Sequence record: MZ726792.1
Source of the DNA: Escherichia phage vB_EcoM_ASO1B
Reading direction: 5' to 3' (one strand)
Length of the DNA stretch: 64,000 nt
The notes beneath the pieces are model-generated. The model did no database searches. It was not told where the DNA came from and saw only the letters and a program-made list of their open reading frames with translations. Positions within the stretch are counted from its first letter, which is position 1, and the number at the start of each line of letters is the position of its first letter. Positions 1 through 64,000 of the stretch are shown here, one piece after another. The position numbers were made by a program, and so were the translations under genes.

Positions 1-5060: not shown

Positions 5061-5136
5061 GTGGCCTTATCATAAATGGTAATGACCCATGCTGTGAACA
5101 TGGTCTATACGGGTTCAAATCCCGTAGGTCACCCCA
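5061..5136 (+). tRNA. tRNA-His (anticodon GTG)
   Basis: D-stem TCAT/ATGA, perfect anticodon stem CCATG/CATGG with loop CTGTGAA, T-loop TTCAAAT, CCA. Confidence 0.7.
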
Positions 5137-5141
5137 ATTTA

Positions 5142-5218
5142 TAGTCCAAGTAGCTTATATGGTTAAAGCGCGTGTCTGAAAAACATGAGAAGAGGGTTCA
5201 AATCCCACTGGACTACCA
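5142..5218 (+). tRNA. tRNA-Phe (anticodon GAA)
   Basis: Perfect 7-bp acceptor TAGTCCA/TGGACTA, anticodon loop CTGAAAA, T-loop TTCAAAT; 5' end and D-stem register uncertain. Confidence 0.55.
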
Positions 5219-5234
5219 ATTTCAAAGGTGCTTA

Positions 5235-5969
5235 ATGAAAGAGATGACAGAACAAGGTAAGGAGATTTTTAATCTCTTAAAAACCGGTAAAGGGTTTTCT
5301 AACCCACTTATTACTGGTGCAGCAGTTCTCGGTGGAACCGTAGCTGCCTCTACATCACTTGTAAGCTCTATTAGTTCTGTAACAGACCCTACAATGCAGG
5401 AGAAACTTGTTGCTGCTGGACTTACAACAGTCCTTCTAAACAGCTTTACAACAAGCCTTACAAGCACTACAGCAACTACTAAGACCCTGACAGACTACGG
5501 TCAAAAGTCTATTGATGAGTTTTCATCACGTATGCAGGTAGCAAAGGGATATTCCAATGTTATGAGTGCAGCAGGAGAACAAGTTGGTTGTACACCGTTC
5601 AGTGGTATTATGGGTGTTGCTACAGAATATGGTCAAAAAGCTATTGATACAATTAACAGTACACTAGAGAGTGTTAACGATGTATTAAGTGACTTACAAG
5701 ACGCTATTGATGAGGGTCTTGATACTATTTCTGATTTAGCTAATCAGGCTGTTAGTAAGATTAATGAAGGTATTTCAAAGATTACAGCTTATGCAGATGA
5801 AGTTGTGCAGATGATTGAAGAAGAAGCTGCCCTTATTGCAGAGTACCTTAAAACGAATATCAATGGGTTCTTAGCAGGTATCTTACCAGACTGGTTTGAC
5901 GATGCCTGTAAAACTGGTGTAATTGACACTATTGCAACACCAGAAATGAAGAACGCATTACAGAAATAA
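5235..5969 (+). CDS. hypothetical Ser/Thr/Ala-rich protein (245 aa)
   Basis: ORF in track; start moved to ATG 5235 (AAAGGTG ribosome-binding site) because the track start at 5172 lies inside tRNA-Phe. Confidence 0.55.
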   Translation: MKEMTEQGKEIFNLLKTGKGFSNPLITGAAVLGGTVAASTSLVSSISSVTDPTMQEKLVAAGLTTVLLNSFTTSLTSTTATTKTLTDYGQKSIDEFSSRMQVAKGYSNVMSAAGEQVGCTPFSGIMGVATEYGQKAIDTINSTLESVNDVLSDLQDAIDEGLDTISDLANQAVSKINEGISKITAYADEVVQMIEEEAALIAEYLKTNINGFLAGILPDWFDDACKTGVIDTIATPEMKNALQK

Positions 5970-5971
5970 AT

Positions 5972-6064
5972 GGAAGATTAACCCTAAAAGGTAAGGGAGC
6001 AGTTTGCTAAACTGCCAGTAGCTGAGAAATCGGTGTACCAGTTCAAGTCTGGTATCTTCCTCCA
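5972..6064 (+). tRNA. tRNA-Ser (anticodon GCT), long variable arm
   Basis: Perfect acceptor GGAAGAT/ATCTTCC, perfect anticodon stem GCAGT/ACTGC with loop TTGCTAA, 21-nt variable arm, perfect T-arm, CCA. Confidence 0.75.
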
Positions 6065-6068
6065 ATTT

Positions 6069-6144
6069 GAATCCGTGACAGAAATGGCTATGTGCCTGTC
6101 TGCAAAACAGGTTTATAAGGGTTCGAGTCCCTTCGGATTCTCCA
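6069..6144 (+). tRNA. tRNA-Cys (anticodon GCA)
   Basis: Perfect acceptor GAATCCG/CGGATTC, perfect anticodon stem CCTGT/ACAGG with loop CTGCAAA, T-loop TTCGAGT, CCA. Confidence 0.75.
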
Positions 6145-6306
6145 AGTTATTTTACTCTCTCTCAATTAAAATAATAATAATGCCCTGCTATAAGTATTCT
6201 TCCTTTCGCTACCGAAGAGTATTTTTAGACAGGGCTTTTTTACAGAGTTATACTTTATAAGAAGGCTTATACAGTATGTCTCTGACGTACATTGTGGTTT
6301 CTCCTT

Positions 6307-6330
6307 GACGGTCTCTGTGCCGTCTTTTTT
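6307..6330 (+). terminator. rho-independent terminator after tRNA cluster
   Basis: GACGG-TCTCTGTG-CCGTC followed by TTTTTT. Confidence 0.6.
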
Positions 6331-6366
6331 AAGGAGAAACATGGTTAATTATTTGGAGAAAACATA

Positions 6367-6567
6367 ATGAGTGAGACCGTTTATAAAGAACTTTATGAAG
6401 CTAACAAAAAGCTAGAATTTATGCAGAATACTATCATGGCAATTGCAGACAGATTGTCTGTAGCAACAGGTATTGATATTAAAGAAGCATCTATGGATGC
6501 ACTTCTTGATGCTGTTGATGCAAAGTTCGAAGTTAAGAAAGAAGAGACTGCTACAGACTCTGAATAA
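6367..6567 (+). CDS. hypothetical protein (66 aa) immediately upstream of the large terminase
   Basis: ORF in track with GGAG ribosome-binding site; too short to call a small terminase confidently. Confidence 0.45.
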   Translation: MSETVYKELYEANKKLEFMQNTIMAIADRLSVATGIDIKEASMDALLDAVDAKFEVKKEETATDSE

Positions 6568-6588
6568 TTCTATTTGCGGAGGTGCTTA

Positions 6589-8190
6589 ATGGACTTAAAT
6601 GCTGTTAAGCAGAAGCGAGTGGAAGATGTTAGGAAAGTCCTAGCTGGAGAGTTGGGGCTTTCTGATGAAGTAAAAGAAATTATTAAATCATTCGGTAAAG
6701 ACCCCTCTAAATTCCTTCCAACTCAAATTCTGACTTTATTAAGATACACACCAGACCAAGTTCGCCTTATCTTTAAATTGATGACTGATAAGAACTATGT
6801 AGCCCCTCAGCCGGGTTCTCAAGAGGTCTTTTTAAATACTAATGCTGACTTGGTACTCTATGGTGGTGCTGCTGGTGCTGGTAAGACTGCCGCATTGTTA
6901 ATGGACTCTTTAAGATTTATTGAAGACCCTAACTATAATGCTGTATATTTCCGTCGAAATACAACACAGTTACAAGGTGGTTTATGGCCTGCTGCAAAGA
7001 AACTATTTGGTAAGTTTGGTGGGATTCCTCACGAGCAGAAAATGACTATCACATTCCCTTCTGGGGCAACTATCAAGTTTACCTATCTAGAACTTGAAAA
7101 GCACGCTGAAGGTCATCAGGGTATTGAATACTCAGCTATTTACTTTGACGAAGGTACACACTTCTCTGCTTCACAGATTTCATACCTACAAACCCGTCTA
7201 CGTTCTGGTGCTGAAGGTGATTCATACATGAAGATTTCTATGAACCCAGACAGAGACCACTTTATTTACGATTGGGTAGAACCTTTCTTAGATGAAGAAG
7301 GTTATCCAGACCCTGAAAAGTGTGGTCGTATTCGTTGGTATGTAATGAATGATGGTGTGATGGTTTCTGATTGGGAGAGAGACAAGATTCTTGAAATGTT
7401 CCCTCTTGAGATTCCTCAAACATACACCTTCATCTCTGGTACAATTGATGATAACCCAATTCTTGACTTCTTAGAACCTAAGTACCGTGGTAAGTTGGAA
7501 AACAACACTCCTGTAAACGTTGCAAGACTTCGTTTCGGTAACTGGAAGGCTCGTGCAGAAGGTTCAAATTATTGGCAAAGACAATGGTGTGAAATTGTTG
7601 ATTCACTCCCAGAAGATGTATTTGATGTTAGAGCATGGGACTTAGCAGCAACTTTACCATCTGAGATTAACCCTAATCCAGACTGGACAGCAGGTGTTAA
7701 GATGGGTAAATCTAAAAAAGACGGTTGCTATTATATCATTGATGTAGTAAGATTTAGAGATAGACCCTCTGGAGTCGAAACACAAATTAATTTGACTGCT
7801 GAAAGTGACGGTAAGCGAACTGGTATTTTTATCCCTCAAGACCCAGGCGCTGCTGGTAAATCCTACGCAACATCCCTCATCAGGAAACTTGCCGAGAAAG
7901 GTTATCGAGCAAGAGCCAAACCAACAAATAAAGATAAAGTTACCCGCTTTGCGGGATTTTCTGCTGCTTCTGAAGCTGGACTTGTAAAAGTCTTGAGAGG
8001 TAGTTGGAATGAAGCTTACTTTCAAGAACTTGAAGGCTTTTGTGGTGACGGTAAAACTAAAGATGACCAAGTGGATGCTACCAGTGATGCTTTCAACAGT
8101 CTTAACGAAGTTAAATTATTCAAGCCACCATCAATGGGTGCTCACACAGATTTAGTGAGAGGAAACCCATATGAGGGGCTTAGACGTTGA
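6589..8190 (+). CDS. terL: terminase large subunit
   Basis: Walker A GGAAGAGKT in the N-terminal ATPase region, C-terminal nuclease-sized domain, position ahead of portal; start set at ATG 6589 after GGAGGTG. Confidence 0.85.
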   Translation: MDLNAVKQKRVEDVRKVLAGELGLSDEVKEIIKSFGKDPSKFLPTQILTLLRYTPDQVRLIFKLMTDKNYVAPQPGSQEVFLNTNADLVLYGGAAGAGKTAALLMDSLRFIEDPNYNAVYFRRNTTQLQGGLWPAAKKLFGKFGGIPHEQKMTITFPSGATIKFTYLELEKHAEGHQGIEYSAIYFDEGTHFSASQISYLQTRLRSGAEGDSYMKISMNPDRDHFIYDWVEPFLDEEGYPDPEKCGRIRWYVMNDGVMVSDWERDKILEMFPLEIPQTYTFISGTIDDNPILDFLEPKYRGKLENNTPVNVARLRFGNWKARAEGSNYWQRQWCEIVDSLPEDVFDVRAWDLAATLPSEINPNPDWTAGVKMGKSKKDGCYYIIDVVRFRDRPSGVETQINLTAESDGKRTGIFIPQDPGAAGKSYATSLIRKLAEKGYRARAKPTNKDKVTRFAGFSAASEAGLVKVLRGSWNEAYFQELEGFCGDGKTKDDQVDATSDAFNSLNEVKLFKPPSMGAHTDLVRGNPYEGLRR

Positions 8191-8206
8191 TAGCTAGGTG
8201 AGAAGA

Positions 8207-9673
8207 ATGGCAGATATTACAGAAACACAAGAAAGCTTACCACCATTTAGAATGGGTGAAGTAGGTTCTTTGGGTCTGAAGGTTAAGAATGGAAGAATCT
8301 ATGAAGAACCTCGTCAGGCACTAAGGTTCCCTGAAAGTATTAAAACTTTCCAATTAATGATGCGTGACCCTGCTGTAGCAGCATCTGTAAATATTATTAA
8401 GATGTTTGTCAGAAAAGTCAACTGGAGATTCGTACCTCCAAAGGGAAAAGAGCAAGACCCTAAAATGCTTGAAAGAGCAGACTTCTTTAATTCTTTAATG
8501 GATGACATGGAGCATGATTGGGCAGATTTTATTAATTCTGTAATGTCATTCTGCACTTATGGGTTTTGTGTTAACGAGAAAGTTTATAAGAAGCGACAGG
8601 GTAAAAAAGGAAAGTACCAGTCAAAATTTGATGATGGTCTAATTGGATGGGCTAAATTACCAATCAGAAACCAATCAACACTTGATAAGTGGTATTTTGA
8701 CGAAGACTTTAGAAAAGTTACTGGTGTTAGACAGAATCTGAGAAATGTTTCACATATTGCTGGAGCAATTAATCTTGGAGAAAGACCACTAACAAGAAAA
8801 CTTCCACGAGCTAAATTCATGCTGTTTAAGTATGATGATGAATATGGAAACCCAGAAGGTCGTTCACCATTACTTAATGCCTATGTACCGTGGAAGTATA
8901 AAGTTCAGATTGAAGAGTACGAAGCCGTTGGTGTTTCAAGAGACTTGGTAGGTATGCCAAAGATTGGTTTACCACCAGATTATCTGGATGAAAATGCAGA
9001 ACCTGAAAAGAAAGCTTTCGTACAATACTGCAAAACTGTTGTTAACGATATGATTGCTAATGATAGAGCAGGTTTAATCTGGCCTAGATATATCGACCCA
9101 GATACTAAAGAGGATATTTTCGAGTTCTCATTAGTTTCTAGACAGGGTGCTAAAGCATACGATACAGGTTCTATTATTGACAGATATTCCAAGCAGATTA
9201 TGATGGCATTTATGTCAGATGTTCTTGCTATGGGTCAGTCAAAATATGGTTCATTCTCTCTTGCAGATTCTAAGACAAGCTTACTAGCAATGTCAGTGGA
9301 TATTCTGCTGAAGCAAATTAAGAACGTAATTAACCGTGATTTAGTTGCACAGACTTATGCTCTTAATATGTGGGACGATGAAGAACATGTACAAATCACT
9401 TATGATGATATCGAAACTCCAGACCTTGAAGCAATTGGTTCTTATATCCAGAAGACTGTTGCAGTAGGTGCTTTGGAAGTTGACAAAGAGCTATCTAACA
9501 AGCTTAGAGAGCATATTGGTCTTCCTCCTGCTGATGAGTCTCAACCAGTATCTGAAAAGCTTTCTCCAAATAGTCAAAGCCGTTCAGGAGATGGTTATAA
9601 GACCGCTGGAGAAGGTACTGCAAAGACACCTTCAGCGAAAGACCCAAGCACAGCAAATAAGGCAAATAAATAA
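8207..9673 (+). CDS. portal protein
   Basis: About 490 aa gene directly after terL and before protease/capsid genes; start set at ATG 8207 after AGGTGAG. Confidence 0.7.
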   Translation: MADITETQESLPPFRMGEVGSLGLKVKNGRIYEEPRQALRFPESIKTFQLMMRDPAVAASVNIIKMFVRKVNWRFVPPKGKEQDPKMLERADFFNSLMDDMEHDWADFINSVMSFCTYGFCVNEKVYKKRQGKKGKYQSKFDDGLIGWAKLPIRNQSTLDKWYFDEDFRKVTGVRQNLRNVSHIAGAINLGERPLTRKLPRAKFMLFKYDDEYGNPEGRSPLLNAYVPWKYKVQIEEYEAVGVSRDLVGMPKIGLPPDYLDENAEPEKKAFVQYCKTVVNDMIANDRAGLIWPRYIDPDTKEDIFEFSLVSRQGAKAYDTGSIIDRYSKQIMMAFMSDVLAMGQSKYGSFSLADSKTSLLAMSVDILLKQIKNVINRDLVAQTYALNMWDDEEHVQITYDDIETPDLEAIGSYIQKTVAVGALEVDKELSNKLREHIGLPPADESQPVSEKLSPNSQSRSGDGYKTAGEGTAKTPSAKDPSTANKANK

Positions 9674-10173
9674 TGGCTGAAGTTATCTCTATTTCAAATG
9701 CTACACGAGTGCATTCGTATAGAGGTGTTCTTATTATCACTGACAAATTATCTGTAGGGGCTGGCTCAAGGGTCAGCCTTTCAGGTTATGTAAGTGATGG
9801 TGGAACCTCTGACGTTTTCACTATTTGTAGGTTACTTGATGCTCCAATGAGTGGAAAACCGTTTATTTCAGGAAATTGTAGTGAAATTGTTAAAATTCCA
9901 TTTGACAGTTCATGCCTTTTGGGTGTAAAGTTATATAACTGCGAGAATAAACGTATCAATGTTAATAGCATTGAAGTCGCTTTCATTACCCTCGACACTG
10001 CATTTCAATCTCCAATGACAGTTAATAAAGAAACAAACAGACTTGAATACATTTTTTCACAAAATGATTACAAAGTACTTGTCAAAGGCAAAGTATATGA
10101 TATGATTGTAAATGTGGTAGATGAATCTGGTAACCATTCAACAGTCCTTAAACAAAAAGTAAGGTTTAATTAA
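9673..10173 (+). CDS. hypothetical protein (166 aa)
   Basis: ORF in track, start overlaps the upstream stop; no recognisable motif. Confidence 0.5.
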   Translation: MAEVISISNATRVHSYRGVLIITDKLSVGAGSRVSLSGYVSDGGTSDVFTICRLLDAPMSGKPFISGNCSEIVKIPFDSSCLLGVKLYNCENKRINVNSIEVAFITLDTAFQSPMTVNKETNRLEYIFSQNDYKVLVKGKVYDMIVNVVDESGNHSTVLKQKVRFN

Positions 10174-10505
10174 TGGGAACATTAACTATTGATGGTAAGA
10201 ATAAAATCCTCGCCACGCTAACCCCAACGACTATTATTTTACACAATGTAGACCCAACGGCAGACCCTACAGCAAATAAGGTTACTCAGCCAGTGGCTAT
10301 TTATTTTTCTGAACCGGATAATGGCTTAATTGCCTCAGAAGATACAGTTAATATTACTGTCCCAGCTTCTGCAACGGTCTCACACTATAGCTTGTGGGAT
10401 GCTAACGATAAATGCGTGGCAACTGGTGCTCTTAGCAAACCTCAATTCTTTGCTGAAGAAGGTATCTATGTTATCTCTTCAGTCTCTGTAGATTTAAACA
10501 AATAG
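10173..10505 (+). CDS. hypothetical protein (110 aa)
   Basis: ORF in track, start overlaps the upstream stop. Confidence 0.5.
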   Translation: MGTLTIDGKNKILATLTPTTIILHNVDPTADPTANKVTQPVAIYFSEPDNGLIASEDTVNITVPASATVSHYSLWDANDKCVATGALSKPQFFAEEGIYVISSVSVDLNK

Positions 10506-10516
10506 GGTGAGTAAAA

Positions 10517-11863
10517 ATGAGTTCGAATATCTTCAGACTTGCTGATAGATTATTCAACCAACCTTTACTAGCCACTGAATCATTAGCTCACTCAGCAGCA
10601 ACTTATGTGAATAACAGATTGCTGGGTGATGTCCAAGCAGCAGTAAACTTTGATAAACCCAAAGGTGAAGCAAGAAGTCTTTTAAAAGTAAAAGATGACA
10701 TTGCTATTATTCCTATTATGGGTGGTTTAACCCATCGTATGACATTCATTGATGCAATGTGTACAGGTGGATTAAGCTCTTATGAAGGTTTGCGTAGAGG
10801 CTTTGACGAAGCTTTAGCAGATGAGTCAATCAAGACTATTGTTCTGCACATCGATTCTGGTGGTGGTGAAGCTTCAGGTTGCTTTGAATTAGCACGTCAC
10901 ATTATGGCTTCAAGAGGCCAAAAGAAAATTATTGCTTATGTAGATGAGTTCGCTTGTTCCGCTGCATACGCTCTTGCATCTTCTGCTGAAGAAATTATTG
11001 CATCACCAGATGCAGATGTTGGTTCTATTGGTGTAATTATGGTTCATCAGGAATTAACTAAGGCATTTGAAAAGAATGGCGTAACAATTAACGTCATTAA
11101 AGCTGGTGAATTTAAAGGGATGGGTTCACCATTCCAAGCACTCTCAGAAGAAAGCAAAGAAAGACTTCAAAAGAGAATTAATGATACCTACGCAACCTTT
11201 ACAGGTTTTGTAGCCGAATCTCGTAATCTCTCTGAAGAAGCTGTAAAGAATACTGAGGCGAATGTTTATTCTGCTCAGGAAGCTCTTGAACTTGGTTTAA
11301 TTAACTCAATCATGTCTCAAGATGATTTCTTAAATTACTTACAAGGTTCTGAAGAGGCTCCTGTAAGTTTAAACGTTAACAATTCAGGTGAAGAAATGAC
11401 TGAACAAGAAAAGCAAGAACTAGAAGCTTTGCGTCTTCAGGTTGCTCAAATGAAAGCTAAAGAACAGGAAGCTGCTTTGTCAGATTTGACTAATAAGATT
11501 TCTGCTTCTGCTGAAGCTTTTGGGTTTGATGCAAAAGAAGCTGCAACGACTATTTTAGGTGCTGGTCTTGATAACCCTCTGAGCGTTCTGTTTATGAATG
11601 CTATGGAAGGTGCTAACCAGAAACTTAATGAAACTATCGCGTCCCATGCTTCTGCAATGGAAGAAAAAGAATCAGAAATTACCAAGCTGAAAGAAACTGC
11701 TGGTGCTGTTCTTGAACATTCCAACGCTATGGAAGAAATGGGTAATGACGGCGAAGCTGATTTGGTTGAAGAAGAAAAAGAACCAGCTAAGAATGCTTCC
11801 GAAGACACCGCTAAACAACGCAAACTGGCTCTCCAGAATGCTCTAAAATCTCTTATCAAATAA
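10517..11863 (+). CDS. prohead protease (S49/SppA-like serine peptidase) fused to a coiled-coil scaffold-like C-terminus
   Basis: ClpP/S49-type motifs (IIAYVDEFACSAAYALASSAEEIIASPDADVGSIGVIMVHQ); Glu/Ala/Lys-rich C-terminal half; sits between portal and capsid genes. Confidence 0.8.
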   Translation: MSSNIFRLADRLFNQPLLATESLAHSAATYVNNRLLGDVQAAVNFDKPKGEARSLLKVKDDIAIIPIMGGLTHRMTFIDAMCTGGLSSYEGLRRGFDEALADESIKTIVLHIDSGGGEASGCFELARHIMASRGQKKIIAYVDEFACSAAYALASSAEEIIASPDADVGSIGVIMVHQELTKAFEKNGVTINVIKAGEFKGMGSPFQALSEESKERLQKRINDTYATFTGFVAESRNLSEEAVKNTEANVYSAQEALELGLINSIMSQDDFLNYLQGSEEAPVSLNVNNSGEEMTEQEKQELEALRLQVAQMKAKEQEAALSDLTNKISASAEAFGFDAKEAATTILGAGLDNPLSVLFMNAMEGANQKLNETIASHASAMEEKESEITKLKETAGAVLEHSNAMEEMGNDGEADLVEEEKEPAKNASEDTAKQRKLALQNALKSLIK

Positions 11864-11874
11864 GGAACACAATA

Positions 11875-12252
11875 ATGGCATATCAAGGTTTTACTAAGTT
11901 AGGTAACAGAGAACCTCTGAATGATATCATTCTTTGGGAACAGATTACCCCAACAGGCCACTCTCGTAAAGAGTACACCCCACAGGCATCTACAGAGTAT
12001 CGTGTAGGTGAAGTTCTGAAAGCAGATGGTACTAAGGTACAAGCTGGAGAAGAAGCCCAAGCAGACTCTGTATGTATCGTTAATTTCTACGCAGACCTGC
12101 AACTGTCTTACCACGGTCAGTTGAAAGTGGTTGGTATTTACCGCGACGCAGAACTGAAAGACATGCTTACTCTTGAGTCAGATGTTAATGCTGATGAAGT
12201 CAAGAAAGCACTGGCTGCTAAAGGTATTGATTTCGTACCAACTGGCCTGTAA
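11875..12252 (+). CDS. putative head decoration protein (gpD-like position)
   Basis: 125-aa ORF between protease/scaffold and major capsid gene, as in lambda-like head modules. Confidence 0.4.
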   Translation: MAYQGFTKLGNREPLNDIILWEQITPTGHSRKEYTPQASTEYRVGEVLKADGTKVQAGEEAQADSVCIVNFYADLQLSYHGQLKVVGIYRDAELKDMLTLESDVNADEVKKALAAKGIDFVPTGL

Positions 12253-12285
12253 TAACAATAATAAGACATTCTGGAGAATTTTACA

Positions 12286-13389
12286 ATGTTGACTAATTCT
12301 GAAAAAAGCAGATTTTTCCTTGCTGACCTGACTGGTGAAGTCCAGTCTATCCCAAATACTTATGGGTATATTTCCAACTTAGGTCTGTTCCGTTCAGCAC
12401 CAATCACCCAAACTACTTTCCTTATGGACTTGACTGATTGGGATGTTAGCTTGCTTGATGCGGTAGACCGTGATAGCCGTAAAGCAGAGACTAGCGCACC
12501 TGAGCGTGTTCGTCAAATCAGCTTCCCAATGATGTACTTCAAAGAAGTTGAAAGCATCACTCCTGATGAAATTCAGGGTGTACGTCAGCCAGGCACTGCA
12601 AACGAACTGACTACTGAAGCTGTAGTACGTGCTAAGAAGCTGATGAAGATTCGTACCAAGTTCGATATTACTCGTGAGTTCCTGTTTATGCAAGCTCTGA
12701 AGGGTAAAGTTGTTGATGCTCGTGGTACGCTGTATGCTGACCTGTACAAGCAGTTCGACGTTGAGAAGAAGACTGTTCACTTCGACCTTGACAACCCTAA
12801 TGCTGACATCGACGCTTCTATTGAAGAACTGCGTATGCACATGGAAGACGAAGCTAAGACTGGCACTGTAATCAACGGTGAAGAAATTCACGTAGTTGTT
12901 GACCGTGTATTCTTCAGCAAACTGGTTAAGCATCCTAAGATTCGTGACGCTTATCTTGCACAGCAGACTCCGCTGGCTTGGCAACAGATTACTGGTTCTC
13001 TGAGAACTGGTGGTACTGACGGCGTTCAGGCTCACATGAACACCTTCTACTACGGTGGTGTTAAGTTTGTCCAGTACAACGGTAAGTTCAAAGACAAGCG
13101 TGGTAAGGTTCATACTCTGGTGAGCATTGATGGTGCTGGTGCAGAGGTTGGTGTAGGACACGCTTTCCCTAACGTTTCTATGCTTGGTGAAGCAAACAAC
13201 ATCTTCGAAGTGGCTTATGGTCCATGTCCTAAGATGGGTTACGCAAATACACTTGGTCAGGAACTGTACGTATTCGAATATGAAAAAGACCGTGACGAAG
13301 GTATTGACTTCGAAGCTCACTCTTACATGCTGCCATACTGTACTCGTCCTCAGTTGCTGGTAGATGTTCGTGCTGACGCTAAAGACTAA
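12286..13389 (+). CDS. major capsid protein (lambda gpE-like family)
   Basis: 367 aa, position after protease and decoration genes, gpE-like sequence features. Confidence 0.75.
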   Translation: MLTNSEKSRFFLADLTGEVQSIPNTYGYISNLGLFRSAPITQTTFLMDLTDWDVSLLDAVDRDSRKAETSAPERVRQISFPMMYFKEVESITPDEIQGVRQPGTANELTTEAVVRAKKLMKIRTKFDITREFLFMQALKGKVVDARGTLYADLYKQFDVEKKTVHFDLDNPNADIDASIEELRMHMEDEAKTGTVINGEEIHVVVDRVFFSKLVKHPKIRDAYLAQQTPLAWQQITGSLRTGGTDGVQAHMNTFYYGGVKFVQYNGKFKDKRGKVHTLVSIDGAGAEVGVGHAFPNVSMLGEANNIFEVAYGPCPKMGYANTLGQELYVFEYEKDRDEGIDFEAHSYMLPYCTRPQLLVDVRADAKD

Positions 13390-13410
13390 TATTCTTAAGG
13401 AGGGTTATGA

Positions 13411-13860
13411 ATGTGTTATACAGGCGACCCAGCCAATAACCCTCTTGATAGAGTAAGAATCCTCTGCACAGACACCAATAATGATGAAATTCTTATTGAA
13501 CAGTCTGTGCTAGAGTGGTTCTATCTAGAATCTGGAAAGGATGAAAAGAAAGCAGCCATCAAAGCTCTTAAATATTTACTCTTTCAAGTAGCCAAGATGG
13601 GAGATGAGAAGGTTGGTGGTGTTTATTTACGTAACTCTTCCAGATTCAAATCTCTGAAAGCTGTTTATGACGACCTTGTTAAAAGCTCTGTTTCAGGACT
13701 ACCCTATGCAGGTGGTATTAATCAGTGTGACATTGATATGCGTCGTCAGAATCCTTGCTCTGTCAAGAAATACACAGAATATGGTGATGCTGCCAGATAC
13801 GAAGGCAGAGATTACTGCAACCGTGTTAATGGCGTATTTATTATCGAGCGAGATGAATAA
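13411..13860 (+). CDS. hypothetical protein (149 aa), likely head completion or head-tail connector
   Basis: ORF in track; position between capsid and tail genes. Confidence 0.45.
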   Translation: MCYTGDPANNPLDRVRILCTDTNNDEILIEQSVLEWFYLESGKDEKKAAIKALKYLLFQVAKMGDEKVGGVYLRNSSRFKSLKAVYDDLVKSSVSGLPYAGGINQCDIDMRRQNPCSVKKYTEYGDAARYEGRDYCNRVNGVFIIERDE

Positions 13861-14342
13861 TGGTTAAAAGGGTTATTCACCCCGCTAGAGCAAAATTAGT
13901 CGGGGCTATGAAGAACTTGCAAACGGCTAATGCTCAAGTTGGGTATTTTCAAGAACAAGGTCAACATAGCTCTGGTTTTTCTTATCCTGCTTTAATGTAT
14001 TTACAAGAAGTTATTGGGGTTCCTTCAGCTTCTGGTAAAGTATATCGTAGGTTGTTTGAAATCACTATGATGCTAAACAAACAGACCTTGTTAGAGCAGA
14101 CTAAGAAGAATCTATATAAGCAACTTAGCAGTCTCAACACAGACCCTTCAAATACCTTAGAAGCATTTGCAAAGAATGCTCAAAAGGCAATTAAAAGGGG
14201 TTTTGGTAATTCTGCTATCCTCCCTCCTAACGCACCTTCCACAGTCAAGAAAAAAGGCTTTAATGCACCTCTTGTTGAGACAGGTGACTTAAGAGATAAC
14301 CTTGCTTATAAAATTTCTACTAAGAAGGGTATTAAGAAATGA
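13860..14342 (+). CDS. hypothetical protein (160 aa), likely head-tail joining
   Basis: ORF in track; overlapping start and stop with neighbours. Confidence 0.45.
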   Translation: MVKRVIHPARAKLVGAMKNLQTANAQVGYFQEQGQHSSGFSYPALMYLQEVIGVPSASGKVYRRLFEITMMLNKQTLLEQTKKNLYKQLSSLNTDPSNTLEAFAKNAQKAIKRGFGNSAILPPNAPSTVKKKGFNAPLVETGDLRDNLAYKISTKKGIKK

Positions 14343-14740
14343 GACTCTTAAACAGACACAGCTTTGTAGTAAAGCGTAAAGTCTCTGAAGACGGTTATTA
14401 TAATGATGATGGTGATTGGGTAGCTTCACAAGATGTTGTAGAGGTTAACTGTAAAGGTAATATCCAGCCATATATCAAAGGTTCTGTAAAGAATGGTACA
14501 CAGATTGCTTTACCGGAAGGTATTAGGCTTACCGATACAAGAATCCTGTATACCACATATAAACTTAGAACTTCAGATGATGTAGAGTGGAATGAGTCTG
14601 ACATTGTTATGATTGATGGTCATGAGTATGAAGTATTTATGACTATGGATTGGTCACAGCAATTAGCCCATACGTCCCATTATGAATATATCATTATTAG
14701 AAGGGATAAAATGAATGCAGTTAGAAACAGCAGAACTTGA
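14339..14740 (+). CDS. hypothetical protein (133 aa), likely head-tail joining
   Basis: ORF in track; translationally coupled to neighbours. Confidence 0.45.
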   Translation: MRLLNRHSFVVKRKVSEDGYYNDDGDWVASQDVVEVNCKGNIQPYIKGSVKNGTQIALPEGIRLTDTRILYTTYKLRTSDDVEWNESDIVMIDGHEYEVFMTMDWSQQLAHTSHYEYIIIRRDKMNAVRNSRT

Positions 14741-15314
14741 AAAAGGTCTAGTTAGAACCTTAGTGGATGTTATTGGTCACAGACTAGCTCGTGATAAGAA
14801 TAATAGACCAAATGTAATTAGAGCTTACCCTTCTGATAACTCAAATGACAAAGGTTTAAAACCTGACCAGCCATTTATTACCGTATATTGTCAAGATGCT
14901 GCAACACCTTATGGTTGGGTTCTTGATAAGTTTGTTGAGGATGATGTAGTTTGCTACAGAATTGCTTTTCAGATTCCTGTATTAATTACGGTGAATGGTA
15001 AAGGTGCTCACAGTATTATGCTTGAGCTTAAACAACGATTAGAGATGAGTTCAGTCAGAGATTTAATCCTTGAAGAAACAGGAGCTACAGTACTGGACAC
15101 TGGAGCTATCCCGAATGACTATACTTATCTCAATACAGATTTCGAAAATTCTGCACCTCTTGTTGTAACTCTTGTAAAAAACTCAGTCCTGAAGGATGAA
15201 CGTGGAAGTATTATTGAGCGTGTCATTGTTGATGGTGAGTTGGTTTATGAAGAAGGACAAGAGCCACCAGAATATACTATCCATCTAGATGTAGACTCCA
15301 AAGGGGTAAAATAA
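14715..15314 (+). CDS. hypothetical protein (199 aa), possibly tail completion
   Basis: ORF in track immediately upstream of the putative sheath gene. Confidence 0.45.
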   Translation: MQLETAELEKGLVRTLVDVIGHRLARDKNNRPNVIRAYPSDNSNDKGLKPDQPFITVYCQDAATPYGWVLDKFVEDDVVCYRIAFQIPVLITVNGKGAHSIMLELKQRLEMSSVRDLILEETGATVLDTGAIPNDYTYLNTDFENSAPLVVTLVKNSVLKDERGSIIERVIVDGELVYEEGQEPPEYTIHLDVDSKGVK

Positions 15315-16667
15315 ATGTGGAATCCAATTGTTAATGTAGATATTACATTGAACACCGCAGGAACTACAAGAGAAGGTTTTGGTTTGCCACTATTCTTAGC
15401 TTCAACAGATAATTTTGAAGAAAGAGTACGTGGTTACACTTCCTTAACTGAAGTTGCTGAAGATTTCGATGAAAACTCTGCTGCATATAAGGCTGCTAAA
15501 CAACTTTGGAGTCAGACTCCTAAAGTAACTCAGCTTTATATTGGTAGACGTGCTATGCAGTACACTGTATCAATTCCTGATGCCGTTACCGAAAGTACAG
15601 ACTACTCAATTACTGTAGCTGCTGGCGGTGGAATTTCTCAACCATACCAGTACACAGCACAAGATTCAGACACTGCTGAGGTAGTGTTGCAACAGTTTAA
15701 AACACAGATTGAAGCTGACCCAACAATCAAAGATAAGGTTTCTGTGAATGTAACTGGTAGCAATGGCTCTGCCACAATGATTATTACCAAAGCTGGTGAT
15801 AATGACTTTGTGAAAGTAACAACCACAGCACAGACTGTATACATTGCAAGTACAACTGCCGATACAGCATCAACTGCTCTGGCAGCTATCGAAGCTTATT
15901 CTACCGACTGGTATTTCATTGCAGCAGAAGACAGAACTCAACAGTTTGTCTTAGCAATGGCTTCTGAGATTCAGGCTCGTAAGAAAATCTTCTTTACGGC
16001 TAACTCCGATGTAACAGCCCTACAAGGTACAGAATTAGCCAGTGCAAATGATGTTCCAGCACAGCTTGCTAAGAATATGTACACTCGTACAGTTTGCTTG
16101 TGGCATCACGCAGCAGCAGAAGATTATCCAGAGATGGCATACATTGCTTATGGTGCTCCATATGATGCAGGCTCAATTGCTTGGGGTAATGCTCAGCTAA
16201 CTGGCGTAGCAGCTTCTCTACAACCATCTAATCAGAGACCTCTGACAAGTATTCAGAAGTCTGCTTTAGATGCACGTCACTGTAACTTTATTGACCTTGA
16301 TGGTGGTGTTCCAGTGGTTCGTAGAGGGATTACCTCTGGTGGGGAATGGATTGATATCATCCGTGGTGTTGACTGGTTAGAATCAGACCTGAAAACTTCT
16401 CTGAGAGACTTGCTAATTAACCAGAAGGGTGGTAAGATTACTTATGATGATACTGGTATTACTCGTATTCGTCAAGTCATTGAAACCTCTCTGCAAAGAG
16501 CAGTCAACAGAAACTTCCTGTCATCTTACACAGTTAATGTTCCTAAAGCCTCTCAAGTTGCTTTGGCAGACAAGAAAGCTCGTATCCTGAAAGATGTTAC
16601 CTTCGCAGGTATCTTAGCAGGGGCTATCTTGGATGTTGACTTGAAAGGTACAGTGGCTTACGAATAA
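15315..16667 (+). CDS. putative tail sheath protein
   Basis: 450 aa gene followed by a 148 aa tube-sized gene, chaperone pair and tape measure, the canonical contractile-tail order. Confidence 0.5.
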   Translation: MWNPIVNVDITLNTAGTTREGFGLPLFLASTDNFEERVRGYTSLTEVAEDFDENSAAYKAAKQLWSQTPKVTQLYIGRRAMQYTVSIPDAVTESTDYSITVAAGGGISQPYQYTAQDSDTAEVVLQQFKTQIEADPTIKDKVSVNVTGSNGSATMIITKAGDNDFVKVTTTAQTVYIASTTADTASTALAAIEAYSTDWYFIAAEDRTQQFVLAMASEIQARKKIFFTANSDVTALQGTELASANDVPAQLAKNMYTRTVCLWHHAAAEDYPEMAYIAYGAPYDAGSIAWGNAQLTGVAASLQPSNQRPLTSIQKSALDARHCNFIDLDGGVPVVRRGITSGGEWIDIIRGVDWLESDLKTSLRDLLINQKGGKITYDDTGITRIRQVIETSLQRAVNRNFLSSYTVNVPKASQVALADKKARILKDVTFAGILAGAILDVDLKGTVAYE

Positions 16668-16682
16668 TAGAGGTAAATTGGA

Positions 16683-17129
16683 ATGGCTATGTATCAGCAA
16701 TATTCCCCTAAAGACGTTGTATGTAGCTGGAATGGTATTGCCATTGAAGGCTTTGCCCCAGACTCATTTTTACGTCTACAGAGAACATCACCACTTATCA
16801 CACCAGTTGTAGGTGCAGGTGGTCAGGTTGCTCTGACAAGAAATGCAGACAAGACAGGTACTATTGAGATTGAGCTAATGCAGACTTCTCTCTCTAACCA
16901 GATGCTTTCTGCAATTCAAGCTAAACAAGACAACATGGAACTTGAAGAAGATATCTCTTCTAACTTCGTAATCTACGACCCATCAGGCTCTGTTCTGGCA
17001 ACTGGTATTAATGCTTGGTTGCAGGAATTACCACAGATTGAACTTGGGCGTGACCAGAACTCTAAAACTTGGATTTTTGGTTGTGAGAAGCTAGACTATA
17101 CTTCAACAATTCCAGCGTCAAGTGTTTAA
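16683..17129 (+). CDS. putative tail tube protein
   Basis: 148 aa, between sheath-sized gene and chaperones; followed by a strong terminator. Confidence 0.5.
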   Translation: MAMYQQYSPKDVVCSWNGIAIEGFAPDSFLRLQRTSPLITPVVGAGGQVALTRNADKTGTIEIELMQTSLSNQMLSAIQAKQDNMELEEDISSNFVIYDPSGSVLATGINAWLQELPQIELGRDQNSKTWIFGCEKLDYTSTIPASSV

Positions 17130-17142
17130 TAAATCCTATAAG

Positions 17143-17175
17143 GGGGAGACTTTAAAAGGTCTTCCCCTTTTTTGT
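17143..17175 (+). terminator. rho-independent terminator after tail tube gene
   Basis: GGGGGAGAC-TTTAAAAG-GTCTTCCCC followed by TTTTTT. Confidence 0.7.
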
Positions 17176-17201
17176 TTCTTTTAAAGTATTAAGGAATCAC
17201 A

Positions 17202-17600
17202 ATGAAAACAGAATCTAGAGTAATTAATGGTAAGAAAGTAAATATCGTTCTGCTTGGGGCAAGAGATGGTATTAAGATGTCTATGAAGTTGGGTAAAATT
17301 GTTGTTCCAACCTTTGCACAGATGCTATCAAGTCTGACTGATAAAGATAAGAAAGAAGCTCCAATGGTTCCATTTAAAGACCTTGTTGAAGCTTGTTTTG
17401 ACAGAATTGAAGAAATTAACCTTGAAGAGATGGCTACCTTATTATTTCAAGGGGCAACTGTTGACGACTTCCCACTTAATATTGATACGTACTTCCAAGC
17501 AAACTACGGTGAGTTTATTGATTACTTAGCATTTGCGCTGGAGGCAAACTTCGGAAGTTTTTTCGAAGCAAGCATTTTCAAAAGCCTAACTTCTCAGTAA
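17202..17600 (+). CDS. tail assembly chaperone (G-like)
   Basis: 132 aa acidic ORF directly upstream of tape measure; slippery heptamer T-TTT-TTC at 17558-17564 in the correct phase. Confidence 0.55.
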   Translation: MKTESRVINGKKVNIVLLGARDGIKMSMKLGKIVVPTFAQMLSSLTDKDKKEAPMVPFKDLVEACFDRIEEINLEEMATLLFQGATVDDFPLNIDTYFQANYGEFIDYLAFALEANFGSFFEASIFKSLTSQ

Positions 17601-17602
17601 AC

Positions 17603-17841
17603 ATGGGTAACACTCTACAGACACCACTAACTGATGCTGCTGTAGAGGCAACCTATGAAGAAGCAGACGAGATGAAATTTGTGCTTGCTATTTATGGTAT
17701 GGAAGGGTGTAAAGAAACACTTGACCAACTCTTTGCTATGACATTCTCTGATTTATTATCATTGAGACAATTTCTTGAGATTCAGAGGTCGTATAAAGAG
17801 GAAATTGCTTACAACGAACTTAGAAGAGCAGGAAAAATGTA

Positions 17842-17842
<1 letters not shown>
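17603..17842 (+). CDS. tail assembly chaperone frameshift extension (GT-like -1 frame ORF)
   Basis: ORF lies in the -1 frame relative to 17202-17600; the -1 frame is open from 17564 through ATG 17603. Confidence 0.5.
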
Positions 17843-25858
<8,016 letters not shown>

Positions 25859-25860
25859 TA

Positions 25861-27048
25861 ATGGCAGTAGGTGAAATTCAAATTAGTGCCTTGCCTCAAG
25901 CAGCCTTACCAATTGACCTTAGTGATATCTTCCATCTTAAACAAGGTATTGAGGATAAGAGATGCACTCTTGAGCAATTACTTGCTCCACACTCAAGCCT
26001 AAGAAATAACCCTCATGGTGTTACTAAAACACAAATTGGTTTAGATAACGTTATCAATGCTCTTCAGTTAGTTGCTGCAAATAACTTATCAGACGTTACT
26101 AATGTAGCTGAGGCAAGAGCAAATCTACAGATTATGTCTTCAGAAGAGGTTAATAACCTTGTCCAGCAACATATCAAGGACAAGAGTAACCCACACAATA
26201 CAACTAAGGCACAGGTTGGTTTAAGTAATGTTCAGAACTGGACAACATCTAATCTGTATAACGAAGATGCAGATAAGTATGCTACAGCAAGAGCAGTAAA
26301 TAACTTGTACAAGGCTGTTCAGGCTTCTTATCCAGTAGGTACTATCCATCTTTCTATGAACTCTGCAAACCCTTCTACATACTTAATTTGTGGAGGTACT
26401 TGGGAGTTAGTTTCAAAAGGTAGAGCATTGGTTGGTTATGACTCTGACACAAGACCAGCAGGTTCTGTATTTGGTGCTTCAACTGTCACTTTGTCAGTTA
26501 ATAACATGCCTCAACACTCTCACTCTGTGTCTCTTAGTGGTGGTGGTCATACTCATAATGCAACGGTGTCAATTTCAGCTTTTGACTATGGGACTAAGAC
26601 TACCAACTCTTTTGACTATGGAACTAAGACCACTAACACAACTGGTAACCACAACCATGTTGGTAGTGGGTCAACAAGTTCTGCTGGTGCTCATAACCAC
26701 AGATTGACCTATGAATCAGGTGGTGGTTTATCGGAAAGACCTGCAATGGTTTGGTCTTCAAGGAATGACCAATCATGGTACTCAGCAGATGCTGTCTGTG
26801 AAGTAGCTGGTGCACACACTCACTCTTTCAGTGTTACCACTAACACAACTGGTAACCACAACCATACGGTTGGTATTGGTGCTCATAGCCACACAGTTGG
26901 TATTGGTTCGCATACACATAATGGTACTGTAACAGTTTCTTCTTCTGAACATACGCATAGCGGGAACACTAATAGTGTTGGTGGAGGACAAGCTTTCAAC
27001 ATTGAGCAGCCATCCTTCGTACTGTATGTATGGCAGAGAACAGCTTAA
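25861..27048 (+). CDS. tail fibre protein with His-rich HxH repeat tip
   Basis: Repeated GNHNH/AHTHS/GAHSHTVGIG motifs and conserved C-terminal end (YVWQRTA); internal tandem duplication SFDYGTKTTN x2. Confidence 0.7.
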   Translation: MAVGEIQISALPQAALPIDLSDIFHLKQGIEDKRCTLEQLLAPHSSLRNNPHGVTKTQIGLDNVINALQLVAANNLSDVTNVAEARANLQIMSSEEVNNLVQQHIKDKSNPHNTTKAQVGLSNVQNWTTSNLYNEDADKYATARAVNNLYKAVQASYPVGTIHLSMNSANPSTYLICGGTWELVSKGRALVGYDSDTRPAGSVFGASTVTLSVNNMPQHSHSVSLSGGGHTHNATVSISAFDYGTKTTNSFDYGTKTTNTTGNHNHVGSGSTSSAGAHNHRLTYESGGGLSERPAMVWSSRNDQSWYSADAVCEVAGAHTHSFSVTTNTTGNHNHTVGIGAHSHTVGIGSHTHNGTVTVSSSEHTHSGNTNSVGGGQAFNIEQPSFVLYVWQRTA

Positions 27049-27057
27049 TTTCTTTAC

Positions 27058-27079
27058 AGGGGCTTGATAGCCCCTTTTA
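27058..27079 (+). terminator. rho-independent terminator after tail fibre 1
   Basis: AGGGGCT-TGAT-AGCCCCT followed by TTTT. Confidence 0.6.
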
Positions 27080-27094
27080 AGAGGAAAATTTATA

Positions 27095-29485
27095 ATGGCA
27101 GATTACAAGTTGAGTGAATTAAACTCAATCGATACAATCCGTTCAGATGACCTTCTTCATGTCAGGGTTAAAAAGAGACCTGAAATGCTAGGTGATGAAG
27201 ACCGTCGAATGACCTATCAAGATTTCTTAGCATCTTTTAAACTTGAAAGATTTGTTCAGATTGCTGGTAGTACTATGACGGGTGACTTAGGGATTGTTAA
27301 GTTACTCTATGGTGGCAAGGCAGTATTTGACCCAACAGGTTCTTCTGAGATTACTATTGGGGATGTTTTAAAGACTTTTAAAATCAACGCAAATGGCCTT
27401 AAACTAACTATCGCAGATGCTTCAAGGTCAGCAACTGTTTATCATACTCTGAATAAACCAAGCCCTAATGAACTTGGTATGAGAACTAATAAAGAGAATG
27501 ATGCAAGATACTCAAAATTAGCTGTAAATAATACCTTTAGAGGTACTCAAGCTATCCTCTCTGACAATGAAGCGCTCATTATTAAAAATATCACTCAAGG
27601 TGCCCCACTCTATCTTCGTGGTCAAGATGCAGATGGTACTAACAGATGGTATCTAGGTAATGATAATAGGGGCACAAATAATCTTGTATTGAAGAATGTA
27701 AAGTCTGACGTTTCAATTGCTATTTTAGAGAATTTGGTGACAGTCAACAGAACTCTTCAAATTGCTGGCCAAGTTCAGCCTTCAAGTTTTGCTAACTTAG
27801 ATGCTAGGTATTTTACCCAGACAGCAGCTAATCAGAGATTTGCGCAGTTAGCTGGTAATAACACTTTTACTGGTACTAACACTTTCTCTAATTTTGTTGC
27901 TAAGAAGAATGCTGAAGCCATCACTCTACAAAATGTGGACACTGCCCCCTCTTTATATATTCGAGCAAGAAAGTCAGATGGGAATTATAAGTGGTACATT
28001 GGTAATGACGGTGATGAGAACATTTTAAAAATCTATAACTATCTAACAAAAACACAAGTCTCACTAGGTAACACTATTGCCATGAGCAAAACAGTTCAAA
28101 TTGATGGTCAAGTACAACCTTCTGATTGGACTAACATTGATTCTAGATATATTCCGGCAGCCACTTTGAGTAATCTCCCTAAACTTAATGTGTCTAATAC
28201 TTTCACAAATGTGCAAACTATTGTATCTAACAACGAGGGTTTGGTATTAAGGAACTTGACACAGGGGCGGCCACTATATATCCGTGGTGTTGATACTGAG
28301 AATGTTTCTAGATGGTGGTTAGGTGTAGGTGGTTCAAACTCTAATGTGGTAACACTTAACAACAACTATTCTAACACTAAAATCGCACTTGGTGGCTCAT
28401 CAGTAATGACTAACAAGAGCTTAGCTATTACTGGTCAAGTACAACCTTCTGACTTCTCTAACTTAGATGCTAGATACTATACCCAAGCTGCCGCAAACGC
28501 AAGATATATGCTTGCAAGCATCACTGGTTCGGCTTCTGAAGCAGATGGTGGTGGTGGTGTTGCATGGGATGCAAAAACAGGTCTTTATAAGGTTACTAAC
28601 ACCACTGGACGGTATTCTTCACTTGTATATCACATGTTTTTAGGGACTGGTTCTACACCGTCTGCACAATTAAAGTTTTCGTTTAAAAATGGTGGGATGT
28701 GGTATAGAGCATCAAGAGATGCCTATGGCTTCGAAGTTAATTGGTCTAAAGTTTACACGGAAGCACAAAAACCAACCCCTTCAGAGATTGGTGCATACAC
28801 TAAAGCTGAAACTGACCAGAAAATTGCAACAGCAATTAGTGACTCTACAGACCTTAATAAAATCTATCCAGTAGGTATTGTGACATGGTTTAACAGCAAT
28901 GTTGACCCTAATACAGCACTTCCTGGTCTAACTTGGACGTACCTGAACAATGGTGTTGGTAGAACTATCAGAATTGCAGCAGCAAACGGTTCAGATGTTG
29001 CTACAACTGGTGGTTCAGATTCTGTGACGTTAGCTGTTGGTAACTTACCATCACACACCCATAGTTTCTCTGCTACCACTTCATCTTTTGATTATGGTAC
29101 GAAGAACACTAATAGCACTGGTGGTCATACTCACTCTGTAAGTGGTACAACAAGTGCTGCTGGTAACCACGCTCACCACTTAGGTCTGTTATTGGTTAAT
29201 GGTGGTGATGCTCAGTATGGTTACACAACTGTTAGCAACAGCAAGACAAGAACTCTTGACTGGCTTGATAGAAAAGATAACAAATTCCCTAACACTAACA
29301 CAACTGGTAACCATACACACACATGGTCTGGTACTACAAGTAACACTGGTGCTCACACCCACTCTGTAGGTATCGGTGCTCACACTCATACAGTTAGTGG
29401 TAACACTGGTGGTACAGGTTCTGGTTCAGCATTCAGTGTTACTAACCAGTTCTACAAGTTAATGGCTTGGGTAAGAACTGCTTAA
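27095..29485 (+). CDS. long tail fibre protein with three internal ~100-aa repeats and paralogous His-rich tip
   Basis: Repeats beginning GQVQPS(D/S)..N(L/I)D(A/S)RY three times; C-terminus GNHTHTWSG...GAHTHSVGIGAHTHTVSG...MAWVRTA parallels fibre 1. Confidence 0.7.
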   Translation: MADYKLSELNSIDTIRSDDLLHVRVKKRPEMLGDEDRRMTYQDFLASFKLERFVQIAGSTMTGDLGIVKLLYGGKAVFDPTGSSEITIGDVLKTFKINANGLKLTIADASRSATVYHTLNKPSPNELGMRTNKENDARYSKLAVNNTFRGTQAILSDNEALIIKNITQGAPLYLRGQDADGTNRWYLGNDNRGTNNLVLKNVKSDVSIAILENLVTVNRTLQIAGQVQPSSFANLDARYFTQTAANQRFAQLAGNNTFTGTNTFSNFVAKKNAEAITLQNVDTAPSLYIRARKSDGNYKWYIGNDGDENILKIYNYLTKTQVSLGNTIAMSKTVQIDGQVQPSDWTNIDSRYIPAATLSNLPKLNVSNTFTNVQTIVSNNEGLVLRNLTQGRPLYIRGVDTENVSRWWLGVGGSNSNVVTLNNNYSNTKIALGGSSVMTNKSLAITGQVQPSDFSNLDARYYTQAAANARYMLASITGSASEADGGGGVAWDAKTGLYKVTNTTGRYSSLVYHMFLGTGSTPSAQLKFSFKNGGMWYRASRDAYGFEVNWSKVYTEAQKPTPSEIGAYTKAETDQKIATAISDSTDLNKIYPVGIVTWFNSNVDPNTALPGLTWTYLNNGVGRTIRIAAANGSDVATTGGSDSVTLAVGNLPSHTHSFSATTSSFDYGTKNTNSTGGHTHSVSGTTSAAGNHAHHLGLLLVNGGDAQYGYTTVSNSKTRTLDWLDRKDNKFPNTNTTGNHTHTWSGTTSNTGAHTHSVGIGAHTHTVSGNTGGTGSGSAFSVTNQFYKLMAWVRTA

Positions 29486-29492
29486 TCCCTTG

Positions 29493-29521
29493 TTGACTGA
29501 TTGTTAAGATGGTGTTAATAT
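29493..29521 (+). promoter_or_regulatory. sigma70-like promoter (TTGACT-17-TAATAT)
   Basis: TTGACT 29493-29498, TAATAT 29516-29521, upstream of 29565 gene. Confidence 0.45.
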
Positions 29522-29564
29522 TCTTTATGGGTATTCTCACCATCTTGGCTGATGAGGTGATTAA

Positions 29565-29762
29565 ATGCCTACAATCCTAGCAATTCTTCTAAAAAATCTA
29601 GGTAGCTTCTTCTGGAAACTCATTTTATCCCTTCTAAGTGAATACATGATTGAGAAAGTGTTCTTTAGGCTTGCAAGATACCTTGCGAGTAAAACAGACA
29701 CACCTATTGATGATGAGTTCGTAGATAACTTAGAAAAAGCTTTTAAGGGGGAGAATAAATGA
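29565..29762 (+). CDS. small membrane protein (65 aa), holin-like topology
   Basis: N-terminal hydrophobic segment, GAGGTG ribosome-binding site; no adjacent endolysin identified. Confidence 0.4.
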   Translation: MPTILAILLKNLGSFFWKLILSLLSEYMIEKVFFRLARYLASKTDTPIDDEFVDNLEKAFKGENK

Positions 29763-30130
29763 AGTGGCTAGAGGAAGCTTTTAAAAATAATATTGGTGCA
29801 ATTGTTGTTGGTATTTTTAGTGTTATTGGGATGTATACCACTATGCAAGTTTCAAGTGGTAAGCAAGAAGTGTCTGTCACAACAAAGTTACAGCAGCTAG
29901 ATAATTATTCCAAAAGTAACTATTCAGCTATTCGTGATTTACAGTCTGACATGAGACTGATTCAGCTAGGGATGGAGAACCAGAAAGTTCAGTTAGAGAA
30001 CGTTAAGGGTGAGAATGCAAAACTTACCAAAACTCTTGATAAATTCTCTGACAGTGTGAATAATCTGGCTCAATCAGTATCAGCCTTGCAAGCTATTACT
30101 GAAAAGAACACAAAGAATACTGAAAAATAA
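29759..30130 (+). CDS. membrane-anchored coiled-coil protein (123 aa)
   Basis: Hydrophobic segment IGAIVVGIFSVIGMY followed by heptad-like coiled-coil sequence. Confidence 0.45.
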   Translation: MKWLEEAFKNNIGAIVVGIFSVIGMYTTMQVSSGKQEVSVTTKLQQLDNYSKSNYSAIRDLQSDMRLIQLGMENQKVQLENVKGENAKLTKTLDKFSDSVNNLAQSVSALQAITEKNTKNTEK

Positions 30131-30137
30131 AGTTTAA

Positions 30138-30164
30138 GGCTCCTTTTTACGGGAGCCTTTTTTG
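30138..30164 (+). terminator. terminator hairpin between convergent genes
   Basis: GGCTCC-loop-GGAGCC followed by TTTTTT; sits between the 3' ends of + and - strand blocks. Confidence 0.6.
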
Positions 30165-30166
30165 TT

Positions 30167-31066
30167 TTACTTGCCTACTGACAGAGGTGCTTCAATCTTC
30201 CCTGCATGTTGGTAGTTGTTAATTCCACCAATAAAGTCACTTGCAGTAAGATGTTTTAAGTCACTTAAAGTGTTAAGCTGTACACCAATCTCAAAAGTAG
30301 GTGCATGGAACTCTTCATTGTTCATCAGTTCATAAACCTGCTTCATATGGTTCTGATAAATCTGAGTATCTCCAAAGACACCTATCAAGTACCGTGGAGT
30401 GTATCCAGTCATCTTGCAAAGAACTTCCAGAATAAAACCATAAGACGCAATATTAAATGGAAGTCCTAAAAAGGTGTCTACAGAACGTTGATACCATTGT
30501 AAGTCAACTTCACCTTCATTAGTGATATAAATCTGAAACAGAACATGACAAGGTGCTAAAGCCATTGAGTTTGCTGCAATATCTGCTGCATTCCAAGCAT
30601 TAACAAGCATGTAACGGTCTGTGATATCACCCTTCATCTTCGTTACTAAGGCCTCTAACTGGTCTACAACACAACCATTATGACCTTCGAAGTTTCTCCA
30701 CTGAACCCCGTAGATTCTCCCACCTGCATCTTCTAACCAGTCTTGCTCAGAAGAATAGTTAGAGCTTAACCAACGTTTAAAATCATCTGACCAGATGGTC
30801 CAACGTTCTCCATCATTTTCACCCCAAGTGCGATAACGGAGTTCACCAAGTTTATTCTCACCATTCAGGAACCATAAAGCTTCCCCAATAACTTGCCGTG
30901 TAAACACCTGTTTAGATGTTAAGAGTGGGAAACCAGTTCTCATATCAAAACGAAACTGTGGTGGAGCAAATGCAGAGATAACATCCCCAGTTCGTGTAGT
31001 ACGCAGTTCACCAACGGATAAAACATGGTTCAGGATATTTTTGTAACTCAAATCAGCTTGTGACAT
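30167..31066 (-). CDS. thyA: thymidylate synthase (ThyA family)
   Basis: Motifs FPLLTSKQV, LWFLNG, YGVQWRNF, APCHVLFQIY (catalytic Cys), QRSVDTFLGLPFNIASYG, GDTQIYQNH; adjacent to DHFR. Confidence 0.85.
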   Translation of the reverse strand: MSQADLSYKNILNHVLSVGELRTTRTGDVISAFAPPQFRFDMRTGFPLLTSKQVFTRQVIGEALWFLNGENKLGELRYRTWGENDGERWTIWSDDFKRWLSSNYSSEQDWLEDAGGRIYGVQWRNFEGHNGCVVDQLEALVTKMKGDITDRYMLVNAWNAADIAANSMALAPCHVLFQIYITNEGEVDLQWYQRSVDTFLGLPFNIASYGFILEVLCKMTGYTPRYLIGVFGDTQIYQNHMKQVYELMNNEEFHAPTFEIGVQLNTLSDLKHLTASDFIGGINNYQHAGKIEAPLSVGK

Positions 31067-31067
31067 A

Positions 31068-31613
31068 TCAAAAGTGTCCTTTTACTTGTGGAACATAAAT
31101 TTCAAAAGTTGCTTTACCATCCTCTGATGGTTTTGACTGTACCTTTGTAAATACACGGTTATCATACAGCTTCTCAAAGAAGTTTTCAAAAGGTAAATGC
31201 ACAGTGGCCTCTTCAGTAACTTTATGGAAGACTGTATGGAACACCACACCAGCATACGGTAAAGCATTGACAAGGACACCTGCACCACCAATTACAAAGA
31301 CATCTTCATCAATAGAACTATCAAGATACTTCAAAAATGCTCCAAAGGATTCTTTGTTGGCCTTAGCATACATTACATCATCTTTGCCAAAATCTATGCC
31401 TAAGTATGGTACAGAATTTGTTAAGATGAGATTTGCACGTTCTGGTAAAGGTTTACTCCCCAGAGTCTTGAAAGTCTCATTACCCATCACTACTAAGTTA
31501 TTTTTAGTGAGTCTCTTAAACTCTTGCATGTCCTGTTTATGTCGAGGCCACGGCATACCAGTTGGAGTACCAAACTCTCCATTTTCACCACTTGCAAAGA
31601 TTAATTTAATCAT
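31068..31613 (-). CDS. folA: dihydrofolate reductase
   Basis: 181 aa with GMPW, VVMGNETFKTL and VIGGAGV motifs in DHFR-typical spacing. Confidence 0.8.
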   Translation of the reverse strand: MIKLIFASGENGEFGTPTGMPWPRHKQDMQEFKRLTKNNLVVMGNETFKTLGSKPLPERANLILTNSVPYLGIDFGKDDVMYAKANKESFGAFLKYLDSSIDEDVFVIGGAGVLVNALPYAGVVFHTVFHKVTEEATVHLPFENFFEKLYDNRVFTKVQSKPSEDGKATFEIYVPQVKGHF

Positions 31614-31870
31614 TTTGTAAACCCTCTCTTAATGAACCAGTTGATAACATTCTTCACAGCTTTATTGCTATGGTAGATTAAGTGCGGTGTAGGTTGGTAT
31701 GAACCATAAGCCCAGAAAGCAATGATTTCACTACACCCTGTACACCTTGTGCTCTCTTCAGCAATATGACCGTTGACTATTTCACTCACCTCACCTTGCA
31801 AGTCTGTACACCCACAATGTGGACAACGTATAGGTGTTCCATCAGACTCATAGCAGTATTCAATTTTCAT
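31610..31870 (-). CDS. small Zn-ribbon protein (86 aa)
   Basis: CPHCGC ... CTGC cysteine pairs. Confidence 0.5.
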   Translation of the reverse strand: MKIEYCYESDGTPIRCPHCGCTDLQGEVSEIVNGHIAEESTRCTGCSEIIAFWAYGSYQPTPHLIYHSNKAVKNVINWFIKRGFTK

Positions 31871-32392
31871 CTATTTAACCTCAAAAACTGGCTCAAGAAC
31901 CAATATAAAGTCTACACAGTCATCTTCTTCATCCAGAATACCATCAAAGTTCTTAGGAACGAAGTCGAAGAGGCTCATAACAAAACAGTCAGAAGTGACC
32001 TTGATAGTTCCTCCCATGTTCTCTACAGTCAACACTGTACGACTTTCTTTTACCTCCCTCAGAAGATTACCCACAAAGTCATCTAAGAAGTACTTCATCA
32101 GTGACTTAAAACCTTTAGGGTAATCTGTACCAGAGTATGTTTCAATCTGAGGCACAAGCTTAACATTTATACTAGTCTTTGTTAAGAACGTGTTAGAGAA
32201 CATGCTATCAGGTAACTTACAAACAGTCTTTCCAGTACCTTCATGCTCAATCTCAACAAAACCAGCTTCATCGCCACATGTAACTATTTTAAAAGATGCT
32301 TCATTCTCATACTGTGAAGCCATAAACTTTTTAAGCATCTCTTTAAGGAAATCTGCATGAGCATCTTGTAAGTAGATATCAATCATAATCAA
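31871..32392 (-). CDS. hypothetical protein (173 aa)
   Basis: ORF in track, co-oriented early block. Confidence 0.5.
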   Translation of the reverse strand: MIMIDIYLQDAHADFLKEMLKKFMASQYENEASFKIVTCGDEAGFVEIEHEGTGKTVCKLPDSMFSNTFLTKTSINVKLVPQIETYSGTDYPKGFKSLMKYFLDDFVGNLLREVKESRTVLTVENMGGTIKVTSDCFVMSLFDFVPKNFDGILDEEDDCVDFILVLEPVFEVK

Positions 32393-32399
32393 TCACCTA

Positions 32400-32759
32400 T
32401 TATGGGAACAGACACTTAATGTCGTCGTTTTTGAAAACGAAACTTGTGTAGTTGTGACCATCAACATCTAGCCAAACAGCCTGAACATCTACACCATCAA
32501 GATTCTGGTAAAGCTCTTTGATGAAGTGGTCTTTCACAATCTGGCTGCTAGTTGTCTCCAGCTTAATGTTCGAGATTGCTGAACCTACAGCCATATAACC
32601 CATGACACGTTTCTTCTCAGTATGCTTAATCTTACCATCTTTGTAAGCCATAATGAGATTGGAAAGAATCTTTACACCATAATACTTCTCAAGGTGAGTA
32701 GGTACACCATAAAAGCCTAGTGCGAAATTTTCAGAGTGGATAATGTTTTCACGTTTCAT
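32400..32759 (-). CDS. hypothetical protein (119 aa)
   Basis: ORF in track. Confidence 0.5.
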   Translation of the reverse strand: MKRENIIHSENFALGFYGVPTHLEKYYGVKILSNLIMAYKDGKIKHTEKKRVMGYMAVGSAISNIKLETTSSQIVKDHFIKELYQNLDGVDVQAVWLDVDGHNYTSFVFKNDDIKCLFP

Positions 32760-32760
32760 A

Positions 32761-33090
32761 TTAGTCTGCCAACCTTAAATTAAAATTAACACCAAATTTT
32801 TCACATACTTCCAACATATACTCAAGAGAGACATTCCCAGTGAGGTGGATTATGTTGGATACACGAGCTTGAGAGATGCCACAAATTTTAGCGACTTGCT
32901 CTTGAGAAAGACCTCTGGATTTAATCTCTCTCTTAAAACGATGTGCAACGAAGTCTCTCATTTCGTCTACATCCATTGGACAAATATAACTCTCCATTTC
33001 AGCCTCTCTATTAGCCTCCCAATCATCTTGTGGGGCATAAGGGTCAAAAACCTCATTCATCTTTCTTCTTCCGTTTGCGTGAAGTGTCAA
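32761..33090 (-). CDS. putative HTH DNA-binding regulator (109 aa)
   Basis: C-terminal helix-turn-helix-like segment LSQEQVAKICGISQARVSNIIHL. Confidence 0.5.
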   Translation of the reverse strand: MTLHANGRRKMNEVFDPYAPQDDWEANREAEMESYICPMDVDEMRDFVAHRFKREIKSRGLSQEQVAKICGISQARVSNIIHLTGNVSLEYMLEVCEKFGVNFNLRLAD

Positions 33091-33265
33091 TCAATGAATC
33101 TATGTTTGTAGCCCTAACCTTTTCACGTTCATCATTAAGATAATCATCAAGAGCCTTTTCAATCTGTGAATCATCTTGACAGATGACTGTAAAGACTGTA
33201 AAGCCGTCTGTATCGTCAATTATCTTACCATAACCGCTTCTGGGATGTAACTTTTTAAGAGCCAT
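33053..33265 (-). CDS. hypothetical protein (70 aa, basic C-terminus)
   Basis: ORF in track. Confidence 0.4.
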   Translation of the reverse strand: MALKKLHPRSGYGKIIDDTDGFTVFTVICQDDSQIEKALDDYLNDEREKVRATNIDSLIDTSRKRKKKDE

Positions 33266-33266
33266 A

Positions 33267-33656
33267 TCAAATACCTGTGCAGCTTCTGTTTTCTAAGAAA
33301 TACTCCACACCATACATAGCTTTTTGCATCAAATCTTCTTTAAACTGGATACGGTGGTTGAGCATCGCCTGTACATCAATATCATCACGGTGTTTCTCTT
33401 TAATGTTTGCAGATTGCAGGAAATACTCTGCAAGAACACGATACTGGTAGTCAGTTACCTTATCAGTCATCTCTGTTAAAGACTCTTCAGAGATTGGTTT
33501 AAGTAGTTCACCATTAGCTAGAGCAACACCTTTTACAATCTGGCAAGTATCCTCTGGGACACCTGATAAGTTCACATTTGGCAGTTCTGTTGCATTAACT
33601 GGTAAACTCATTGCCATAACCATTGCAGCAGCTAATAAAATCTTTTTCATAAACAC
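33267..33656 (-). CDS. secreted protein with N-terminal signal peptide (129 aa)
   Basis: MFMKKILLAAAMVMAMSLPVNA signal-peptide-like N-terminus. Confidence 0.55.
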   Translation of the reverse strand: MFMKKILLAAAMVMAMSLPVNATELPNVNLSGVPEDTCQIVKGVALANGELLKPISEESLTEMTDKVTDYQYRVLAEYFLQSANIKEKHRDDIDVQAMLNHRIQFKEDLMQKAMYGVEYFLENRSCTGI

Positions 33657-33719
33657 CTCAAAGTTATATTAAATTTTGTATGACGTTGAGTATAAAAATA
33701 AGCTATAACACCTGAACTG

Positions 33720-34040
33720 TCAACAGATTTTATAGCTTATTTGGCAGATTTTTTATAAGGCTACTGCCATCCTTCCATACATCACCTTACCTTACCTCAC
33801 CTGACCTGACCTGACCCTACCTAACATTACCGTGCCACACCTCACTTAAAAACCCTCTTAAAAGACTCTTAAGTGATGTAATCGAATTTTAATGTAGCTC
33901 CGATTAACTACCCATACCTTACTCCGCCTCACCTTACCTAACCGTACCGTACCATACCTGACATAACCGTGCCTTACCTTATTAAAAGACCCTCTTTAAA
34001 GACCTTTTAAAAAGGAGCCTCCGAAGAGGCTACCTAGTCA
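33720..34040. repeat. non-coding repeat region A: degenerate ACCTNAC-type pyrimidine-rich repeats plus conserved boxes; paralogous to region B
   Basis: Shares three boxes with 35100-35465 (box 1 AAAACCCTCTTAAAAGACTCTTAAGTGATGT, box 2 TTTTAATGTAGCTCCGATTAACTACCC, box 3 TTATTAAAAGACCCTCTTTAAAGACCTTTTAAAAAGG) in different order. Confidence 0.8.
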
Positions 34041-34042
34041 AC

Positions 34043-34483
34043 TTAGAAAGGTTTTCTGCGTTGCTTGTTAATATTAGCTTTCATAGCAGCTAAGTGATTT
34101 TGCTGTTCAATCAGTCGTGAACGTTCTTGATGACTAAGTGCCATAGTGTTCACATTCTCAATCGCTTGAGTGGCTTGCTTTAAAGCACGACCAATCTTAC
34201 CAGACATTTTGCGTTTTGCAATAGTTGCTTGATGCTTAGGTTCAACCACACGATAACCAACACCCATTGAAGCAACCAGATAAATCTTCTCTTCTTTAAG
34301 AAGTTTTTCAATAAACTTTTCAAGTCGGTTTAGACGTGTAAGCGCATAAGCCTTCATTTCATCTTCGTACTTAACAATGTCACCTTGATAAGTTGGCTTC
34401 ACAATACCTAAGAAGGTGTCCATCTCAGAATGTGATACAGTGTCACCGTAACTAAACTTTGCTGCTAATGCTTTTGTATTCAT
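34043..34483 (-). CDS. hypothetical protein (146 aa, basic C-terminus) in repeat-flanked cassette
   Basis: ORF in track; followed on - strand by a hairpin (AGCCTCTTCGGAGGCT) and short T-run. Confidence 0.55.
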   Translation of the reverse strand: MNTKALAAKFSYGDTVSHSEMDTFLGIVKPTYQGDIVKYEDEMKAYALTRLNRLEKFIEKLLKEEKIYLVASMGVGYRVVEPKHQATIAKRKMSGKIGRALKQATQAIENVNTMALSHQERSRLIEQQNHLAAMKANINKQRRKPF

Positions 34484-34485
34484 AA

Positions 34486-35091
<606 letters not shown>

Positions 35092-35099
35092 TTAGTTGA

Positions 35100-35465
35100 T
35101 TGTTAAGTTGTTTGTAAAGAACCCTCAACAGAAGACTCTTTAGAAACTTGGTAGATTTTTAACGTGGCTACTACCATCCACCCATACCTCACCTCACTTA
35201 ACCTCACCCTACCACACCAGACATCACCTTACCATACAGCACCTTATTAAAAGACCCTCTTAAAGACCTTTTAAAAAGGTAAGTCTCATTTTAATGTAGC
35301 TGAGACTAACTACCCGCACTTTACCGCACCGGACCTTACCGGACCGCACATCACCGCACTAAACCAGACATCACATTACCTGACCACACCAAACCAAACA
35401 TCACATTACTTAAAAACCCTCTTAGAAGACTCTTAAGTGATGTTGGTGAGTACCCGTTGGTTTAT
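35100..35465. repeat. non-coding repeat region B (paralogue of region A, modules rearranged)
   Basis: Contains the same three conserved boxes as region A interleaved with ACC/CAC-rich degenerate repeats. Confidence 0.8.
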
Positions 35466-35506
35466 GCTGCTCAGTATACTCACCAAATTTTCTATGTCAA
35501 CAACTT

Positions 35507-36610
35507 TTATTCATAATCTCGTATAACTAACCCAACAGGGAACTGTAAAGACCCCTTACGAGTCATCTTCTGGAACTGAACCGTTAAAGGTTTCCCGATA
35601 AACTCTTCAGGATGTTCAGCAAGATACTGTTTCTTCTCGTGTGTAGTTTTCCATGAAACATCTACAAAGACGTTAGGAAGAGTCTCTACAACGAACTTAC
35701 CATGACCACGTTTATCAGTCTTTACACCAGTCACTTTAAACTCTTCAGTGTGCATCTTCTTGTGCTTAATCAAGAAGTATGAACGGTGACAACACTCATA
35801 GAAAGATTCTTCAGAGATTGAACGGTACATTGCACCTTCAAACTGAGCTTCAACCCACTTATCATGGGCTTCATCAAACTCTTCCCAAGAATTTACACGA
35901 CGAGACTTAACAGGAACAACTTTACAGCCGTCTCTGAAGTCATTCAATGGTGAAGTCTCAATAATATCTCTACGCTCAGGCCACGTCTTAGTACTGTCAC
36001 AGATATCATACCAGTAAAACTTGAGTAGATGTCGGTCAGGATTGTCTTCATTTTTAATCATGGAGACAATATCTTCTAAGTCCAACCCATGAGCATAGAT
36101 TTCACCATCAAATTCATCAACGTCTTTATGGAGCCTCAACATTGCCATAATGTCAGGTATTAGCTCAGTAGGAATTTTATAAATAGTGTTCTCACGAGAA
36201 TATGCTGTAAATACACTACCAATACTTAAGTGTCTTGAAATTCTACAACGTACACCATCCAGTTTTGGTTGAGCATCAGCAGGGAACTTCAGATACTTTG
36301 CATGACTAACCTTTGCAGCATCATGAGCAAGCTGTACACCTACCTTCTCAGTATTCTGTGCAGACTCTTTTGTGTAAGCATAACCTTTACGGTCAACTTG
36401 CTTTTTATACTTTGCAGCAACTTCAAAGAGAGCTTGCTGTTCAGCGTTACGCTCATTCTTTTTACCGATGTTTTTAGGTTCTGCTGTATACTCTTCAAAC
36501 ATCATCTTGCCATTTTCTTTACCATAGGTTGTAATAACTTTGTCACCTACAGCAACACATGACCAGATGTTAAAAGAGCCATCTTTATTTTGTTTGTACA
36601 GTATTGTCAT
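35507..36610 (-). CDS. ATP-dependent DNA ligase
   Basis: Motif I KLDGVR (adenylation lysine), DGEIY, EGAMYRS and LIKHKK-like downstream motifs. Confidence 0.75.
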   Translation of the reverse strand: MTILYKQNKDGSFNIWSCVAVGDKVITTYGKENGKMMFEEYTAEPKNIGKKNERNAEQQALFEVAAKYKKQVDRKGYAYTKESAQNTEKVGVQLAHDAAKVSHAKYLKFPADAQPKLDGVRCRISRHLSIGSVFTAYSRENTIYKIPTELIPDIMAMLRLHKDVDEFDGEIYAHGLDLEDIVSMIKNEDNPDRHLLKFYWYDICDSTKTWPERRDIIETSPLNDFRDGCKVVPVKSRRVNSWEEFDEAHDKWVEAQFEGAMYRSISEESFYECCHRSYFLIKHKKMHTEEFKVTGVKTDKRGHGKFVVETLPNVFVDVSWKTTHEKKQYLAEHPEEFIGKPLTVQFQKMTRKGSLQFPVGLVIRDYE

Positions 36611-36611
36611 T

Positions 36612-36803
36612 TTATTCCTCTGAGTGATACCAAGTATTGCAAGTATTACATGCGTAAAGCTCTAAGTCGTTTTTATCTGGTTTATGAAAACAGTTCGCTC
36701 CGCAGTGGCAACGAAACGGCTTTCCACCAACTGTCAGGATGAAGGATTGAACCTTTCCATCAGGAGTTCGTACAGCATTTTTATGCTTATCTTCTTTGTT
36801 CAT
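36612..36803 (-). CDS. small Zn-ribbon protein (63 aa)
   Basis: CHCGANC ... CNTCNTWYH cysteine motifs. Confidence 0.5.
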   Translation of the reverse strand: MNKEDKHKNAVRTPDGKVQSFILTVGGKPFRCHCGANCFHKPDKNDLELYACNTCNTWYHSEE

Positions 36804-36962
36804 TTATCTCTTGCCTTTGTCAGATTTCATATATGACATATTACTACGCCTTTTAATGAAATGCACAACGCATTTTGGTGTATCTTTTGCATCTTTGATG
36901 TGCAACCTTTCGAAACTGCGCACTGTGAAGGTTGCATCTGTCATTGTTTGCTTAGGTTTCAT
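36804..36962 (-). CDS. small hypothetical protein (52 aa), below ORF-track size cutoff
   Basis: Hand-translated: ATG overlaps the upstream stop and its stop abuts the next start. Confidence 0.3.
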   Translation of the reverse strand: MKPKQTMTDATFTVRSFERLHIKDAKDTPKCVVHFIKRRSNMSYMKSDKGKR

Positions 36963-37165
36963 TTTCTCTTACCACCAATCTCTACGTCGATAACTTGAAC
37001 ATCACCAGCAACATCAAACTTATGAATGATGCTCTCAACAGTATAAGTCCAACCATCAATGCGAACCAACTCACCTTCTCGTGGGACGATTGGATTACGT
37101 TGAGCTATTGTTGTAGTGGAGTGAACAACATCATAACGATAGGTATAGTTTACTAATACTTCCAT
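36959..37165 (-). CDS. hypothetical protein (68 aa)
   Basis: Track ORF 36959-37264 trimmed to internal ATG 37165 with GAGGT ribosome-binding site, avoiding overlap with the lipoprotein gene. Confidence 0.45.
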   Translation of the reverse strand: MEVLVNYTYRYDVVHSTTTIAQRNPIVPREGELVRIDGWTYTVESIIHKFDVAGDVQVIDVEIGGKRK

Positions 37166-37175
37166 CGTGAAAACC

Positions 37176-37433
37176 TCACTCAATAACCGTAGTATGTGAT
37201 TGACCATTTTTGCCATAGCTATAAGATGTTGTTGTTTGAGAGTTTTGGCATCTGACAACAACAATATCTCTGCTTATAGCATCACCATTGAGTTTGTAGA
37301 TTTTGCAGTCTTGCATCTCTGGAGGGAGGCTGTAAGAAGCATCTTTGTTTTCATAAGATGGGTTGCAGCCAGCCAGAAAAATTACTCCAAGTGCAACCAT
37401 TGCTTTCACACAACTCTTAACCTTATTGTTCAC
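37176..37433 (-). CDS. lipoprotein (85 aa)
   Basis: Signal peptide with lipobox LAGC (MNNKVKSCVKAMVALGVIFLAGC). Confidence 0.6.
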   Translation of the reverse strand: MNNKVKSCVKAMVALGVIFLAGCNPSYENKDASYSLPPEMQDCKIYKLNGDAISRDIVVVRCQNSQTTTSYSYGKNGQSHTTVIE

Positions 37434-37569
37434 GATAGTCTACCTCTCTGTATGTTTTTAAATAGTGAGTGATGAGTTCTGGTAAGTCACTACGTTTAAC
37501 GTTTGAACGAAGAAGTGTCCAGTCAAAACCTTTACCAACCCTTCCCCAGAGACTGTACATTTTCTTCAT
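37423..37569 (-). CDS. small hypothetical protein (48 aa), below ORF-track size cutoff
   Basis: Hand-translated: ATG at 37569 overlaps the upstream stop; no internal stops. Confidence 0.3.
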   Translation of the reverse strand: MKKMYSLWGRVGKGFDWTLLRSNVKRSDLPELITHYLKTYREVDYREQ

Positions 37570-37799
37570 AGCAACTCCAGAATATCAATACGTTCACCTT
37601 TGAGTACTCCAGTACGGTCTTTTGCAATCTTACCGTCAACGATAAGGATGTGTGTAGACCTTAAAGCGTCGTTGTTAAAGGTTTTTACGAACTTGCTAGG
37701 CATGACTACAATGGACATCTCCTGAATTAACTCTGGAGTGTAGCAGTTATCATGAAGTTGCTGAATAACGTCTGCAAGTGTCATTTTTGATGTCTCCAA
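37566..37799 (-). CDS. hypothetical protein (77 aa)
   Basis: ORF in track. Confidence 0.45.
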   Translation of the reverse strand: METSKMTLADVIQQLHDNCYTPELIQEMSIVVMPSKFVKTFNNDALRSTHILIVDGKIAKDRTGVLKGERIDILELL

Positions 37800-37990
37800 T
37801 ATTCAATATCTACAAGTTCTTGTGCAATGCTTTTAAGGTTACTTTTAAGGAAAACTTTCTCACCACCAGACAGGGAAGTGTTATCAATGAGTCTATTCAT
37901 TTTCTCAAACAACTTCTGCTTACGGTTCTTGATAGTTTCCTTTGAAGCACCTTTCATCATCGCTGCATGGGTTCTTCCACGATGGCTCAT
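37781..37990 (-). CDS. hypothetical protein (69 aa)
   Basis: ORF in track. Confidence 0.4.
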   Translation of the reverse strand: MSHRGRTHAAMMKGASKETIKNRKQKLFEKMNRLIDNTSLSGGEKVFLKSNLKSIAQELVDIEYWRHQK

Positions 37991-38041
37991 AAGCCCTCCT
38001 ATACAAGATGTAGTATAAGGTACTCTTCCATGAGCACCTTG

Positions 38042-38557
38042 TCAACTTAGTTTTGCAAACTCTCCGTGGAGTTTAATAGCAGCTTCACAGTAAGCTTTAT
38101 GGGCTTCTTCTTCTGTTGTGTACGTCCCTATATGTATAGTCTTACCATTATGGTTAATCTGGGCTATCCACTTACCAGACTTGCTTCTACTTGTACCTTT
38201 TAAGTTTTTTGATGTTCTGGGTTGTCTCCTATTAGACATGTTCTGCTCTTTTGTGGCCTCTCTTAGATTGTCCCAAGCGTTATTCAAACCATCCCCATCT
38301 TTGTGGTCAATGTGTTTATCAGGCCACTTACCTGTCATCCAGAACCAAGCAATTCGGTGATTACCTGTCCTGTATCCTAAAATCTGTGTGTGCATATACA
38401 CACCAGACCTTGTGCGCTTAATTGCTCCGGCTTGGCTTCCAATGACCACCCTACTACTATGTGGAGGTCTGCCAATCCATGTTAAGACCCCTGTTTCGGG
38501 GTCATAATCTAACCAAGACTTTAACTGTTCATGTGTGAATCCACAATCTCTCATCAA
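38042..38557 (-). CDS. HNH homing endonuclease with AP2-like C-terminal domain (paralogue 1)
   Basis: Family signature YDPETGVLTW and HIDHKDGDGLNNAWDNLR; C-terminal GKWIAQINHNGKTIHIGTYTTEEEAHKAY; start overlaps the DNA polymerase stop. Confidence 0.8.
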   Translation of the reverse strand: MMRDCGFTHEQLKSWLDYDPETGVLTWIGRPPHSSRVVIGSQAGAIKRTRSGVYMHTQILGYRTGNHRIAWFWMTGKWPDKHIDHKDGDGLNNAWDNLREATKEQNMSNRRQPRTSKNLKGTSRSKSGKWIAQINHNGKTIHIGTYTTEEEAHKAYCEAAIKLHGEFAKLS

Positions 38558-41253
38558 TGTACCTCATACCAGCTTTTACCAACCTTACCAGTACCAGTTA
38601 CCAGTGTTTCACTCTTTAGTCCTAAGTTCTTAGAGGCTTGCCCGTAATACCAATCAGTGACAGCCTTCACCTCTGCCGTCATACTTTCTGGACATTCCCA
38701 ACTCGTCTCATCGTGATAGGAGCACAATAAACGAGCACCTATAGCTGGTTTGCGACCGTTCAACTTCATCAAACCTTCGTCAATCATACGACGGCAAGCA
38801 AGGTTAATTGCCTCGTTCTGAATCTGACTTTCCGAACCCATAAGCAAATAATTCAACAACTTATGTGGAGATTTACACCACAACCAAGCTCCAGCAACCT
38901 TTACAAAACCCCCTTTAGAGATTGCAGCAGTCTTACCAAACACCTCTTCAAGTGCCTTTTTAGTTGCTTTGTAGTCAGCTTCCAAGTCATCTAGCAGCTT
39001 CTTAATTTTAGGCAAACGAATAAAGTAAGTCTGTTTAGTCAGTGCACCTTCCTGAGTAGTTGCAGCTTTAATCGTCTTAGCAAACTTCTCATCACCTGCA
39101 CCGAACAGCAGTGCATAGATACCATTCTTAGCTTTCTTACGGCCTTTGCTAATCTCATGGAGAAGGTTCTCATCCTGAGTAGCTCGACAAGTCAAGATAT
39201 CCTGCTCATCATTCAAGCTAAAGTAAATACTGTTCAATGTATGTGCATCAGTCCCTGAATAGACAACGTACAGGTCATTCTCAGAGTCATAGCGAAGGTA
39301 CTTATCAATCTCTGGGTTCAGGTACTCATCAAAATGTTTGCAGTAATAGCGTCCATCTTCTTGACGAATGAACTCAATTTCTTCTTTACCTTGCGTTACC
39401 GCTTTGGTGAAGTCTTTATCACCCATAAAGTTACAAAGAAGAACTAGCTGGGCTGAGTTCATATCTACAGAGACAACGTTAGTACCTTCCTCACAAATCC
39501 ATACTGCCCTCATTGGTTCTCCATAGACAGCAGCACCAGACGGTACGTTTACAATACCATACTGTGTCATACGTCCAGTTGAAGTACCAAACACCATTGC
39601 ACCAGCACTAAGGCGACCATCAGGACGAATCTGGTTAAGCCAACCTTTTTCATCATCCTTTGAGTTCTCAATAGTTCTGCGTCGGTGCATCAAAGTATAG
39701 TACTTAGCAATCTTCTGTCCAAGCTCACCTTCAATCGTATCATAAGATGATTCAGTAAGTTTTGGTGAAGTACGGATTAAGCAAGGTTCAAGCAAATCTG
39801 TGTATTTCTTCACAGACCAGTTATGCTCGATGTACTGTACACCTTCATGTTCAACATAACTCAAACCACACCGCTCAACCATTTCCTGCCACTTAGGATG
39901 CTTTGTAATCATCTTTTTATTGTCTTTGAAACGACAAACTTTGACAGGGCGACCGTCTGAGTCTTTCTTGTAGTTCCAGTCATCTGGAATCCAACCAACT
40001 GATTTCAAGTAGTCTTTTACAACTGCTACCTGAGTCATACGAGAAACTTCAAACTCAATTGGTGTATATGGTGCATCAATCAATCCTGTGTAGCGACTTG
40101 ACTCAAGTTCAAAGTGGTTAACAACGTGGCTGTTATAGTACTTCACAGTTTTGACTGTTTTTACTGGCTTCCAGTCTTTGCATTTCTTACCAATCTTTGC
40201 ATTCAACTCATTGCAAATTGCACGAGCATCCTTCATTGCTACAAAACCTTCCTTGTACTCTTCACCAGTTACAGAGTTGGTTGGTGTGTAGCAATTTCTC
40301 TTTTCAATGTTAAAAATCTTTGTAGTTGGCTTACCAAACGGTTTGATTTCGTATGTCTGCATCTCACCGTTACGTACCTGTTGACGATACTTTGTCTTAG
40401 GGTACTTGGTAATTCTCTTCAGTCCATCTGCATGACCGAACGCTTCAACATACTCATTCCAAGCTTTTGCAAACTCTTCTCCAGTGACTTTACCTTTGGT
40501 CTTAATAGTTGGAGGAAGATGTGGTTCAACCTCTGAAGCAAGCTCATTAGTCAACTTGTCAAGTTCCTTTACATGGAACTCCATAAGCTCTTTATCAGCT
40601 TTCCAACCATTGATAGCTTGTTGACTCATCCAGAAAGATGTTTCTTTAGCTCGCATGTAGGTTTCATAAGTGTCTATGCCACACTTCTTAAGCTTGAGAT
40701 ACTCATTATCAAGTGCCCGTTTAGTTTTGGCGTTAATACGGATATCTTCTACAACACGAGTGAAGATTTCTGCATTCCACACACCCCAATGTTCAATCTC
40801 TGGTTTACGAACACCAACACGAGCACCCCATGCAGCCAAGCCATGAGCACCTTTATAACCCTTTGGAGTTGGTCTATCCATCCACTGAACACGAGACTGG
40901 ATAAGAGAATCCTGAAAGAAATTACTCCACGGCTTACACTTTGGATTATCAAAGTTCCATAAATCCGGTGCAATGTGATTGAAAACCCACCAGTCATAAC
41001 CTAGACCATTATGAATGCAAAGACGTTTTGCCTTTAACGCAAACTCAATACCTTCACGTAAGCCACCCTTAATGTACTTGGTATACTTGTGACCGAGGAT
41101 AGGCTCATCTGTAAAGACCCATACAGGTGGCTCTTCATCGTCAGATTTATAGTCTGCGAAAGCCATTACGTGCACTTTAGTGAACTCAAGGAGTAAACCA
41201 TCAGTTTCTGTATCACCAACTAAATGTAAGTTTTTAAAATCTACGTTTTCCAT
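38554..41253 (-). CDS. DNA polymerase, family A
   Basis: N-terminal DTETDGL exonuclease motif, motif B-like RKKAKNGIYALLFGAG, motif C YHDE; start set at ATG 41253 after GAGGGAG (track start 41283). Confidence 0.8.
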   Translation of the reverse strand: MENVDFKNLHLVGDTETDGLLLEFTKVHVMAFADYKSDDEEPPVWVFTDEPILGHKYTKYIKGGLREGIEFALKAKRLCIHNGLGYDWWVFNHIAPDLWNFDNPKCKPWSNFFQDSLIQSRVQWMDRPTPKGYKGAHGLAAWGARVGVRKPEIEHWGVWNAEIFTRVVEDIRINAKTKRALDNEYLKLKKCGIDTYETYMRAKETSFWMSQQAINGWKADKELMEFHVKELDKLTNELASEVEPHLPPTIKTKGKVTGEEFAKAWNEYVEAFGHADGLKRITKYPKTKYRQQVRNGEMQTYEIKPFGKPTTKIFNIEKRNCYTPTNSVTGEEYKEGFVAMKDARAICNELNAKIGKKCKDWKPVKTVKTVKYYNSHVVNHFELESSRYTGLIDAPYTPIEFEVSRMTQVAVVKDYLKSVGWIPDDWNYKKDSDGRPVKVCRFKDNKKMITKHPKWQEMVERCGLSYVEHEGVQYIEHNWSVKKYTDLLEPCLIRTSPKLTESSYDTIEGELGQKIAKYYTLMHRRRTIENSKDDEKGWLNQIRPDGRLSAGAMVFGTSTGRMTQYGIVNVPSGAAVYGEPMRAVWICEEGTNVVSVDMNSAQLVLLCNFMGDKDFTKAVTQGKEEIEFIRQEDGRYYCKHFDEYLNPEIDKYLRYDSENDLYVVYSGTDAHTLNSIYFSLNDEQDILTCRATQDENLLHEISKGRKKAKNGIYALLFGAGDEKFAKTIKAATTQEGALTKQTYFIRLPKIKKLLDDLEADYKATKKALEEVFGKTAAISKGGFVKVAGAWLWCKSPHKLLNYLLMGSESQIQNEAINLACRRMIDEGLMKLNGRKPAIGARLLCSYHDETSWECPESMTAEVKAVTDWYYGQASKNLGLKSETLVTGTGKVGKSWYEVH

Positions 41254-41510
41254 TTTTACTCCCTCTAAAATCATTAACCTCATACATTACTGCAAAAAAT
41301 TATAAAAAGCAAGTTGACAATGCACTTGACAAGGTGTTAATCTTTGCGAAGTGGGTTTTTACTTAAAAGGTTACTTAACAGTTTAACTATACAGATACTT
41401 TAAAAGTCTTAAAAGATTATTTAATAGCTTTTAAAAAGCTTTAAAGTATAACGTATAGAATACGTTAAGATAAAAGATTAAAACTTAATAGTTACTTAAA
41501 AGAGGCTTAC

Positions 41511-41933
41511 ATGCAGAAAATGTTTGTTCACCCAGACATAGCTGACTTTGTTAGAGCTTTGCAAAAGTTGGAAGAACTTGACATTGCTGCTCAACGGGAA
41601 TATGCTCACCATCACAGGAGAATGGTTGATATACAACATGAAATAGAGTTGTCTGAAAACTATGAAGATGACTTAAAATGCTCTGTATTTGAGCATATGA
41701 AAGATGTTGCTACAGCGAGACGTAAAGCTAAAGACACAGTTGCTTTACTAGATTCTCTTAAAAAGAGGTTGCAAAGTGGTACAGACCTGTGTAATCTAGC
41801 GTCACTGATTAACGATGTTGAAACTTCTTGGGATAGGCACTATTATCCACGTTCTGAAAAGACACTTGACTTTTCTTCATCCGAAAACTTAAAATGTTCT
41901 AGAAAGAAACTTAACCAACTGAGAGAGAAATAA
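41511..41933 (+). CDS. hypothetical protein (140 aa)
   Basis: First ORF of + strand block after the divergent intergenic region. Confidence 0.5.
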   Translation: MQKMFVHPDIADFVRALQKLEELDIAAQREYAHHHRRMVDIQHEIELSENYEDDLKCSVFEHMKDVATARRKAKDTVALLDSLKKRLQSGTDLCNLASLINDVETSWDRHYYPRSEKTLDFSSSENLKCSRKKLNQLREK

Positions 41934-41934
41934 T

Positions 41935-42735
41935 ATGAATATCGATGTAGAAAAGATGCTTGAAGAGAAAGGTATTGACGAAGCATTTTTAATCAATGCC
42001 GTAGAAAGCATGGCTATGATTCTTCGTGGTAACAACTACACAGAACAGTTTATGCCTGCAAGCTATAACTTGCCTGAAGACAAGTCTGATAACGGTGCTT
42101 TTGCAGAACAGGTTAACATGATGCTTTGCGACAAAACACTTGCTTTAGCATCTATCGTTGTAGGTGTTGATGCCCTTGCAGAGTTCATTTTTTATGAGAT
42201 GCAGAAAAATGATTATATTGCCATGACCACTGAAGAAAAAGACTTGCTACTACTCGCAGGTAACGATGAACTAATTGACCTGTTAATTTCATCAACTAGT
42301 GCTGTTATGGCTGCTCTTGAGAAGCGCATGGAAGAAAAACTTTCACGATATGAAAAACTTGATTGGGGTGTAGAAGAATTAAACCCACGAATCAAAGAAA
42401 TTATCCAGCAAACTAAAGAGTCTTTGGAAGAAGCTGTTGAAAATGACTCTGTAGCTGATATAGAACCTCTTCAGGTGAAAGTTGCACTGATGATTCCAGC
42501 TATCTCTACGATGATGAATATCGTTGCACTAATCCAACTTTCACAGATGATGGGTGTAAGTATTGAGTTCATTGAAGAGATGACTGGTGGCGTTAGTATG
42601 CAAGCAATAAATGATGTTTTGGTGAACATTGGTGCTTCAATCATTGAAGAGAAACTACGCATTAACTTCGGTGATGATTTTGTGAAGCAAATCTCAGCTA
42701 TGGCTGAAAAAGAGTATGCTGAGCAACTGCACTAA
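41935..42735 (+). CDS. hypothetical acidic protein (266 aa)
   Basis: ORF in track, followed by a terminator. Confidence 0.5.
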   Translation: MNIDVEKMLEEKGIDEAFLINAVESMAMILRGNNYTEQFMPASYNLPEDKSDNGAFAEQVNMMLCDKTLALASIVVGVDALAEFIFYEMQKNDYIAMTTEEKDLLLLAGNDELIDLLISSTSAVMAALEKRMEEKLSRYEKLDWGVEELNPRIKEIIQQTKESLEEAVENDSVADIEPLQVKVALMIPAISTMMNIVALIQLSQMMGVSIEFIEEMTGGVSMQAINDVLVNIGASIIEEKLRINFGDDFVKQISAMAEKEYAEQLH

Positions 42736-42753
42736 GTCTTTATAAATCTTACA

Positions 42754-42778
42754 AGCCTCCTTAGTTGGGGGCTTTTTA
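42754..42778 (+). terminator. rho-independent terminator
   Basis: AGCCTCC-TTAGTT-GGGGGCT followed by TTTTT. Confidence 0.55.
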
Positions 42779-42796
42779 GTAATTAATGGAGATAAA

Positions 42797-43540
42797 ATGA
42801 GTAATATTATCGCATTTACTGGAAAGGCACGTTCTGGAAAAGACACCTCATGTTCTATTGTGAAGAACATCTTAGAGGATGAGCACGGCTACAATGTTGC
42901 TGTAATGGCCTTTGCAGACAACCTTAAACTGTCTGCATCAAAGATATTTGACCTGACTTGGAATGACCTGTATGGTGAAACTAAAGAGACTCCACAGGTA
43001 TTTGACTTGTCATATCCTGAACTGATGTTTAAAGTTACGGAAGCTATGGAGTTCACCTTCAGAGATGAACGTTACCATATGGACTTCAAGCTTATGTCAG
43101 AGTTAACCGGACGATTAATCATGGAGCTTAAGAAGGTTGCTAAACCAACTCTATTGACACGTCTGGGGTTTAGCAAAAAGTATAAATTCTCATCAAGACA
43201 AATTCAACAGATTTGGGGCACTGAAGTTGTCCGTAAAGTAATGGGAGACAAGTTCTGGTCTAAAGACCTTGAAAAAAGAATGGTTAGATTCTATGAAAGT
43301 TGCTCACTTAGAAATCAATATGGTTTTGTCTTAATCAGTGATTTAAGATTTGACTCTGAAGCTGAGTGGCTGAGTAGATTTGCACACCAAACTATTGAAG
43401 TAAAAAGAGACAATGTGGATAAGATTTCATCACACGTTTCAGAAAATGGGCTATCCACCAAATATGAGCGTGACATTATTCATAATAATGGTACTCTTAC
43501 AGACCTTGAGAACAAGCTAAGAGCCATCATTAAAGTTTAA
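42797..43540 (+). CDS. putative deoxynucleoside monophosphate kinase (P-loop)
   Basis: N-terminal P-loop FTGKARSGKDT; 247 aa. Confidence 0.55.
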   Translation: MSNIIAFTGKARSGKDTSCSIVKNILEDEHGYNVAVMAFADNLKLSASKIFDLTWNDLYGETKETPQVFDLSYPELMFKVTEAMEFTFRDERYHMDFKLMSELTGRLIMELKKVAKPTLLTRLGFSKKYKFSSRQIQQIWGTEVVRKVMGDKFWSKDLEKRMVRFYESCSLRNQYGFVLISDLRFDSEAEWLSRFAHQTIEVKRDNVDKISSHVSENGLSTKYERDIIHNNGTLTDLENKLRAIIKV

Positions 43541-43548
43541 AAGAGAGA

Positions 43549-43749
43549 ATGAAGATGAGAGTAAAAGACAATTTTAAAGTTATTGACCACCGTTTAGTGG
43601 AACTCTCATCTCTTTCCAATGAGGTAATGATTGAACGTCTTAAGAGAGTTGAATCACGAAGGAAAGAGATTGCAGATGAAATTCATGAACTGGACAAGAT
43701 TGAAAATGGATTGAAGGCAGAACTACAACGAAGAGGTGCTAATGTCTAA
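43549..43749 (+). CDS. hypothetical coiled-coil protein (66 aa)
   Basis: ORF in track. Confidence 0.45.
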   Translation: MKMRVKDNFKVIDHRLVELSSLSNEVMIERLKRVESRRKEIADEIHELDKIENGLKAELQRRGANV

Positions 43750-45727
43750 AGGTCGTAAATTGAAAGAGGCTGGTCAGTTTGTTGGTCATTGTGCATGTCC
43801 ACGTTGTGGTTCATCAGATGCTGGTTCAATCTATCATCATGACGATGATTCTTATTCGATGACTTGCTTTAGTTGTAACAAAGGTTTCCCAGAGTGGGAT
43901 TTTGATAAAGGACAAATCGTGAGCACTTATTCTACTGGTTCAGACAATAAAAACCGTACTTTCCGTGGGATGGATTTAGACGATGTAAAAGACAACCTTG
44001 AAGCAATGGACTTAAAGGACAGGAAGATTCCTGCAAAAGTTCTTGAGCGTTTGGGTATCAAGGTTGACATTGATAGTGACGGTGAAATTGATGCGCATTT
44101 CTACCCAACTTACAAACGCAATGAAGATGGCAAGCTAGAGCATGTTGGCTACCGTGTTCGTCACCGTTACCCAGAAGACCATCCAAAAGAGCACCTACGC
44201 GGTAAGTTAAAAGACTTTTCTGGTGGTGTTGGAGATATTAAAGGTGAACTGGCAATGTTCGGTTCATGGATTGCTCCAGAAGGTGGTAACCGCCTATTCA
44301 TCTGGGAAGGTGAGATGGAATGTGCGACAGCAATCTATATGACTTCTCTTGCGATTAAGGACAAGTCTCGTCGTAAGAATTACTGTCACGTATCTGTTCC
44401 ATCAGGTGCAAACATCAAGTCTATCAAAGATAACTATCAGTACATTACATCATTTGATGAAATTTACTTGTGCTTTGATAACGATGAAGCAGGTGCTAAA
44501 GCCACTAAAGAGGCTGCTGGTATCCTACCTATTGAGAAGGTTCGTTTATTCCAGTATCCAGAAGGTGTAAAAGACCTTAATGAATGGTGGACAAAGTTCT
44601 ATAAAGAGAAAGATACAGTTCTGGAAGGATTTAAGCAGCGTATCTACAATGCACCTCGTTACTGCCCTGCTGGTATCAAGAACTTTGCAGACGGTTTTGA
44701 TGCAATGAAGAATCGTGGTCAGATTCCATTGATTCCTTTTCCAGAATCTTTCGGAGACTTGAACAGGCTAACTTACGGTGGTTATGGTTTAGGTGAGATT
44801 ACGACTATTGCAGCACCATCTTCAGTAGGTAAGTCAGCTTACACTCGTGAGATGATTTATTCAGCTTGGAAAGAAACTGATTATAATATCGGTGTAATTC
44901 CTGTAGAAGATACCTATGAAGAGTTGATGGAAATGCTCTGTGCAATCCACCTGAGCAAACAGATTTCTGAGATTCCTTATGATGAACGGGATTGGGATGA
45001 ATTAAAGGGAGCACACGCAGAGCTTTCAAAAGGTCGTCGCATCCATATCGTTGACCATCAAGGGGCGATTGACCAAGATAACCTGCTGGAGTTTGTTGAC
45101 TATCTTGTTAACAGTTTAGACTGTAAGATTATTATTCTTGACCCTATTACATTGGCTCTGTCACGTTCTGATACGGATGAAGAGGAAGTCTTGTCTGAAC
45201 TATTGCGTCGTTGCAAACGCTACCAGTATGCACAGGTAAACGTTTGTCACGTTCGTAAGAGTGCAGGTGGTCAGAAAGCTAACTCTGAAGGTGGAGATAT
45301 CTCTGAAGAGGATATTAAGGGTTCTGGTGCGTATTTCCAGATTTCCATGAACAACATTCTGTTAATGCGTAACAAGGTTGACCCAGACCCTGTTAAGAAA
45401 AACTTGACAAAAATCAAGTTAACTAAGTGTCGTCGTCATGGTAAGTCAACAGGTATTGCTGGTCATACTTGGTACAATCCAGACACAGGACGTCTTATCA
45501 AAGCTTCTGGATGTGGTGTTGACATTGATGGTGCAGCAGAAAATATTCGTCAACAGTTTGGTATTGGTGAAGCTGAAGACCATTATGACGATTCCCTACC
45601 ACATTATGAGGATGAAGTATTTGACCGTGAAACTGGTGAAGTTTATACTGAAGAACAACGTCAAAGTTCAACAATTCCACCAGTCGTAAGTGAGGATGCA
45701 GATGACTGCCCATTCGAAACTGAGTGA
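43742..45727 (+). CDS. DNA primase-helicase (T7 gp4-like)
   Basis: N-terminal Zn finger CACPRCG ... CFSCNKGF, central TOPRIM-like region, C-terminal helicase Walker A (APSSVGKSAYT); start set at ATG 43742. Confidence 0.8.
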   Translation: MSKGRKLKEAGQFVGHCACPRCGSSDAGSIYHHDDDSYSMTCFSCNKGFPEWDFDKGQIVSTYSTGSDNKNRTFRGMDLDDVKDNLEAMDLKDRKIPAKVLERLGIKVDIDSDGEIDAHFYPTYKRNEDGKLEHVGYRVRHRYPEDHPKEHLRGKLKDFSGGVGDIKGELAMFGSWIAPEGGNRLFIWEGEMECATAIYMTSLAIKDKSRRKNYCHVSVPSGANIKSIKDNYQYITSFDEIYLCFDNDEAGAKATKEAAGILPIEKVRLFQYPEGVKDLNEWWTKFYKEKDTVLEGFKQRIYNAPRYCPAGIKNFADGFDAMKNRGQIPLIPFPESFGDLNRLTYGGYGLGEITTIAAPSSVGKSAYTREMIYSAWKETDYNIGVIPVEDTYEELMEMLCAIHLSKQISEIPYDERDWDELKGAHAELSKGRRIHIVDHQGAIDQDNLLEFVDYLVNSLDCKIIILDPITLALSRSDTDEEEVLSELLRRCKRYQYAQVNVCHVRKSAGGQKANSEGGDISEEDIKGSGAYFQISMNNILLMRNKVDPDPVKKNLTKIKLTKCRRHGKSTGIAGHTWYNPDTGRLIKASGCGVDIDGAAENIRQQFGIGEAEDHYDDSLPHYEDEVFDRETGEVYTEEQRQSSTIPPVVSEDADDCPFETE

Positions 45728-45983
45728 TAGTTACAGAAGAGAGGGGTTCACACCCTTCTTTGAAGAAAAAAGTTTAAATGAATTTCAGGAAGAGTGTTTG
45801 ACAAAGGTTGATAGGTTCTATAGAATGCTCTACATGAAATGTGATGGGGGTGTTGAGGTAGAAGAAAAGTTCCATCACAGTATGATAACAGTCACTATTA
45901 CTATACCTCGACATAATATTGGTTGGCTGTTTATAATTAAAGAAAATGTGTTTGAATATCAAGTATATCGGAGAATATCATGA
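45690..45983 (+). CDS. hypothetical protein (97 aa)
   Basis: ORF in track. Confidence 0.4.
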   Translation: MRMQMTAHSKLSDSYRREGFTPFFEEKSLNEFQEECLTKVDRFYRMLYMKCDGGVEVEEKFHHSMITVTITIPRHNIGWLFIIKENVFEYQVYRRIS

Positions 45984-46129
45984 AACACTCTAAAGCATTT
46001 GAACAAGTTTTTGGGGATTCCTTAAAAGCCACTGCTGGTAAACCAGCAAAATACTATGAAGAGAAGCGTGTAAGAACTGGAAAAACTGCACGTAAAGCAG
46101 CTTCTAAAGATAAGCACAACTTCCAGTAA
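45980..46129 (+). CDS. small basic hypothetical protein (49 aa), below ORF-track size cutoff
   Basis: Hand-translated; ATG overlaps the upstream stop (ATGA). Confidence 0.3.
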   Translation: MKHSKAFEQVFGDSLKATAGKPAKYYEEKRVRTGKTARKAASKDKHNFQ

Positions 46130-46136
46130 TTAATGT

Positions 46137-46165
46137 TTGACAATAGAGTATCAACAAATTAGAAT
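46137..46165 (+). promoter_or_regulatory. sigma70-like promoter (TTGACA-17-TAGAAT)
   Basis: TTGACA 46137-46142, TAGAAT 46160-46165, upstream of the SSB-like gene. Confidence 0.5.
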
Positions 46166-46201
46166 TGGTACTCTTCATAAATTGAGATAGAGGTTTAAAT
46201 A

Positions 46202-47059
46202 ATGTCTAAAGTTGTTAAAATGAAAGCTCCGGTAGAGAAGTACAATGGTACTGAACGTCAAACTCTGCGTTACCTTCTGAAAGATGTTTGGTTTTATTAC
46301 CTGAACACTTCACCACGTCCGGGAAAAGGTAAATCCATTGATAAGAAATTCCCAGGCAAAGACTGCAACTACAGTGTTTCAATTCTGGCAGAAGATGGTA
46401 ACAAGCTGTTTAAAGAGTTTACTAAGTCTAAGAAAAACCCAGAAGGTTGGGATAAAGTTACTACTGAAGCAGTTGATGCAGATGACTTCGAAGAGAAGTT
46501 TGGTTGTAAACCACCTTTTGAAGCAGACACTTACTACATCTTGAAAGTAAGTCGTGCAGCAGCTTATAAAGATGGTGCTGTATGGACAGCTAAACAGTCA
46601 TTCCCTGTGATGCTGATTGAAGAAGTAAATGGTAAGCGTGTAGCTGTTAAACAGCCGATGAAGAAAATCAAAGCTCAAGCATCTGATAAACATGAAGATG
46701 ACAAGAACTATGATGTAATTCATCCAGATATTGCAGTCGGTAACGGTTCTTTTGGTAGTGTGATTCTTTCTACTCACTTCTACACTTTTGAGAACAATGT
46801 TCTGACAAAACCTATTCAGGAACAGTTTATCATTGATACTCTTGTACCTTACACTGGTGGTAACGGTGCTAATGGTGAACCTGAACTGGATGAAGATGAA
46901 CTGGCTATGCTTGGTCTTGATGGTGTTGAAGATAACGGTGAAATCACTGAAGAAGACGCAACAGACCATAAACCTTCGAATGCTTCTGATGATGGTGACG
47001 ATGAAGACTTGCCAGACCCAGATGACGAAGAAGATGAAGACTTCGATACAGAAGACTAA
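46202..47059 (+). CDS. putative single-stranded DNA-binding protein (acidic C-terminal tail)
   Basis: 285 aa with highly acidic C-terminus DDGDDEDLPDPDDEEDEDFDTED, as in phage SSBs; located in the replication block. Confidence 0.5.
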   Translation: MSKVVKMKAPVEKYNGTERQTLRYLLKDVWFYYLNTSPRPGKGKSIDKKFPGKDCNYSVSILAEDGNKLFKEFTKSKKNPEGWDKVTTEAVDADDFEEKFGCKPPFEADTYYILKVSRAAAYKDGAVWTAKQSFPVMLIEEVNGKRVAVKQPMKKIKAQASDKHEDDKNYDVIHPDIAVGNGSFGSVILSTHFYTFENNVLTKPIQEQFIIDTLVPYTGGNGANGEPELDEDELAMLGLDGVEDNGEITEEDATDHKPSNASDDGDDEDLPDPDDEEDEDFDTED

Positions 47060-47079
47060 TCTCTAAAAGTTACTTTAAA

Positions 47080-47105
47080 GCCCTGTACTCAGTATGGGGC
47101 TTTTT
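47080..47105 (+). terminator. rho-independent terminator after SSB-like gene
   Basis: GCCCT-loop-GGGGC followed by TTTTT. Confidence 0.5.
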
Positions 47106-47121
47106 CATATGGAGAGCCATA

Positions 47122-48168
47122 ATGGAGAAGTACACATTAACAAAACTTCCCGATTCAGTTACACATGTTTTTATTGACTCTGACAGTATTGCCTACAAAG
47201 GTGCTTGTGTAGTTGAGAAAGCAAAATATAAATATGTCAATAAACTCACAGCAGAAGAATCTGAGCCATTTGATAATGCGAAAGATGCTGCAAGATGGTT
47301 AGCAGACCAGAGAATCCTTGTGGAAGAACTTGGCCTGACATTTGATGAAGATGAATGGGAAAGACAGACTTGGAAAGAAGCTAAGAGTGAAAAAGAAGCT
47401 ATCATGGCTACTCAACAGGTGCTTCAGGAATGGCTTAAGGTTGTTGGGAAAGAAAGAACTTGGGTAGGTTATTTAACAGAGAAAGGTGTACATAAACATA
47501 AAGACATTAAAGGTCTTGAGCACCAATATCAAGGTAACCGTAAAGATGCTGTCACACCAACACACTTAGTTGCTTGTCGTGAGTATCTTCTGTCAAGACC
47601 AGAGTTCAAATTGATTCTTGATGGATTTGAAGCTGACTCTATCGTTATTGCTAAAGCTGAAAAGATGGGAAAAAAGGCTGCCTTGATGAGTATTGATAAA
47701 GACCTTCGCCAAGCTGAAGGGACTTACTGCATTGATATGACCTATGAAAAGTCGCCTTTGATTTTTATTGCTGATAACAACGTTGGTGAAATTTGGGATT
47801 GTCCAATAAAATCGACACCAAAAGCTAAGAAGGCAGTTGGGGTAGGTTTTAAATTTCTTTGTTACCAAGCTGTGGCTGGTGATAATGCTGATAATTATTT
47901 TGGTTTAAAGGGCGTTGGTAAGGCTACTGTAATGAAAGCCCTTGAAGGTAAAACTACTTATAAAGAGTGTCTTGATGCTATCTATGAACTTTATGCTAAG
48001 AAAGAGTCCTATACTTATGTCTCGTGGGATGGTCAAACAATTACCAGAACACCTTTAGAGTTAATGCAGCAACACTTTTTCTTAGCTTATCAGGAAAGAA
48101 ACAAGAAAGACGATTTCACTTTTGATAAGTATGGGTGGACACCAAATGTTAACTCAACAAACTCTTAA
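47122..48168 (+). CDS. 5'-3' exonuclease / flap endonuclease
   Basis: YQGNRKD motif and H3TH-like GDNADNYFGLKGVGKATVMK. Confidence 0.65.
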   Translation: MEKYTLTKLPDSVTHVFIDSDSIAYKGACVVEKAKYKYVNKLTAEESEPFDNAKDAARWLADQRILVEELGLTFDEDEWERQTWKEAKSEKEAIMATQQVLQEWLKVVGKERTWVGYLTEKGVHKHKDIKGLEHQYQGNRKDAVTPTHLVACREYLLSRPEFKLILDGFEADSIVIAKAEKMGKKAALMSIDKDLRQAEGTYCIDMTYEKSPLIFIADNNVGEIWDCPIKSTPKAKKAVGVGFKFLCYQAVAGDNADNYFGLKGVGKATVMKALEGKTTYKECLDAIYELYAKKESYTYVSWDGQTITRTPLELMQQHFFLAYQERNKKDDFTFDKYGWTPNVNSTNS

Positions 48169-48646
48169 AGAATACCTGCACTATGACCCCGAAACAGGGG
48201 TCTTTACTTGGTTAGTTGGTAGAAAAGGTAAGGCCAAAGCTGGCTCAGTAGCAGGTCTTAAACATCATAGTGGTTATATCTATATAAAACTCTTCGGAAA
48301 AAGATATGCAGCACACAGACTGGCATTCTTGTATATGAAAGGATACCTCCCAAAATTTGTTGACCACAAAAATGGTATCAGGCACGACAACTGGTTCGAC
48401 AATTTGAGAGAGTGTAGCAGGTCAGACAACAACTGCAATGCAGTCAAAAGAAAAGATAATAAGTCTGGTGTGAAGGGTGTATATTACCACAAGCAAAGAG
48501 GTAGATGGGCTGCACAAGTCAAGCATAATAAAGTATGCTACCATCTAGGTTTATTTGACTCTATCACTGAGGCTGAATCAGTTGTCAAAAAGAAAAGAGA
48601 AGAACTCCATAGAGAGTTTACAAATCACGGAGAAGCTCATGAATGA
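48146..48646 (+). CDS. HNH homing endonuclease with AP2-like C-terminal domain (paralogue 2)
   Basis: YDPETGVFTW, VDHKNGIRHDNWFDNLR, C-terminal GVKGVYYHKQRGRWAAQVKHNKV; overlaps the exonuclease 3' end. Confidence 0.8.
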   Translation: MLTQQTLKEYLHYDPETGVFTWLVGRKGKAKAGSVAGLKHHSGYIYIKLFGKRYAAHRLAFLYMKGYLPKFVDHKNGIRHDNWFDNLRECSRSDNNCNAVKRKDNKSGVKGVYYHKQRGRWAAQVKHNKVCYHLGLFDSITEAESVVKKKREELHREFTNHGEAHE

Positions 48647-49143
48647 TTAAAGTTAAAGGTTTTGGGAGTTGCCCCACTTATGGTCACTGGATTTCACTAT
48701 GTGGTGAAGTTGACCCAGCAAAGCACTTTGGTTTTGTCTACCTAGTGTACTGCAAAAAGACTGGACAGTACTATTTGGGTAAGAAACAGCTTAACAGTGT
48801 GACAAAAAGAAAAGTTGCTGGGAAGACTCGGAAGAAGGTAGTCACTAAGGAGAGTGATTGGATGACTTACGAAACCTCTTCTGAGTATATTAAAAAAGAT
48901 ATTGAAAGCTTTGGAAAAGAATCTTTTGATTTTTACATTATTCAAACCTACTACACAAAAGGTGGTCTAGTTTATGGTGAAGCAAACCTTCAACATAAAT
49001 TCGATGTAATGACAAAAAGGATTGACTCTAAGCTCAGACTCTTCTACAATGCCAATATTGCAGCAATTAAGTTTATTACTAAAGAAACTTATGAAGATGC
49101 TGAAAAAAGAATCCATAAGGTAATGAAAGCAAACTGTGCTTGA
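48643..49143 (+). CDS. putative GIY-YIG-like nuclease
   Basis: N-terminal GFVYLVYCKKTGQYYLGKK resembles the GIY-(10-11)-YIG motif; directly downstream of an HNH gene. Confidence 0.4.
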   Translation: MIKVKGFGSCPTYGHWISLCGEVDPAKHFGFVYLVYCKKTGQYYLGKKQLNSVTKRKVAGKTRKKVVTKESDWMTYETSSEYIKKDIESFGKESFDFYIIQTYYTKGGLVYGEANLQHKFDVMTKRIDSKLRLFYNANIAAIKFITKETYEDAEKRIHKVMKANCA

Positions 49144-49149
49144 TAACTA

Positions 49150-49413
49150 TTGAGAGAGAATAAAATGTTTAACAAAAGTAAAGCTGTGAGTCATGTAGCA
49201 AAAGTTGATAGCAAGATTGAAGAACTTGAGCACATTCTTGCAAATGCCAGAGAGTCAATAATTAAAGAGGTTGAAGCTGTTGAATCTCAAATGCAGCACC
49301 TAATGCTTAAACGTCAAGAGCTACGTGAGCATCTGGAATATATTGAAACACGAGAGCTAAAGGTTAACAGATATTTTAAGGAGTCAGAATGTTTAACTCA
49401 AGAGAATCAGTAA
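49150..49413 (+). CDS. hypothetical coiled-coil protein (87 aa)
   Basis: ORF in track. Confidence 0.45.
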   Translation: MRENKMFNKSKAVSHVAKVDSKIEELEHILANARESIIKEVEAVESQMQHLMLKRQELREHLEYIETRELKVNRYFKESECLTQENQ

Positions 49414-50144
49414 AAAACTGGAATCTTCGTTGTGGAAACACTCAAAAGCAACCCTACAGCAATGAGTATTGGGAATCTTTGAAATCTCAATCTCTATGTA
49501 TGCTTGAAGAAGCAAAAGAGCTTGTAAAAGCAATTGAAGAGAAAGACCCCATTGAGACACTGGATGCTCAGGCAGATTTGCAATATGTTCTTGACGGTTT
49601 GATTTACCTGTCACAACATGACCATAATGGTGCTATGGAAGCTGTTTGCCATAACAATGACCTAAAATACACAGACAACTATGAAGAAGCTTTAAAACGT
49701 CTTGCAGATATCGAGAAGCGTACTGGTCAAGAGTGTATCATCAGAATGTCAGTAGTTGATGGCAAAGAATGGTATGCAATTGTTCGTGCAGCCGATGGGA
49801 AGATTATGAAGCAATCTAATCTCCCTAAAGTTCAGCTTGGTGAATACATTGTAGAACTTGAAAGCCAAGAACTTTTTGTGGTAGTATCTGAGACATGCGT
49901 TATCTGCAAAGGTATTGTATGTAGCTTAAAGGATTTGGGTGTAGATGGTTTTGTAGAAGTTAATCCAATTACCTCTAAAGCAGATAAAGATTTCTGTAAA
50001 GAGAATGGACTATGGATTGCAGATATTGTCTACTATGATGGTGAGCAGTTCCATGTAACCTCATACCCAAAACTGAATTATGATGCTAATAACCTGAAGT
50101 GCTGGTTAAAAGGGGTTGGTTATAATGGATTCACAGAACATTAA
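49389..50144 (+). CDS. hypothetical protein (251 aa)
   Basis: ORF in track; weak resemblance to MazG-like helical NTP pyrophosphohydrolase segments, not confirmed. Confidence 0.45.
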   Translation: MFNSRESVKNWNLRCGNTQKQPYSNEYWESLKSQSLCMLEEAKELVKAIEEKDPIETLDAQADLQYVLDGLIYLSQHDHNGAMEAVCHNNDLKYTDNYEEALKRLADIEKRTGQECIIRMSVVDGKEWYAIVRAADGKIMKQSNLPKVQLGEYIVELESQELFVVVSETCVICKGIVCSLKDLGVDGFVEVNPITSKADKDFCKENGLWIADIVYYDGEQFHVTSYPKLNYDANNLKCWLKGVGYNGFTEH

Positions 50145-50448
50145 TAAAGAAGGTGTGGCTCAGAAGAGCCACTTCTCAAACTACAATATCTCTATGACGG
50201 TGTTTATGAATGACCCGTTACTTGAGAAGTATGGTGAGACTCCAGATACACTTCTGGATAATGAACAAGTTTTAAAAGCAGTTCTGTACAAATACGGGAT
50301 TGATATTGAGAAAGAGTATTCTTTTGAAATCTGTCAACACAGGAATGCTTTTGGTAAAGTTGTAATGGCTCCACTCTTCATGGGTGTAGAAAGAACTGAC
50401 TATGGTTGGTTATATCTAAAAAGAAACTTGGAGAAATACCGTGTCTAA
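50116..50448 (+). CDS. hypothetical protein (110 aa)
   Basis: ORF in track. Confidence 0.45.
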   Translation: MVIMDSQNINKEGVAQKSHFSNYNISMTVFMNDPLLEKYGETPDTLLDNEQVLKAVLYKYGIDIEKEYSFEICQHRNAFGKVVMAPLFMGVERTDYGWLYLKRNLEKYRV

Positions 50449-50773
50449 AGCAAAAAAGCTATCTTATGATGACATTATCTCAGGTGCTAAATTAGGTGTT
50501 GATAGTATCGGACAAGATGTTAAGCACGGGGACACAGTCATGTACTGTGACGACAGAAGAGGCAGAAGTGCAATCTTGTTTGGAAGAGTTGTGTGCAAGA
50601 TGCGAGGTAATTACGTTGTTGAAGACATGAATGTGGATGTCACAAAACAGCTTGAAATAATTATGAATAGTAATATATCATGGTTCGTGAATTGTATGCA
50701 CACCTCTTCAGTCACAAAGGTAAGTGATAAGTTTTACGATATGTGGCAGAATGAGCAAATTTTCAAGATTTAA
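50441..50773 (+). CDS. hypothetical protein (110 aa)
   Basis: ORF in track, followed by a terminator. Confidence 0.45.
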   Translation: MSKAKKLSYDDIISGAKLGVDSIGQDVKHGDTVMYCDDRRGRSAILFGRVVCKMRGNYVVEDMNVDVTKQLEIIMNSNISWFVNCMHTSSVTKVSDKFYDMWQNEQIFKI

Positions 50774-50778
50774 ACTAG

Positions 50779-50800
50779 GGAGCCTCTTCGGAGGCTCTTT
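50779..50800 (+). terminator. rho-independent terminator (UUCG tetraloop) upstream of nrdA
   Basis: GAGCCTC-TTCG-GAGGCTC followed by TTTT. Confidence 0.65.
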
Positions 50801-50819
50801 TCATCTGTAGGATTCAAAA

Positions 50820-53054
50820 ATGATTAAGACAATTAAAAAATCAAACGGTACAGTAGTAAGCTTTGACCCAGAAAGACTGAATAAGTGGGCATCATGGGCA
50901 GATAAGCGTGGAATCATCTGGTCAGAAGTCACTATGGAAGCCATGAAACGTGTCTATGAAGGTTGCACTACAAAAGAGATGCACCAAGCTATGATTGATG
51001 TTTGTGTTGATAAACAAACTCAAGAGTACTCAGACATGGCTGGACGGCTACTTCTAGGAATTATCTACAAAGAAGCCTTTGGAGGCTTTACTAAGGTTCC
51101 TACGCTGGTTACCTTCGTTAAAAATATGGAGAGAGCAGGACTTTGGGAGAAGATGGATTACTCACAGGAAGAGCTTGAATACCTGCAAGGTTACATCGTG
51201 CACTCAAAAGATATCTCTTACGGTTATGCAGTCTTGAAACAGTTCAGAGACAAGTATGGTATCCGTGATATTAAAACGGGAAGACTTTTTGAGTCACCAC
51301 AATTTATGTTTATGGGTATGGCTATGAAAGCCTTTGAGAAGCAACCAAAGCACCGTAGACTGCAAGATGTTATCAAGCTGTACACTTACCTATCTGACCT
51401 GAAGATTAACGCTCCTACGCCTTATTTAAACGGTTTGAGGGCAACTAAATCAGGTTATGCGTCATGCTGCTTGATTAAGGCAAACGATACTGCTGAATCA
51501 CTTGGTATTGCTGCAAAGGTTGCTTATGATATGACTACAAAGCAAGCTGGTATCGGTATGCTGATGGAGACTCGCACTATTGGTGATGGTATCCGTCAAA
51601 ACACTATCGAACACATGGGTAAACTGCCTTATTACAAGCTTGTACGTTCATCTGTAGAGGCAAACAAACAGAAGAGTCGTGGTGGTTCAGCTAATAACTT
51701 CTACACTGCTCTAGACCCGCAGATTGAAGATTTACTGCGTTTGAAGCACCCTACAACGGTTCCTTCTAAACGTATTAATGAGATGGACTACTCATTCGGC
51801 ACAAACGATTATTTCTGGCAGTGTGTTCAGTATGATACAGATTGGTTGCTATTCTCTTACAAAGATGCACCAAAACTCTATGACATGTTCTACACAGCAT
51901 CTGCTGATGAGTTTGCTATGGCAGTTGGTCACGCAGTACATTCAGGAGTTAAGCACAGACGAGTCAAGGCTCGTGAAATTGCTAAGCTGTTTATTCAACA
52001 GCGTTATGCTACAGGTCGTGTGTATCCATTCTTCACTAACAACGCAAACACACATACACCATTTAAAGAACCATTGAAGATGTCAAATCTTTGTATGGAA
52101 ATTGTGTTGCCAGTGTATGGTTTTGAGAAAGAGACAGACCTTTACAGAGACGATGCTGTGAAAGAGGATGGTGAGGTGGCTCTTTGCTTCCTAGCTAGTT
52201 TGGTTGCAGGGAGAATTTCAGAAGATGAATACGCTGACGTTGCTTATTATGCTCTTGCAATGGTTGACTCCGTTATTGACCTTATGGATTATCCGTATCC
52301 ATCGATGCGCAACCATGTTCAGAAGCGTCGTTCTGTTGGGATTGGCCTTACAAATGTGGCTCATTACCTTGCGAAGAACTACGTGAACTACTCTTCACGA
52401 GCAGGTAAAACGAAACTTCATGAACTGGCAGAGATGCACTCTTACTATCTGCATGAAGCCTCTCTGAGACTTGCTAAAGAGCGTGGCGTTCCAGAGTACA
52501 TGAAGTTCACTAAGTATCCTGAAGGCTGGGTTCCTCCAAAGACAGCTAACAAGAAGATTGATGAAAAGCATGATGCAAAACTACGATATGATTGGGATGA
52601 CTTAGCACAACGTATCAAAGAAAATGGTGGAATCCGAAACTCTGTATTAGAAGCTTACATGCCTAATGAGAGTTCTTCACTGGCAACTAATACGACAAAT
52701 GGCTTGTACCCAATTCGTGACTTTATTTTAACTAAAAAGTCTGCAACTGGTAACGTGCTGTTTATTGTTCCAGATTATGAAGAGTTGAAGTATGTATATG
52801 AAATTGCTTGGGGTATTGACACCTTTGACCTGATTGATTGTTATGCAATTGTTCAAAAGTTCACTGGTCAAGCTATCTCTTCAGATTTCTATGTTGACTA
52901 CGCAAAAGCTAAGAAGGTATCATTGGCTCAAGCTTTGAAGTACATGATTTATGCCAACTCGGTAGGTATGAAAACCATGTACTACCTTAACAGTCGCATT
53001 GGTGTAGGTAAATCTGCACTGCAAGATGCTTATTGCGAGGGTTGTGGTGTTTAG
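50820..53054 (+). CDS. nrdA: ribonucleotide reductase class Ia alpha subunit
   Basis: N-terminal ATP-cone, catalytic-site NLCMEI motif, C-terminal Cys pair; 744 aa. Confidence 0.9.
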   Translation: MIKTIKKSNGTVVSFDPERLNKWASWADKRGIIWSEVTMEAMKRVYEGCTTKEMHQAMIDVCVDKQTQEYSDMAGRLLLGIIYKEAFGGFTKVPTLVTFVKNMERAGLWEKMDYSQEELEYLQGYIVHSKDISYGYAVLKQFRDKYGIRDIKTGRLFESPQFMFMGMAMKAFEKQPKHRRLQDVIKLYTYLSDLKINAPTPYLNGLRATKSGYASCCLIKANDTAESLGIAAKVAYDMTTKQAGIGMLMETRTIGDGIRQNTIEHMGKLPYYKLVRSSVEANKQKSRGGSANNFYTALDPQIEDLLRLKHPTTVPSKRINEMDYSFGTNDYFWQCVQYDTDWLLFSYKDAPKLYDMFYTASADEFAMAVGHAVHSGVKHRRVKAREIAKLFIQQRYATGRVYPFFTNNANTHTPFKEPLKMSNLCMEIVLPVYGFEKETDLYRDDAVKEDGEVALCFLASLVAGRISEDEYADVAYYALAMVDSVIDLMDYPYPSMRNHVQKRRSVGIGLTNVAHYLAKNYVNYSSRAGKTKLHELAEMHSYYLHEASLRLAKERGVPEYMKFTKYPEGWVPPKTANKKIDEKHDAKLRYDWDDLAQRIKENGGIRNSVLEAYMPNESSSLATNTTNGLYPIRDFILTKKSATGNVLFIVPDYEELKYVYEIAWGIDTFDLIDCYAIVQKFTGQAISSDFYVDYAKAKKVSLAQALKYMIYANSVGMKTMYYLNSRIGVGKSALQDAYCEGCGV

Positions 53055-53109
53055 TTTTAATAACTATGAGGGTCGTAAAAGACCCTCTAAAAATAACTTT
53101 GGAGAGACC

Positions 53110-53367
53110 ATGAAAGATTTAATAGAAAAACATGAGCGACCAATATACTTGCTCTACAAACCCCGCAAAACATTGTACTATGTGAGCAGCACAGGTATCA
53201 TGATAAAGCAGAATGATGACTTATGGGTCACTGGAGCCTCTTACATCTCTACAGCAGATGGTAAAATCTACGCAAGACCTTATGAGATGTTTAACAAAGA
53301 AAATTGGGAAGTTTTAGACAGAAAACAAGCCTTAGAAATGATAAAGAAAGGAGAAATCACGCTATGA
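53110..53367 (+). CDS. hypothetical protein (85 aa) between nrdA and nrdB
   Basis: Track ORF trimmed to ATG 53110 with GGAGAG ribosome-binding site to avoid overlap with nrdA. Confidence 0.4.
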   Translation: MKDLIEKHERPIYLLYKPRKTLYYVSSTGIMIKQNDDLWVTGASYISTADGKIYARPYEMFNKENWEVLDRKQALEMIKKGEITL

Positions 53368-54437
53368 TTAACCAGCACCCAATCTTTTTAGGTGGTGAGA
53401 GAAAAACTTTTGACTCACTTAATAAACACTACCCAAAAATCTTTGAACTTTATAAACAACAAAAAGCACAAGACTGGTCAGAAGATGAGTTCCCTTTTGA
53501 ACAATCACGTCTTGATTTTGAGAGTGTCCCAGCATCAATGTCAGGTGTAATGCTTGAGATTCTTAAGTGGCAGTGGGAAGCAGATACTCAAGTTGCTAAG
53601 AGCTTGGCATTTGCCTTTGCACCATTTATCTCTGATGACATCTATGCAACTGCAATTATGAAGCAGTCTGAGATTGAAAACCTACATGCCCTTACTTACT
53701 CAGAGATTGTAAGGCAATGTATTAAAAACCCTGAAACAATCTTAGATGAGATTAACCAGAATGTTGCTGTGCAAGACCGATTAAAAACTGTGAATCGTGT
53801 TCTTGAAGAATTACTGGATGAAGGTATAAACTATCGTCTGAGTTATGTGCGTGATTCACTTCTGGACAAAGACCCTTTACACTTCCATAAAGTGATTCTA
53901 AAAGGTCTATTTGCAGTGACTGCACTTGAAGGTATATCTTTTATGGCATCCTTTGCATGCACTTTTGCACTTGATGCTCAAGATAAATTTCAGGGTATTG
54001 CTCAAGCTGTGCAGAAGATTATGCTTGATGAAATCCTTCACACTAAAATTGATATTGAAGTTTTAAAAGAAACTTTAAGAGATGATGAGTGGCAGAAAGC
54101 TTTTCAACAAATTCTTCCAGAGATTAAAGTAATCTTAGATGAAGTAGTTGAAAGTGAAGAGAAATGGTCGTATTATATCTTCTCCGAAGGACGTGCTGTA
54201 GTTGGCTTAAATACAAAGCTTCTTCATGAGTGGGTTTACTATAATGCTGCCCCACTGTATGATATGTTTGGCATTCCCAGAGATTTTGTAGCTCCTAAAG
54301 AACCACCTTTGAAGTACATGATTAAGAAGATGGAAATTGATAAAGAGCAGAATGCTAATCAGGAACAACAGAATGGCGCGTACCTATTGAATACTGTTGT
54401 AGATGATTTGAATAGTGGATTTTTAGAGGTTCCTTAA
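53364..54437 (+). CDS. nrdB: ribonucleotide reductase class Ia beta subunit
   Basis: About 357 aa, paired with nrdA; start set at ATG 53364 after AAAGGAG. Confidence 0.8.
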   Translation: MINQHPIFLGGERKTFDSLNKHYPKIFELYKQQKAQDWSEDEFPFEQSRLDFESVPASMSGVMLEILKWQWEADTQVAKSLAFAFAPFISDDIYATAIMKQSEIENLHALTYSEIVRQCIKNPETILDEINQNVAVQDRLKTVNRVLEELLDEGINYRLSYVRDSLLDKDPLHFHKVILKGLFAVTALEGISFMASFACTFALDAQDKFQGIAQAVQKIMLDEILHTKIDIEVLKETLRDDEWQKAFQQILPEIKVILDEVVESEEKWSYYIFSEGRAVVGLNTKLLHEWVYYNAAPLYDMFGIPRDFVAPKEPPLKYMIKKMEIDKEQNANQEQQNGAYLLNTVVDDLNSGFLEVP

Positions 54438-54679
54438 TGACTTATGTAATTTACTCCAAAACTGGATGCCCTCAGTGCGAGACTGCAAAGAATTTTGCAA
54501 AAGCTCGTGGTATTGACCATGTTGTGAGAATGTTAGGGCAGGACTATGAACTATCAGACCTGATTGATATTGCACAGATGCCAGTTCGTCAGATGCCATT
54601 CATCATGAAAACTGATGGGCAAAACCTAAAACATGTTGGTACGCTACAGAATTTTATGGCAGAGGTGAATAATGCTTAA
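54437..54679 (+). CDS. glutaredoxin-like protein (NrdH/NrdC-type)
   Basis: 80 aa with CPQC redox motif, directly downstream of nrdB. Confidence 0.75.
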   Translation: MTYVIYSKTGCPQCETAKNFAKARGIDHVVRMLGQDYELSDLIDIAQMPVRQMPFIMKTDGQNLKHVGTLQNFMAEVNNA

Positions 54680-54878
54680 ACGCATTTGGGAAGGTTTGGT
54701 TGTTGATGCACCAGCTATTGTGATTGGTATGCTTATCGTTAACCTATTTACTGACTTTGAACAAGGTTCATTGTTTGGAGCCATGTTACTATGGGTTATC
54801 TTCGAAATATTAGAGATACAGTTAGGTATCACTGAAAAACTAAGAGAACTCTTTGCGAAGTTTTCTAAAAAGATTTAA
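54672..54878 (+). CDS. small membrane protein (68 aa)
   Basis: Two hydrophobic segments; ORF in track. Confidence 0.4.
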   Translation: MLKRIWEGLVVDAPAIVIGMLIVNLFTDFEQGSLFGAMLLWVIFEILEIQLGITEKLRELFAKFSKKI

Positions 54879-54885
54879 AATGAAA

Positions 54886-54907
54886 GGGTCTCTTCGGAGA
54901 CCTTTTT
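54886..54907 (+). terminator. rho-independent terminator (UUCG tetraloop)
   Basis: GGGTCTC-TTCG-GAGACC followed by TTTTT. Confidence 0.65.
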
Positions 54908-54926
54908 AGCATGTAAAGGGGCAATA

Positions 54927-57071
54927 ATGAACAAAGTACAGATTATTAAAAAGAATGGCTCACTTGAAGAACCTGATATCAAAAAAGTTTTAGCAGCAGT
55001 CACAAAGTCAGCTAACAGAGTTGGTTATAAAGAGCTTCCACCAGATGTTACTCAAGCTCTTGAGTCAGCATTTATGAGGATTCTGGTAAAGTCCACTAAG
55101 CAGAATAATTTGCTAATTTCGGTAAATGATATTCACAGTATTGTTGAGGGTGCTTTGGCAGAAGTCAATCACGAGATTTATGAGTCTTACTCAACATATA
55201 GAAATTACCGTAAAGAGGTTGCTCAAAATTGGGATGAACTCTACCAGAAGACTAAAGATACACTCTTCTTAGGTGACCGAGAAAACGCTAATTTTGACAG
55301 CAGTTTAATTTCTACAAAAGGTTCAATTATTCGTGGTTATCTGACTAAAGAAATCTTTAAACAGTACCATTTAACACCAGAGGAACTTGAAGCCATTGAA
55401 AAAGGGTTTATCTACATCCATGATTTAAGAGACCTAATTTTTGGTGGTATCAACTGTTGCCTGTTTGACATTGGTAAAGTCCTGAAAGGTGGCTTTGAAA
55501 TGTCTGGCATCGAATATTGTGAACCGAAGTCTGTACTGTCAGCCTTACAGGTTATTGGTGATGTAGTTCTTTCAGCAACTGCACAGCAATTTGGTGGCTT
55601 TACTTTAGCAGAGATTGATAAGGTACTTGTACCGTATGCTAAGAAGTCTCTACACTATCATGCTGAGAAAGCAGCATCTTATGGTATTCCTAAAGAACAT
55701 TACCACAATTATGTCATGGAGCAGCTACAGATTGAACTGACTCAGGGTTTCCAGTCACTTGAAATGAAACTAAACACTGTACCTTGTAGTCGTGGGGATT
55801 TTGCATTCACAACTTTGACATTCGGGTTACTTGACTCAGATATGTCCAATGAAGATAACCGACTGCAATACATGATTGCAAGTACTCTCCTAGATGTTCG
55901 TATGAATGGACAAGGTAAGAGCAAGAAGCCTGTTGTATTCCCTAAACTGGTTTATATTTATGACCAGAAGAGACACGATGAGAATATCTGTCAAGGCCAC
56001 CTGTACAGTAAAGCTATTGAGTGTTGCTCTAAAGCAATGTATCCAGACTTCTTAAGTGTATCTGGTCATGGTGCTGTAGCAGAGGCTTTTGAGCGTTCTG
56101 GTAAGGTTATTTCACCAATGGGTTGCAGAGCTTTCTTGTCTCCATATCTTAATGAGGATGGGGAAGAGTTCTACGTTGGTCGTGCTAACATTGGTGCTGT
56201 ATCTTTGAACTTACCAATGATTTACCAGTATTCTAAAGAGAATGGATTAGACTTCTGGACAGAACTTGATAAATATCTCGAAATGATTCGTAGCTTCCAT
56301 AAGAAACGCTACGAAATGATTGCTAATATGCCAGCAAGTTCTAACCCTCTTGCATTCACACAAGGTGGTCTGTACAAAGGAACTAAGAAACCTACTGACA
56401 AGGTTGGTTGGGATATTGTGAAGTCCTTCACAGCTTCTTTTGGTGTTACTGCGCTTGATGAGTTGTCTGTTCTTGCTGAAGGTAAACGACTTCATGAAGT
56501 TGGAAGCTATAGTTTTGCATATGATGTTCTGGCATACATCAACATGAAAACCGAAGAGTTTAAAAATGAAGATGGCTTCTTATATGCCGTCTATGGTACT
56601 CCAGCAGAATCACTATGTGGGACTCAGCTAAAACAGTTCAGAGATATGTTTGGGGTTATCAAAGGTGTTTCCGATAAGGAATACTTTACAAACAGTTTCC
56701 ATATGAATGTTGCAGCAGACATCTCGCCATTTGAGAAGCAGGACTTAGAAGAGCCATTCTTCCATATCTGTAGAGGCGGTAGAATCCAGTATGTAAGAGT
56801 AGCTAACCCAGAAAACTTAACAGCACTTAAAAGTTGTATTACAAGAGGGATGTTGAAAGGTTTCTATCAGGGGCTTAACTTTGACTTAGCAATCTGTGAA
56901 CATTGTGGTAACAGACCAAAGGCTGATGTTGAAGAATGTGAGGTTTGCCATTCACATGATATCTCTGTGATTAACAGGGTGTGTGGGTATCTTGGATGGA
57001 CTAAGATTAAAGGTGAATCCCGAATGAACGATGCAAAAATCGCTGAGATTCGTGATAGAGTCTCTATGTAA
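54927..57071 (+). CDS. nrdD: anaerobic ribonucleoside-triphosphate reductase
   Basis: C-terminal Zn ribbon CEHCG...CEVCH and glycyl-radical motif RVCGYLG; 714 aa. Confidence 0.9.
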   Translation: MNKVQIIKKNGSLEEPDIKKVLAAVTKSANRVGYKELPPDVTQALESAFMRILVKSTKQNNLLISVNDIHSIVEGALAEVNHEIYESYSTYRNYRKEVAQNWDELYQKTKDTLFLGDRENANFDSSLISTKGSIIRGYLTKEIFKQYHLTPEELEAIEKGFIYIHDLRDLIFGGINCCLFDIGKVLKGGFEMSGIEYCEPKSVLSALQVIGDVVLSATAQQFGGFTLAEIDKVLVPYAKKSLHYHAEKAASYGIPKEHYHNYVMEQLQIELTQGFQSLEMKLNTVPCSRGDFAFTTLTFGLLDSDMSNEDNRLQYMIASTLLDVRMNGQGKSKKPVVFPKLVYIYDQKRHDENICQGHLYSKAIECCSKAMYPDFLSVSGHGAVAEAFERSGKVISPMGCRAFLSPYLNEDGEEFYVGRANIGAVSLNLPMIYQYSKENGLDFWTELDKYLEMIRSFHKKRYEMIANMPASSNPLAFTQGGLYKGTKKPTDKVGWDIVKSFTASFGVTALDELSVLAEGKRLHEVGSYSFAYDVLAYINMKTEEFKNEDGFLYAVYGTPAESLCGTQLKQFRDMFGVIKGVSDKEYFTNSFHMNVAADISPFEKQDLEEPFFHICRGGRIQYVRVANPENLTALKSCITRGMLKGFYQGLNFDLAICEHCGNRPKADVEECEVCHSHDISVINRVCGYLGWTKIKGESRMNDAKIAEIRDRVSM

Positions 57072-57079
57072 AACTTGAC

Positions 57080-57125
57080 AAGGTGATGTGGGTCTTGATA
57101 GGCTTACATCACCTTTTTTTTTTTT
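57080..57125 (+). terminator. rho-independent terminator after nrdD
   Basis: AGGTGATGT-loop-ACATCACCT followed by a 13-nt T-run. Confidence 0.65.
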
Positions 57126-57232
57126 TATTGGATGTTAGATATGGCAGAGAACATCATTGGCCTATTCATAGGTTCTGTCTTACTAGGGTTCTTTTTAGGA
57201 CTCTCTTATTGTGAATTAAGAGGCAAGTTAAA

Positions 57233-57433
57233 ATGTTTAAAATATCAAAATCGTTGATATACATTCTCCACATTCTAATCTTCTTCTTTGGGGTTAGTGT
57301 TATGGTATGGGGTTTTTCAGACCCACAGTGGAGTTTATCATATCATGGTCAGATGGATTTATGGTCATGCTTCAAACCATTTTTAGGGTTAGCCATAGCA
57401 TTCAGTGTATTGCCAACTAAGGTGAAATTATGA
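57233..57433 (+). CDS. small membrane protein (66 aa)
   Basis: ORF in track, hydrophobic. Confidence 0.4.
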   Translation: MFKISKSLIYILHILIFFFGVSVMVWGFSDPQWSLSYHGQMDLWSCFKPFLGLAIAFSVLPTKVKL

Positions 57434-57825
57434 TTAAGTTGAACAAAAAACAGTTAGAGTGGATTAAAGATTATGCCTCAGAGTGCGGCTCTTGCGAAAA
57501 GAATCACGTAAGATATTCAACATTCCATGCGACCTTCACATTGTACATCAGCGACAACGTTCTAAGTGATTCCGTAGAAGATGGTGTAGCGTTACCTAAT
57601 GAATTACTTGACAAATTAGCTGTAGTTACTGGAACGTGGAGTGAAGAAGATGGTCACGAACTATCTGACAATGTTGTCTTCTACAGTCTTGAAAATATTA
57701 TGAATCCAGAGTACATTATGTTAATGACTTGTGCACAAGACTGTGTGCCATTACAAAACTTCATTAAAGAGCATTGTGAAGAGTTTATTACTAAACAGGT
57801 TCCTTGTCAGGTGGTGTTTGAATGA
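57430..57825 (+). CDS. hypothetical protein (131 aa)
   Basis: ORF in track. Confidence 0.45.
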   Translation: MIKLNKKQLEWIKDYASECGSCEKNHVRYSTFHATFTLYISDNVLSDSVEDGVALPNELLDKLAVVTGTWSEEDGHELSDNVVFYSLENIMNPEYIMLMTCAQDCVPLQNFIKEHCEEFITKQVPCQVVFE

Positions 57826-58121
57826 GTAAAACAATTCGAAGAAAAGGTTTAAAGAACGTTCACGGACTCTATGAGTGGAGGAATGAGGTACGTAACAGAG
57901 AAAATGCTTCAGATGTCTACTTCCATTCTGATATGATGTCCAGAAAAGGTGGCTCTTATGACTTTACAAGTCAGCCTTGTAGAGAGATTAAGCAGGCTAC
58001 TAAACGTCTTACAAGAACACAAATCAGTCAGCTTTCTAAGACATCCTTCTTAGATGAAGATTTTGACATTGACAGCAAGTCTCCAAAGAAAGCTGCTCAG
58101 AGCACTTATATGTATTGGTGA
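57822..58121 (+). CDS. hypothetical protein (99 aa)
   Basis: ORF in track. Confidence 0.45.
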   Translation: MSKTIRRKGLKNVHGLYEWRNEVRNRENASDVYFHSDMMSRKGGSYDFTSQPCREIKQATKRLTRTQISQLSKTSFLDEDFDIDSKSPKKAAQSTYMYW

Positions 58122-58130
58122 GGTAACTAG

Positions 58131-58616
58131 ATGAATTACATGGAGATTAGACCATTTGACACAGCTAATGGTGAAGGGGTTCGTGTAAGCCTCTTCGTAG
58201 CTGGTTGTAAACATCACTGTGAAGGCTGCTTTAACAGGGAGTCTTGGAAGTTTAATGCTGGTAAAGAGTTCACTTATGCAAACCTCTATGGCATCATTAA
58301 ATTAATGGATGATAATGCCGTCAGTGGGTTGTCAATACTTGGTGGAGAACCTCTGGATGATAGAAATATTCAAGAGGTTACCAACATATGCAAACGTATT
58401 AAAACCGTTTACCCAGAAAAATCTATCTGGCTATGGACAGGTTTTCAGTTACACGAAAAAATTCACCTAGATGTGATGAAATATGTTGACGTGGTGATTG
58501 ATGGTAAGTATGATTCATCTAAACCAACAGTTAAACCATATCGTGGTTCTGATAACCAAAACCTCTGGAGAAAAGAGTATGGATGGCAAGGCGATTGTCA
58601 ATGGAGAGCCGAGTAA
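58131..58616 (+). CDS. nrdG: anaerobic ribonucleotide reductase activating protein (radical SAM)
   Basis: CKHHCEGC radical-SAM cysteine motif; 161 aa. Confidence 0.8.
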   Translation: MNYMEIRPFDTANGEGVRVSLFVAGCKHHCEGCFNRESWKFNAGKEFTYANLYGIIKLMDDNAVSGLSILGGEPLDDRNIQEVTNICKRIKTVYPEKSIWLWTGFQLHEKIHLDVMKYVDVVIDGKYDSSKPTVKPYRGSDNQNLWRKEYGWQGDCQWRAE

Positions 58617-58740
58617 GTCTCGTCGTAAAGTAGGTTATCGGTAAAGGGCACTTTACAATGTTCTACAGAACAAACTTAACCGTTTGTGTCACTGAAAAAG
58701 AACTTAAAACATTTTGTGAAAAGATTGAGAGAGATATGAA

Positions 58741-58998
58741 ATGGGACTCTGGAATAGTTTTAAATCAAAAGTAAAAGCAGCACTAGCTTCATTAGGTATG
58801 CTCACTGGTGTTGATGTGACTCACCTTATGCAGAACTTCAATATGGATGAGAAGCTGGCTAATGAGATTATGAAAAGTATCTATGTAGGCCGTGGTAAAG
58901 GTGGTAAGAAACAAGCCCACCGTCCGTCTGGTGCAGCAGCTATTAAACGAGCAGCTAAGAAAGCTCGTAACCGTAAACGTAATAAGAAGGCTAAATAA
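58741..58998 (+). CDS. hypothetical protein with highly basic C-terminus (85 aa)
   Basis: ORF in track; Lys/Arg-rich C-terminal tail. Confidence 0.45.
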   Translation: MGLWNSFKSKVKAALASLGMLTGVDVTHLMQNFNMDEKLANEIMKSIYVGRGKGGKKQAHRPSGAAAIKRAAKKARNRKRNKKAK

Positions 58999-59000
58999 TC

Positions 59001-59321
59001 ATGAGCAAAGTTTATAACACTCGCAAATTACAGATTTTCGTACTGTGCCAGTTTATGGCTAAAGAATATAACTTCTACTATTGCGGCACAGGTTTTATTA
59101 GCGACGATGATGGTTCATACCTACCATTTAAAGAAGCTGTGAAGCTCTTTAATGAAGAGAAAAGCTCTAAGAAAGATATTGAAAAGGTTAAGCTAACCTA
59201 CAGCAAGAAAGATAAGAAGATTATCTGCCTAGATAACTTTGTGAAAGTTACTGGAGAAGCAAAAGAGTTTATGGATGAGAGTGAGATTTCATTCACAAGC
59301 ATCTTGAAAGTAGCTCAGTAA
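59001..59321 (+). CDS. hypothetical protein (106 aa)
   Basis: ORF in track, followed by a terminator. Confidence 0.45.
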   Translation: MSKVYNTRKLQIFVLCQFMAKEYNFYYCGTGFISDDDGSYLPFKEAVKLFNEEKSSKKDIEKVKLTYSKKDKKIICLDNFVKVTGEAKEFMDESEISFTSILKVAQ

Positions 59322-59334
59322 ACAGATACTATAA

Positions 59335-59362
59335 GGGAACTGTAAAGGTTCCCTTTTATTTT
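59335..59362 (+). terminator. rho-independent terminator
   Basis: GGGAAC-TGTAAAG-GTTCCC followed by TTTTATTTT. Confidence 0.6.
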
Positions 59363-59371
59363 GGAGATGAT

Positions 59372-59887
59372 ATGTATCTGTCAAACCTAAAACGTTCTGC
59401 TGCAATGTCAGTTCTAAGACTCAGCTTTGATGAGCGTCAAGAGTTTATAGACTCCCACAAATATGACCCTTCAAATTCTAATCACATGGTTCTTTGGAAT
59501 CGTGATAACTTCCGTGAAAGAGCACTTGTCCGTTATTACCCACACTACACAATAGATAACCTGTATGAATGGTGTGTTGTGAAGAACACCATTGCAACAC
59601 TGAACAATCTTTGCAGGTATACGGGTAAGCAAACATTTACATTAGGTCATCACAAACCTGTTACAAAAGGTGGTGAACATCACTGTGCAAACTGGTTTAT
59701 CCAAACTAAAACTGATAACCAGAAGCAAGGAGATAGCCTCCTAAGTATCCCCAAGATGACCTATGAAGAGCAAGAGAAATATATCAAAAATAATATGCCA
59801 GATGTGCTTGACAACAACTATACAGATTTGGCAATATCTCTCCTGTTGAAGTTCGAGACAGTTTATAGGGCAACTTATAATGGCTAA
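59372..59887 (+). CDS. putative HNH-family nuclease (171 aa)
   Basis: LGHHKPVTKGGEHHCANWFIQTKTDNQKQG resembles an HNH core. Confidence 0.4.
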   Translation: MYLSNLKRSAAMSVLRLSFDERQEFIDSHKYDPSNSNHMVLWNRDNFRERALVRYYPHYTIDNLYEWCVVKNTIATLNNLCRYTGKQTFTLGHHKPVTKGGEHHCANWFIQTKTDNQKQGDSLLSIPKMTYEEQEKYIKNNMPDVLDNNYTDLAISLLLKFETVYRATYNG

Positions 59888-60158
59888 AGAAAAGTGGGAG
59901 ATTTTACCATTAGTCAGTGAAGGAGGTAATGGTTGTGAAATGTACATGATACGTGGTCATGTTCCAGAGCCAATTGCACTTGAGATGGTAAACAACTTTA
60001 CAGATGGTTCTTACAAAGACTTAGGCGAACCAACTGTCAAGCAACAATGGGTAAAGCCTGTACCAGACAGCACAGGTAACTGTAGTGTACTTTACCACGT
60101 TGTAGACCCTGTAAAATGCAAATCTGCAATGGCAGTAACAAACGTAACTTTTGATTGA
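59880..60158 (+). CDS. hypothetical protein (92 aa)
   Basis: ORF in track. Confidence 0.45.
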   Translation: MAKEKWEILPLVSEGGNGCEMYMIRGHVPEPIALEMVNNFTDGSYKDLGEPTVKQQWVKPVPDSTGNCSVLYHVVDPVKCKSAMAVTNVTFD

Positions 60159-60169
60159 GAGAGAAAACT

Positions 60170-61051
60170 ATGAAAACATCTATCCGTGTCACAATTCATT
60201 CACCGACTAAAGGAACTCATGAAGAAGAGTTTAACATCATCCAATTCCCTTCTGGTGAGATTGGTGGCCACTTTTCACAAGAGCTTGTTGATTTTACTGC
60301 TTATGCAGCATCATCTATTAACAATGTGGTTATGATTGTAAAGGGTTATGACAAAGACACACTGTTTGCTGTGGCACTGGCTAAAGAAGCAATTGACGAT
60401 TTAGTTCCTCATGATTATGCCCTGAAGACTGTCATTTTTTACTACTTGCCAAATGCACGATACGACCGTCACATGTTTAAAGGCGACGCAGCAGCTTTAA
60501 AGGTTTTTGCTAAACAGGTAAATGCAATGGGATTTGGTGCAGTCTGTGCAGTTGACCCTCACAGTTACGTTCCAGATAACCTGTTTAACTGCTTCCAGAG
60601 TATTCCTCAAAAGGAGATTGCAGTCCACTATGCAAATGACCCACTGGTTGATTACTTAGTAGCCCCAGATGCAGGTGCTGCTAAGAAGGTTGCAGAGACC
60701 GCTAAAGAGGTGGGTAAACCATATATCACAATGTCTAAAGTACGCAACCTTAAGACTGGTGAAATTACTGGTATGCGAATCCTTGATGATGTTGATTTGA
60801 CAGATAAAACCGTCATGATTCTGGATGATATCTGTGATGGTGGTCGAACCTTCATAGAAGCAGCGAAACATCTTCGTGAAGCAGGTGCAAAACGTGTGGA
60901 ACTTTATGTAACACATGGTATCTTCTCTAAAGATGTTGAAAACCTTCTTGACAATGGTATCGACCATATTTACACTACAAACTCTTTAGGTGAAGCTAAA
61001 GACCGTGGCTTAACACATTATAGTCAAGTTACTGTAGCAAATTTGGATTAG
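60170..61051 (+). CDS. prs: ribose-phosphate pyrophosphokinase (PRPP synthetase)
   Basis: PRPP-binding motif VMILDDICDGGRT; start set at ATG 60170. Confidence 0.8.
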   Translation: MKTSIRVTIHSPTKGTHEEEFNIIQFPSGEIGGHFSQELVDFTAYAASSINNVVMIVKGYDKDTLFAVALAKEAIDDLVPHDYALKTVIFYYLPNARYDRHMFKGDAAALKVFAKQVNAMGFGAVCAVDPHSYVPDNLFNCFQSIPQKEIAVHYANDPLVDYLVAPDAGAAKKVAETAKEVGKPYITMSKVRNLKTGEITGMRILDDVDLTDKTVMILDDICDGGRTFIEAAKHLREAGAKRVELYVTHGIFSKDVENLLDNGIDHIYTTNSLGEAKDRGLTHYSQVTVANLD

Positions 61052-61059
61052 GTATTAAA

Positions 61060-61551
61060 ATGGATAAGGGTTACTTCGAAAAATACCTAATATACGAACC
61101 AGAGACAGGTTTACTAATTTGGAAAGTAACCCTTTGCAATACCGCTATTGCTGGTAACGTTGCTGGCACAAGGTCTAAGAAGGGTTATATCCAAGTTCAG
61201 ATAAATAAGAAAAGGTACTATGCGCATAATATCGCATGGATTCTATCTGGAGGTGATATACCAAGTGGATATGAGATAGACCACATAGACCTTGACAAAA
61301 CAAATAATAGGCTGGAAAACTTAAGACTGAGTACAAAGTCACAAAACCAAAGGAATAGAGGTCTACAAAAGAACAATAAAACTGGCGTGAAGGGCGTAAG
61401 TGTGTGTCCACAGACAGGTCTTTATAAGGCAAGGGTGATGCTTTATCATAAAGAATACTTTTGCGGAAGATTTAAAACGCTAGAAGAAGCTAAAGAAGCT
61501 GTAATTAGAAAACGAATAGAACTTCATGGTAAGTTTGCAAGACATAACTAA
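61060..61551 (+). CDS. HNH homing endonuclease with AP2-like C-terminal domain (paralogue 3)
   Basis: YEPETGLLIW, IDHIDLDKTNNRLENLR, C-terminal GVKGVSVCPQTGLYKARV; inserted between prs and the NAMPT gene. Confidence 0.8.
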   Translation: MDKGYFEKYLIYEPETGLLIWKVTLCNTAIAGNVAGTRSKKGYIQVQINKKRYYAHNIAWILSGGDIPSGYEIDHIDLDKTNNRLENLRLSTKSQNQRNRGLQKNNKTGVKGVSVCPQTGLYKARVMLYHKEYFCGRFKTLEEAKEAVIRKRIELHGKFARHN

Positions 61552-61568
61552 TAGAGAGAGACATTAAT

Positions 61569-63350
61569 ATGAGTAAATCACTTTACGCAGTACCAGCAGG
61601 TCTTAATGCAGATGCTTACAAGTCATCACATATATATCAGTATCCAGATGCTACACAGTATCTTATGCTGAACCTGACACCACGTAGCGACAAATGGTTT
61701 AACAGCCCCTTAGCAATTGACGGTGTAGTAGCTTTTGGTATTCAACGTTTTGTTAAAGATTACTTGATAGACCACTGGAATGCCACTTTCTTTGAACGTG
61801 ATAAAAAAGAAGCAATTGACGAAATCTTAGAAGTCATGAATGGTGTTCTGGGTAAAGATGCTATAGGTCGAGAGCATTGGGAAGCACTTCACGACTTAGG
61901 CTATCTACCAGTTGAAGTATACGCTGTAGAAGAAGGCACAGTTGTCCCTATGCGTGTTCCGATGATTGTTTTCCAGAACACTGTTTCAGGTTTCCATTGG
62001 GTAGCAGGTTATCTGGAAGATGCTTTCTCTGCTGAGATTTGGAAGGCTTGTACCATTGCAACTATTGCATTGCACTACAAACGTATCTGTAAGAAGTGGG
62101 CTGACCTTACTTGTGACAACGACTTGCATTTACCTTATCAGTGCCATGACTTTGCTATGCGTGGTATGTCCGGCTTTACTGATGACGCATTTAACGCTGT
62201 AGGCCACTTAACCAGCTTTAAAGGAACTGATAGCTTTCCTGCTGTGTATACGGCTAAACGAATCTATGGACAGTCCTACCCAATCTCTGATATTGGTAGC
62301 TCTGTACCAGCCACTGAGCACTCTGTAATGTGTGCAAACATTGCTTGGGAAGGTGGTAATGAGTTGATTGAAGAAGAAAGACGCTTTAAAGGTGAGTTAC
62401 AAACCTTCCGTCGTTTCTTAACAGAAACTTACCCAACGGGTATTGCAAGTATTGTTTCAGATACTTATAACTTCTGGAGAACTGTGTCAGTTATATTACC
62501 AGAACTTCGTAAAGAGATTATGGAACGTGATGGTAAACTGGTAATTCGTCCTGACTCTGGAGACCCTGTACATATTGTCACAGGATACAAAGCAATCCAT
62601 TTAGAGTGTGCTAAAAAGGCTTATTACGAACACCTAAGTAAGCTGGAAGCCAGCGACACAATGTTGAATGCTGTTCTGAACATGAAGCTTGAAAACATCA
62701 ATTATGGTATTGCTGGATGGCTACTGTCAGAAGGCTACGAAATGGTTGTTGACAGAGAAGACTTTGAAGTTGCTGATACAGTGCTGTTGAAAAACGCTTA
62801 TATGGTTGGTTCTGCAAACGTTGTAACACGTCCTGTAGCTGAGATTGATGGAGCTATTAAGACACTGTACAACATCTTTGGAGGAACTATTAACTCTAAA
62901 GGTTTTAAGGTACTGGATGAGCACATTGGCCTTATCTATGGCGACTCTATCACGCTGGAACGTGCAAACGAAATCCTGAAGCGTCTGTATGAAATGGGTT
63001 TTGCAAGCTCTAACGTAGTGTTTGGCGTAGGCTCTTACACTTACCAGTACATGACTCGTGACACCTTTGCATTTGCTGTTAAAGCAACTCTTGCAAGCAT
63101 TGGTGGTAAAGAGATTATGCTTGCAAAAGACCCTAAAACAGATAGTGGTGTTAAGAAGTCTGCTTTTGGTGGTGTAGCACCTATGTGGGATGGTGATAAG
63201 TTGAAAGCTGTAGATGGCTATGGATTCCAGAGCTTTGCAGATGTACTTGAACATCCAGCTTGTGCTTTACGTTTAGTCTTTAGCGACTCTGAGCAGTTCG
63301 GTTACACAACGCTTGGTGATATTCGAAATAATATTGACAAGCAGCTTTAA
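61569..63350 (+). CDS. nadV: nicotinamide phosphoribosyltransferase (NAMPT/NadV family)
   Basis: CHDFAMRGMSGFTDDAFNAVGHLTSFKGTDS core matches the NAMPT active-site region; 593 aa. Confidence 0.75.
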   Translation: MSKSLYAVPAGLNADAYKSSHIYQYPDATQYLMLNLTPRSDKWFNSPLAIDGVVAFGIQRFVKDYLIDHWNATFFERDKKEAIDEILEVMNGVLGKDAIGREHWEALHDLGYLPVEVYAVEEGTVVPMRVPMIVFQNTVSGFHWVAGYLEDAFSAEIWKACTIATIALHYKRICKKWADLTCDNDLHLPYQCHDFAMRGMSGFTDDAFNAVGHLTSFKGTDSFPAVYTAKRIYGQSYPISDIGSSVPATEHSVMCANIAWEGGNELIEEERRFKGELQTFRRFLTETYPTGIASIVSDTYNFWRTVSVILPELRKEIMERDGKLVIRPDSGDPVHIVTGYKAIHLECAKKAYYEHLSKLEASDTMLNAVLNMKLENINYGIAGWLLSEGYEMVVDREDFEVADTVLLKNAYMVGSANVVTRPVAEIDGAIKTLYNIFGGTINSKGFKVLDEHIGLIYGDSITLERANEILKRLYEMGFASSNVVFGVGSYTYQYMTRDTFAFAVKATLASIGGKEIMLAKDPKTDSGVKKSAFGGVAPMWDGDKLKAVDGYGFQSFADVLEHPACALRLVFSDSEQFGYTTLGDIRNNIDKQL

Positions 63351-63365
63351 AAGTATATGATAAGA

Positions 63366-63386
63366 GGCTCCTACGGGAGCCTTTTT
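63366..63386 (+). terminator. rho-independent terminator after nadV
   Basis: GGCTCC-TACG-GGAGCC followed by TTTTT. Confidence 0.65.
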
Positions 63387-63403
63387 AATTTCTGGAGAAA
63401 ACT

Positions 63404-63739
63404 ATGAAAATCAAAGAAATGAACATCAACATTGTCTTAGAAGAACGTTGGGAGAACATCAAGAAGACTGAAGATGGTCATAAGTTCCTCAACAAAATTT
63501 TAGTAGCAGCTAAAGAAGAACTGACTGGAAAGGTTGCAGCAGCAATCACAATAAAGGTTTGTGTAAAAGGTCTTCCACAACATCACCAGTTTGCGCTTGA
63601 CGAGTTTAAAAAAAGCTTCTACAATCCAAACAAACAGATGCTTGAAAGTAACTTTGCAGTATCTACAAGTATCGTTCATGACAGAAGCTTTATCCTTTAC
63701 AAAAACATGAGAGGTGAGTCATGCAAGCATATTGGATAG
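63404..63739 (+). CDS. hypothetical protein (111 aa)
   Basis: ORF in track. Confidence 0.45.
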   Translation: MKIKEMNINIVLEERWENIKKTEDGHKFLNKILVAAKEELTGKVAAAITIKVCVKGLPQHHQFALDEFKKSFYNPNKQMLESNFAVSTSIVHDRSFILYKNMRGESCKHIG

Positions 63740-63897
63740 AAATTTTACTGTCACTTGGTAGTGTAGCAATATTTGTTTGCCTTCTTTGTAAGTACTTTGC
63801 AGAACACAAAAAGTGTGACTACTGTAACGGAGAAGGGTATACAAGAGCAGGTTGTTGCCCTATTTGTGGTGGTTCTGGTAAAATGTTTAATAAGTAA
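63721..63897 (+). CDS. small membrane-anchored Zn-ribbon protein (58 aa), below ORF-track size cutoff
   Basis: Hand-translated; hydrophobic N-terminus then CDYCNGEG ... CPICGGSG. Confidence 0.3.
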   Translation: MQAYWIEILLSLGSVAIFVCLLCKYFAEHKKCDYCNGEGYTRAGCCPICGGSGKMFNK

Positions 63898-64000
63898 TTT
63901 AACAGTAAACTAAGAGGAAAGTATTATGCGCATGGTAAATGACCACGCAGAAGTGATTAAGAGTTCAACTTCTTTAGAGACGTCTCAAGCACAGATTACA

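Follow-up and report, generated by a model that had tools for sequence, protein, structure and literature searches.

The window (the whole 64,000-nucleotide stretch of Escherichia phage vB_EcoM_ASO1B analyzed here, MZ726792.1) comes from a Felix O1-like myophage in the genus Felixounavirus (Ounavirinae). Its region 15300-20100 shared 98.6% identity with Escherichia phage radambza, and 17150-17900 was 100% identical to vB_EcoM_ASO1A. PHROG and Pfam matches revealed, in 5' to 3' order on the plus strand, the genes for a tail sheath protein (15315-16667; PHROG 205, 1e-123), a tail tube-like structural protein (16683-17129; PHROG 280, 9e-48; Pfam PF11681) directly upstream of the chaperone pair, the tail assembly chaperone G (17202-17600; 132 aa, zero frame; PF21822 Phage_TAC_15; PHROG 1613, 8.8e-49), a second tail assembly chaperone T (17603-17842; 79 aa from ATG 17603; PHROG 4963, 2.8e-55), and the tail length tape measure protein (17842-20070; 742 aa; PHROG 4036, E 0; Pfam PF20155 TMP_3). 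The match of G to PF21822 covered residues 9-124 of 132 and scored 71.6 bits (E 1.2e-19), above the curated gathering threshold of 22 bits, and a Shine-Dalgarno (SD)-like AAGGA (17191-17195) precedes the G start. The tape measure ATG at 17842 overlaps the stop codon TAA (17840-17842) shared by T and the predicted GT fusion, forming TAATG. This order agrees with the G/GT-like arrangement upstream of the tape measure gene that an earlier note on this DNA had claimed; two chaperone ORFs between the tube and tape measure genes occupy the canonical G/GT frameshift position.

A strong intrinsic terminator with a 13-bp stem (AAGGGGGAGACTT/AAGGTCTTCCCCTT) and a T tract was found at 17140-17179, between the tube and chaperone genes; the annotations of wV8, Michonne, and ASO1A include it too. 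Its expected effect is that the chaperone and tape measure genes are transcribed less than the sheath and tube genes. Elsewhere in the window, a run of 13 T (57114-57126) proved to be the U tract of an ordinary-looking intergenic intrinsic terminator (57081-57126, stem GGTGATGT...ACATCACC) located after a 714-aa ORF (54927-57071).

The slippery heptamer T_TTT_TTC lies at 17558-17564 on the plus strand in the X_XXY_YYZ phase of G, where the zero-frame codons read ...GGA AGT TTT TTC GAA GCA... and the heptamer falls in codons 119-121 (AGT TTT TTC; S119, F120, F121). Both its position and its phase were exactly as the earlier note had described them. From CGA 17564, the -1 frame reads CGA AGC AAG CAT TTT CAA AAG CCT AAC TTC TCA GTA AAC ATG, i.e., 13 codons (17564-17602) up to ATG 17603, and then stays open to TAA 17840-17842, in keeping with the claimed read-through into ORF 17603-17842. 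The 13 open codons of that claim held as a count from the heptamer to ATG 17603, but the full -1 opening begins at 17522 and overlaps G by 25 codons. A shift at the heptamer would join residues 1-121 of G to a -1 segment of 92 codons plus stop (17564-17842, plus strand), yielding a predicted GT of 213 aa (about 24 kDa) beside the 132-aa G. The predicted size equals the length of the joined CDS in Salmonella phage Mushroom (641 nt in two pieces). The junction of the predicted GT reads ...ANFGSFFRSKHFQK..., and the predicted GluC junction peptide would be ANFGSFFRSKHFQKPNFSVNMGNTLQTPLTDAAVE, with ANFGSFFE as its counterpart in G.

T_TTT_TTC was the sole in-phase X_XXY_YYZ heptamer in the G gene of the window, and the search for other slip sites in the overlap returned only A_AAT_TTC in a single relative. 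A +1 shift was rejected, the +1 frame closing 3 codons past the G stop. Among the ORFs of at least 120 aa within the window, in-phase XXXYYYZ heptamers numbered 69 in 17,826 codons, TTTTTTC occurring in phase only once; the chance of at least one such heptamer per 25-codon overlap was approximately 0.09, or approximately 0.025 for the classes that are efficient in E. coli. Taken alone, the heptamer is mildly improbable, and it is the comparative data that give it significance.

Conservation of the heptamer and synonymous constraint

Related loci were collected from GenBank phages (Felixounavirus, Mooglevirus, Suspvirus, Kolesnikvirus/phiEa21-4, and Yersinia phage P778) together with 36 IMG/VR loci that were found using an alignment of G proteins and ranged down to 25-30% identity. 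Absence of the heptamer from relatives had been set beforehand as the outcome that would speak against a frameshift; an in-phase T_TTT_TTY was kept in 47 of the 48 related loci, reaching 25-30% protein identity. These comprised T_TTT_TTC in 41 loci, T_TTT_TTT in five distant loci (L043-L047), and a 7-T run in one (Escherichia phage CL1), and spanned Felixounavirus, Suspvirus, Mooglevirus, Kolesnikvirus, Yersinia phage P778, and four metagenomic lineages with 25-30% identity. In every heptamer-bearing locus, the -1 ORF reached 57-80 codons past the G stop and ended at the start of the tape measure gene, and the distant loci were flanked by tube-like and tape-measure-like genes. The -1 frame of five loci (L006, L033, L035, L044, and L045) opens just 1-3 codons upstream of the heptamer, so the shift cannot take place earlier there, which pins the site. 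The G protein has a conserved motif, S-F-F-E-A-S, which accounts for part of the heptamer conservation.

Several loci depart from the common pattern. The sole related locus without a T-run heptamer (L048; IMGVR_UViG_3300035050_000006, 1197-1640; 25% identity) carries, inside a -1 overlap of 81 codons, an in-phase C_CCT_TTC that possibly took over as the slip site. Within the distant clade, a second in-phase heptamer was found within 3-4 codons of T_TTT_TTT in L043 (1848-1866; G_GGA_AAG, a lambda-type motif, and A_AAG_GGT), L045 (1854-1869; G_GGA_AAC), and L046 (1833-1851; A_AAG_GGT), and these are possible tandem slip sites. CL1 (OK040806.1, locus positions 709-715) has 7 T at the equivalent of window positions 17558-17563, where ASO1B has 6, so that G and T appear as one 642-nt 'tape measure chaperone' CDS; the extra T may stem from an error in homopolymer sequencing or assembly, or it may be genuine, in which case the phage would make only GT.

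Synonymous variation changed abruptly at the heptamer. Across six lineages, the share of same-amino-acid pairs using the same codon was 55% upstream of the heptamer versus 93% from the heptamer on, and where the amino acid of a column was invariant, its codon was too in 3 of 29 columns upstream versus 7 of 7 starting at the heptamer (Fisher p 1.4e-5). The multi-lineage alignment delimited a nucleotide-invariant dual-coding block, AGTTTTTTCGA.GCAAGC.TTTTCAAAA.CC (17556-17586, plus strand), and the 22 nt downstream of the heptamer (CGAAGCAAGCATTTTCAAAAGCC) were near-invariant between genera, whereas the rest of G showed approximately 51-58% nucleotide identity. In blastn comparisons of the window with Erwinia phages, only 17547-17587 matched, at 92.7% identity. 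The 28-mer AGTTTTTTCGANGCAAGCWTTTTCAAAA was confined in IMG/VR to contigs of the Felix O1-like phage group. The abrupt end of synonymous variation at the heptamer is the pattern expected if the -1 frame were translated from that point.

The same run of T could in principle act at the level of transcription, with RNA polymerase adding a U to the run of six (seven in the distant clade), which would leave some mRNAs encoding GT in one frame. Efficient slippage by bacterial RNA polymerase generally involves A/T runs of about 8-9 or more, whereas the run comprises only six T here and in 41 loci, and seven in the distant clade. The site is nonetheless a homopolymer that reaches T7 in that clade, the protein product would be identical to the GT of a ribosomal frameshift, and the CL1 DNA, with one extra T, does encode a single fused product. 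UUUUUUU is also under-represented in all E. coli frames, possibly on account of transcriptional slippage (PMC4066793), but the comparable TTTTTTG case of phage P2 has been described as translational (PMC3091744). Runs of six or more are, moreover, common in the window (11 T runs and 27 A runs). That the run always stands in the exact X_XXY_YYZ phase also speaks against polymerase slippage, although this is a weak point, since the conserved Phe-Phe pair sets the phase as well. Overall, we consider transcriptional slippage very unlikely.

Possible independent expression of T and candidate signals near the heptamer

Another reading holds that two separate proteins are all that is made, with the 79-aa T being translated from ATG 17603 by termination-reinitiation and the heptamer representing no more than two Phe codons, without a functional fusion. 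ATG 17603 does lie just 2 nt past the TAA of G, most GenBank records, including the Felix O1 RefSeq, give two independent CDS, and the S-F-F-E-A-S motif could be conserved for the sake of the G protein. However, this ATG is not preceded by an SD sequence (upstream sequence cctaacttctcagtaaac) and is not conserved, as start positions shift or vanish across relatives: the first T-frame start comes 4-5 codons later in Moogle-like phages and is TTG in P778. The T frame of a phiEa21-4-like locus (L041) and of L044-L047 contains no ATG, GTG, or TTG for 46-64 codons past the heptamer, and yet the T-domain sequence (…Y..Y….KE[TN]…) is kept in all of them, which implies that T is produced there only through a frameshift fusion. 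In the phiEa21-4 record itself, the T ORF is unannotated. The codon evidence points in the same direction, because approximately 10 lineages all keep the wobble T of the preceding codon and encode the first Phe by TTT rather than TTC, and the synonymous sites of 8 further codons are all frozen, none of which a protein motif alone would need. Exclusive production of separate proteins is accordingly highly improbable. The programmed -1 frameshift is compatible with an additional route in ASO1B, where the ATG of T lies 2 nt after the G stop and some free T could be made by termination-reinitiation.

A local hairpin was predicted at 17602-17657, with an outer stem CAUGGGU/ACCUAUG and an inner stem CUCUACAG/CUGUAGAG (z -2.0 for 17565-17680), and it is kept in close relatives only. 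It sequesters ATG 17603 and could disfavor independent initiation of T. As a classical frameshift stimulator, this hairpin was rejected, given its distance of approximately 37 nt from the heptamer, which is too far, and its conservation in close relatives only.

The last explanation, that a single G-T gene was split by a homopolymer error (6 T for 7) or a recent inactivating mutation, has the 7-T, continuous CDS of CL1 (OK040806) in its favor but is practically negligible, as exactly 6 T occur in 41 independently sequenced Ounavirinae loci with the G stop kept a few codons downstream, the split is kept in relatives at 25-50% protein identity, and a fused-sequence search of 5.8 billion proteins returned only G-length proteins of 124-136 aa and none fused, although this search shows little beyond fused versions being uncommon.

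The downstream hairpin or pseudoknot that the earlier note had suggested looking for did not emerge in convincing form. The minimum free energy of 17565-17600 was -2.3 kcal/mol (z +0.31), and 17565-17630 folded at -3.4 kcal/mol; neither segment folded better than its shuffles. RNAalifold on six Ounavirinae lineages gave no conserved 3' structure, with a consensus of -2.5 kcal/mol and little covariation. In the distant clade, hairpins were predicted 4-5 nt past the T7 heptamer (-9.7 kcal/mol in L043 and -10.2 in L044), but the five-sequence consensus reached only -3.3 kcal/mol. Phage P2 shifts frame at TTTTTTG without a hairpin (PMC3091744), so the absence of one here is no argument against frameshifting. 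In E. coli, H_HH.U_UU.Y is among the best frameshift motifs, and U_UU.U_UU.C and U_UU.U_UU.U each gave more than 0.1% frameshifting without a stimulator (PMC4066793).

Upstream of the heptamer, an internal SD-like GGAGG (17540-17544, plus strand) is a candidate stimulator, its predicted duplex with the 3' end of 16S rRNA having an energy of -9.3 kcal/mol. It lies 13 nt 5' of the heptamer, a spacing that reportedly, from the work of Larsen et al. in 1994, falls in the range stimulating -1 shifts. Of the 10 lineage types compared, 7 carry an SD-like motif 11-13 nt 5' of the heptamer, among them Felixounavirus, Mooglevirus, Suspvirus, L043, L044/45, and L047, and the motif is partly forced by the L-E-A codons. 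It was absent from the phiEa21-4-like phages, Yersinia P778, and L046, three lineages that keep the heptamer, and therefore is not a defining part of the signal. There is a weak indication that GGAGG may add dnaX-like stimulation through 16S rRNA pairing. A pattern scan also proposed the T run as an intrinsic terminator, with a 6-bp stem (17538-17554) followed by AAGTTTTTTC; this was rejected, since the stem is weak, contains two G-U pairs, and is absent in phiEa21-4, and approximately 0.7 chance hits are expected in the scanned region.

A more speculative and rather unlikely proposal is that the signal extends beyond the heptamer, with CGAAGCAAGCATTTTCAAAAGCC and GGAGG acting as an unstructured, sequence-specific stimulator and the phage tRNA-Phe(GAA) perhaps tuning slippage. 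Beyond dual coding, such stimulation could operate through mRNA-rRNA pairing or through a nascent-peptide or codon-context effect. If true, frameshifting in a phage tail chaperone gene would here be stimulated in a way that does not rely on a hairpin. The window carries a cluster of 25 tRNA genes (993-6144), typical of Felix O1-like phages, in which tRNA-Phe(GAA) (5143-5218) decodes both slippery codons, tRNA-Ser(GCT) (5972-6064) serves AGT, and tRNA-Arg(ACG) (3894-3969) serves CGA, the first -1 codon.

Frameshift model, annotation, and known systems

Collectively, gene order, the sole in-phase heptamer, its conservation, the startless T frames of relatives, and the synonymous constraint support the G/GT-type -1 frameshift put forward in the earlier note. 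On this comparative sequence evidence, G and T are very probably joined by a programmed -1 ribosomal frameshift on TTTTTTC, of the lambda G/GT and P2 E/E+E' type. Most ribosomes would read 17202-17600 to the stop codon and produce the 132-aa G. A minority, probably a few percent, would slip back one base when the P site (UUU, 17559-61) and the A site (UUC, 17562-64) are each occupied by tRNA-Phe, the two tRNAs re-pairing with UUU UUU (17558-63). Translation would resume at CGA 17564 in the -1 frame and continue via ATG 17603 to TAA 17840-42, giving the 213-aa GT. The slippery heptamer may be sufficient by itself. By analogy with lambda, the tape measure protein would be covered by many copies of G, and the tube protein would be recruited by the T domain of the scarcer GT; the G:GT ratio would be set for tail assembly, and neither protein would be present in the virion.

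The chaperone frameshift join is already known, as a prediction, in close relatives. Salmonella phage Mushroom (NC_041923, FDH40_gp069/gp070), a member of the same genus, has the same locus with 97.6% identity over 751 nt, and its record joins the two pieces, from the G ATG to the T stop, into a frameshifted 'tape measure chaperone'. The same join is annotated in the Citrobacter phages Moogle and Michonne, the 'ribosomal slippage' coordinate of Michonne falling inside the same T run, and the genome announcements of the Citrobacter phages Moogle and Mijalis mention the frameshift (PMC4319497, PMC5543628). ASO1B does not differ substantively from Mushroom, Moogle, Michonne, or Mijalis, whose joins are predictions as well. 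Most other records of the genus, including that of the type phage Felix O1, lack an annotated join. The literature searched contained no experimental proof, either of a fusion product or of a frameshift rate, for Felix O1-like phages.

The significance of the frameshift lies mainly in annotation, as most of the approximately 300 Felix O1-like GenBank genomes list two chaperone genes and miss the 213-aa GT. Felixounaviruses find wide use in the biocontrol of Salmonella and E. coli and as chassis for engineering, for which correct annotation of tail assembly genes is useful. The locus adds one more case of a conserved tail chaperone frameshift, with unusually clean comparative support from relatives without a T start codon and from a synonymous constraint that begins exactly at the heptamer.

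Some records of this region appear anomalous. In LR597658.1 (VpaE1_ev108), product names look shifted or misassigned: G is named 'Hc1 head closure protein', T 'Tc1 tail completion protein', the tape measure protein 'Tail sheath protein', and the sheath protein 'Ad1 adapter protein'. These wrong names seem to have spread to UniRef and other records, e.g., 'head closure protein' for G in phage C600M2. In addition, a stretch with 97-98% identity to the Felix O1-like tail module occurs in GU169904.1 (Staphylococcus phage SA1) and in MG065664.1 (Campylobacter phage A132). Such a module is hardly plausible in phages of these hosts, suggesting that the records are contaminated or chimeric.

Three known systems offer a comparison. 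The -1 signal of E. coli dnaX consists of A_AAA_AAG with an upstream SD-like element and a downstream hairpin. ASO1B resembles dnaX in having GGAGG 13 nt 5' of the heptamer but lacks a stable hairpin 5-9 nt 3' of it. Lambda G/GT shares with ASO1B the position between the major tail/tube and tape measure genes. In lambda, a small amount of -1 shifting close to the 3' end of G generates a fusion, and the ratio between this fusion and G is important in assembly (Levin, Hendrix & Casjens 1993; Xu, Hendrix & Duda 2004, 2013, 2014; summarized in PMC5009743). Lambda is, however, a siphovirus with the heptamer G_GGA_AAG, and the roles of G and T in ASO1B are drawn from it by analogy alone.

In the FETUD tail operon of P2, a -1 frameshift occurs at TTTTTTG (Christie et al. 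2002, as cited in PMC3091744). The P2 heptamer ends in G, whereas that of ASO1B ends in C (T in distant relatives), and the P2 proteins (91/142 aa) are shorter than those of ASO1B (132/213 aa). PF21822 Phage_TAC_15 is the only Pfam match of ASO1B G, so the likeness to P2 gpE drawn here is one of arrangement. Both phages have a contractile tail, the tape measure gene is preceded by a small chaperone ORF whose final part contains a heptamer built on U6, the short product and the -1 product (predicted in ASO1B) start with a common N-terminus, and neither phage shows an RNA structure downstream.

Follow-up and report, generated by a model that had tools for sequence, protein, structure and literature searches.

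A type II VIPR locus within the early-gene block of Escherichia phage vB_EcoM_ASO1B, with guides matching an E. coli satellite

VIPR (Viral Interference Programmable Repeat) is already known from two 2026 preprints (doi 10.64898/2026.04.26.720920, 10.64898/2026.04.26.720927), while GenBank still labels its genes "hypothetical". For the clade of phage SUSP1 (Suspvirus), these preprints report vrRNA expression, formation of an RNP, a pairing rule that skips one nucleotide, transcriptional silencing, enhancement by Vap1 (predicted to be a winged-helix-like DNA binder) and satellite targets.

The backbone of class 1 CRISPR-Cas, made of the Cas7/Csm3/Cmr4 RAMPs, shares with Vipr an RRM core, a glycine-rich loop and a thumb, and both polymerise on a guide RNA. 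In contrast to class 1 CRISPR-Cas, the VIPR guide is non-contiguous, with two of five RNA bases pairing to two of three DNA bases. Vibrio phage ICP1 reportedly encodes a CRISPR-Cas directed against the PLE satellite, said to be a full type I-F system with adaptation and DNA degradation. On these accounts, ICP1 and the phage described here are alike in being lytic phages with an RNA-guided system and guides against a chromosomal satellite that parasitises the phage; VIPR differs in using one small protein with no known acquisition machinery, and, from the SUSP1 data, in silencing transcription without cutting.

The 64-kb stretch of DNA analysed here (the window; MZ726792.1) is in its entirety a Felixounavirus genome, and over 200 phage records share 90-95% identity with the region that a first-pass annotation had flagged in it (31610-37990). 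That annotation described a minus-strand block between the DHFR and DNA polymerase genes. Closely packed minus-strand genes do extend from DHFR (31068-31613) to the polymerase (38554-41283), with an HNH+AP2 homing endonuclease (38042-38557) between block and polymerase, but coding is not continuous, being broken by two gaps of about 400 bp with pentamer repeats (33657-34042 and 35089-35506). These gaps had been overlooked, as had the 367-aa DNA ligase and the two-gene vipr and vap1 cassette sitting between the gaps. With a probability of roughly 0.9, we read the region as a mosaic transcription block of early genes in a Felix O1-like phage, with a complete type II VIPR locus at its centre carrying four guides against an E. 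coli satellite, and with an otherwise ordinary remainder. The locus and its borders, in the order promoter, vrRNA A, vrRNA B, vipr, vap1, hairpin, vrRNA C, vrRNA D, are laid out as follows:

35473..35500, minus strand: sigma-70-like promoter, TTGACA-16-TATACT (11/12), from a consensus scan only
35281..35410, minus strand: vrRNA A, 19 pentamer units (35410-35316), pseudoknot tail GGGTAGTTAGTCTCAGCTACATTAAAATGAGACT from 35315
35149..35243, minus strand: vrRNA B, 12 GGYNN units (35243-35184), tail GGGTGGATGGTAGTAGCCACGTTAAAAATCTACCA from 35183
34486..35073, minus strand: vipr, 195-aa RAMP-like protein (PDB 36pp_D, phrog_4652)
34043..34483, minus strand: vap1, 146-aa VIPR accessory protein (SUSP1 identity, phrog_5926)
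34016..34031, minus strand: terminator-like GC hairpin and T run directly past the vap1 stop codon (consensus scan)
33879..33978, minus strand: vrRNA C, 13 GGYNN units (33978-33914), tail GGGTAGTTAATCGGAGCTACATTAAAATTCGATT from 33913
33742..33841, minus strand: vrRNA D, 13 units (33841-33777), tail GGAAGGATGGCAGTAGCCTTATAAAAAATCTGCCA from 33776
33695..33742, minus strand: promoter-like site TTGACA-17-TATTTT (33723-33695; consensus scan), flanked by a 19-nt inverted repeat (33696-33714 / 33724-33742)

The cassette with its flanking arrays is a type II VIPR locus. Searched against the PDB, the Vipr profile found 36pp_D, "SUSP1 Vipr protein", at E=1e-78; the earlier statement that nothing in the block is identifiable by motif was wrong for this 195-aa/146-aa pair, Vipr and Vap1. 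Vipr is identical to its SUSP1 counterpart at 191 of 195 positions (98%), and Vap1 to the product of the SUSP1 gene 3' of vipr at 145 of 146 (99%). All the GGY- and DNA-contacting residues named by the structural preprint are kept (H17, K33, R39, E71, M72, K82, G87, K88, R138, C173, D177, W178 and R179). The AlphaFold model of Vipr (pLDDT 95.9) has Csm3/Cas7 RAMPs as its best PDB folds in Foldseek, the best structural matches being Csm3 and type VII Cas7 (E from 3.5e-5, TM about 0.5, identity 7-17%). Neither Pfam nor PADLOC Cas models match Vipr, and no CRISPR repeat-spacer array, cas1, cas2, Cas6 or effector nuclease was matched among the ORFs scanned. Phage contigs from skin metagenomes and a Rhodococcus chromosome likewise have a homologue of vap1 3' of vipr.

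The four arrays, of 12-19 GGYNN pentamers each, are confined to the two gaps that border the vipr-vap1 pair and all lie on the coding strand; both strands of the window were scanned and held no other. The decoded NN guides read as follows: GA CT TT GC GA GC CC AA CC GC AA GC for the 3' 12 units of vrRNA A; GC AT AA GA CT GT AG GA TA GA GA AT for vrRNA B; AA AC TA CA AT AC AC TA AA GA GG AA AT for vrRNA C; and GT AC AA TA AG CA CA CA GA AA AA GA AT for vrRNA D. In vrRNA A, which possibly is a chimeric guide, TGT or AGT replaces GGY in 8 of the 19 units, a 30-nt duplication lies inside the array, and the strict GGY run spans 35395-35321; an identical array was found in TH10 and SeKF_63. GGY is canonical in 9/12 units of vrRNA B, 10/13 of vrRNA C and 11/12 of vrRNA D (stated as 83-92%), figures with some circularity in them, since the array finder itself demands two of three GGY matches per unit. 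Applied to SUSP1, the same finder recovered the published layout of one array upstream and three downstream. The 38 arrays compared, from 10 phages, carry 37 distinct guide strings, with about 1.9 bits of entropy at NN positions, whereas leaders and tails are conserved. In the tail pseudoknot, 89.6% of cells are paired, against 26-46% in slid controls, and 9 of the 12 pairs show compensatory changes. A tiny ORF at 35103-35207 overlies a guide-RNA array and has no family match. Guide arrays have been reassorted between phages, and Bas63, a viable phage, has lost vipr and vap1 and keeps orphan arrays.

The sigma-70-like promoter lies right after the ligase stop codon, upstream of vrRNA A, and is a candidate for driving the VIPR unit; vrRNA C and vrRNA D are assumed, on the model of SUSP1, to be transcribed despite their position 3' of the hairpin. 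The promoter-like site with its inverted repeat may head the secreted-protein/HTH operon, with the repeat as a candidate operator.

The SUSP1 type II VIPR occupies the same genomic slot, from the secreted-protein gene to the DNA ligase, and shares with ASO1B the leader motifs, the GGYNN units, four tail types with a pseudoknot, and the target class, an E. coli satellite that has genes for tape-measure and baseplate proteins. The two differ in array layout (two upstream and two downstream in ASO1B, one and three in SUSP1) and in all four guide strings; vrRNA A, with its 19 units and chimeric look, exceeds the published range of 9-16; and ASO1B is a Felixounavirus with flanking genes 32-87% identical to those of SUSP1.

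A satellite with tape-measure and baseplate genes is present in 474 of 5,426 E. coli genomes, and 11 of these 474 satellites were sampled for guide matching. Under the 1-nt-skip rule, all four guides had their best matches inside satellite loci, at 83-88% of NN bases, each match recurring at one site across several independent satellites; shuffling the unit order gave at most 19-20 matches. vrRNA A best matches the tape-measure gene of the satellite (20/24, in 6 of the 11 sampled), and vrRNA B a 236-aa satellite gene (20/24, the initial 10 units perfect); in both, the skipped bases are codon position 3. For vrRNA C the best target is a non-coding part of the satellite, some 190 bp upstream of the gene for a Dam-like methyltransferase (23/26), and for vrRNA D a satellite gene of about 109 aa (22/26), with no wobble alignment in the annotated frame. 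One sampled satellite (L020) encodes WP_096972663 and WP_096972664, the exact proteins named by the preprint. No guide matched the phage itself, self-matches in the window being at most 73%.

The remainder of the block would be ordinary: it comprises the ATP-dependent DNA ligase, an HTH regulator whose operon promoter carries a candidate operator, and about 12 small ORFs, which are kept among the Felix O1-like relatives examined. Its genes are given below, with PhageMaP knock-out scores that belong to homologues in Bas63, 65-100% identical, and not to the ASO1B genes themselves:

31610-31870, minus strand: 86-aa Zn-ribbon ORF, CPHCGC...CTGC (phrog_2993); gp32, -1.2
31871-32386, minus strand: 171-aa ORF (phrog_4422); gp33, about 0
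32400-32759, minus strand: 119-aa ORF (phrog_4116); gp34, -1.3
32761-33060, minus strand: 99-aa Cro/C1-type HTH regulator (Pfam HTH_3, PHROG)
33053-33265, minus strand: 70-aa ORF (PHROG); with the HTH gene (pair 32761..33265), phrog_1373 and phrog_4473, and gp35, about -1.4, and gp36, about -1.0 (gp36 noisy)
33267..33650, minus strand: 127-aa secreted protein, Sec signal peptide, two Cys in the mature part (inspection, phrog_4332); gp37, about 0, dispensable
35507..36610, minus strand: 367-aa ATP-dependent DNA ligase, the largest gene of the flagged region (Pfam, phrog_114 at 8e-94)
36612..36803, minus strand: 63-aa Zn-ribbon miniprotein, CHC..C...CNTC (phrog_5768); gp40 (74% identical), -2.1 to -3.0
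36804..36962, minus strand: 52-aa ORF (phrog_25478 at 4e-41); no Bas63 counterpart
36959..37165, minus strand: 68-aa ORF (phrog_4427 covers residues 34-101 of the listed ORF); gp41, 94% identical
37176..37433, minus strand: 85-aa lipoprotein, lipobox LAGC (inspection, phrog_902 at 2e-17); gp42 (84% identical), -1.0 to -1.35 in MG1655
37423-37569, minus strand: 48-aa ORF, first of three overlapping ORFs (37423..37990; phrog_2381); gp43, about -0.4
37566-37784, minus strand: 72-aa ORF overlapping its neighbours (phrog_4230); gp44, about +0.15
37781-37990, minus strand: 69-aa ORF overlapping the 72-aa ORF (phrog_5180); gp45, about +0.6

Much of what had been proposed for the small genes held up. 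The ORF at 33267-33656 encodes MKKILLAAAMVMAMSLPVNA followed by TE..., by inspection a typical Sec signal peptide, and since the PHROG match starts at residue 3, translation probably begins at the ATG at 33650; the lipobox at 37176-37433 reads ...VIFLAGC followed by N; both Zn-ribbon proteins have the paired Cys; and the ORF at 32761-33090 passes the curated cut-off of Pfam HTH_3 (E=6e-10). As each of these secreted, lipoprotein, Zn-ribbon and HTH ORFs matches a PHROG (E 1e-17 to 1e-97), they are conserved genes rather than chance ORFs. The tiny overlapping ORFs fared less uniformly: neighbouring ORFs do have genuine short start/stop overlaps, but the 101-aa ORF at 36959-37264 does not overlap the lipoprotein gene, as its real start is Met34, leaving a 68-aa gene, and that at 35103-35207 falls within a guide array. 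The only housekeeping homologue that profile searches brought up is the ligase, which exceeds the cut-off of Pfam DNA_ligase_A_M (30.2 bits against 26.2) and falls under that of DNA_ligase_OB_2 (25.6 against 28).

The surmise that the block hides a conflict system was right as far as VIPR and its satellite-matching guides go, but VIPR comprises none of the genes then named. That those secreted, lipoprotein, Zn-ribbon and HTH proteins are themselves the key factors of host take-over, superinfection exclusion or anti-defence, for instance through receptor blocking by the lipoprotein, seems unlikely to us, though it is the likeliest of the alternatives. The signal peptide and lipobox are genuine; the secreted protein evolves fast (32% identical to its SUSP1 counterpart, against 87-99% for neighbours) and its dispensability in Bas63 fits an accessory or conflict gene; and gp32 is conditionally important, according to the host restriction background (PhageMaP text). 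PhageMaP labelled gp32 as Lar (restriction alleviation, TIGR03655), a family of small CxxC...CxxC zinc ribbons like the 86-aa protein; we rejected this assignment, as the protein scored 16.9 bits against a cut-off of 39.6, over residues 15-47 (the ribbon motif) only. None of the named genes matched a characterised exclusion, anti-restriction or anti-defence family above cut-offs in Pfam, NCBIfam, PADLOC and PDB sequence searches. Disrupting the Bas63 homologues of the lipoprotein, the HTH protein, the 119-aa protein and both Zn ribbons costs fitness in plain laboratory hosts; for all of these but the 86-aa ribbon, such a cost in defence-poor strains looks more like a core infection function, and some small ORFs may thus be needed for normal growth. 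The 63-aa ribbon, with relatives in 233 clusters among 1.8 billion representatives, has in gp40 a homologue validated as a trigger of the Hhe defence, not a counter-defence (PhageMaP preprint).

The lipoprotein had no match in Pfam, NCBIfam, PADLOC or PDB, and a search of 5.8 billion proteins returned 11 clusters only, the named one from a Felix O1-like phage. T5 Llp, which blocks the receptor, and Cor of phi80 and N15 are superinfection-exclusion lipoproteins of phages. The ASO1B protein resembles them as a small outer-membrane-type lipoprotein from the early block of a lytic phage, but has no detectable sequence relationship to any named family, and deletion of its Bas63 homologue costs fitness in laboratory hosts. 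Since the receptor of Felix O1-type phages is LPS, a receptor-masking lipoprotein would also lack an obvious target.

It is less probable still that the VIPR locus is decaying or inactive in ASO1B, or aimed elsewhere, at other phages or host genes. The degenerate units and internal duplication of vrRNA A could be signs of decay, Bas63 does without the two genes, vipr is missing from about 55% of related records, and no perfect full-length guide match was found in the 11 sampled satellites (of 474) or in exact-pattern scans of IMG/VR. Yet both ORFs are intact and 98-100% identical across over 100 phages despite divergence in the flanking genes, which points to strong purifying selection or recent spread; GGY is mostly canonical in the other three arrays; and all four best guide matches fall at conserved satellite sites and exceed the shuffle nulls. 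As for DNA-level elements (replication-origin iterons, protein-binding arrays or bent DNA), the position of the pentamers between ligase and polymerase genes, their 5-bp period (half a helical turn), their varying copy number among relatives and the partition-protein binding repeats speculated nearby in the XTG1 record make a very poor case against arrays confined to one strand, varying only at NN positions, with tails whose two helices stay paired through compensatory changes (an RNA-level constraint), with NN strings that match specific satellite genes and with SUSP1 homologues that are transcribed and co-purify with Vipr, the XTG1 "StbAB" repeat being moreover a distinct 11-bp feature within a coding region.

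We retain the reading of a VIPR locus with guides against the satellite, and from the 98-99% protein identity to SUSP1 and the matching RNA anatomy we infer its mechanism in ASO1B. Each vrRNA would be a transcript of about 100 nt, with GGYNN pentamers and a 3' pseudoknot cap, on which Vipr protomers (a minimal Cas7-like RAMP fold) would polymerise, one to each pentamer, sequestering GGY. The exposed NN dinucleotides would pair with double-stranded DNA, every third target base being skipped, and the resulting R-loop triplex would block transcription, an effect enhanced by Vap1. The four guides would be aimed at the satellite of about 11 kb that is integrated in E. coli chromosomes and has its own tape-measure and baseplate-hub genes, its hub gene sharing more than 90% nucleotide identity with that of the phage. 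The likely role of VIPR in this phage is to silence a parasite that would otherwise exploit its virion parts.

The block of small genes at 31610-37990 encloses a locus that, judged by its sequence, belongs to the experimentally characterised SUSP1 clade of type II VIPR (Viral Interference Programmable Repeat) systems, and by this membership it is a VIPR locus of an already known kind. VIPR, described in two 2026 preprints, has two proteins, Vipr (a minimal RAMP) and the accessory Vap, together with guide RNAs of about 100 nt (vrRNAs) made of 9-16 YNNGG repeats and a conserved tail, which forms a pseudoknot in the SUSP1 clade. There is one Vipr protomer per repeat; the GGY is sequestered, the NN pair with DNA and every third target base is skipped. 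The outcome is an R-loop triplex; by it transcription is silenced on either strand, with no PAM needed. Expression of vrRNAs, binding by Vipr and transcriptional silencing have been shown for SUSP1 only (doi 10.64898/2026.04.26.720920, 10.64898/2026.04.26.720927). The locus occupies the slot that it has in SUSP1, with the secreted-protein gene on one side and the ligase gene on the other, and the features around it are as follows.

31610-31870, minus strand: Zn-ribbon miniprotein of 86 aa, with Cys pairs
33267-33650, minus strand: secreted protein, best start 33650
33657-34042: non-coding gap downstream of vipr-vap1
33742-33841, minus strand: guide RNA gene vrD
33879-33978, minus strand: guide RNA gene vrC
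34043-34483, minus strand: vap1, 146 aa
34486-35073, minus strand: vipr, 195 aa
35089-35506: non-coding gap upstream of vipr-vap1
35149-35243, minus strand: guide RNA gene vrB
35281-35410, minus strand: guide RNA gene vrA
36612-36803, minus strand: Zn-ribbon miniprotein of 63 aa, with Cys pairs
37176-37433, minus strand: lipoprotein with lipobox
38042-38557, minus strand: homing endonuclease (HNH_3 and AP2), separating the block of small genes from the DNA polymerase gene

The profile of the 195-aa family matches a single PDB entry, 36pp 'SUSP1 Vipr protein' (36pp_D, E=1e-78), and the two proteins are identical at 191 of 195 positions (98%). The best structural neighbours of the AlphaFold model (pLDDT 95.9) are Csm3/Cas7, which form the backbone in CRISPR complexes of types III and VII (TM about 0.5, E from 3.5e-5, identity 7-17%), and the protein is a minimal RAMP with RRM core, G-loop and thumb, homologous to the characterised Vipr. 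Residues H17, D177, R138, W178, R179, K33, K82 and R39 occupy the same positions in the pairwise alignment with SUSP1, and all preprint-named contacts to the GGY, the skipped base and the non-target strand are kept; the roles of these residues in reading GGY and clamping DNA come from the structural preprint (doi 10.64898/2026.04.26.720920 /.720927). The family, in which no Pfam domain was found, comprises more than 500 clusters from proteobacterial and actinobacterial phages and prophages, 37-50% identical to the ORF, with K41, D45, Y59, R138, W144 and a C-terminal loop invariant. Directly downstream of vipr lies vap1, whose product is identical to its SUSP1 counterpart at 145 of 146 positions (99%) and gave no match in a PDB sequence search. 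Where vipr homologues occur in unrelated contexts, for example in skin-metagenome phage contigs and one Rhodococcus chromosome, a gene for a partner of 176-182 aa always comes directly after them, and this partner is homologous to Vap1 (pairwise E=6e-8).

Both gaps are built, on the minus strand, from units of about 135-160 bp, each with a conserved leader (e.g. CTTAAGAGTCTTTTAAGAGGGTTTTTAAGTGA or AAAGGTCTTTAAAGAGGGTCTTTTAATAA), 12-19 GGYNN pentamers and a tail of about 35 nt. A purpose-written scan of both strands found four such arrays (12, 13, 13 and 15-19 units), all in the gaps adjoining vipr-vap1 and on the same strand, and none elsewhere in the 64-kb window. SUSP1 carries one vrRNA upstream and three downstream of vipr-vap1 (doi 10.64898/2026.04.26.720920,.720927), a layout that our array finder recovered, whereas the layout here is two and two. 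Among 38 arrays from 10 phages there are 37 distinct NN guide strings, with leaders and tails conserved; entropy is 1.9 bits at N4 and N5, and G2 and Y3 are conserved at 99% and 100%, the GGY figures being partly circular. A conserved GGY thus alternates with a hypervariable NN, as in VIPR. The tails, of four types, share an invariant architecture, a proposed H-type pseudoknot with helix 1 at columns 3-6/17-20 and helix 2 at columns 8-15/28-35 of a gapless alignment. Over 12 distinct tails 89.6% of the cells are paired and 9 of the 12 pairs show compensatory double changes; sliding the partners by 1-3 columns left 26-46% of cells paired. Rfam 15 at permissive E-values gave only one chance-level match over 30000-42000, so the vrRNAs are absent from Rfam.

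Some details of the arrays deserve mention. The vrA array has 19 units, against a published range of 9-16, of which 8 are degenerate (TGT/AGT), and contains an internal 30-nt duplication of the leader end and first units. Short ORFs lie on arrays of the upstream gap in the window (35103-35207), in locus L001 (5525-5629 and 5720-5908) and in Salmonella phage SeKF_63 (45907-46197); those overlapping arrays in phages H12 and SeKF_63 are labelled hypothetical proteins in GenBank. These ORFs are probably spurious, and spurious ORFs are drawn across the guide arrays in some Felix O1-like records.

A CRISPR-Cas system shares the RAMP fold of its backbone subunits with Vipr; it has a repeat-spacer array, cas1/cas2 adaptation genes and an effector nuclease, in contrast to the window locus. 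In this region, tandem and dispersed repeat finders returned nothing beyond the pentamer arrays and the units of about 135-160 bp that contain them, with no repeat-spacer array, and Pfam, NCBIfam and PADLOC scans of the region's ORFs contained no Cas families, neither cas1/cas2 nor an effector nuclease. Four further readings of the arrays, as origin iterons, as two-tetrad G-quadruplexes, as a sponge of SD-like sequences or as triplets of 5-nt period bound by a TRAP-like ring, were set aside for VIPR, and the 'StbAB binding site' annotated in phage XTG1 is an unrelated 11-bp feature.

The guides of the SUSP1 clade have a known adversary: 18 of 20 assignable guides point to an E. coli satellite phage with the proteins WP_096972663 and WP_096972664 (doi 10.64898/2026.04.26.720920,.720927). 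We searched 5,426 complete E. coli genomes with the baseplate-hub gene of our phage (20070-20867), and its nucleotides 22-579 matched chromosomal "phage baseplate protein" genes at 60-95% identity in 474 genomes; in loci L017-L027 the nucleotide identity over this stretch goes up to about 94%. The satellite element, about 11 kb long as read in one locus (L017), is integrated at no fewer than four chromosomal sites (yciI/tonB, a DUF72 gene near yecD, mdtG and yegS/yegR). Its genes are for a large serine recombinase, an HNH endonuclease, a tape-measure protein, a baseplate protein and sometimes a Dam-like methyltransferase, and it has small ORFs besides. One satellite (L020) encodes exactly the two proteins cited in the preprint. 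This satellite, in strain SCU-387, also has a 10-unit vrRNA of its own (2953-3002, minus strand) with a pseudoknot-type tail, at a distance of about 360 bp from the vrC match site. Eleven satellite loci were scanned with NNxNNx... patterns that obey the 1-nt-skip rule.

Best predicted targets of the four guides in the eleven satellite loci (guide: NN matches; target; occurrence)
vrA, 3' 12 units: 20/24 (83%); tape-measure gene; same site in 6/11 satellites
vrB: 20/24 (83%), first ten units perfect; 236-aa gene; 6/11 satellites
vrC: 23/26 (88%); non-coding, about 190 bp upstream of the methyltransferase gene; 3/11 satellites, and 22/26 in a fourth
vrD: 22/26 (85%); gene of about 109 aa of the satellite

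All four targets thus lie within satellite loci at an NN match of at least 80% and without self-targeting, the best guide self-match inside the 64-kb window being 73%. Predicted target sites are L021 9625-9659, L017 12145-12179, L025 3497-3534 and L018 6977-7014. Shuffling the unit order gave maxima of 19-20 over five loci, and 0-1 of 200 shuffles reached the observed value. In the vrA and vrB targets it is codon position 3 that is skipped, a placement that the preprint likewise reports (doi 10.64898/2026.04.26.720920 /.720927); this does not hold for vrD in the annotated frame. No perfect full-length guide match was found in the eleven satellite loci, and when IMG/VR was scanned for the exact patterns of the vrB and vrD targets over their full length, there were 0 matches. 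In all four guides the terminal unit (NN = AT in vrB, vrC and vrD, GC in vrA) does not pair fully at the best target; since AT closes most of the arrays found, this unit is probably part of the constant tail. The 5' seven units of vrA have a match without any mismatch in another satellite gene (14/14, L025 8063-8082; chance roughly estimated at about 0.002-0.01), and vrA may be a recombinant guide.

A tblastn search with Vipr found 131 phage records: 117 from Felix O1-like phages at 90% identity or more, 68 of them at 99% or more, and 14 distant ones below 60%, from Gordonia, Pseudomonas, Mycobacterium, Listonella and a few other phages. In the annotated records listed the label is always "hypothetical protein" or "Phage protein". 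Set against the 259 records that match the region as a whole, the Vipr records mean that about 45% of the phages carry the cassette, and VIPR is a presence/absence cassette among Felix O1-like phages. Between the window and SUSP1, Vipr and Vap1 are 98-99% identical, the adjoining ligase 87% and the secreted protein 32%; that the two proteins are so much closer than the flanking genes suggests a cassette that moves, or is swept, from one genome to another. The arrays reassort as well. Phage TH10 has only vrA in common with the window, and SeKF_63 has a vrA and vrB block identical to that of the window and a downstream block 95.9% identical.

Bas63, a Felix O1-like relative (MZ501086), has two vrRNA arrays of 10 and 17 units at 3341-3548 (minus strand of locus L009), with normal leaders and pseudoknot tails; the 17-unit array contains an AT/TA expansion of a guide also found in XTG1. 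Bas63 has no vipr or vap1 gene, and these two arrays are orphan guides; a Vipr-positive phage in the same cell might use them in trans, or they might serve as decoys. The chimeric look of vrA, the whole-array reassortment in TH10 and SeKF_63 and the intact-looking orphan arrays of Bas63 together led us to a further reading, to which we give a rather low probability, namely that guides diversify by recombination of vrRNA genes, not by a dedicated acquisition machine, and that arrays circulate independently of the protein.

The first-pass annotation had described the block as a cluster of small Zn-ribbon, HTH, secreted and lipoprotein genes and had expected host-takeover, exclusion or anti-defence factors among them. 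The named features are real. Translation shows an n-h-c signal with an AXA-type cleavage site between MKKILLAAAMVMAMSLPVNA and TE in the secreted protein, a lipobox [LVI][ASTG][GA]C after a hydrophobic stretch (..IFLAGC..) in the lipoprotein and the Cys pairs of both Zn ribbons, and the HTH protein is of the Cro/C1 type (Pfam HTH_3 over residues 53-103, E=6e-10, 39.4 bits with the cut-off at 23). The description had overlooked the two gaps, the homing endonuclease and the largest gene of the range, an ATP-dependent DNA ligase of 367 aa (DNA_ligase_A_M, 30.2 bits against 26.2; phrog_114 at 8e-94), which we take to have the adenylation and OB domains, the latter scoring 25.6 bits, slightly under the cut-off of 28. 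An apparent 101-aa ORF overlapping the lipoprotein gene has its real start at Met34. The expectation of a conflict system held in that the region contains VIPR, but VIPR is built of parts that had not been singled out.

For the named small genes themselves, no characterised exclusion or anti-defence family emerged. Searches with the lipoprotein and the secreted protein against Pfam, NCBIfam, PADLOC and PDB matched no known superinfection-exclusion or anti-defence family, PDB sequence searches with these two and both Zn ribbons gave no match, and PADLOC and PDB sequence searches on subsets of the block proteins returned nothing. Of all the ORFs, only three (HTH protein, ligase and HNH endonuclease) obtained a name from Pfam, PHROGs, NCBIfam and PADLOC; one gene is plain housekeeping, and the small genes named in the annotation received no functional assignment. 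The 86-aa Zn ribbon scored 16.9 bits against the Lar family TIGR03655 (cut-off 39.6) and had no match to Pfam Lar. The 63-aa Zn ribbon is a widespread small domain (233 clusters at E<=1e-3, usually in proteins of 55-170 aa), and fusions of its relatives to NUDIX or dATP/dGTP pyrophosphohydrolase are too rare for a functional assignment. The lipoprotein has only 11 close clusters of homologues, and a direct Pfam scan did not recover the PF16225 tag that had been precomputed for them. The AlphaFold model of the 119-aa protein had a pLDDT of 50, on a shallow 9-sequence alignment. The secreted protein (33267-33650) is 32% identical to that of SUSP1 (L016 27119-27499), the neighbours being 87-99% identical, and is a fast-evolving periplasmic protein.

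Fitness data are available from PhageMaP barcoded knock-outs in Bas63 (doi 10.1101/2024.10.10.617714), whose genes we mapped to those of the window by 65-100% protein identity.

PhageMaP scores of Bas63 homologues (host MG1655 unless stated; negative values are a fitness cost)
86-aa Zn ribbon: gp32; -1.2, importance lower in DH10B
171 aa: gp33; ~0
119 aa: gp34; -1.3
HTH: gp35; -1.4
70 aa: gp36; -1.0 (noisy)
Secreted protein: gp37; ~0, dispensable
Ligase: gp39; -0.1 to -1.0, in S17 -1.4 to -1.8
63-aa Zn ribbon: gp40; -2.1 to -3.0, on a par with polymerase
68 aa: gp41; -0.2 to -1.0
Lipoprotein: gp42; -1.0 to -1.35
48 aa: gp43; about -0.4
72 aa: gp44; +0.15
69 aa: gp45; +0.6

Several genes of the block thus look like core infection functions, and polar effects seem limited, since the upstream gp44 and gp45 are neutral. 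Bas63 gp40 is also a validated trigger of Hhe defence (doi 10.1101/2024.10.10.617714). None of the BLAST labels used in PhageMaP found support in profile searches: "Lar" stayed below its cut-off, and "nucleoside triphosphate hydrolase" (like "Lar" also in GenBank), "heme degrading enzyme-like" and "ATP-binding sugar transporter" had no matches there.

More than 200 records of Felix O1-like phages are 90-95% identical to the 6.4-kb region, 52 of them covering at least 80% of it; none of the matches is identical, the best overall being TH10 (93%). They come from Escherichia, Salmonella, Shigella and Citrobacter phages (Ounavirinae, mostly Felixounavirus), and their GenBank records name only thymidylate synthase, DHFR, a transcriptional regulator, DNA ligase, a homing endonuclease and DNA polymerase, the remaining genes all being "hypothetical protein". 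The block genes lie on the minus strand throughout, and each ORF has a PHROG family match (E 1e-17 to 1e-97), which shows that they are real conserved genes. Two records carry unreliable taxonomy or host labels: PV390658.1 (phage P54) is filed as Tequatrovirus, yet its region is colinear with the Felix O1-like block, and GU169904.1 'Staphylococcus phage SA1' has Felix O1-like DNA inside. The homing endonuclease gene is not present in phages H12 and fjerdesal, and Bas63 has a different allele (48% identical). Between the converging holin-like gene (29759-30130, plus strand) and thymidylate synthase (30167-31066, minus strand), a GC-rich hairpin at 30136-30159 with T runs on either side looks like a bidirectional terminator. 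An inverted repeat at 33696-33742 (19 nt, 89% complementary) flanks the -35 hexamer of a promoter-like site heading the secreted-protein/HTH operon, and is a candidate operator for the HTH protein of the same operon.

For the question that the first-pass annotation had raised, the outcome is mostly deflationary. The new points are modest: the two-and-two layout, the guide set and the satellite sites predicted for it, the chimeric appearance of vrA, the terminal unit that does not pair, the orphan arrays in Bas63 and the reassortment of arrays between phages. Felix O1-type phages are used in Salmonella diagnostics, and also in biocontrol and therapy. VIPR, a newly described system, recognises DNA under RNA guidance in a minimal form, and has been proposed to be related or ancestral to the CRISPR RAMPs. 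Its guides can be read straight from the sequence of each phage, which allows prediction of the chromosomal satellites that the phage fights, and about 9% of complete E. coli genomes (474/5,426) carry a matching satellite.

What the first reader, a model, noticed from the sequence alone, without database searches (positions are those of the whole stretch)
38042..61551. Three paralogous HNH-AP2 homing endonuclease genes inserted beside core replication and metabolism genes, plus GIY-YIG-like and HNH-like extras
The genes at 38042-38557 (-), 48146-48646 (+) and 61060-61551 (+) share YDPETG(V/L)(L/F)(T/I)W, an HNH core and an AP2-like C-terminal domain. They sit immediately downstream of and overlapping the DNA polymerase, overlapping the 3' end of the 5'-3' exonuclease, and between prs and nadV. 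A GIY-YIG-like ORF follows the second copy, and a further HNH-like ORF is at 59372-59887. This is the pattern of free-standing homing endonucleases targeting conserved genes.
Basis: partly seen in the sequence, partly recalled or inferred. Interest (0 to 1): 0.5.

Follow-up and report, generated by a model that had tools for sequence, protein, structure and literature searches.

The report
Known homing endonuclease genes, FelixO1-like phage
The window comes from a FelixO1-like coliphage, and the three flagged genes are real selfish HNH-AP2 homing endonuclease genes that come and go between conserved genes, but they are already annotated and published, so the finding is correct and ordinary.

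Summary
The ORFs at 38042-38554(-), 48131/48146-48646(+) and 61060-61551(+) are intact HNH_3 + AP2 proteins, 36-38% identical to each other, with the D-H...N...N-L-R...N catalytic motif. An AlphaFold model of the third matches I-HmuI best, then plant AP2 domains.

The window is a Felixounavirus. Positions 38031-64000 are identical to Escherichia phage vB_EcoM_ASO1A (MZ726791) except at 57114-57115. That record already annotates these genes, and the type phage FelixO1 carries HNH genes at the same three sites (six HNH copies reported in 2010).

Across about 250 related genomes each site is polymorphic. AYO145A is empty at all three, junctions are precise, neighbouring genes stay intact, flanks differ near the junctions, and Si3 carries decayed copies. 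No group I intron RNA was found. This supports free-standing homing endonuclease genes, though no cleavage was tested.

The two "extras" are not mobile in this genus. The SegE-type GIY-YIG ORF and ORF 59372-59887 (HNH-like motif only) are core genes.

Side observations:
- Several divergent HNH alleles occupy sites 1 and 2.
- An 18-nt GC palindrome is shared by sites 1 and 2.
- A recombination breakpoint lies 16 nt from the HEG1 junction.

Novelty: already known. Interest is low.

The parts
38042..38554 (-). HEG1: free-standing HNH_3+AP2 homing endonuclease gene (170 aa from the ATG at 38554; alternative TTG at 38557). Its stop codon TGA lies inside the flanking TTGACA.
   Evidence: Pfam and PHROG hits; sequence read; annotated as ASO1A_093 'HNH homing endonuclease'; present/absent among relatives.
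38047..38549 (.). Site-1 insertion segment: 503 nt that correspond to a single base in the empty allele of AYO145A. It lies between the pol stop region and GTTGAC, part of the stretch annotated as a promoter in AYO145A.
   Evidence: promoter annotation in AYO145A.
38031..38046 (.). Recombination breakpoint relative to ASO1A. The two genomes are identical from 38031 to 64000 except at 57114-57115, and about 8% diverged over 36959-38030.
38554..41283 (-). DNA polymerase gene, the neighbour of site 1. The last 15 nt carry 5 substitutions in the occupied allele versus the empty one (..SWYEVH* TGA against ..SWLEVH* TAA).
38486..38503 (-). Perfect palindrome GACCCC-GAAACA-GGGGTC encoding DPETGV in HEG1.
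   Evidence: conservation peak among divergent alleles.
47122..48168 (+). 5'-3' exonuclease gene, the neighbour of site 2. Its C-terminus reads ..WTPNVNSTNS* when the site is occupied and ..WEPCMNED* when it is empty.
48131..48646 (+). HEG2: HNH_3+AP2 homing endonuclease gene. The start is the ATG at 48131 or the ATG at 48146, which has a GGTGGA Shine-Dalgarno-like sequence 6 nt upstream. Inserted segment 48133-48639.
48185..48202 (+). The same 18-nt palindrome in HEG2.
48643..49143 (+). SegE-type GIY-YIG domain protein (166 aa). It is conserved in relatives with an empty site 2, so it is a core gene in the genus and is often mis-annotated as 'NAD synthetase'.
   Evidence: Pfam PF19835 4.8e-27; present in AYO145A, LMP25 and EC106; coverage pattern.
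59372..59887 (+). Conserved 171-aa ORF with an invariant HNH-like motif GH(H/Y)..P...GG.HH..NW.IQ...DNQ. It is a core gene, not a polymorphic homing endonuclease gene.
60155..61051 (+). prs (ribose-phosphate pyrophosphokinase), the upstream neighbour of site 3. The deposited annotation corresponds to a start at 60168.
61060..61551 (+). HEG3: HNH_3+AP2 homing endonuclease gene (163 aa). The inserted segment, about 61051-61555, replaces the 31-46 nt prs-nadV spacer and its terminator hairpin.
   Evidence: AlphaFold model pLDDT 91; best PDB match I-HmuI, then AP2 domains.
61569..63350 (+). nadV (nicotinamide phosphoribosyltransferase), the downstream neighbour of site 3. Its first ~100 nt are 80-82% identical in three genomes that lack HEG3 and 95-99% in genomes that carry it. 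REP8, which also lacks HEG3, is 94%.

Best explanation
The three genes are free-standing (intron-less, intein-less) homing endonuclease genes of the widespread phage HNH_3+AP2 family. Each protein has an I-HmuI-like beta-beta-alpha-metal nuclease followed by an AP2 DNA-binding domain. They reside in a FelixO1-like myovirus.

Inferred mechanism: when this phage co-infects a cell with a relative that lacks the gene, the enzyme binds and nicks or cuts the relative's DNA near the pol stop, the exonuclease/GIY-YIG junction or the prs-nadV spacer. Recombinational repair from the genome that carries the gene then copies the gene and nearby markers into the broken genome. The carrier allele would be protected by the substitutions seen next to each junction.

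Expression probably rides on the host genes. HEG1 is translationally coupled to pol. HEG2 starts inside the exonuclease gene and overlaps the GIY-YIG start. HEG3 replaces the prs terminator, so it would be co-transcribed with prs and nadV.

Shown here: domain content, fold, catalytic motif, presence/absence polymorphism, precise junctions, flank divergence and decayed copies.

Inferred only: cleavage, target sites, current activity and the expression arrangement.
For: - Domains and motif. D74, H75, N87, R89, N96 and N99 are invariant in 33 homologues.
- Fold: the HEG3 model has pLDDT 91. Its best PDB match is I-HmuI 1u3e (E 2e-4, full length), followed by plant AP2 domains at 1.2-1.6 A rmsd.
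- Polymorphism: 39 of 254 records carry this allele at site 1; 78 of 257 carry an HNH at site 2; 61 of 251 at site 3. AYO145A is empty at all three sites. A rough classification of 30 evenly sampled records, corrected by the UAB_Phi87 check, puts site 1 at about 40% empty and 55-60% occupied by some HNH allele.
- Precise junctions with intact neighbours.
- Flank divergence next to the sites in relatives that lack the gene or carry another allele, consistent with co-conversion. Five mostly synonymous changes in the last 15 nt of pol.
- Decay stage of the homing cycle: the Si3 HEG2 copy has a 1-nt deletion, and both Si3 copies are annotated as truncated.
- A recombination breakpoint against ASO1A lies 16 nt from the HEG1 junction.
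- No Rfam family, introns included, reached threshold.
- The family occurs in 2272 phage records, often in several copies.
- Literature: six HNH genes in FelixO1 (PMC3185647); the HNH+AP2 class and nuclease genes at boundaries of genetic exchange (PMC10448857).
Against: - There is no biochemical or genetic evidence of cleavage or homing for any Felixounavirus HNH gene in the papers searched.
- Presence/absence alone cannot separate gain from precise loss.
- Some empty alleles carry flanks like those of occupied alleles (EC106 at site 2, REP8 at site 3, UAB_Phi87 at site 1).
- The flank analysis rests on 6-9 genomes.
- Only one of about 11 identity-block boundaries against ASO1A lies at a homing endonuclease gene. 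By my estimate that happens by chance about 4% of the time.
- The AP2 scores of HEG2 and HEG3 are below Pfam's cut-off.
Confidence: 0.85

Rival explanations
1. The genes are relics. They once homed, but the copies in this genome are no longer active, and the polymorphism among relatives reflects old invasions plus ongoing deletion.
For: - Decayed copies exist in Si3.
- Some empty alleles carry flanks like those of occupied alleles, as expected after precise loss.
- No activity data were found.
Against: - All three window copies are full length with every invariant catalytic residue.
- HEG1 is 100% identical at the protein level in phage SBA-1781, and 20 records carry a copy at 99% identity or more, which argues against neutral decay.
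- The breakpoint beside HEG1 separates a tract with only two differences in 26 kb from diverged DNA, which points to a recent exchange.
Confidence: 0.12
2. The genes are domesticated accessory genes that serve the phage, for example as nickases in replication or recombination, as regulators through the AP2 domain, or as weapons against co-infecting phages. They would be kept by selection on the phage rather than by their own spread.
For: - They sit in the replication and nucleotide-metabolism module and are translationally coupled to pol and the exonuclease.
- I-HmuI-type enzymes nick rather than cut both strands (my own knowledge of PDB entry 1u3e, the top hit).
- The neighbouring GIY-YIG and HNH-like ORFs are fixed in the genus.
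Against: - Viable isolates lack all three genes (AYO145A), so they are dispensable.
- Several divergent alleles and frameshifted copies occupy the same sites.
- Exclusion of a competitor's markers is itself a consequence of homing, not a separate mechanism.
Confidence: 0.07
3. The genes are endonucleases encoded within group I introns or inteins that interrupt pol, the exonuclease, prs or nadV.
For: Relatives such as Si3 have interrupted pol and nrdD genes.
Against: - pol, exonuclease, prs and nadV are contiguous and full length in this window, and they are also full length in relatives with empty sites.
- The insertions lie after stop codons or in a spacer.
- No Rfam family reached threshold in 36000-64000.
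- The FelixO1 genome paper already excluded inteins.
Confidence: 0.01

Closest known systems
FelixO1 ORF95, ORF106 and ORF128 (NP_944955, NP_944978, NP_945017) and ASO1A_093, _104 and _124 in Escherichia phage vB_EcoM_ASO1A (MZ726791)
   Same: Same three genomic sites (after pol, overlapping the exonuclease 3' end, between prs and nadV) and same HNH+AP2 architecture. The ASO1A copies are identical to the window. FelixO1 carries the same alleles at sites 2 and 3.
   Different: FelixO1 carries a divergent allele at site 1; blastn finds no match across window 38111-38557. To the left of HEG1 the window differs from ASO1A.
I-HmuI (Bacillus phage SPO1), PDB 1u3e
   Same: It is the best structural match to the HEG3 model over the full length, with N-terminal beta-hairpins followed by an HNH (beta-beta-alpha-metal) motif. 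The HNH variant with Asn in place of the last His is my own knowledge.
   Different: I-HmuI is encoded within a group I intron in a DNA polymerase gene and has a helix-turn-helix C-terminal domain (my own knowledge). The genes here are free-standing and carry an AP2 domain. Sequence identity is 21%, and a sequence search of the PDB finds nothing.
HNH+AP2 homing endonuclease class of phages, cyanobacteria and protists (cited as ref. 45 in PMC10448857; 'IPA-HNH' genes of ICP1 phages)
   Same: N-terminal HNH plus C-terminal AP2. The genes are free-standing, cluster beside replisome and ribonucleotide-reductase genes, occupy boundaries of genetic exchange and recombine with each other.
   Different: The ICP1 genes are too divergent to be detected by the Pfam HNH_3 model. 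The genes here match HNH_3 strongly.
Free-standing seg and mob homing endonuclease genes of phage T4 (GIY-YIG and HNH)
   Same: They are inserted between conserved genes, are present or absent among relatives, and spread by cutting the allele that lacks them, with co-conversion of flanking markers. This rests on my own knowledge and the review cited in PMC8300805.
   Different: T4 HNH mob proteins lack AP2 domains (my own knowledge). The SegE-type GIY-YIG gene in this window appears fixed rather than polymorphic.

Membership tests
HNH_3 / I-HmuI-like HNH endonucleases (PF13392) | Profile match above the curated cut-off | tested here: met
   53.9, 48.1 and 70.5 bits against a cut-off of 24.8.
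HNH_3 / I-HmuI-like HNH endonucleases (PF13392) | Catalytic motif D-H ... N ... N-L-R ... N retained | tested here: met
   The motif is present in all three window proteins. D74, H75, N87, R89, N96 and N99 are invariant across 33 homologues.
HNH_3 / I-HmuI-like HNH endonucleases (PF13392) | Beta-beta-alpha-metal fold resembling a solved member | tested here: met
   HEG3 model pLDDT 91; top PDB hit I-HmuI 1u3e, E 2.2e-4, probability 1.00. Only HEG3 was modelled.
HNH_3 / I-HmuI-like HNH endonucleases (PF13392) | Metal-dependent nicking or cleavage of DNA | not testable with these tools
   Needs biochemistry.
AP2 DNA-binding domain (PF00847) | Profile match above the curated cut-off | tested here: inconclusive
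   HEG1 scores 38.1 bits against a cut-off of 33.3 (met). HEG2 scores 31.6 and HEG3 17.8 (below).
AP2 DNA-binding domain (PF00847) | Three-stranded sheet packed on a helix, superposable on solved AP2 domains | tested here: met
   The C-terminal part of HEG3 aligns with TEM1, WRINKLED1, AtERF1 and AtERF96 AP2 domains at 1.2-2.9 A over 53-66 residues.
Free-standing homing endonuclease gene (functional class) | Present or absent at the same locus among close relatives | tested here: met
   Searches give counts. Empty alleles were read directly in AYO145A, LMP25, heid, H12, EC106 and REP8.
Free-standing homing endonuclease gene (functional class) | Precise insertion that leaves the flanking conserved genes intact and is not within an intron or intein | tested here: met
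   Junction alignments; Rfam negative.
Free-standing homing endonuclease gene (functional class) | Sequence differences or co-conversion tracts next to the insertion site | tested here: met
   Identity drops to 71-90% beside the sites in relatives that lack the gene or carry another allele, against 91-100% in carriers of the same allele at sites 2 and 3. There are exceptions, and the sample is small.
Free-standing homing endonuclease gene (functional class) | Site-specific cleavage of the allele that lacks the gene, and super-Mendelian inheritance in mixed infection | not testable with these tools
   No experimental report was found for Felixounavirus.
SegE-type GIY-YIG homing endonuclease (for 48643-49143) | GIY-YIG nuclease domain | tested here: met
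   PF19835 at 4.8e-27, 95.1 bits against a cut-off of 25.
SegE-type GIY-YIG homing endonuclease (for 48643-49143) | Presence/absence polymorphism among relatives (mobility) | tested here: not met
   The gene is present in every relative examined, including those with an empty HNH site. In one search, listed records without HEG2 cover 77% of the query, which includes this gene.
SegE-type GIY-YIG homing endonuclease (for 48643-49143) | Separate DNA-binding domain | tested here: inconclusive
   No second domain is detected, and only about 27 residues follow the nuclease domain.
HNH endonuclease (for ORF 59372-59887) | Match to a curated HNH profile or to the HNH fold | tested here: inconclusive
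HNH endonuclease (for ORF 59372-59887) | Presence/absence polymorphism (if it is claimed to be a homing endonuclease gene) | tested here: not met
   221 of 244 records cover at least 80% of the region, including Mooglevirus-type phages at 75% identity.
Group I intron-encoded endonuclease | Flanking group I intron RNA interrupting a host gene | tested here: not met
   No Rfam family reached threshold in 36000-64000, and the host genes are contiguous.

The most novel reading that the evidence does not exclude
The perfect 18-nt GC palindrome GACCCC-GAAACA-GGGGTC lies 30-50 nt into HEG1 and HEG2. It is kept at the DNA level in at least six otherwise very divergent HNH alleles at two different Felixounavirus sites.

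It may be a lineage-specific cis element rather than a by-product of the YDPETGV protein motif. It could be an RNA hairpin that attenuates endonuclease expression, a G/C-rich operator bound by the protein's own AP2 domain, or a short homology block that lets allelic endonuclease cassettes swap their middles.

The FelixO1 site-1 allele changes the loop, and therefore the amino acids, but keeps the 6-bp stem. Among 69 unrelated viral HNH ORFs that encode YDPETGV, none forms the full stem.
Probability: 0.12. Interest if true: 0.45.

Novelty: already known. Interest (0 to 1): 0.15.

Why it matters
Homing endonuclease genes drive gene conversion and mosaicism in large lytic phages. They confound phylogenies and can bias the outcome of mixed infections, for example in phage cocktails that use FelixO1-like phages.

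This window is a clean textbook case: three sites, empty and occupied alleles, several alleles per site, decayed copies, and a recombination breakpoint at a gene edge. It adds no new kind of element, because the genes are already annotated and the phenomenon is published.

Its practical value is as a ready set of natural occupied and empty allele pairs for testing the still uncharacterised cleavage specificity of HNH+AP2 enzymes.

Tried and rejected
- **Intron or intein context.** An Rfam scan of 36000-64000 was negative. The same scan of the Si3 locus, whose pol and nrdD are interrupted, was also negative, so those interruptions remain uncharacterised.
- **More family members in the window.** phmmer against all six-frame ORFs found only the three.
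- **ORF 59001-59321.** Some records annotate it as 'putative HNH homing endonuclease'. It matches DUF7390 and phrog_4462, with no HNH signal, so I rejected that label.
- **Sequence search of the PDB.** HEG3 and the GIY-YIG protein gave no significant hits.
- **NCBIfam.** Nothing useful.
- **The palindrome as a family-wide nucleic-acid feature.** A degenerate search for YDPETGV-coding DNA in viral contigs found 69 HNH ORFs, none with all six stem pairs. The 111-nt RNA folds around it are not more stable than shuffles (z -0.45 and -1.02). The terminator-like hit at 48185 sits within chance levels (9 found, 7 expected).
- **The ~215-nt insertion near site 1 in UAB_Phi87-type genomes as a decayed endonuclease remnant.** It is an unrelated 72-aa ORF inserted about 60 nt further left, and the endonuclease site itself is empty.
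- **The search for related loci with the 33-sequence alignment.** It failed because no stretch was conserved enough.


Full report
**What the window is.** A megablast of 37500-62000 against deposited phage genomes finds 270 records of FelixO1-like myoviruses, mostly Felixounavirus (Ounavirinae). The best is Escherichia phage vB_EcoM_ASO1A (MZ726791) at 99.9% identity. That record already annotates ASO1A_093 'HNH homing endonuclease', ASO1A_104 'putative HNH endonuclease', ASO1A_105 'GIY-YIG homing endonuclease' and ASO1A_124 'putative HNH endonuclease' at the positions in the finding. The ORF at 59372-59887 is annotated as hypothetical. The type phage FelixO1 has HNH genes at the same three sites (ORF95, ORF106, ORF128) and the GIY-YIG ORF, there labelled 'NAD synthetase'. 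The FelixO1 genome paper reports six HNH homing endonuclease copies and excludes inteins (PMC3185647).

**Checking the observation.**
- The ORFs exist as described.
- Pfam gives HNH_3 plus AP2 for all three. The AP2 score is above the curated cut-off only for HEG1. PHROGs places all three in phrog_99.
- They are 36-38% identical to each other and share D-H...N...N-L-R...N. Across 33 homologues D74, H75, N87, R89, N96 and N99 (HEG3 numbering) are invariant.
- phmmer against every six-frame ORF of the window finds only these three family members.
- An AlphaFold2 model of HEG3 built on that alignment has mean pLDDT 91. Its best PDB match is the HNH homing endonuclease I-HmuI (1u3e, E 2e-4, full length). 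Next come plant AP2 domains (TEM1, WRINKLED1, AtERF1) at 1.2-2.9 A rmsd.
- Reading the sequence:
  - The HEG1 ATG shares a base with the pol stop (TGATG), and GAGG lies 7 nt upstream.
  - The HEG1 stop TGA lies inside the flanking TTGACA.
  - HEG2 begins inside the last 23-38 nt of the exonuclease gene and ends in ATGA with the GIY-YIG start.
  - HEG3 sits 8 nt after the prs stop.
- Minor corrections: HEG3 has YEPETG rather than YDPETG, and the deposited starts are 38554 and 48131.

**Are they mobile?** I queried each gene with 500-600 nt of flank on each side, so that an empty site covers only about 65-77% of the query.

| Site | Records covering at least 80% of the query |
|---|---|
| 1 (after pol) | 39 of 254 (this allele) |
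| 2 (exonuclease 3' end) | 78 of 257 (includes two other alleles, which cover 81-83%) |
| 3 (prs / nadV) | 61 of 251 |

At sites 2 and 3 most of the remaining listed records match as two pieces whose span equals the query minus the gene.

A junction-spanning query from an empty allele returned 30 evenly sampled records. My rough classification of them, corrected by the UAB_Phi87 check, puts site 1 at about 40% empty and 55-60% occupied by some HNH allele.

AYO145A is empty at all three sites. Whole-region comparison gives the following sizes:
- Site 1: 503 nt (38047-38549) in the window against 1 nt in AYO145A.
- Site 2: 507 nt (48133-48639) against 12 nt.
- Site 3: 505-519 nt (about 61051-61555) against 31-46 nt.

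**Junction anatomy.**
- Site 1. The insertion lies exactly between the pol stop region and GTTGAC. AYO145A annotates a promoter for the next operon across this stretch. The last 15 nt of pol carry five changes, CTT GAG GTT CAC TAA becoming TAT GAG GTA CAT TGA, which alters only Leu to Tyr.
- Site 2. About 500 nt replace 'TTGT' between the exonuclease codons for W(E/T)P and ATGAATGA. The exonuclease tail changes from CMNED* to NVNSTNS*, and the GIY-YIG start is recreated.
- Site 3. HEG3 replaces the spacer that holds the prs terminator hairpin (GGGGCTT..AAGCCCC). The GAGAGAGA stretch just upstream of the nadV start, presumably its ribosome-binding site, is kept.
- In every genome examined the neighbouring genes are full length apart from Si3, whose pol is interrupted elsewhere. 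Rfam finds no family in 36000-64000. The genes are therefore free-standing.

**Signatures of the homing cycle.**
- Flank identity to the window, in 100-nt bins:
  - Site 2: 71-88% over about 600 nt upstream and 79-90% over 100-200 nt downstream in two of the three relatives lacking HEG2 and in the one carrying another allele; 89-100% upstream in carriers of the same allele.
  - Site 3: the first 100 nt of nadV are 80-82% in three relatives lacking HEG3 and 95-99% in carriers.
- Exceptions exist. EC106, REP8 and UAB_Phi87 are empty sites with flanks like those of occupied alleles. They could be resistant alleles that were never invaded, or alleles that lost the gene.
- Si3 carries decayed copies. 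Its HEG2 has a 1-nt deletion inside GACCCC, and both its HEG1 and HEG2 are annotated as truncated.
- Sites 1 and 2 host several very different alleles:
  - Site 1 has the window/Si3/heid, FelixO1, LMP25 and dune types.
  - Site 2 has the window, heid/wV8 and EC6/HY02 types.
  - At site 1 the middles of the alleles are essentially unalignable (30-50% identity), but the last ~65 nt of the ORF are 100% identical. This looks like cassette exchange by recombination within the gene ends.

**An unexpected extra: a breakpoint beside HEG1.**
- Against ASO1A the window is identical from 38031 to 64000 apart from 57114-57115. It becomes about 8% diverged over the 1.1 kb to the left of 38030.
- The HEG1 insertion boundary is 38046/38047, so a recombination breakpoint lies within 16 nt of the gene's outer junction.
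- The rest of the window is also a mosaic against ASO1A, with identical blocks at 681-11097, 12091-14079, 16494-22501, 27242-28384 and 33013-33780. None of those boundaries is at an endonuclease gene.
- With about 11 boundaries and six gene junctions, I estimate that one coincidence within 20 nt has a chance of about 0.04. This is suggestive, not decisive.
- It fits the published picture of nuclease genes at boundaries of genetic exchange (PMC10448857).

**The two 'extras'.**
- 48643-49143 is a confident SegE-type GIY-YIG domain (4.8e-27). It is present in every relative examined, including those with an empty HNH site, and in the coverage pattern. No DNA-binding domain was detected. In this genus it behaves as a fixed gene, not a mobile one.
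- 59372-59887 is likewise core: 221 of 244 records cover the region, including Mooglevirus-type phages.
  - It has an invariant motif GH(H/Y)..P...GG.HH..NW.IQ...DNQ.
  - It has weak hits to an HNH PHROG (2e-6) and the IscB model (0.022).
  - It has no Pfam HNH hit, and fold search was uninformative.
  - 'HNH-like' is reasonable at motif level only.
- ORF 59001-59321, called 'putative HNH' in some records, matches DUF7390 and shows no HNH signal.

**Mechanism.**
- The best-supported reading is classical intron-less homing. In mixed infection the enzyme recognises, through its AP2 and N-terminal hairpin regions, the allele that lacks the gene. It nicks or cuts near the insertion point, and recombinational repair copies the gene and flanking markers.
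- I-HmuI-type enzymes are nickases (my own knowledge), so a nick converted into a break by replication is as likely as a direct double-strand cut.
- The junction-proximal substitutions are candidates for the differences that protect the carrier allele.
- None of these steps was or could be tested here, and no experimental work on Felixounavirus endonucleases was found.

**Side observation followed part-way.**
- HEG1 and HEG2 share the perfect palindrome GACCCC-GAAACA-GGGGTC, which encodes DPETGV (0.03 matches expected by chance).
- It is the only sharp conservation peak among the four divergent site-1 alleles.
- It is present in at least six alleles in viral contigs.
- The FelixO1 site-1 allele changes the loop (DPDKGV) but keeps the stem.
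- Among 69 unrelated viral HNH ORFs that encode YDPETGV, none has all six stem pairs. The palindrome is therefore a Felixounavirus peculiarity, not a property of the family.
- RNA folding is not exceptional.
- Gene conversion between alleles is the simplest explanation. A cis-acting role remains possible.

**Verdict.** The observation and interpretation are right, with two qualifications: the GIY-YIG and HNH-like ORFs are fixed genes, and the HNH-like call is weak. The element is already annotated and published, and the family and its behaviour are well known. Interest is low. The only mildly new points are the allelic cassettes, the conserved palindrome and the breakpoint at the HEG1 edge.

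Noticed in passing
38486-38503 (-) and 48185-48202 (+): The perfect 18-nt palindrome GACCCC-GAAACA-GGGGTC (DPETGV) is shared by HEG1 and HEG2. It is conserved at the DNA level in at least six otherwise divergent HNH alleles of Felixounavirus. It is absent as a full stem from 69 unrelated viral HNH ORFs that encode the same peptide.
   Followed up: partly
38031-38046, with the blocks 681-11097, 12091-14079, 16494-22501, 27242-28384, 33013-33780 and 38031-64000: The window is a mosaic relative to ASO1A, with blocks of identity separated by patches that are 2-12% diverged. One boundary lies 16 nt outside the HEG1 junction, and the identical tract runs 26 kb from there to the end of the window.
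   Followed up: partly
33879-35402: A 1.5-kb insertion relative to ASO1A lies next to the DNA ligase gene. It carries two minus-strand ORFs (34043-34483, 146 aa; 34486-35088, 200 aa) that match only PHROGs of unknown function (phrog_5926, phrog_4652).
   Followed up: partly
about 57837-58112 (ORF 57822-58121): A 245-276 nt segment carrying a 99-aa ORF (phrog_1774, weak DUF5499 hit) is present in the window, LMP25 and heid. It is absent from FelixO1, dune and AYO145A, so it is another small variable cassette in the nrdD-nrdG region.
   Followed up: no
L009 (Salmonella phage Si3) 3609-4414, 21437-22177 and 23128-23746; the corresponding window positions are about 39108, 56124 and 57074-58112: Si3 has an 806-nt interruption of pol, a 741-nt interruption of nrdD containing an annotated HNH gene, and an extra homing endonuclease gene between nrdD and nrdG. 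The window has the uninterrupted alleles. Rfam finds no group I intron in Si3, so the nature of these interruptions is unresolved.
   Followed up: partly
L155 (UAB_Phi87) 359-577; corresponds to about window 37990: About a fifth of the relatives sampled carry a ~215-nt insertion encoding a 72-aa ORF, about 60 nt left of the HEG1 site. In UAB_Phi87 it is unrelated to the endonuclease, and the endonuclease site itself is empty.
   Followed up: yes
48643-49143: The SegE-type GIY-YIG gene is annotated as 'NAD synthetase' in FelixO1 and many derived records, and in phrog_447. Pfam supports only a GIY-YIG nuclease domain, so this looks like a propagated mis-annotation.
   Followed up: partly
59001-59321: This ORF is annotated as 'putative HNH homing endonuclease' in phages dune, heid and others. 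It matches DUF7390 and phrog_4462, with no HNH signal.
   Followed up: yes

Follow-up and report, generated by a model that had tools for sequence, protein, structure and literature searches.

The 257-bp intergenic region at positions 41254-41510 is probably an early divergent promoter region with operator-like repeats, belonging to a Felix O1-like phage. It lies within the window, that is, the whole 64,000-nucleotide stretch of Escherichia phage vB_EcoM_ASO1B (MZ726792.1) that was analysed. Leftward transcription of the DNA polymerase gene by the host sigma-70 RNA polymerase would begin near 41278, at the weak promoter P(-). Rightward transcription by the same enzyme, of a unit of about 37 kb for replication and nucleotide metabolism, would begin near 41350 at P1(+), a strong promoter with an extended -10. 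The -35 hexamers of the two predicted promoters would stand back to back, with 1 bp between them. Downstream of the P1 start, a 156-bp AT-rich stretch would serve as a sequence-specific control element rather than a spacer. This candidate element combines about eight CTT(W)AA(A/C/T)AG words, all in one orientation, with a 55-bp dyad and with a 19-bp palindrome around a possible second promoter. The words may be binding sites for a putative sequence-specific factor on the initially transcribed region. Such a factor would modulate rightward transcription, most simply through repression or timing, and would act likewise at paralogous promoters elsewhere in the genome. Read in this way, the region is a phage control region of a conventional kind, if a well-conserved one.

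Both the locus and the promoter role presumed for it are already known from the Felix O1 genome paper and from the GenBank annotation of Escherichia phage vB_EcoM_ASO1A. Whichard et al. (2010) assumed divergent promoters between genes 96 and 97, found no sigma-70-like promoter in the gap between them, and placed ORF96-99 in one temporal class by RT-PCR (their Table 3; PMC3185647). The same paper stated that the temporal transcription programme and the replication origin were not known (PMC3185647). The literature searched held no transcription start mapping or RNA-seq for any Ounavirinae phage, nor did it describe the abutting -35s, the promoters with twin TTGACA, or the word array with its conservation and paralogues. 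In that literature, the internal anatomy of the region and the recurrence of its words appear to be undescribed. Felix O1-like phages are widely used for typing and biocontrol of Salmonella and E. coli, and the analysis yields testable coordinates for two early promoters, a twin-TTGACA promoter class, and a word that marks promoters and genome ends. If a word-binding factor exists, it would provide a first handle on regulation in the Ounavirinae and would be useful for phage engineering.

Window positions 40800-42000 are 100% identical to ASO1A (MZ726791; Ounavirinae, Felixounavirus), and more than 200 Felix O1-like phages match the same segment at 98-99% identity. The control region itself is 100% identical to that of ASO1A and 99.6% identical to that of Salmonella phage Felix O1. 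Judged by these matches, the window is a Felixounavirus genome. ASO1A is not equal to the whole window, as the offset between the two changes from 25253 at the start of the window to 23615 at 40800, and not all 40-mers are matched. A greedy ORF map of the 64 kb gives a + strand block up to 30130, a - strand block from 30167 to 41283, and a second + strand block from 41511. The small - strand ORFs at 1234-4201 overlie 25 + strand tRNA genes and were rejected as spurious. With these set aside, the map bears out the preliminary description, which had called this the sole divergent junction in the window.

The control region separates the DNA polymerase gene (Felix O1 ORF96, - strand) from a homologue of Felix O1 ORF97 (+ strand). 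An earlier value of 227 bp for the gap had placed the polymerase start at 41283 and needs correction. Because the polymerase starts at the conserved ATG 41253, the true non-coding gap is 257 bp. The block CATTTTTACTCCCTCT at this start is invariant in six genomes from three genera, and Suspvirus and Mooglevirus records annotate the equivalent start. The upstream ATGs at 41274 and 41283, the second of which gives the longest ORF, were rejected, as neither is conserved. The coordinates of all features are collected in Table 1.

Table 1. Features of the divergent control region and its flanks, in window coordinates, with segment identities versus four Suspvirus and Mooglevirus genomes.
Feature	Position	Strand	Details
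DNA polymerase gene, 5' end	41251-41266	-	ATG 41253 (CAT on + strand, 41251-41253); SD GAGGGAG 41266 to 41260
Predicted P(-) for DNA polymerase	41284-41312	-	-35 TTGCTT 41312 to 41307; 17-nt spacer; -10 TAATGT 41289 to 41284
A-rich block AAAAAATTATAAAAAG	41294-41309		Between both promoters; forms P(-) spacer
Predicted P1(+)	41314-41343	+	-35 TTGACA 41314-41319; 18-nt spacer; extended -10 TGT-TAATCT 41335-43
First two words, ACTTAAAAGG-TT-ACTTAACAG	41361-41381	+	12 bp apart; about +11 from predicted P1 start
Word CTTAAAAG	41362, 41408, 41495	+	Read from sequence
Word CTTAACAG	41374	+	Read from sequence
Alternative distal leftward -10, TATAGT	41386-41391	-	ACTATA on + strand; would face P1
55-bp imperfect dyad	41395-41449		Centre 41422; words CTTTAAAAG 41398, CTTAAAAG 41408, CTTTTAAAAAG 41428, CTTTAAAG 41439
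Word CTTTAAAAG	41398	+	Read from sequence
Palindrome AGCTTTTAAAAAGCT	41426-41440		Read from sequence
Word CTTTAAAG	41439		Read from sequence
19-bp palindrome, TAACGTAT-AGA-ATACGTTA	41449-41467		TAGAAT at centre
Possible second rightward -10, TAGAAT	41456-41461	+	Centre of 19-bp palindrome; PWM only 6.3 here
Word CTTAATAG	41484	+	Read from sequence
Last two words, CTTAATAG and CTTAAAAG	41484-41505	+	At 41484 and 41495; 11 bp apart
First rightward gene (Felix O1 ORF97 homologue)	41511-41933	+	140 aa; always adjoins control region
Remainder of the gap	41254-41306		66-87% identity
Promoter core	41307-41354		90-98% identity
AT-rich stretch	41355-41510		82-83% identity
Third codon positions, flanking genes			52-64% identity

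The ORF97 homologue keeps its synteny with the control region down to 39% protein identity, and only nine homologue clusters were found. It belongs to phrog_4039, a PHROG class of unknown function, and has no Pfam match above threshold. Its AF2 model is a helical hairpin (pLDDT 72), for which a Foldseek search of the PDB gave no match with E <0.1. As a candidate for the word-binding protein it was set aside, with PHROG, Pfam, homologue names and AF2/Foldseek all uninformative. The sole annotated regulator is an HTH_3 protein encoded on the - strand at window positions 32761-33090.

Promoters were scanned with a sigma-70 position weight matrix (PWM) over nine homologous regions and over a distant relative, L043, whose ORF97 homologue is 39% identical. 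P1(+) scores 12.4, a value reached by only 22 positions in 128 kb of strand, and its predicted start falls at 41349-41351. A strong rightward promoter is predicted at the same place in every relative scanned, including Kolesnikvirus, Arno162 and L043, which covers five Ounavirinae lineages. The ASO1A record also annotates a + strand promoter at window positions 41314-41341, by consensus match. The tandem TTGACA hexamers that the preliminary description had reported are indeed present twice, at 41314-41319 and 41326-41331, 12 bp apart (P ~4e-4 in dinucleotide shuffles), and the second of them lies inside the P1 spacer. P1 may represent a small phage-specific promoter class defined by this feature. 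The class has three exact copies in the genome, one of them in the window, and there is a near-copy at window position 846. The second TTGACA was rejected as an independent -35, as no -10 follows at 16-19 bp at any of the three copies. The A-rich block between the two promoters may act like an UP element for P1; its AAAAAG part is invariant and recurs upstream of the other twin-TTGACA promoters.

A second rightward promoter is possible at the centre of the 19-bp palindrome. Its equivalents in relatives lie 107-118 bp past P1 and score higher, namely TTAACA-18-TAGAAT in Arno162 (9.7) and TTGACT-18-TGnTATGAT in Erwinia phages (13.3). Middle promoters of T4 combine (a/t)(a/t)TGCTTtA, about 12 bp upstream of the -10, with MotA and AsiA. 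A look-alike of this box, AAAGCTTTA at 41435, stands 12 bp before TAGAAT with one mismatch, where 0.74 such matches are expected by chance. The look-alike was set aside, being at chance level; the Felix O1 paper reports no MotA or AsiA homologues (PMC3185647).

The candidate leftward promoter is weaker. P(-) scores 6.7, which is not significant by itself, as 558 positions in the 128 kb score at least 6.7 (about 1 per 190 nt). Its predicted start lies at about 41275-41280, which would give a leader of about 25 nt. Among 21 unique sequences the -35 is invariant, and the -10 keeps TAnnGT with variable middle bases. Every lineage scanned has a predicted leftward promoter with its -35 abutting the rightward -35, and strong equivalents occur in L043 (TTGTTT-17-TGnTAGAAT, 10.7), Arno162 (TTGACC-17-CATACT, 11.0) and Erwinia PM27 (9.3). 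Mainly on account of this positional conservation, P(-) is predicted to be a real leftward promoter. A start near 41278 would also explain why the upstream in-frame polymerase ATGs are unused.

There is an alternative leftward site further into the gap, the TATAGT that reads from 41391 to 41386. The sequence TTAACTATACAG at this site is invariant in three genera and so is as conserved as P(-), but its PWM score is only 6.3 and its -35 is poor. The ASO1A record annotates a - strand promoter here, at 41386-41412 with three mismatches, which differs from the back-to-back arrangement. P(-) at 41284-41312 is preferred. A perfect TATAAT on the - strand (41304 to 41299) was rejected, having no usable -35 and not being conserved in Suspvirus and Mooglevirus. 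The earlier proposal that the region carries promoters for both directions is supported in part, by computation: the predicted rightward promoter is backed by score and by conserved place, and the candidate leftward one is weak by score and favoured by its conserved position.

The leader that would be transcribed from P1 has an exceptional base composition. GC content is 26% in the region and 22% in 41355-41510, against 39% in the 64-kb window. The latter stretch, which begins at about +11 from the predicted P1 start and is 156 bp long, is the AT-richest 150 bp of the 64 kb. The region also contains the 100 bp with the lowest duplex stability in the window (dG -105.1; window mean -128.6, sd 4.9; about 4.8 sd off the mean). 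The initial characterisation of this DNA as an AT-rich control region is borne out by these values.

The repeated TTAAAAG-type words that had been pointed out in this leader proved to be just where they were placed, and they are far from random. The family CTT[AT]{0,2}AA[ACT]AG has six copies in 41362-41502, every one on the + strand. In 5000 dinucleotide-preserving shuffles of the region the mean was 0.24 copies and the maximum 4, and none of the 5000 reached six. TTAAAAG itself occurs four times (P ~4e-4). Among the sliding windows listed, those off this region hold at most about two copies, and those with counts of 3-5 apparently adjoin it; as a cluster, the words thus appear to be unique in the 64 kb. 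Spacing is irregular, with intervals of 12, 24, 10, 31, 45 and 11 bp. Outside clusters the words show no intergenic or strand bias (25 sense and 22 antisense), and a role as a genome-wide promoter motif was rejected.

Larger symmetrical elements are superimposed on the words. The 55-bp dyad is an inverted repeat with 27-nt arms that are 74% complementary; it encloses the palindrome AGCTTTTAAAAAGCT and forms a near-invariant block across three genera. Two stem positions of the 19-bp palindrome show compensatory change across genera, and its exact 15-mer occurs nowhere else in the 64 kb. The first rightward gene (ATG 41511) has the ribosome-binding site AAGAGG at 41500-41505, and the last word overlaps this site.

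Conservation of the leader exceeds what a spacer would require. The 257-bp gap shows 99.2-99.6% identity in most Felixounavirus genomes; in Suspvirus and Mooglevirus the figure is 81-87%, and their ORF97 protein is only 61-76% identical. Because the AT-rich part retains 82-83% identity to these two genera, against 52-64% at neutral third codon positions of the flanking genes, it appears to be under strong base-specific selection and not to be a mere spacer. The word array is present in all relatives, with its start +38 to +49 from the -35; five copies stand in tandem at 12-14 bp in L043, and there are six copies in Arno162. These data also bear on the idea that there is no specific element, and that the repeats simply follow from the extreme AT richness of an inter-promoter spacer. 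AT-rich DNA does yield many near-repeats, and 23 short inverted repeats of low complementarity were found here. However, chance as modelled by the shuffles never attains the observed word count, the leader is more conserved than neutral sites, and the array is also found in relatives with a flanking protein of only 39-50% identity. This explanation is extremely improbable.

The arrangement is not confined to one locus. A module consisting of twin TTGACA, about 24 nt, and then the 12-mer ACTTAAAAGGTT has two further copies outside the window. One is at the other divergent junction (ASO1A 24046-24157; nhmmer E 7e-23), which reads AAAAAG..GTTGACAA-N4-CTTGACAAGGTGT, about 24 nt, and ACTTAAAAGGTT. 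There, the 12-mer (ASO1A 24110) lies at the same distance from the twin-TTGACA promoter as it does here, and the junction has the same ending, CTTATAAGAGG-N7-ATG. The third copy is at ASO1A 13292-13379 (nhmmer E 2e-7). Directly after the first word, Felixounavirus has the three bases GTT at both junctions, and Suspvirus and Mooglevirus have ACT at both. This co-variation could reflect either a shared recognition factor or gene conversion, and it points either way.

The same words also fill a 1.5-kb non-coding region (ASO1A 14734-16269), where they occupy both strands and are often repeated every 11 bp. The family has more than 30 strict matches in these arrays, and terminators border the arrays on either side. 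One sequence record, from a paper that reports PhageTerm-determined direct terminal repeats, begins in the middle of this region (ASO1A 15120). Because that record begins inside the array region, the word arrays probably flank the genome termini. In a relative, the direct terminal repeats measure 581 bp (PMC8303462).

The words might instead act in RNA, as translational repressor sites in a 160-nt 5' UTR of the rightward mRNA, or as an antitermination element of the nut/boxA type that would carry polymerase through the many terminators of the downstream unit. Several features agree with such a role. The six words are all sense-oriented and begin at about +11, and at both junctions the last one overlaps the Shine-Dalgarno sequence. 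Folding of the leader is somewhat more stable than that of shuffled sequences (z = -2.05), two compensatory pairs occur in one hairpin, and at least 12 intrinsic terminators are predicted within the rightward unit. Terminator read-through is noted as unexplained in the Felix O1 paper (PMC3185647). No intrinsic terminator or attenuator is predicted in the leader itself.

Repeated sites for translational repressors occur in the T4 gene 32 and regA operators. The sequences CUUUAACA and CUUAAAA are similar to the 3' half of boxA in rrn and in lambda. The 5' GCUC of boxA is critical for NusB binding, and by eye it is absent from this leader. A boxA leader (with a GCUCUUUAACAA or CGCUCUUA core and, where applicable, a boxB hairpin after it) was rejected, as only the 3' AU-rich half is matched by eye; the leaders of Erwinia phages (CCTCTTAACAG) come closer to boxA.

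Further results tell against an RNA element. A consensus fold of eight leaders has no net covariation (term +0.2), with compensatory pairs only in the 19-bp palindrome, and compensatory changes in a dyad are just as compatible with a dimeric DNA-binding protein. An Rfam 15 scan of 41100-41700 gave only a chance snoRNA match inside the coding region of the ORF97 homologue (E 0.42), and so no match in the leader. The same words are, moreover, abundant on both strands in the non-coding, terminator-bounded terminal arrays. Recognition at the DNA level is preferred because of these two-stranded arrays, and because the leader lacks both net RNA covariation and an Rfam match; a function in RNA is rather unlikely. 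In their orientation, and in the overlap of the last word with the ribosome-binding site, the words would fit an RNA-level role equally well.

The suggestion that this junction could also be a replication origin deserves separate consideration. Transcripts from P1, and possibly from a second promoter P2, would run into the least stable DNA and there give rise to a primer or an R-loop, from which the adjacent polymerase and primase-helicase would start replication. The words could then be initiator sites, and this reading is compatible with the promoter reading, possibly as an added function. The primary origin of T7 consists of the tandem promoters phi1.1A and phi1.1B followed by an AT-rich stretch, and T4 oriF(uvsY) and oriG(34) each combine a middle promoter with a downstream unwinding element. 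By analogy, the architecture of the region resembles these transcription-activated origins, with strong promoter(s) leading into the most easily melted DNA beside replication genes. The stretch directly downstream of P1, a top-ranked promoter, is both the AT-richest (over 150 bp) and the least stable (over 100 bp) in the 64 kb, so that P1 stands immediately upstream of an AT-rich, unwinding-type stretch. The replication set of the phage is of the T7 type (family A polymerase, primase-helicase and ligase); the DNA polymerase gene directly flanks the control region, and the primase-helicase gene is about 2.2 kb away. Direct repeats at about 12-13 bp are kept across the subfamily, and a single-stranded DNA fold of 41385-41470 is more stable than expected (z = -3.4).

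Despite these likenesses, an origin of this type is quite unlikely. The promoters here are of the host sigma-70 type, and the AT-rich part is conserved base by base with ordered repeats, which is more than an unwinding element needs. In addition, the promoter-plus-word module occurs three times in the genome. Because it is repeated at two other promoters, transcriptional control fits better than an origin. Iteron-type origins, such as lambda ori and those of plasmids, have several regular direct repeats of about 17-22 bp, bound by the product of an adjacent initiator gene. The words here are 8-10 bp long and irregularly spaced (12-14 bp in L043), and the adjacent gene product is the ORF97 homologue with its uninformative fold. 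No match to the DnaA and IHF sites TTATNCACA or WATCAANNNNTTR was found at one mismatch or fewer in 41200-41560, and the Fis consensus and the T4 late motif TATAAATA are absent.

GC skew, which had been proposed as a check, proved uninformative on an origin. When a pseudo-genome is opened at the presumed left end, its cumulative skew shows a local minimum at this region, but minima fall at both divergent junctions and the global one is at the other junction. The skew tracks the coding strand, being positive on that strand in all five gene blocks (0.08-0.16). The literature searched held no origin mapping for these phages.

A broader proposal joins several of these observations. The words could be sites of one putative phage or host factor at the three twin-TTGACA promoters and at the 11-bp terminal arrays, where it would couple early transcription with end replication or packaging in Ounavirinae, and 41355-41510 could double as a transcription-primed origin. 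As a whole this is improbable. A parallel is found in phi29, in which the protein p6 forms nucleoprotein arrays at the genome ends and at the early promoter C2. The likeness lies in one repeated signal at termini and early promoters, and it is purely an analogy; p6 recognises bendability with a 24-bp period and not a defined word. By the same analogy, a signal common to termini and early promoters suggests a single factor that would link transcription control with end functions.

For the early divergent control region that we favour, the operator array of ArcA-P at icdA offers another comparison. The direct repeats at icdA P1 span -12 to +21, and the ArcA element is TGTTA with a strict centre-to-centre distance of 11 bp (PMC4173790). 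Both systems have short, same-orientation repeats about one helical turn apart that run from the start site on, a layout of repression. They differ in that positions 41254-41510 contain one TAACA and one TGTTA with no 11-bp pair, and the spacings between words range from 10 to 45 bp. An ArcA-type site in the region was rejected, given that no TGTTA pair at 11 bp occurs in 41254-41510. The ArcA-type pattern TGTTA-N6-TGTTA does occur 13 times in the 1.5-kb terminal region, which lies outside the window.

The word family of the control region (CTT(W)AA(A/C/T)AG-type words) is also dense in a non-coding convergent region of 1.5 kb, seen in the Felixounavirus phage vB_EcoM_ASO1A (MZ726791; hereafter ASO1A). 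On the left side of this region, CTTAAAAG and CTTAACAA occur in the forward reading, while the right side has CTGTTAAG and CTTGTTAG in the reverse reading, and the words are often arranged as 11-bp tandem arrays. The record PP892526, which stems from a paper in which terminal repeats were determined by PhageTerm, starts at ASO1A position 15120, the point where the orientation of the words flips. It is thus likely that the genome ends are flanked by these arrays. The same region contains TGTTA-N6-TGTTA, the minimal architecture of an ArcA-P site (PMC4173790), 13 times, as against two occurrences in the entire 64-kb window.

The predicted rightward promoter of the control region belongs to a small 'twin TTGACA' class with the pattern AAAAAG-N2-4-TTGACAA-N4-5-CTTGACA-N4-6-TAnnnT, followed approximately 24–39 nt downstream by ACTTAAAAG. 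Exact copies number three in the genome, that of the control region included, and a near-copy (TTGACA-N6-TTGATA-...TAATAT) is also present.

Coordinates of features in the window and in ASO1A
Feature	Location	Strand	Remarks
Exact twin-TTGACA copy	ASO1A 24046-24157		Outside window
Exact twin-TTGACA copy	ASO1A 13292-13379		Outside window
Twin-TTGACA near-copy	Window 846-880		Ahead of tRNA cluster
Word-rich convergent region	ASO1A 14734-16269		Outside window
tRNA gene cluster	Window 993-6144	All +	25 genes
HTH_3 regulator, Cro/CI-type	Window 32761-33090	-	Pfam E 6e-10; phrog_1373
HNH homing endonuclease ORF	Window 38042-38557	-	Directly downstream of DNA polymerase gene, 4-nt overlap
Second rightward gene	Window 41935-42735	+	Annotated 'minor tail protein' (phrog_4251)

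No protein other than the HTH_3 regulator, whose gene sits within the leftward replication block, is an obvious candidate for binding to the palindromes of the control region. Erwinia phages have a distinct HNH gene on the other flank of the polymerase gene from the HNH ORF of the window, where it separates the polymerase from the control region. To the right, the label given to the second gene looks doubtful. This gene is located in the early replication operon, its product has no Pfam match, and its DNA is just 56–60% identical to that of the related genera Suspvirus and Mooglevirus.

GATC sites are absent from the window (1-64000), where a Markov model predicts approximately 206, and likewise from ASO1A 1-45000. 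Other 4-bp palindromes show mild depletion only. The absence of GATC in the genus is known already from VpaE1 (PMC4690856) and Alf5 (PMC5477317), and the site is present in L043, a distant relative. Lastly, the GenBank taxonomy line of PP892526.1 reads Demerecviridae, Tequintavirus. Its sequence is that of a Felix O1-like Felixounavirus, and the taxonomy is likely to be a mis-assignment in the record.

Follow-up and report, generated by a model that had tools for sequence, protein, structure and literature searches.

An aerobic and anaerobic ribonucleotide reductase gene cluster in the Felix O1-like Escherichia phage vB_EcoM_ASO1B

Background

A previous study on the genome of phage Felix O1 described an "nrdABDG cluster" that includes a glutaredoxin of 80 amino acids (Whichard et al. 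2010, PMC3185647). A later survey found class I together with class III ribonucleotide reductases (RNRs) in 27% of RNR-carrying phages, and this combination is the typical set in phages of facultative anaerobes (Dwivedi et al. 2013, PMC3653736). Vibrio phage ICP1 and T5-like phages likewise combine the two classes and have hypothetical genes between the two systems; however, their gene orders differ from that of Felix O1-like phages, and phoH lies between the classes (PMC3653736). T4, also a lytic coliphage, carries class Ia and class III enzymes, its own small redoxin, and small unknown ORFs around nrdA and nrdB.

The window analysed here is a stretch of 64,000 nucleotides from Escherichia phage vB_EcoM_ASO1B (MZ726792.1). 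We show herein that its region 50820-58616 is very probably a deoxynucleotide-supply module of the form nrdA-orf-nrdB-grx-orf-nrdD...nrdG, with aerobic and anaerobic RNR, of a Felix O1-like (Felixounavirus) coliphage. Felix O1-like phages have been known to carry such a cluster since 2010, and among phages of gut bacteria it is nothing unusual.

Results

Layout and occurrence of the cluster

In the ORF list, the module occupies the coordinates reported for it earlier, with all genes on the + strand and the five RNR/redoxin ORFs intact and full length. The initial annotation had placed NrdAB, a glutaredoxin and NrdDG within 8 kb, and domain searches and ORF positions agree with this. In T4, in contrast, the two classes lie far apart in the genome. 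The same window also encodes td, frd, a dNMP kinase, PRPP synthetase and NAMPT, which together form a general precursor-supply module.

The corresponding region of vB_EcoM_ASO1A differs by 2 nt in length and otherwise shows 100% identity. The block was matched in 262 phage records, mostly at 95-100% nucleotide identity; at least 80% of the region was covered in 245 records, most of them Felixounavirus, where the genes are named likewise. With E-values down to 1e-173 and the same block in 262 phage records, its occurrence is far beyond chance. The gene order is shared by those 245 records and is also kept in a second Ounavirinae genus. Genes, order and lengths (744, 357, 80, 714 and 161 aa) are as in Felix O1 and Felixounavirus (PMC3185647). 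There is no substantive difference from that genus; the window has an intron-less nrdD and a 1-kb block of small ORFs, which is absent from some relatives, for instance Salmonella phage SEP1.

The class Ia enzyme

The nrdA gene (50820..53054, + strand) encodes a class Ia alpha subunit of 744 aa, matched by Pfam Ribonuc_red_lgC (PF02867, E=2e-90) and by TIGR02506 of NCBIfam (578 bits; cutoff, 341). The NCBIfam class Ia model scored far above the class Ib model (502 versus 149 bits), and similarity to solved E. coli R1 structures extends over the full length (E=4.5e-126). In an alignment to E. coli K-12 NrdA, the thiyl-radical residue C425, the redox pair C216/C456, N423 and E427 correspond to C439, C225/C462, N437 and E441, and the radical-transfer residues Y721/Y722 correspond to Y730/Y731. 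A C-terminal re-reduction pair, C739-x2-C742, is present with the CxxC spacing of T4 NrdA, whereas the E. coli pair is spaced Cx4C.

A functional N-terminal ATP-cone, which is the overall activity site, sets class Ia apart from class Ib. The N-terminal domain of NrdA has the right length for such a cone, but its Pfam score of 20.5 bits is below the cutoff (25.8). Relative to E. coli, R10 is replaced by S, E15 by V and F87 by G, and equivalents of K9, T55, H59 and K91 are kept. These replacements point to a possible loss of dATP feedback inhibition. The ATP-cone of T4 NrdA likewise has no equivalents of R10 and E15, and the T4 reductase was reportedly not inhibited by dATP (Berglund, 1972). If real, the loss may be convergent or shared with T4, despite an identity between the two NrdA proteins of only 33%.

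NrdB (53364..54437, + strand; 357 aa) is the class Ia beta subunit with a di-iron/tyrosyl-radical site. It matched PF00268 with 119.7 bits (cutoff, 33.6) and, over its full length, class Ia R2 structures (7mdi chain E, E=4e-30; E. coli R2, E=2.5e-27), but fell below every NCBIfam cutoff, the best model being class Ia beta (131.6 bits versus 346). The metal ligands D74, E105, H108, E189, E223 and H226 correspond to E. coli D84, E115, H118, E204, E238 and H241, and the radical tyrosine Y112 to Y122. The radical-transfer residues W38 and the C-terminal Y340 (E. coli W48 and Y356) are also conserved.

The glutaredoxin

The grx gene (54437..54679, + strand) encodes a glutaredoxin-fold redoxin of 80 aa. 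Its CPQC active site, named in the initial annotation, was located at residues 11-14, an N-terminal CxxC with which helix 1 begins. PF00462 was passed (29.9 bits; cutoff, 22.9) and phrog_22 was also matched, while the protein scored far below the cutoff for all NCBIfam Grx and NrdH models. NrdB and the glutaredoxin fall below the NCBIfam equivalog cutoffs because they are divergent, NrdB being only 24.8% identical to its E. coli counterpart. An AlphaFold2 model (pLDDT 79.5) has a beta-alpha-beta-alpha-beta-beta-alpha topology. Its best fold matches in the PDB, Grx1/Grx3 (TM 0.70-0.76), T4 glutaredoxin (1aba, 0.73) and NrdH (0.69), include Grx1, T4 Grx and NrdH structures that fit about equally well (TM 0.69-0.76). 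The CPQC motif is a hybrid between CPYC of Grx and CVQC of NrdH, and it differs from the CVYC motif of the T4 redoxin.

The class III enzyme

The intron-less nrdD gene (54927..57071, + strand) encodes a class III ribonucleoside-triphosphate reductase of 714 aa, recognized by PF13597 (E=5e-114) and TIGR02487 (484.7 bits; cutoff, 326.35). Matches to solved NrdD structures, that of T4 included, had E-values of 1.6e-76 and 8.9e-75. An N-terminal ATP-cone was found with Pfam (46.2 bits); this region is lacking in T4 NrdD, where matches begin at query residue 92-118. The glycyl-radical motif RVCGYLG (within NRVCGYLGW), which had been noted before together with a radical-SAM activase, places G687 at E. 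coli G681, and a Gly_radical domain was matched as well. The finger-loop thiyl residue C400, C177 and M398 correspond to C384, C175 and M382, N421 is conserved, and all four cysteines of the C-terminal Zn site (C657, C660, C671 and C674) are kept. The Met398-Gly-Cys400 motif indicates a predicted formate-type NrdD.

The activase NrdG (58131..58616, + strand; 161 aa) passed TIGR02491 (198 bits; cutoff, 126.1) and matched PF13353 (E=3.5e-43). Its radical-SAM motif C26-x3-C30-x2-C33 is conserved, and its translation also shows a GGEP motif.

About 94 relatives carry a group I intron in nrdD, just before the catalytic Cys codon; the window has an empty site between 56123 and 56124. In T4, nrdB carries an intron and so does nrdD (PMC3185647), whereas all the genes described here are intron-less. 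The nrdD annotation of some relatives consists of two pieces. The group I intron has correct splice-site bases, so that these "split" genes are probably spliced rather than broken, and the intron is mis-annotated.

Comparison with host and phage enzymes

The proteins share with E. coli K-12 the catalytic and radical-transfer residues, the ATP-cone plus barrel architecture, with a degenerate cone in NrdA, and the Met-Gly-Cys class III motif. No catalytic residue was lost: all the mapped residues of NrdA, NrdB, NrdD and NrdG are kept relative to K-12. Identities to the K-12 proteins are 34.5% for NrdA, 24.8% for NrdB, 31.3% for NrdD and 39.2% for NrdG, so that the genes are no recent capture from the host. 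Identity to T4 NrdD is about 30%. ICP1 NrdD, at 53.8% identity, is the closest phage homologue outside the Ounavirinae among the matches listed. No gene for a YfaE ferredoxin was found, and the small ORFs of the cluster have no similarity to YfaE. No phoH-like gene is annotated in the nrd block, and the intervening ORFs have no phoH family match in Pfam, NCBIfam or PHROG.

Small ORFs and terminators

Small ORFs and terminators had been said to separate the genes, and six PHROG-matched ORFs and three hairpin/T-run sites bear this out. For each of the ORFs at 53110-53367, 54672-54878, 57132-57257, 57233-57433, 57430-57825 and 57822-58121, a conserved PHROG family was matched. The gap between nrdA and nrdB holds an ORF of 85 aa (53110..53367, + strand) that matches phrog_2652 (E=8.5e-37, residues 29-113). 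It is annotated from 53026, and the profile begins at Met29, that is, at 53110. It belongs to no Pfam or NCBIfam family, DUF1653 reaching just E=0.13, and is only 32% identical in Sf13. Downstream of grx lies a hydrophobic ORF of 68 aa (54672..54878, + strand; phrog_4532, E=3.9e-42) that the annotations of relatives label a membrane protein.

The other four ORFs form an accessory block (57132..58121, + strand) between the nrdD terminator and nrdG: membrane proteins of 41 aa and 66 aa, an ORF of 131 aa, and a DUF5499-like ORF of 99 aa that matches DUF5499 weakly, its 19.9 bits falling short of the cutoff (27). In SEP1, this block is entirely missing and nrdG directly follows the terminator; the ends of the deletion fall within a short TATTGG repeat.

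All three terminator-like hairpins are on the + strand. The first (50779..50808; GAGCCTC-TTCG-GAGGCTC then TTTTC) closes the upstream unit 12 nt 5' of nrdA; MZ726791.1 lists it as a rho-independent terminator, and a simple hairpin scan missed it. Another (54886..54908; GGGTCTC-TTCG-GAGACC then TTTTT) lies in the gap between the 68-aa ORF and nrdD, where the scan lists the palindrome on the - strand. A strong intrinsic terminator with a 16-bp stem and a T-run (57080..57125) is located 3' of nrdD; it is annotated in MZ726791.1, and its hairpin is kept in SEP1.

The stop codon of the 85-aa ORF and the start codon of nrdB share ATGA, the nrdB stop and grx start share TAATG with a 1-nt overlap, and grx overlaps the 68-aa ORF by 8 nt. 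These junctions suggest that nrdA through the 68-aa ORF are translationally coupled. As nrdG lies about 1 kb from nrdD, behind the strong terminator, co-expression of NrdD and NrdG can only be assumed.

Selection and regulation

Strong purifying selection acts on each of the five genes. Relative to Mooglevirus Sf13, dN/dS was 0.055 for nrdA, 0.026 for nrdB, 0.188 for grx, 0.081 for nrdD and 0.037 for nrdG, with dS of 0.7-1.6 over the five genes. Neither FNR sites nor NrdR boxes were found near the phage nrd genes, unlike NrdAB/NrdDG of E. coli K-12. It is therefore probable that oxygen chemistry itself, and not transcription, decides which of the two enzymes is used.

Discussion

By analogy with the E. 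coli enzymes, both systems would be active, one aerobically and the other anaerobically. On the aerobic side, NrdB would form a di-iron tyrosyl radical at Y112, as is expected of its family, and the radical would pass by way of NrdB W38 and Y340 to NrdA Y721/Y722 and on to C425. The C216/C456 pair would reduce NDPs and be re-reduced through C739/C742, with the co-encoded CPQC glutaredoxin as the probable physiological reductant. On the anaerobic side, the [4Fe-4S] cluster bound by C26/C30/C33 of NrdG would cleave SAM to place a radical on G687 of NrdD. Its transfer to C400 would then allow the reduction of NTPs, with formate as reductant in an enzyme of the Met398/C177 type.

The initial annotation called both systems complete. 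This holds for the parts that a phage can encode, but both still depend on host cofactors. The glutaredoxin would depend on host glutathione and glutathione reductase or on thioredoxin reductase, and the class III enzyme, as judged from E. coli and T4, relies on the flavodoxin and flavodoxin reductase of the host together with SAM and formate. As for the proposal that dNTP synthesis is independent of oxygen, both systems are intact in sequence, and the independence itself is what is customarily inferred from such a pair.

The E. coli host itself encodes NrdAB and NrdDG. The phage copies are thus not strictly required for oxygen independence, and a higher flux or an escape from host regulation would be an equally valid benefit. 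It is accordingly possible, though we consider it rather unlikely, that the phage RNRs are kept chiefly because they increase the dNTP flux and evade NrdR repression and dATP feedback, with oxygen independence as a by-product of copying the two-class set of the host. The substitutions in the NrdA ATP-cone and their T4 parallel, the lack of NrdR and FNR sites and the precursor-supply genes of the same window are in keeping with this explanation, which is also compatible with supply at any oxygen level. For flux alone, class Ia would do, yet class III is just as strongly purified by selection, and in phages at large the presence of class III follows that of a facultatively anaerobic host (PMC3653736). 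The pairing of class Ia with class III would provide the phage with dNTPs at any oxygen level. A more elaborate reading, in which the class Ia enzyme would be free of dATP feedback and the coupled small ORFs (the 85-aa ORF, the 68-aa membrane ORF or both) would encode RNR accessory factors, is speculative, and we hold it to be doubtful.

That either system is a decaying, non-working remnant is highly improbable and close to refuted. The scores of NrdB and the glutaredoxin under the equivalog cutoffs, the low-scoring ATP-cone of NrdA and the two-piece nrdD of some relatives could be read in that way; nonetheless, the ORFs are intact with every functional residue kept, dN/dS lies between 0.03 and 0.19, and the group I intron of the interrupted nrdD genes has the right bases at its splice sites. 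A different glycyl-radical enzyme/activase pair, such as one resembling pyruvate formate-lyase (PFL), shares the Gly_radical domain, and NrdG matched a PFL activase structure (E=2e-5). The NrdD-specific TIGR02487 and the NrdG-specific TIGR02491 were both passed, however, while PFL-activase models stayed far below their cutoffs, and NrdD has the N-terminal ATP-cone, a Zn site of four cysteines and the finger-loop motif PMGC, as in E. coli/T4 NrdD. Such an identity is rejected at the sequence level, and its likelihood is negligible.

The importance of the cluster goes little beyond correct annotation, the degenerate ATP-cone of NrdA and the mis-annotated nrdD intron of relatives being mildly useful leads. 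For Felix O1-like phages, which are used to type Salmonella and E. coli and for the biocontrol of these bacteria, the paired reductases would account for dNTP supply under aeration as well as in anoxic (gut) surroundings.

Identity of the reductase genes

The initial annotation had read positions 50820-58616 as a class Ia ribonucleotide reductase (NrdAB, with a CPQC glutaredoxin) and a class III enzyme (NrdDG), and the presence of both is borne out by family matches and by conserved functional residues. In the ORF list examined over 48-61 kb of the window, five long ORFs were found at exactly the coordinates claimed, all on the + strand: nrdA (50820-53054; 744 aa), nrdB (53364-54437; 357 aa from its ATG, with a TTG-started version from 53304), the glutaredoxin gene grx (54437-54679; 80 aa, with CPQC at residues 11-14), nrdD (54927-57071; 714 aa) and nrdG (58131-58616; 161 aa). 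All five identities held up in domain searches. NrdA matched its Pfam barrel domain at E=2e-90 and TIGR02506 at 578 bits (cutoff 341), NrdB matched PF00268 at 119.7 bits (cutoff 33.6), the glutaredoxin matched PF00462 at 29.9 bits (cutoff 22.9), NrdD matched PF13597 at E=5e-114, a Pfam ATP-cone at 46.2 bits and TIGR02487 at 484.7 bits (cutoff 326), and NrdG matched TIGR02491 at 198 bits (cutoff 126). NrdB and the glutaredoxin, both divergent proteins, missed every NCBIfam equivalog cutoff. When solved structures were searched, full-length matches were obtained between NrdA and E. coli R1 (E=4.5e-126), between NrdB and class Ia R2 proteins (E=4e-30), and between NrdD and NrdD structures including that of T4 (E=1.6e-76 and 8.9e-75).

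Sequence-level matches of the redoxin were all weak. A single-sequence AlphaFold2 model (pLDDT 79.5) has glutaredoxin topology, and within the PDB it is most similar to Grx1 and Grx3 proteins (TM 0.70-0.76); the TM score was 0.73 against T4 glutaredoxin and 0.69 against NrdH. The phage redoxin is a glutaredoxin-fold protein that either glutathione or thioredoxin reductase may reduce.

Conservation of catalytic residues and selection

Loss of catalytic residues from either system had been named as the finding that would count against this reading, and none has been lost. Canonical functional residues were mapped by global alignment to the E. coli K-12 nrdAB and nrdDG loci, and every mapped residue is conserved. 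C216, N423, C425, E427 and C456 of NrdA correspond to C225, N437, C439, E441 and C462 of the E. coli protein, and Y721/Y722 and a C-terminal pair, C739-x2-C742, are present; the spacing of this pair is CxxC as in T4, whereas that in E. coli is Cx4C. Also conserved are W38, D74, E105, H108, Y112, E189, E223, H226 and Y340 of NrdB, C177, M398, C400, N421, the four Zn cysteines and G687 (inside RVCGYLG) of NrdD, and C26/C30/C33 of NrdG. By its Met-Gly-Cys motif, the phage NrdD is of the formate-dependent subtype, to which the E. coli and T4 enzymes also belong.

Shigella phage Sf13 (genus Mooglevirus) carries the same cluster in the same gene order. At a synonymous divergence of 0.7-1.6 for the five genes, dN/dS between the two phages is 0.055 for nrdA, 0.026 for nrdB, 0.188 for grx, 0.081 for nrdD and 0.037 for nrdG. 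At ratios this low, both reductase systems are maintained by selection and neither is decaying.

Layout of the block

Genes are tightly packed from nrdA to a 68-aa hydrophobic ORF (54672-54878). The stop codon of an 85-aa ORF overlaps the start codon of nrdB (ATGA), a single base is common to nrdB and grx (TAATG), and grx overlaps the hydrophobic ORF by 8 nt. Terminator-like hairpins followed by a T-run lie upstream of nrdA (50779-50808), between the hydrophobic ORF and nrdD (54886-54908) and after nrdD (57080-57125), the last, with its 16-bp stem, being the strongest of the three. Given these hairpins and the small ORFs of the block, the description of the genes as "separated by small ORFs and terminators" is accurate.

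Four small ORFs, all belonging to conserved phage families annotated as "membrane protein" or unknown, lie between the nrdD terminator and nrdG. Two of the four ORFs in this block (57116-58121) encode predicted membrane peptides; the others are an ORF of 131 aa and a DUF5499-like ORF of 99 aa, for which the Pfam score was 19.9 bits, under the cutoff of 27. The 1-kb block is dispensable and represents an indel among relatives: in Salmonella phage SEP1, which is without it, nrdG directly follows the terminator, and both ends of the deletion fall in a short TATTGG repeat.

No match below E=0.1 was found when the small ORFs were compared by blastp with the YfaE ferredoxin and with T4 nrdA.1, nrdA.2 and nrdB.1, and none of them matched an NCBIfam family. 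Apart from the DUF5499 match, the small ORFs had a single Pfam match at E<=10, that of the 85-aa ORF to DUF1653 at E=0.13, so a likeness of this ORF to DUF1653 is unsupported. The ORF is annotated as 113 aa (53026-53367), overlapping the end of nrdA; since the PHROG profile spans only residues 29-113, the true start is probably Met29 (53110), giving 85 aa. Its position is conserved and its sequence is diverging fast, with 32% identity to the Sf13 counterpart and a dN/dS of about 0.33.

Relatives and an intron in nrdD

The 7.8-kb region is 100% identical to that of Escherichia phage vB_EcoM_ASO1A (MZ726791.1) save for a 2-nt length difference, and is annotated there as ribonucleoside reductase alpha and beta subunits, glutaredoxin, anaerobic reductase and its small subunit. 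The length difference lies between nrdD and nrdG (57071-58131), as seen from a drop in the coordinate offset from 23615 to 23613, and probably sits in the terminator's long T-run (57116-57128). Altogether, 262 phage records match the region, mostly Felixounaviruses of Escherichia, Salmonella and Shigella, with coverage of at least 80% in 245 of the records.

The "two-piece" nrdD of SEP1 (MW311372.1; 399 + 284 aa) contains a predicted group I intron at 2583-3106 (RF00028; score 54.8 bits, gathering score 50, E=5.5e-13). The intron separates the codon of Gly399 from that of Cys400 and so directly precedes the codon of the catalytic cysteine; the last base of the upstream exon is T and that of the intron is G, and exon 2 restarts with TGT AGA GCG (C-R-A). 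Its core resembles that of the T-even td intron (about 71%). The intron, a feature of the "split" nrdD of many Felixounaviruses, occurs in about 94 phage records at >=95% identity, in some of which it holds an HNH endonuclease gene. In the papers that could be searched, this nrdD is presented as split, with a homing endonuclease interrupting the gene, and an intron is not mentioned. The nrdD of the window is the intron-less allele, its unoccupied insertion site lying at 56123|56124. When all of the window was scanned with Rfam at gathering thresholds, no introns were found, only 23 tRNA matches (RF00005) on the + strand at 993-6141. Compared with the ASO1A record, this tRNA array is displaced by about 1.6 kb, though the nrd region is collinear; thus, either the window is not simply the ASO1A genome or there are upstream indels.

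The ASO1A genome also carries tRNA genes, structural genes, td, frd, and genes for a dNMP kinase, DNA polymerase, primase/helicase and ligase; PRPP synthetase and NAMPT are encoded downstream of the nrd block. Seen with these genes and with the tRNAs of the window, the nrd block belongs to a broad module for precursor supply and replication. In the window, the genes for PRPP synthetase (60155-61051) and NAMPT likewise lie beyond the nrd block. Free-standing homing-endonuclease genes flank the nucleotide-metabolism genes, with HNH/AP2-like and GIY-YIG members at 48122-48646 and 48643-49143 and another HNH gene downstream of 61051, after the PRPP synthetase gene.

Allosteric control and regulation

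The ATP-cone of NrdA (residues 1-95; 50820-51110) is degenerate, with a score of 20.5 bits where Pfam requires 25.8; the NrdD cone encoded in this cluster has a good score (46 bits). Three of the positions that contact the nucleotide in E. coli R1 are altered in NrdA (R10 to S, E15 to V and F87 to G), likewise in Sf13. T4 NrdA shares the change of R10 to S, but has Q rather than V in place of E15. Berglund is said to have found in 1972 that the T4 reductase is not inhibited by dATP. By analogy, the cone changes raise the hypothesis that the phage NrdAB may also be without a dATP off-switch.

Searches for host-type oxygen or dNTP regulation gave no evidence of it. FNR sites (TTGAT-N4-ATCAA, <=1 mismatch) numbered 6, with 5.2 expected; the nrd block contains none of them, and the nearest, at 59427, is downstream of nrdG. 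A single NrdR box (<=3 mismatches) was found against 1.9 expected, at 10382, and none near the nrd genes. Because sigma-70-like promoter matches in the region were not in excess (33 versus 26.4±5.1 by chance), no promoters were assigned. With neither FNR sites nor NrdR boxes near the genes, we infer that phage signals would drive expression of both systems at any level of oxygen.

Meaning for dNTP synthesis

An nrdABDG cluster that includes an 80-aa glutaredoxin has been on record for Felix O1 since its genome was described (Whichard et al. 2010, PMC3185647). Class I and class III reductases occur together in 27% of the phage genomes that bear a ribonucleotide reductase, and most phages of facultative anaerobes carry both (Dwivedi et al. 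2013, PMC3653736). Given this pattern and the 2913 phage records with NrdD homologues found by tblastn, the dual-reductase cluster described here is correctly identified but already known and typical.

The sequence supports the textbook mechanisms. Under aerobic conditions, the di-iron tyrosyl radical of NrdB would generate a thiyl radical on NrdA for the reduction of NDPs, and the resulting NrdA disulfide would be re-reduced by the co-encoded redoxin via the C-terminal cysteine pair. Under anaerobic conditions, NrdG and SAM would place a glycyl radical on NrdD, which would reduce NTPs with formate as the reductant. Neither phage system is self-sufficient: as the E. coli and T4 systems teach, the host has to provide SAM, formate, flavodoxin with its reductase, and either glutathione/glutathione reductase or thioredoxin reductase. 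The choice of enzyme would be set by oxygen itself, which is required to build the tyrosyl radical and destroys the glycyl radical. As the standard inference, the reading of the cluster as providing dNTP synthesis independent of oxygen is supported.
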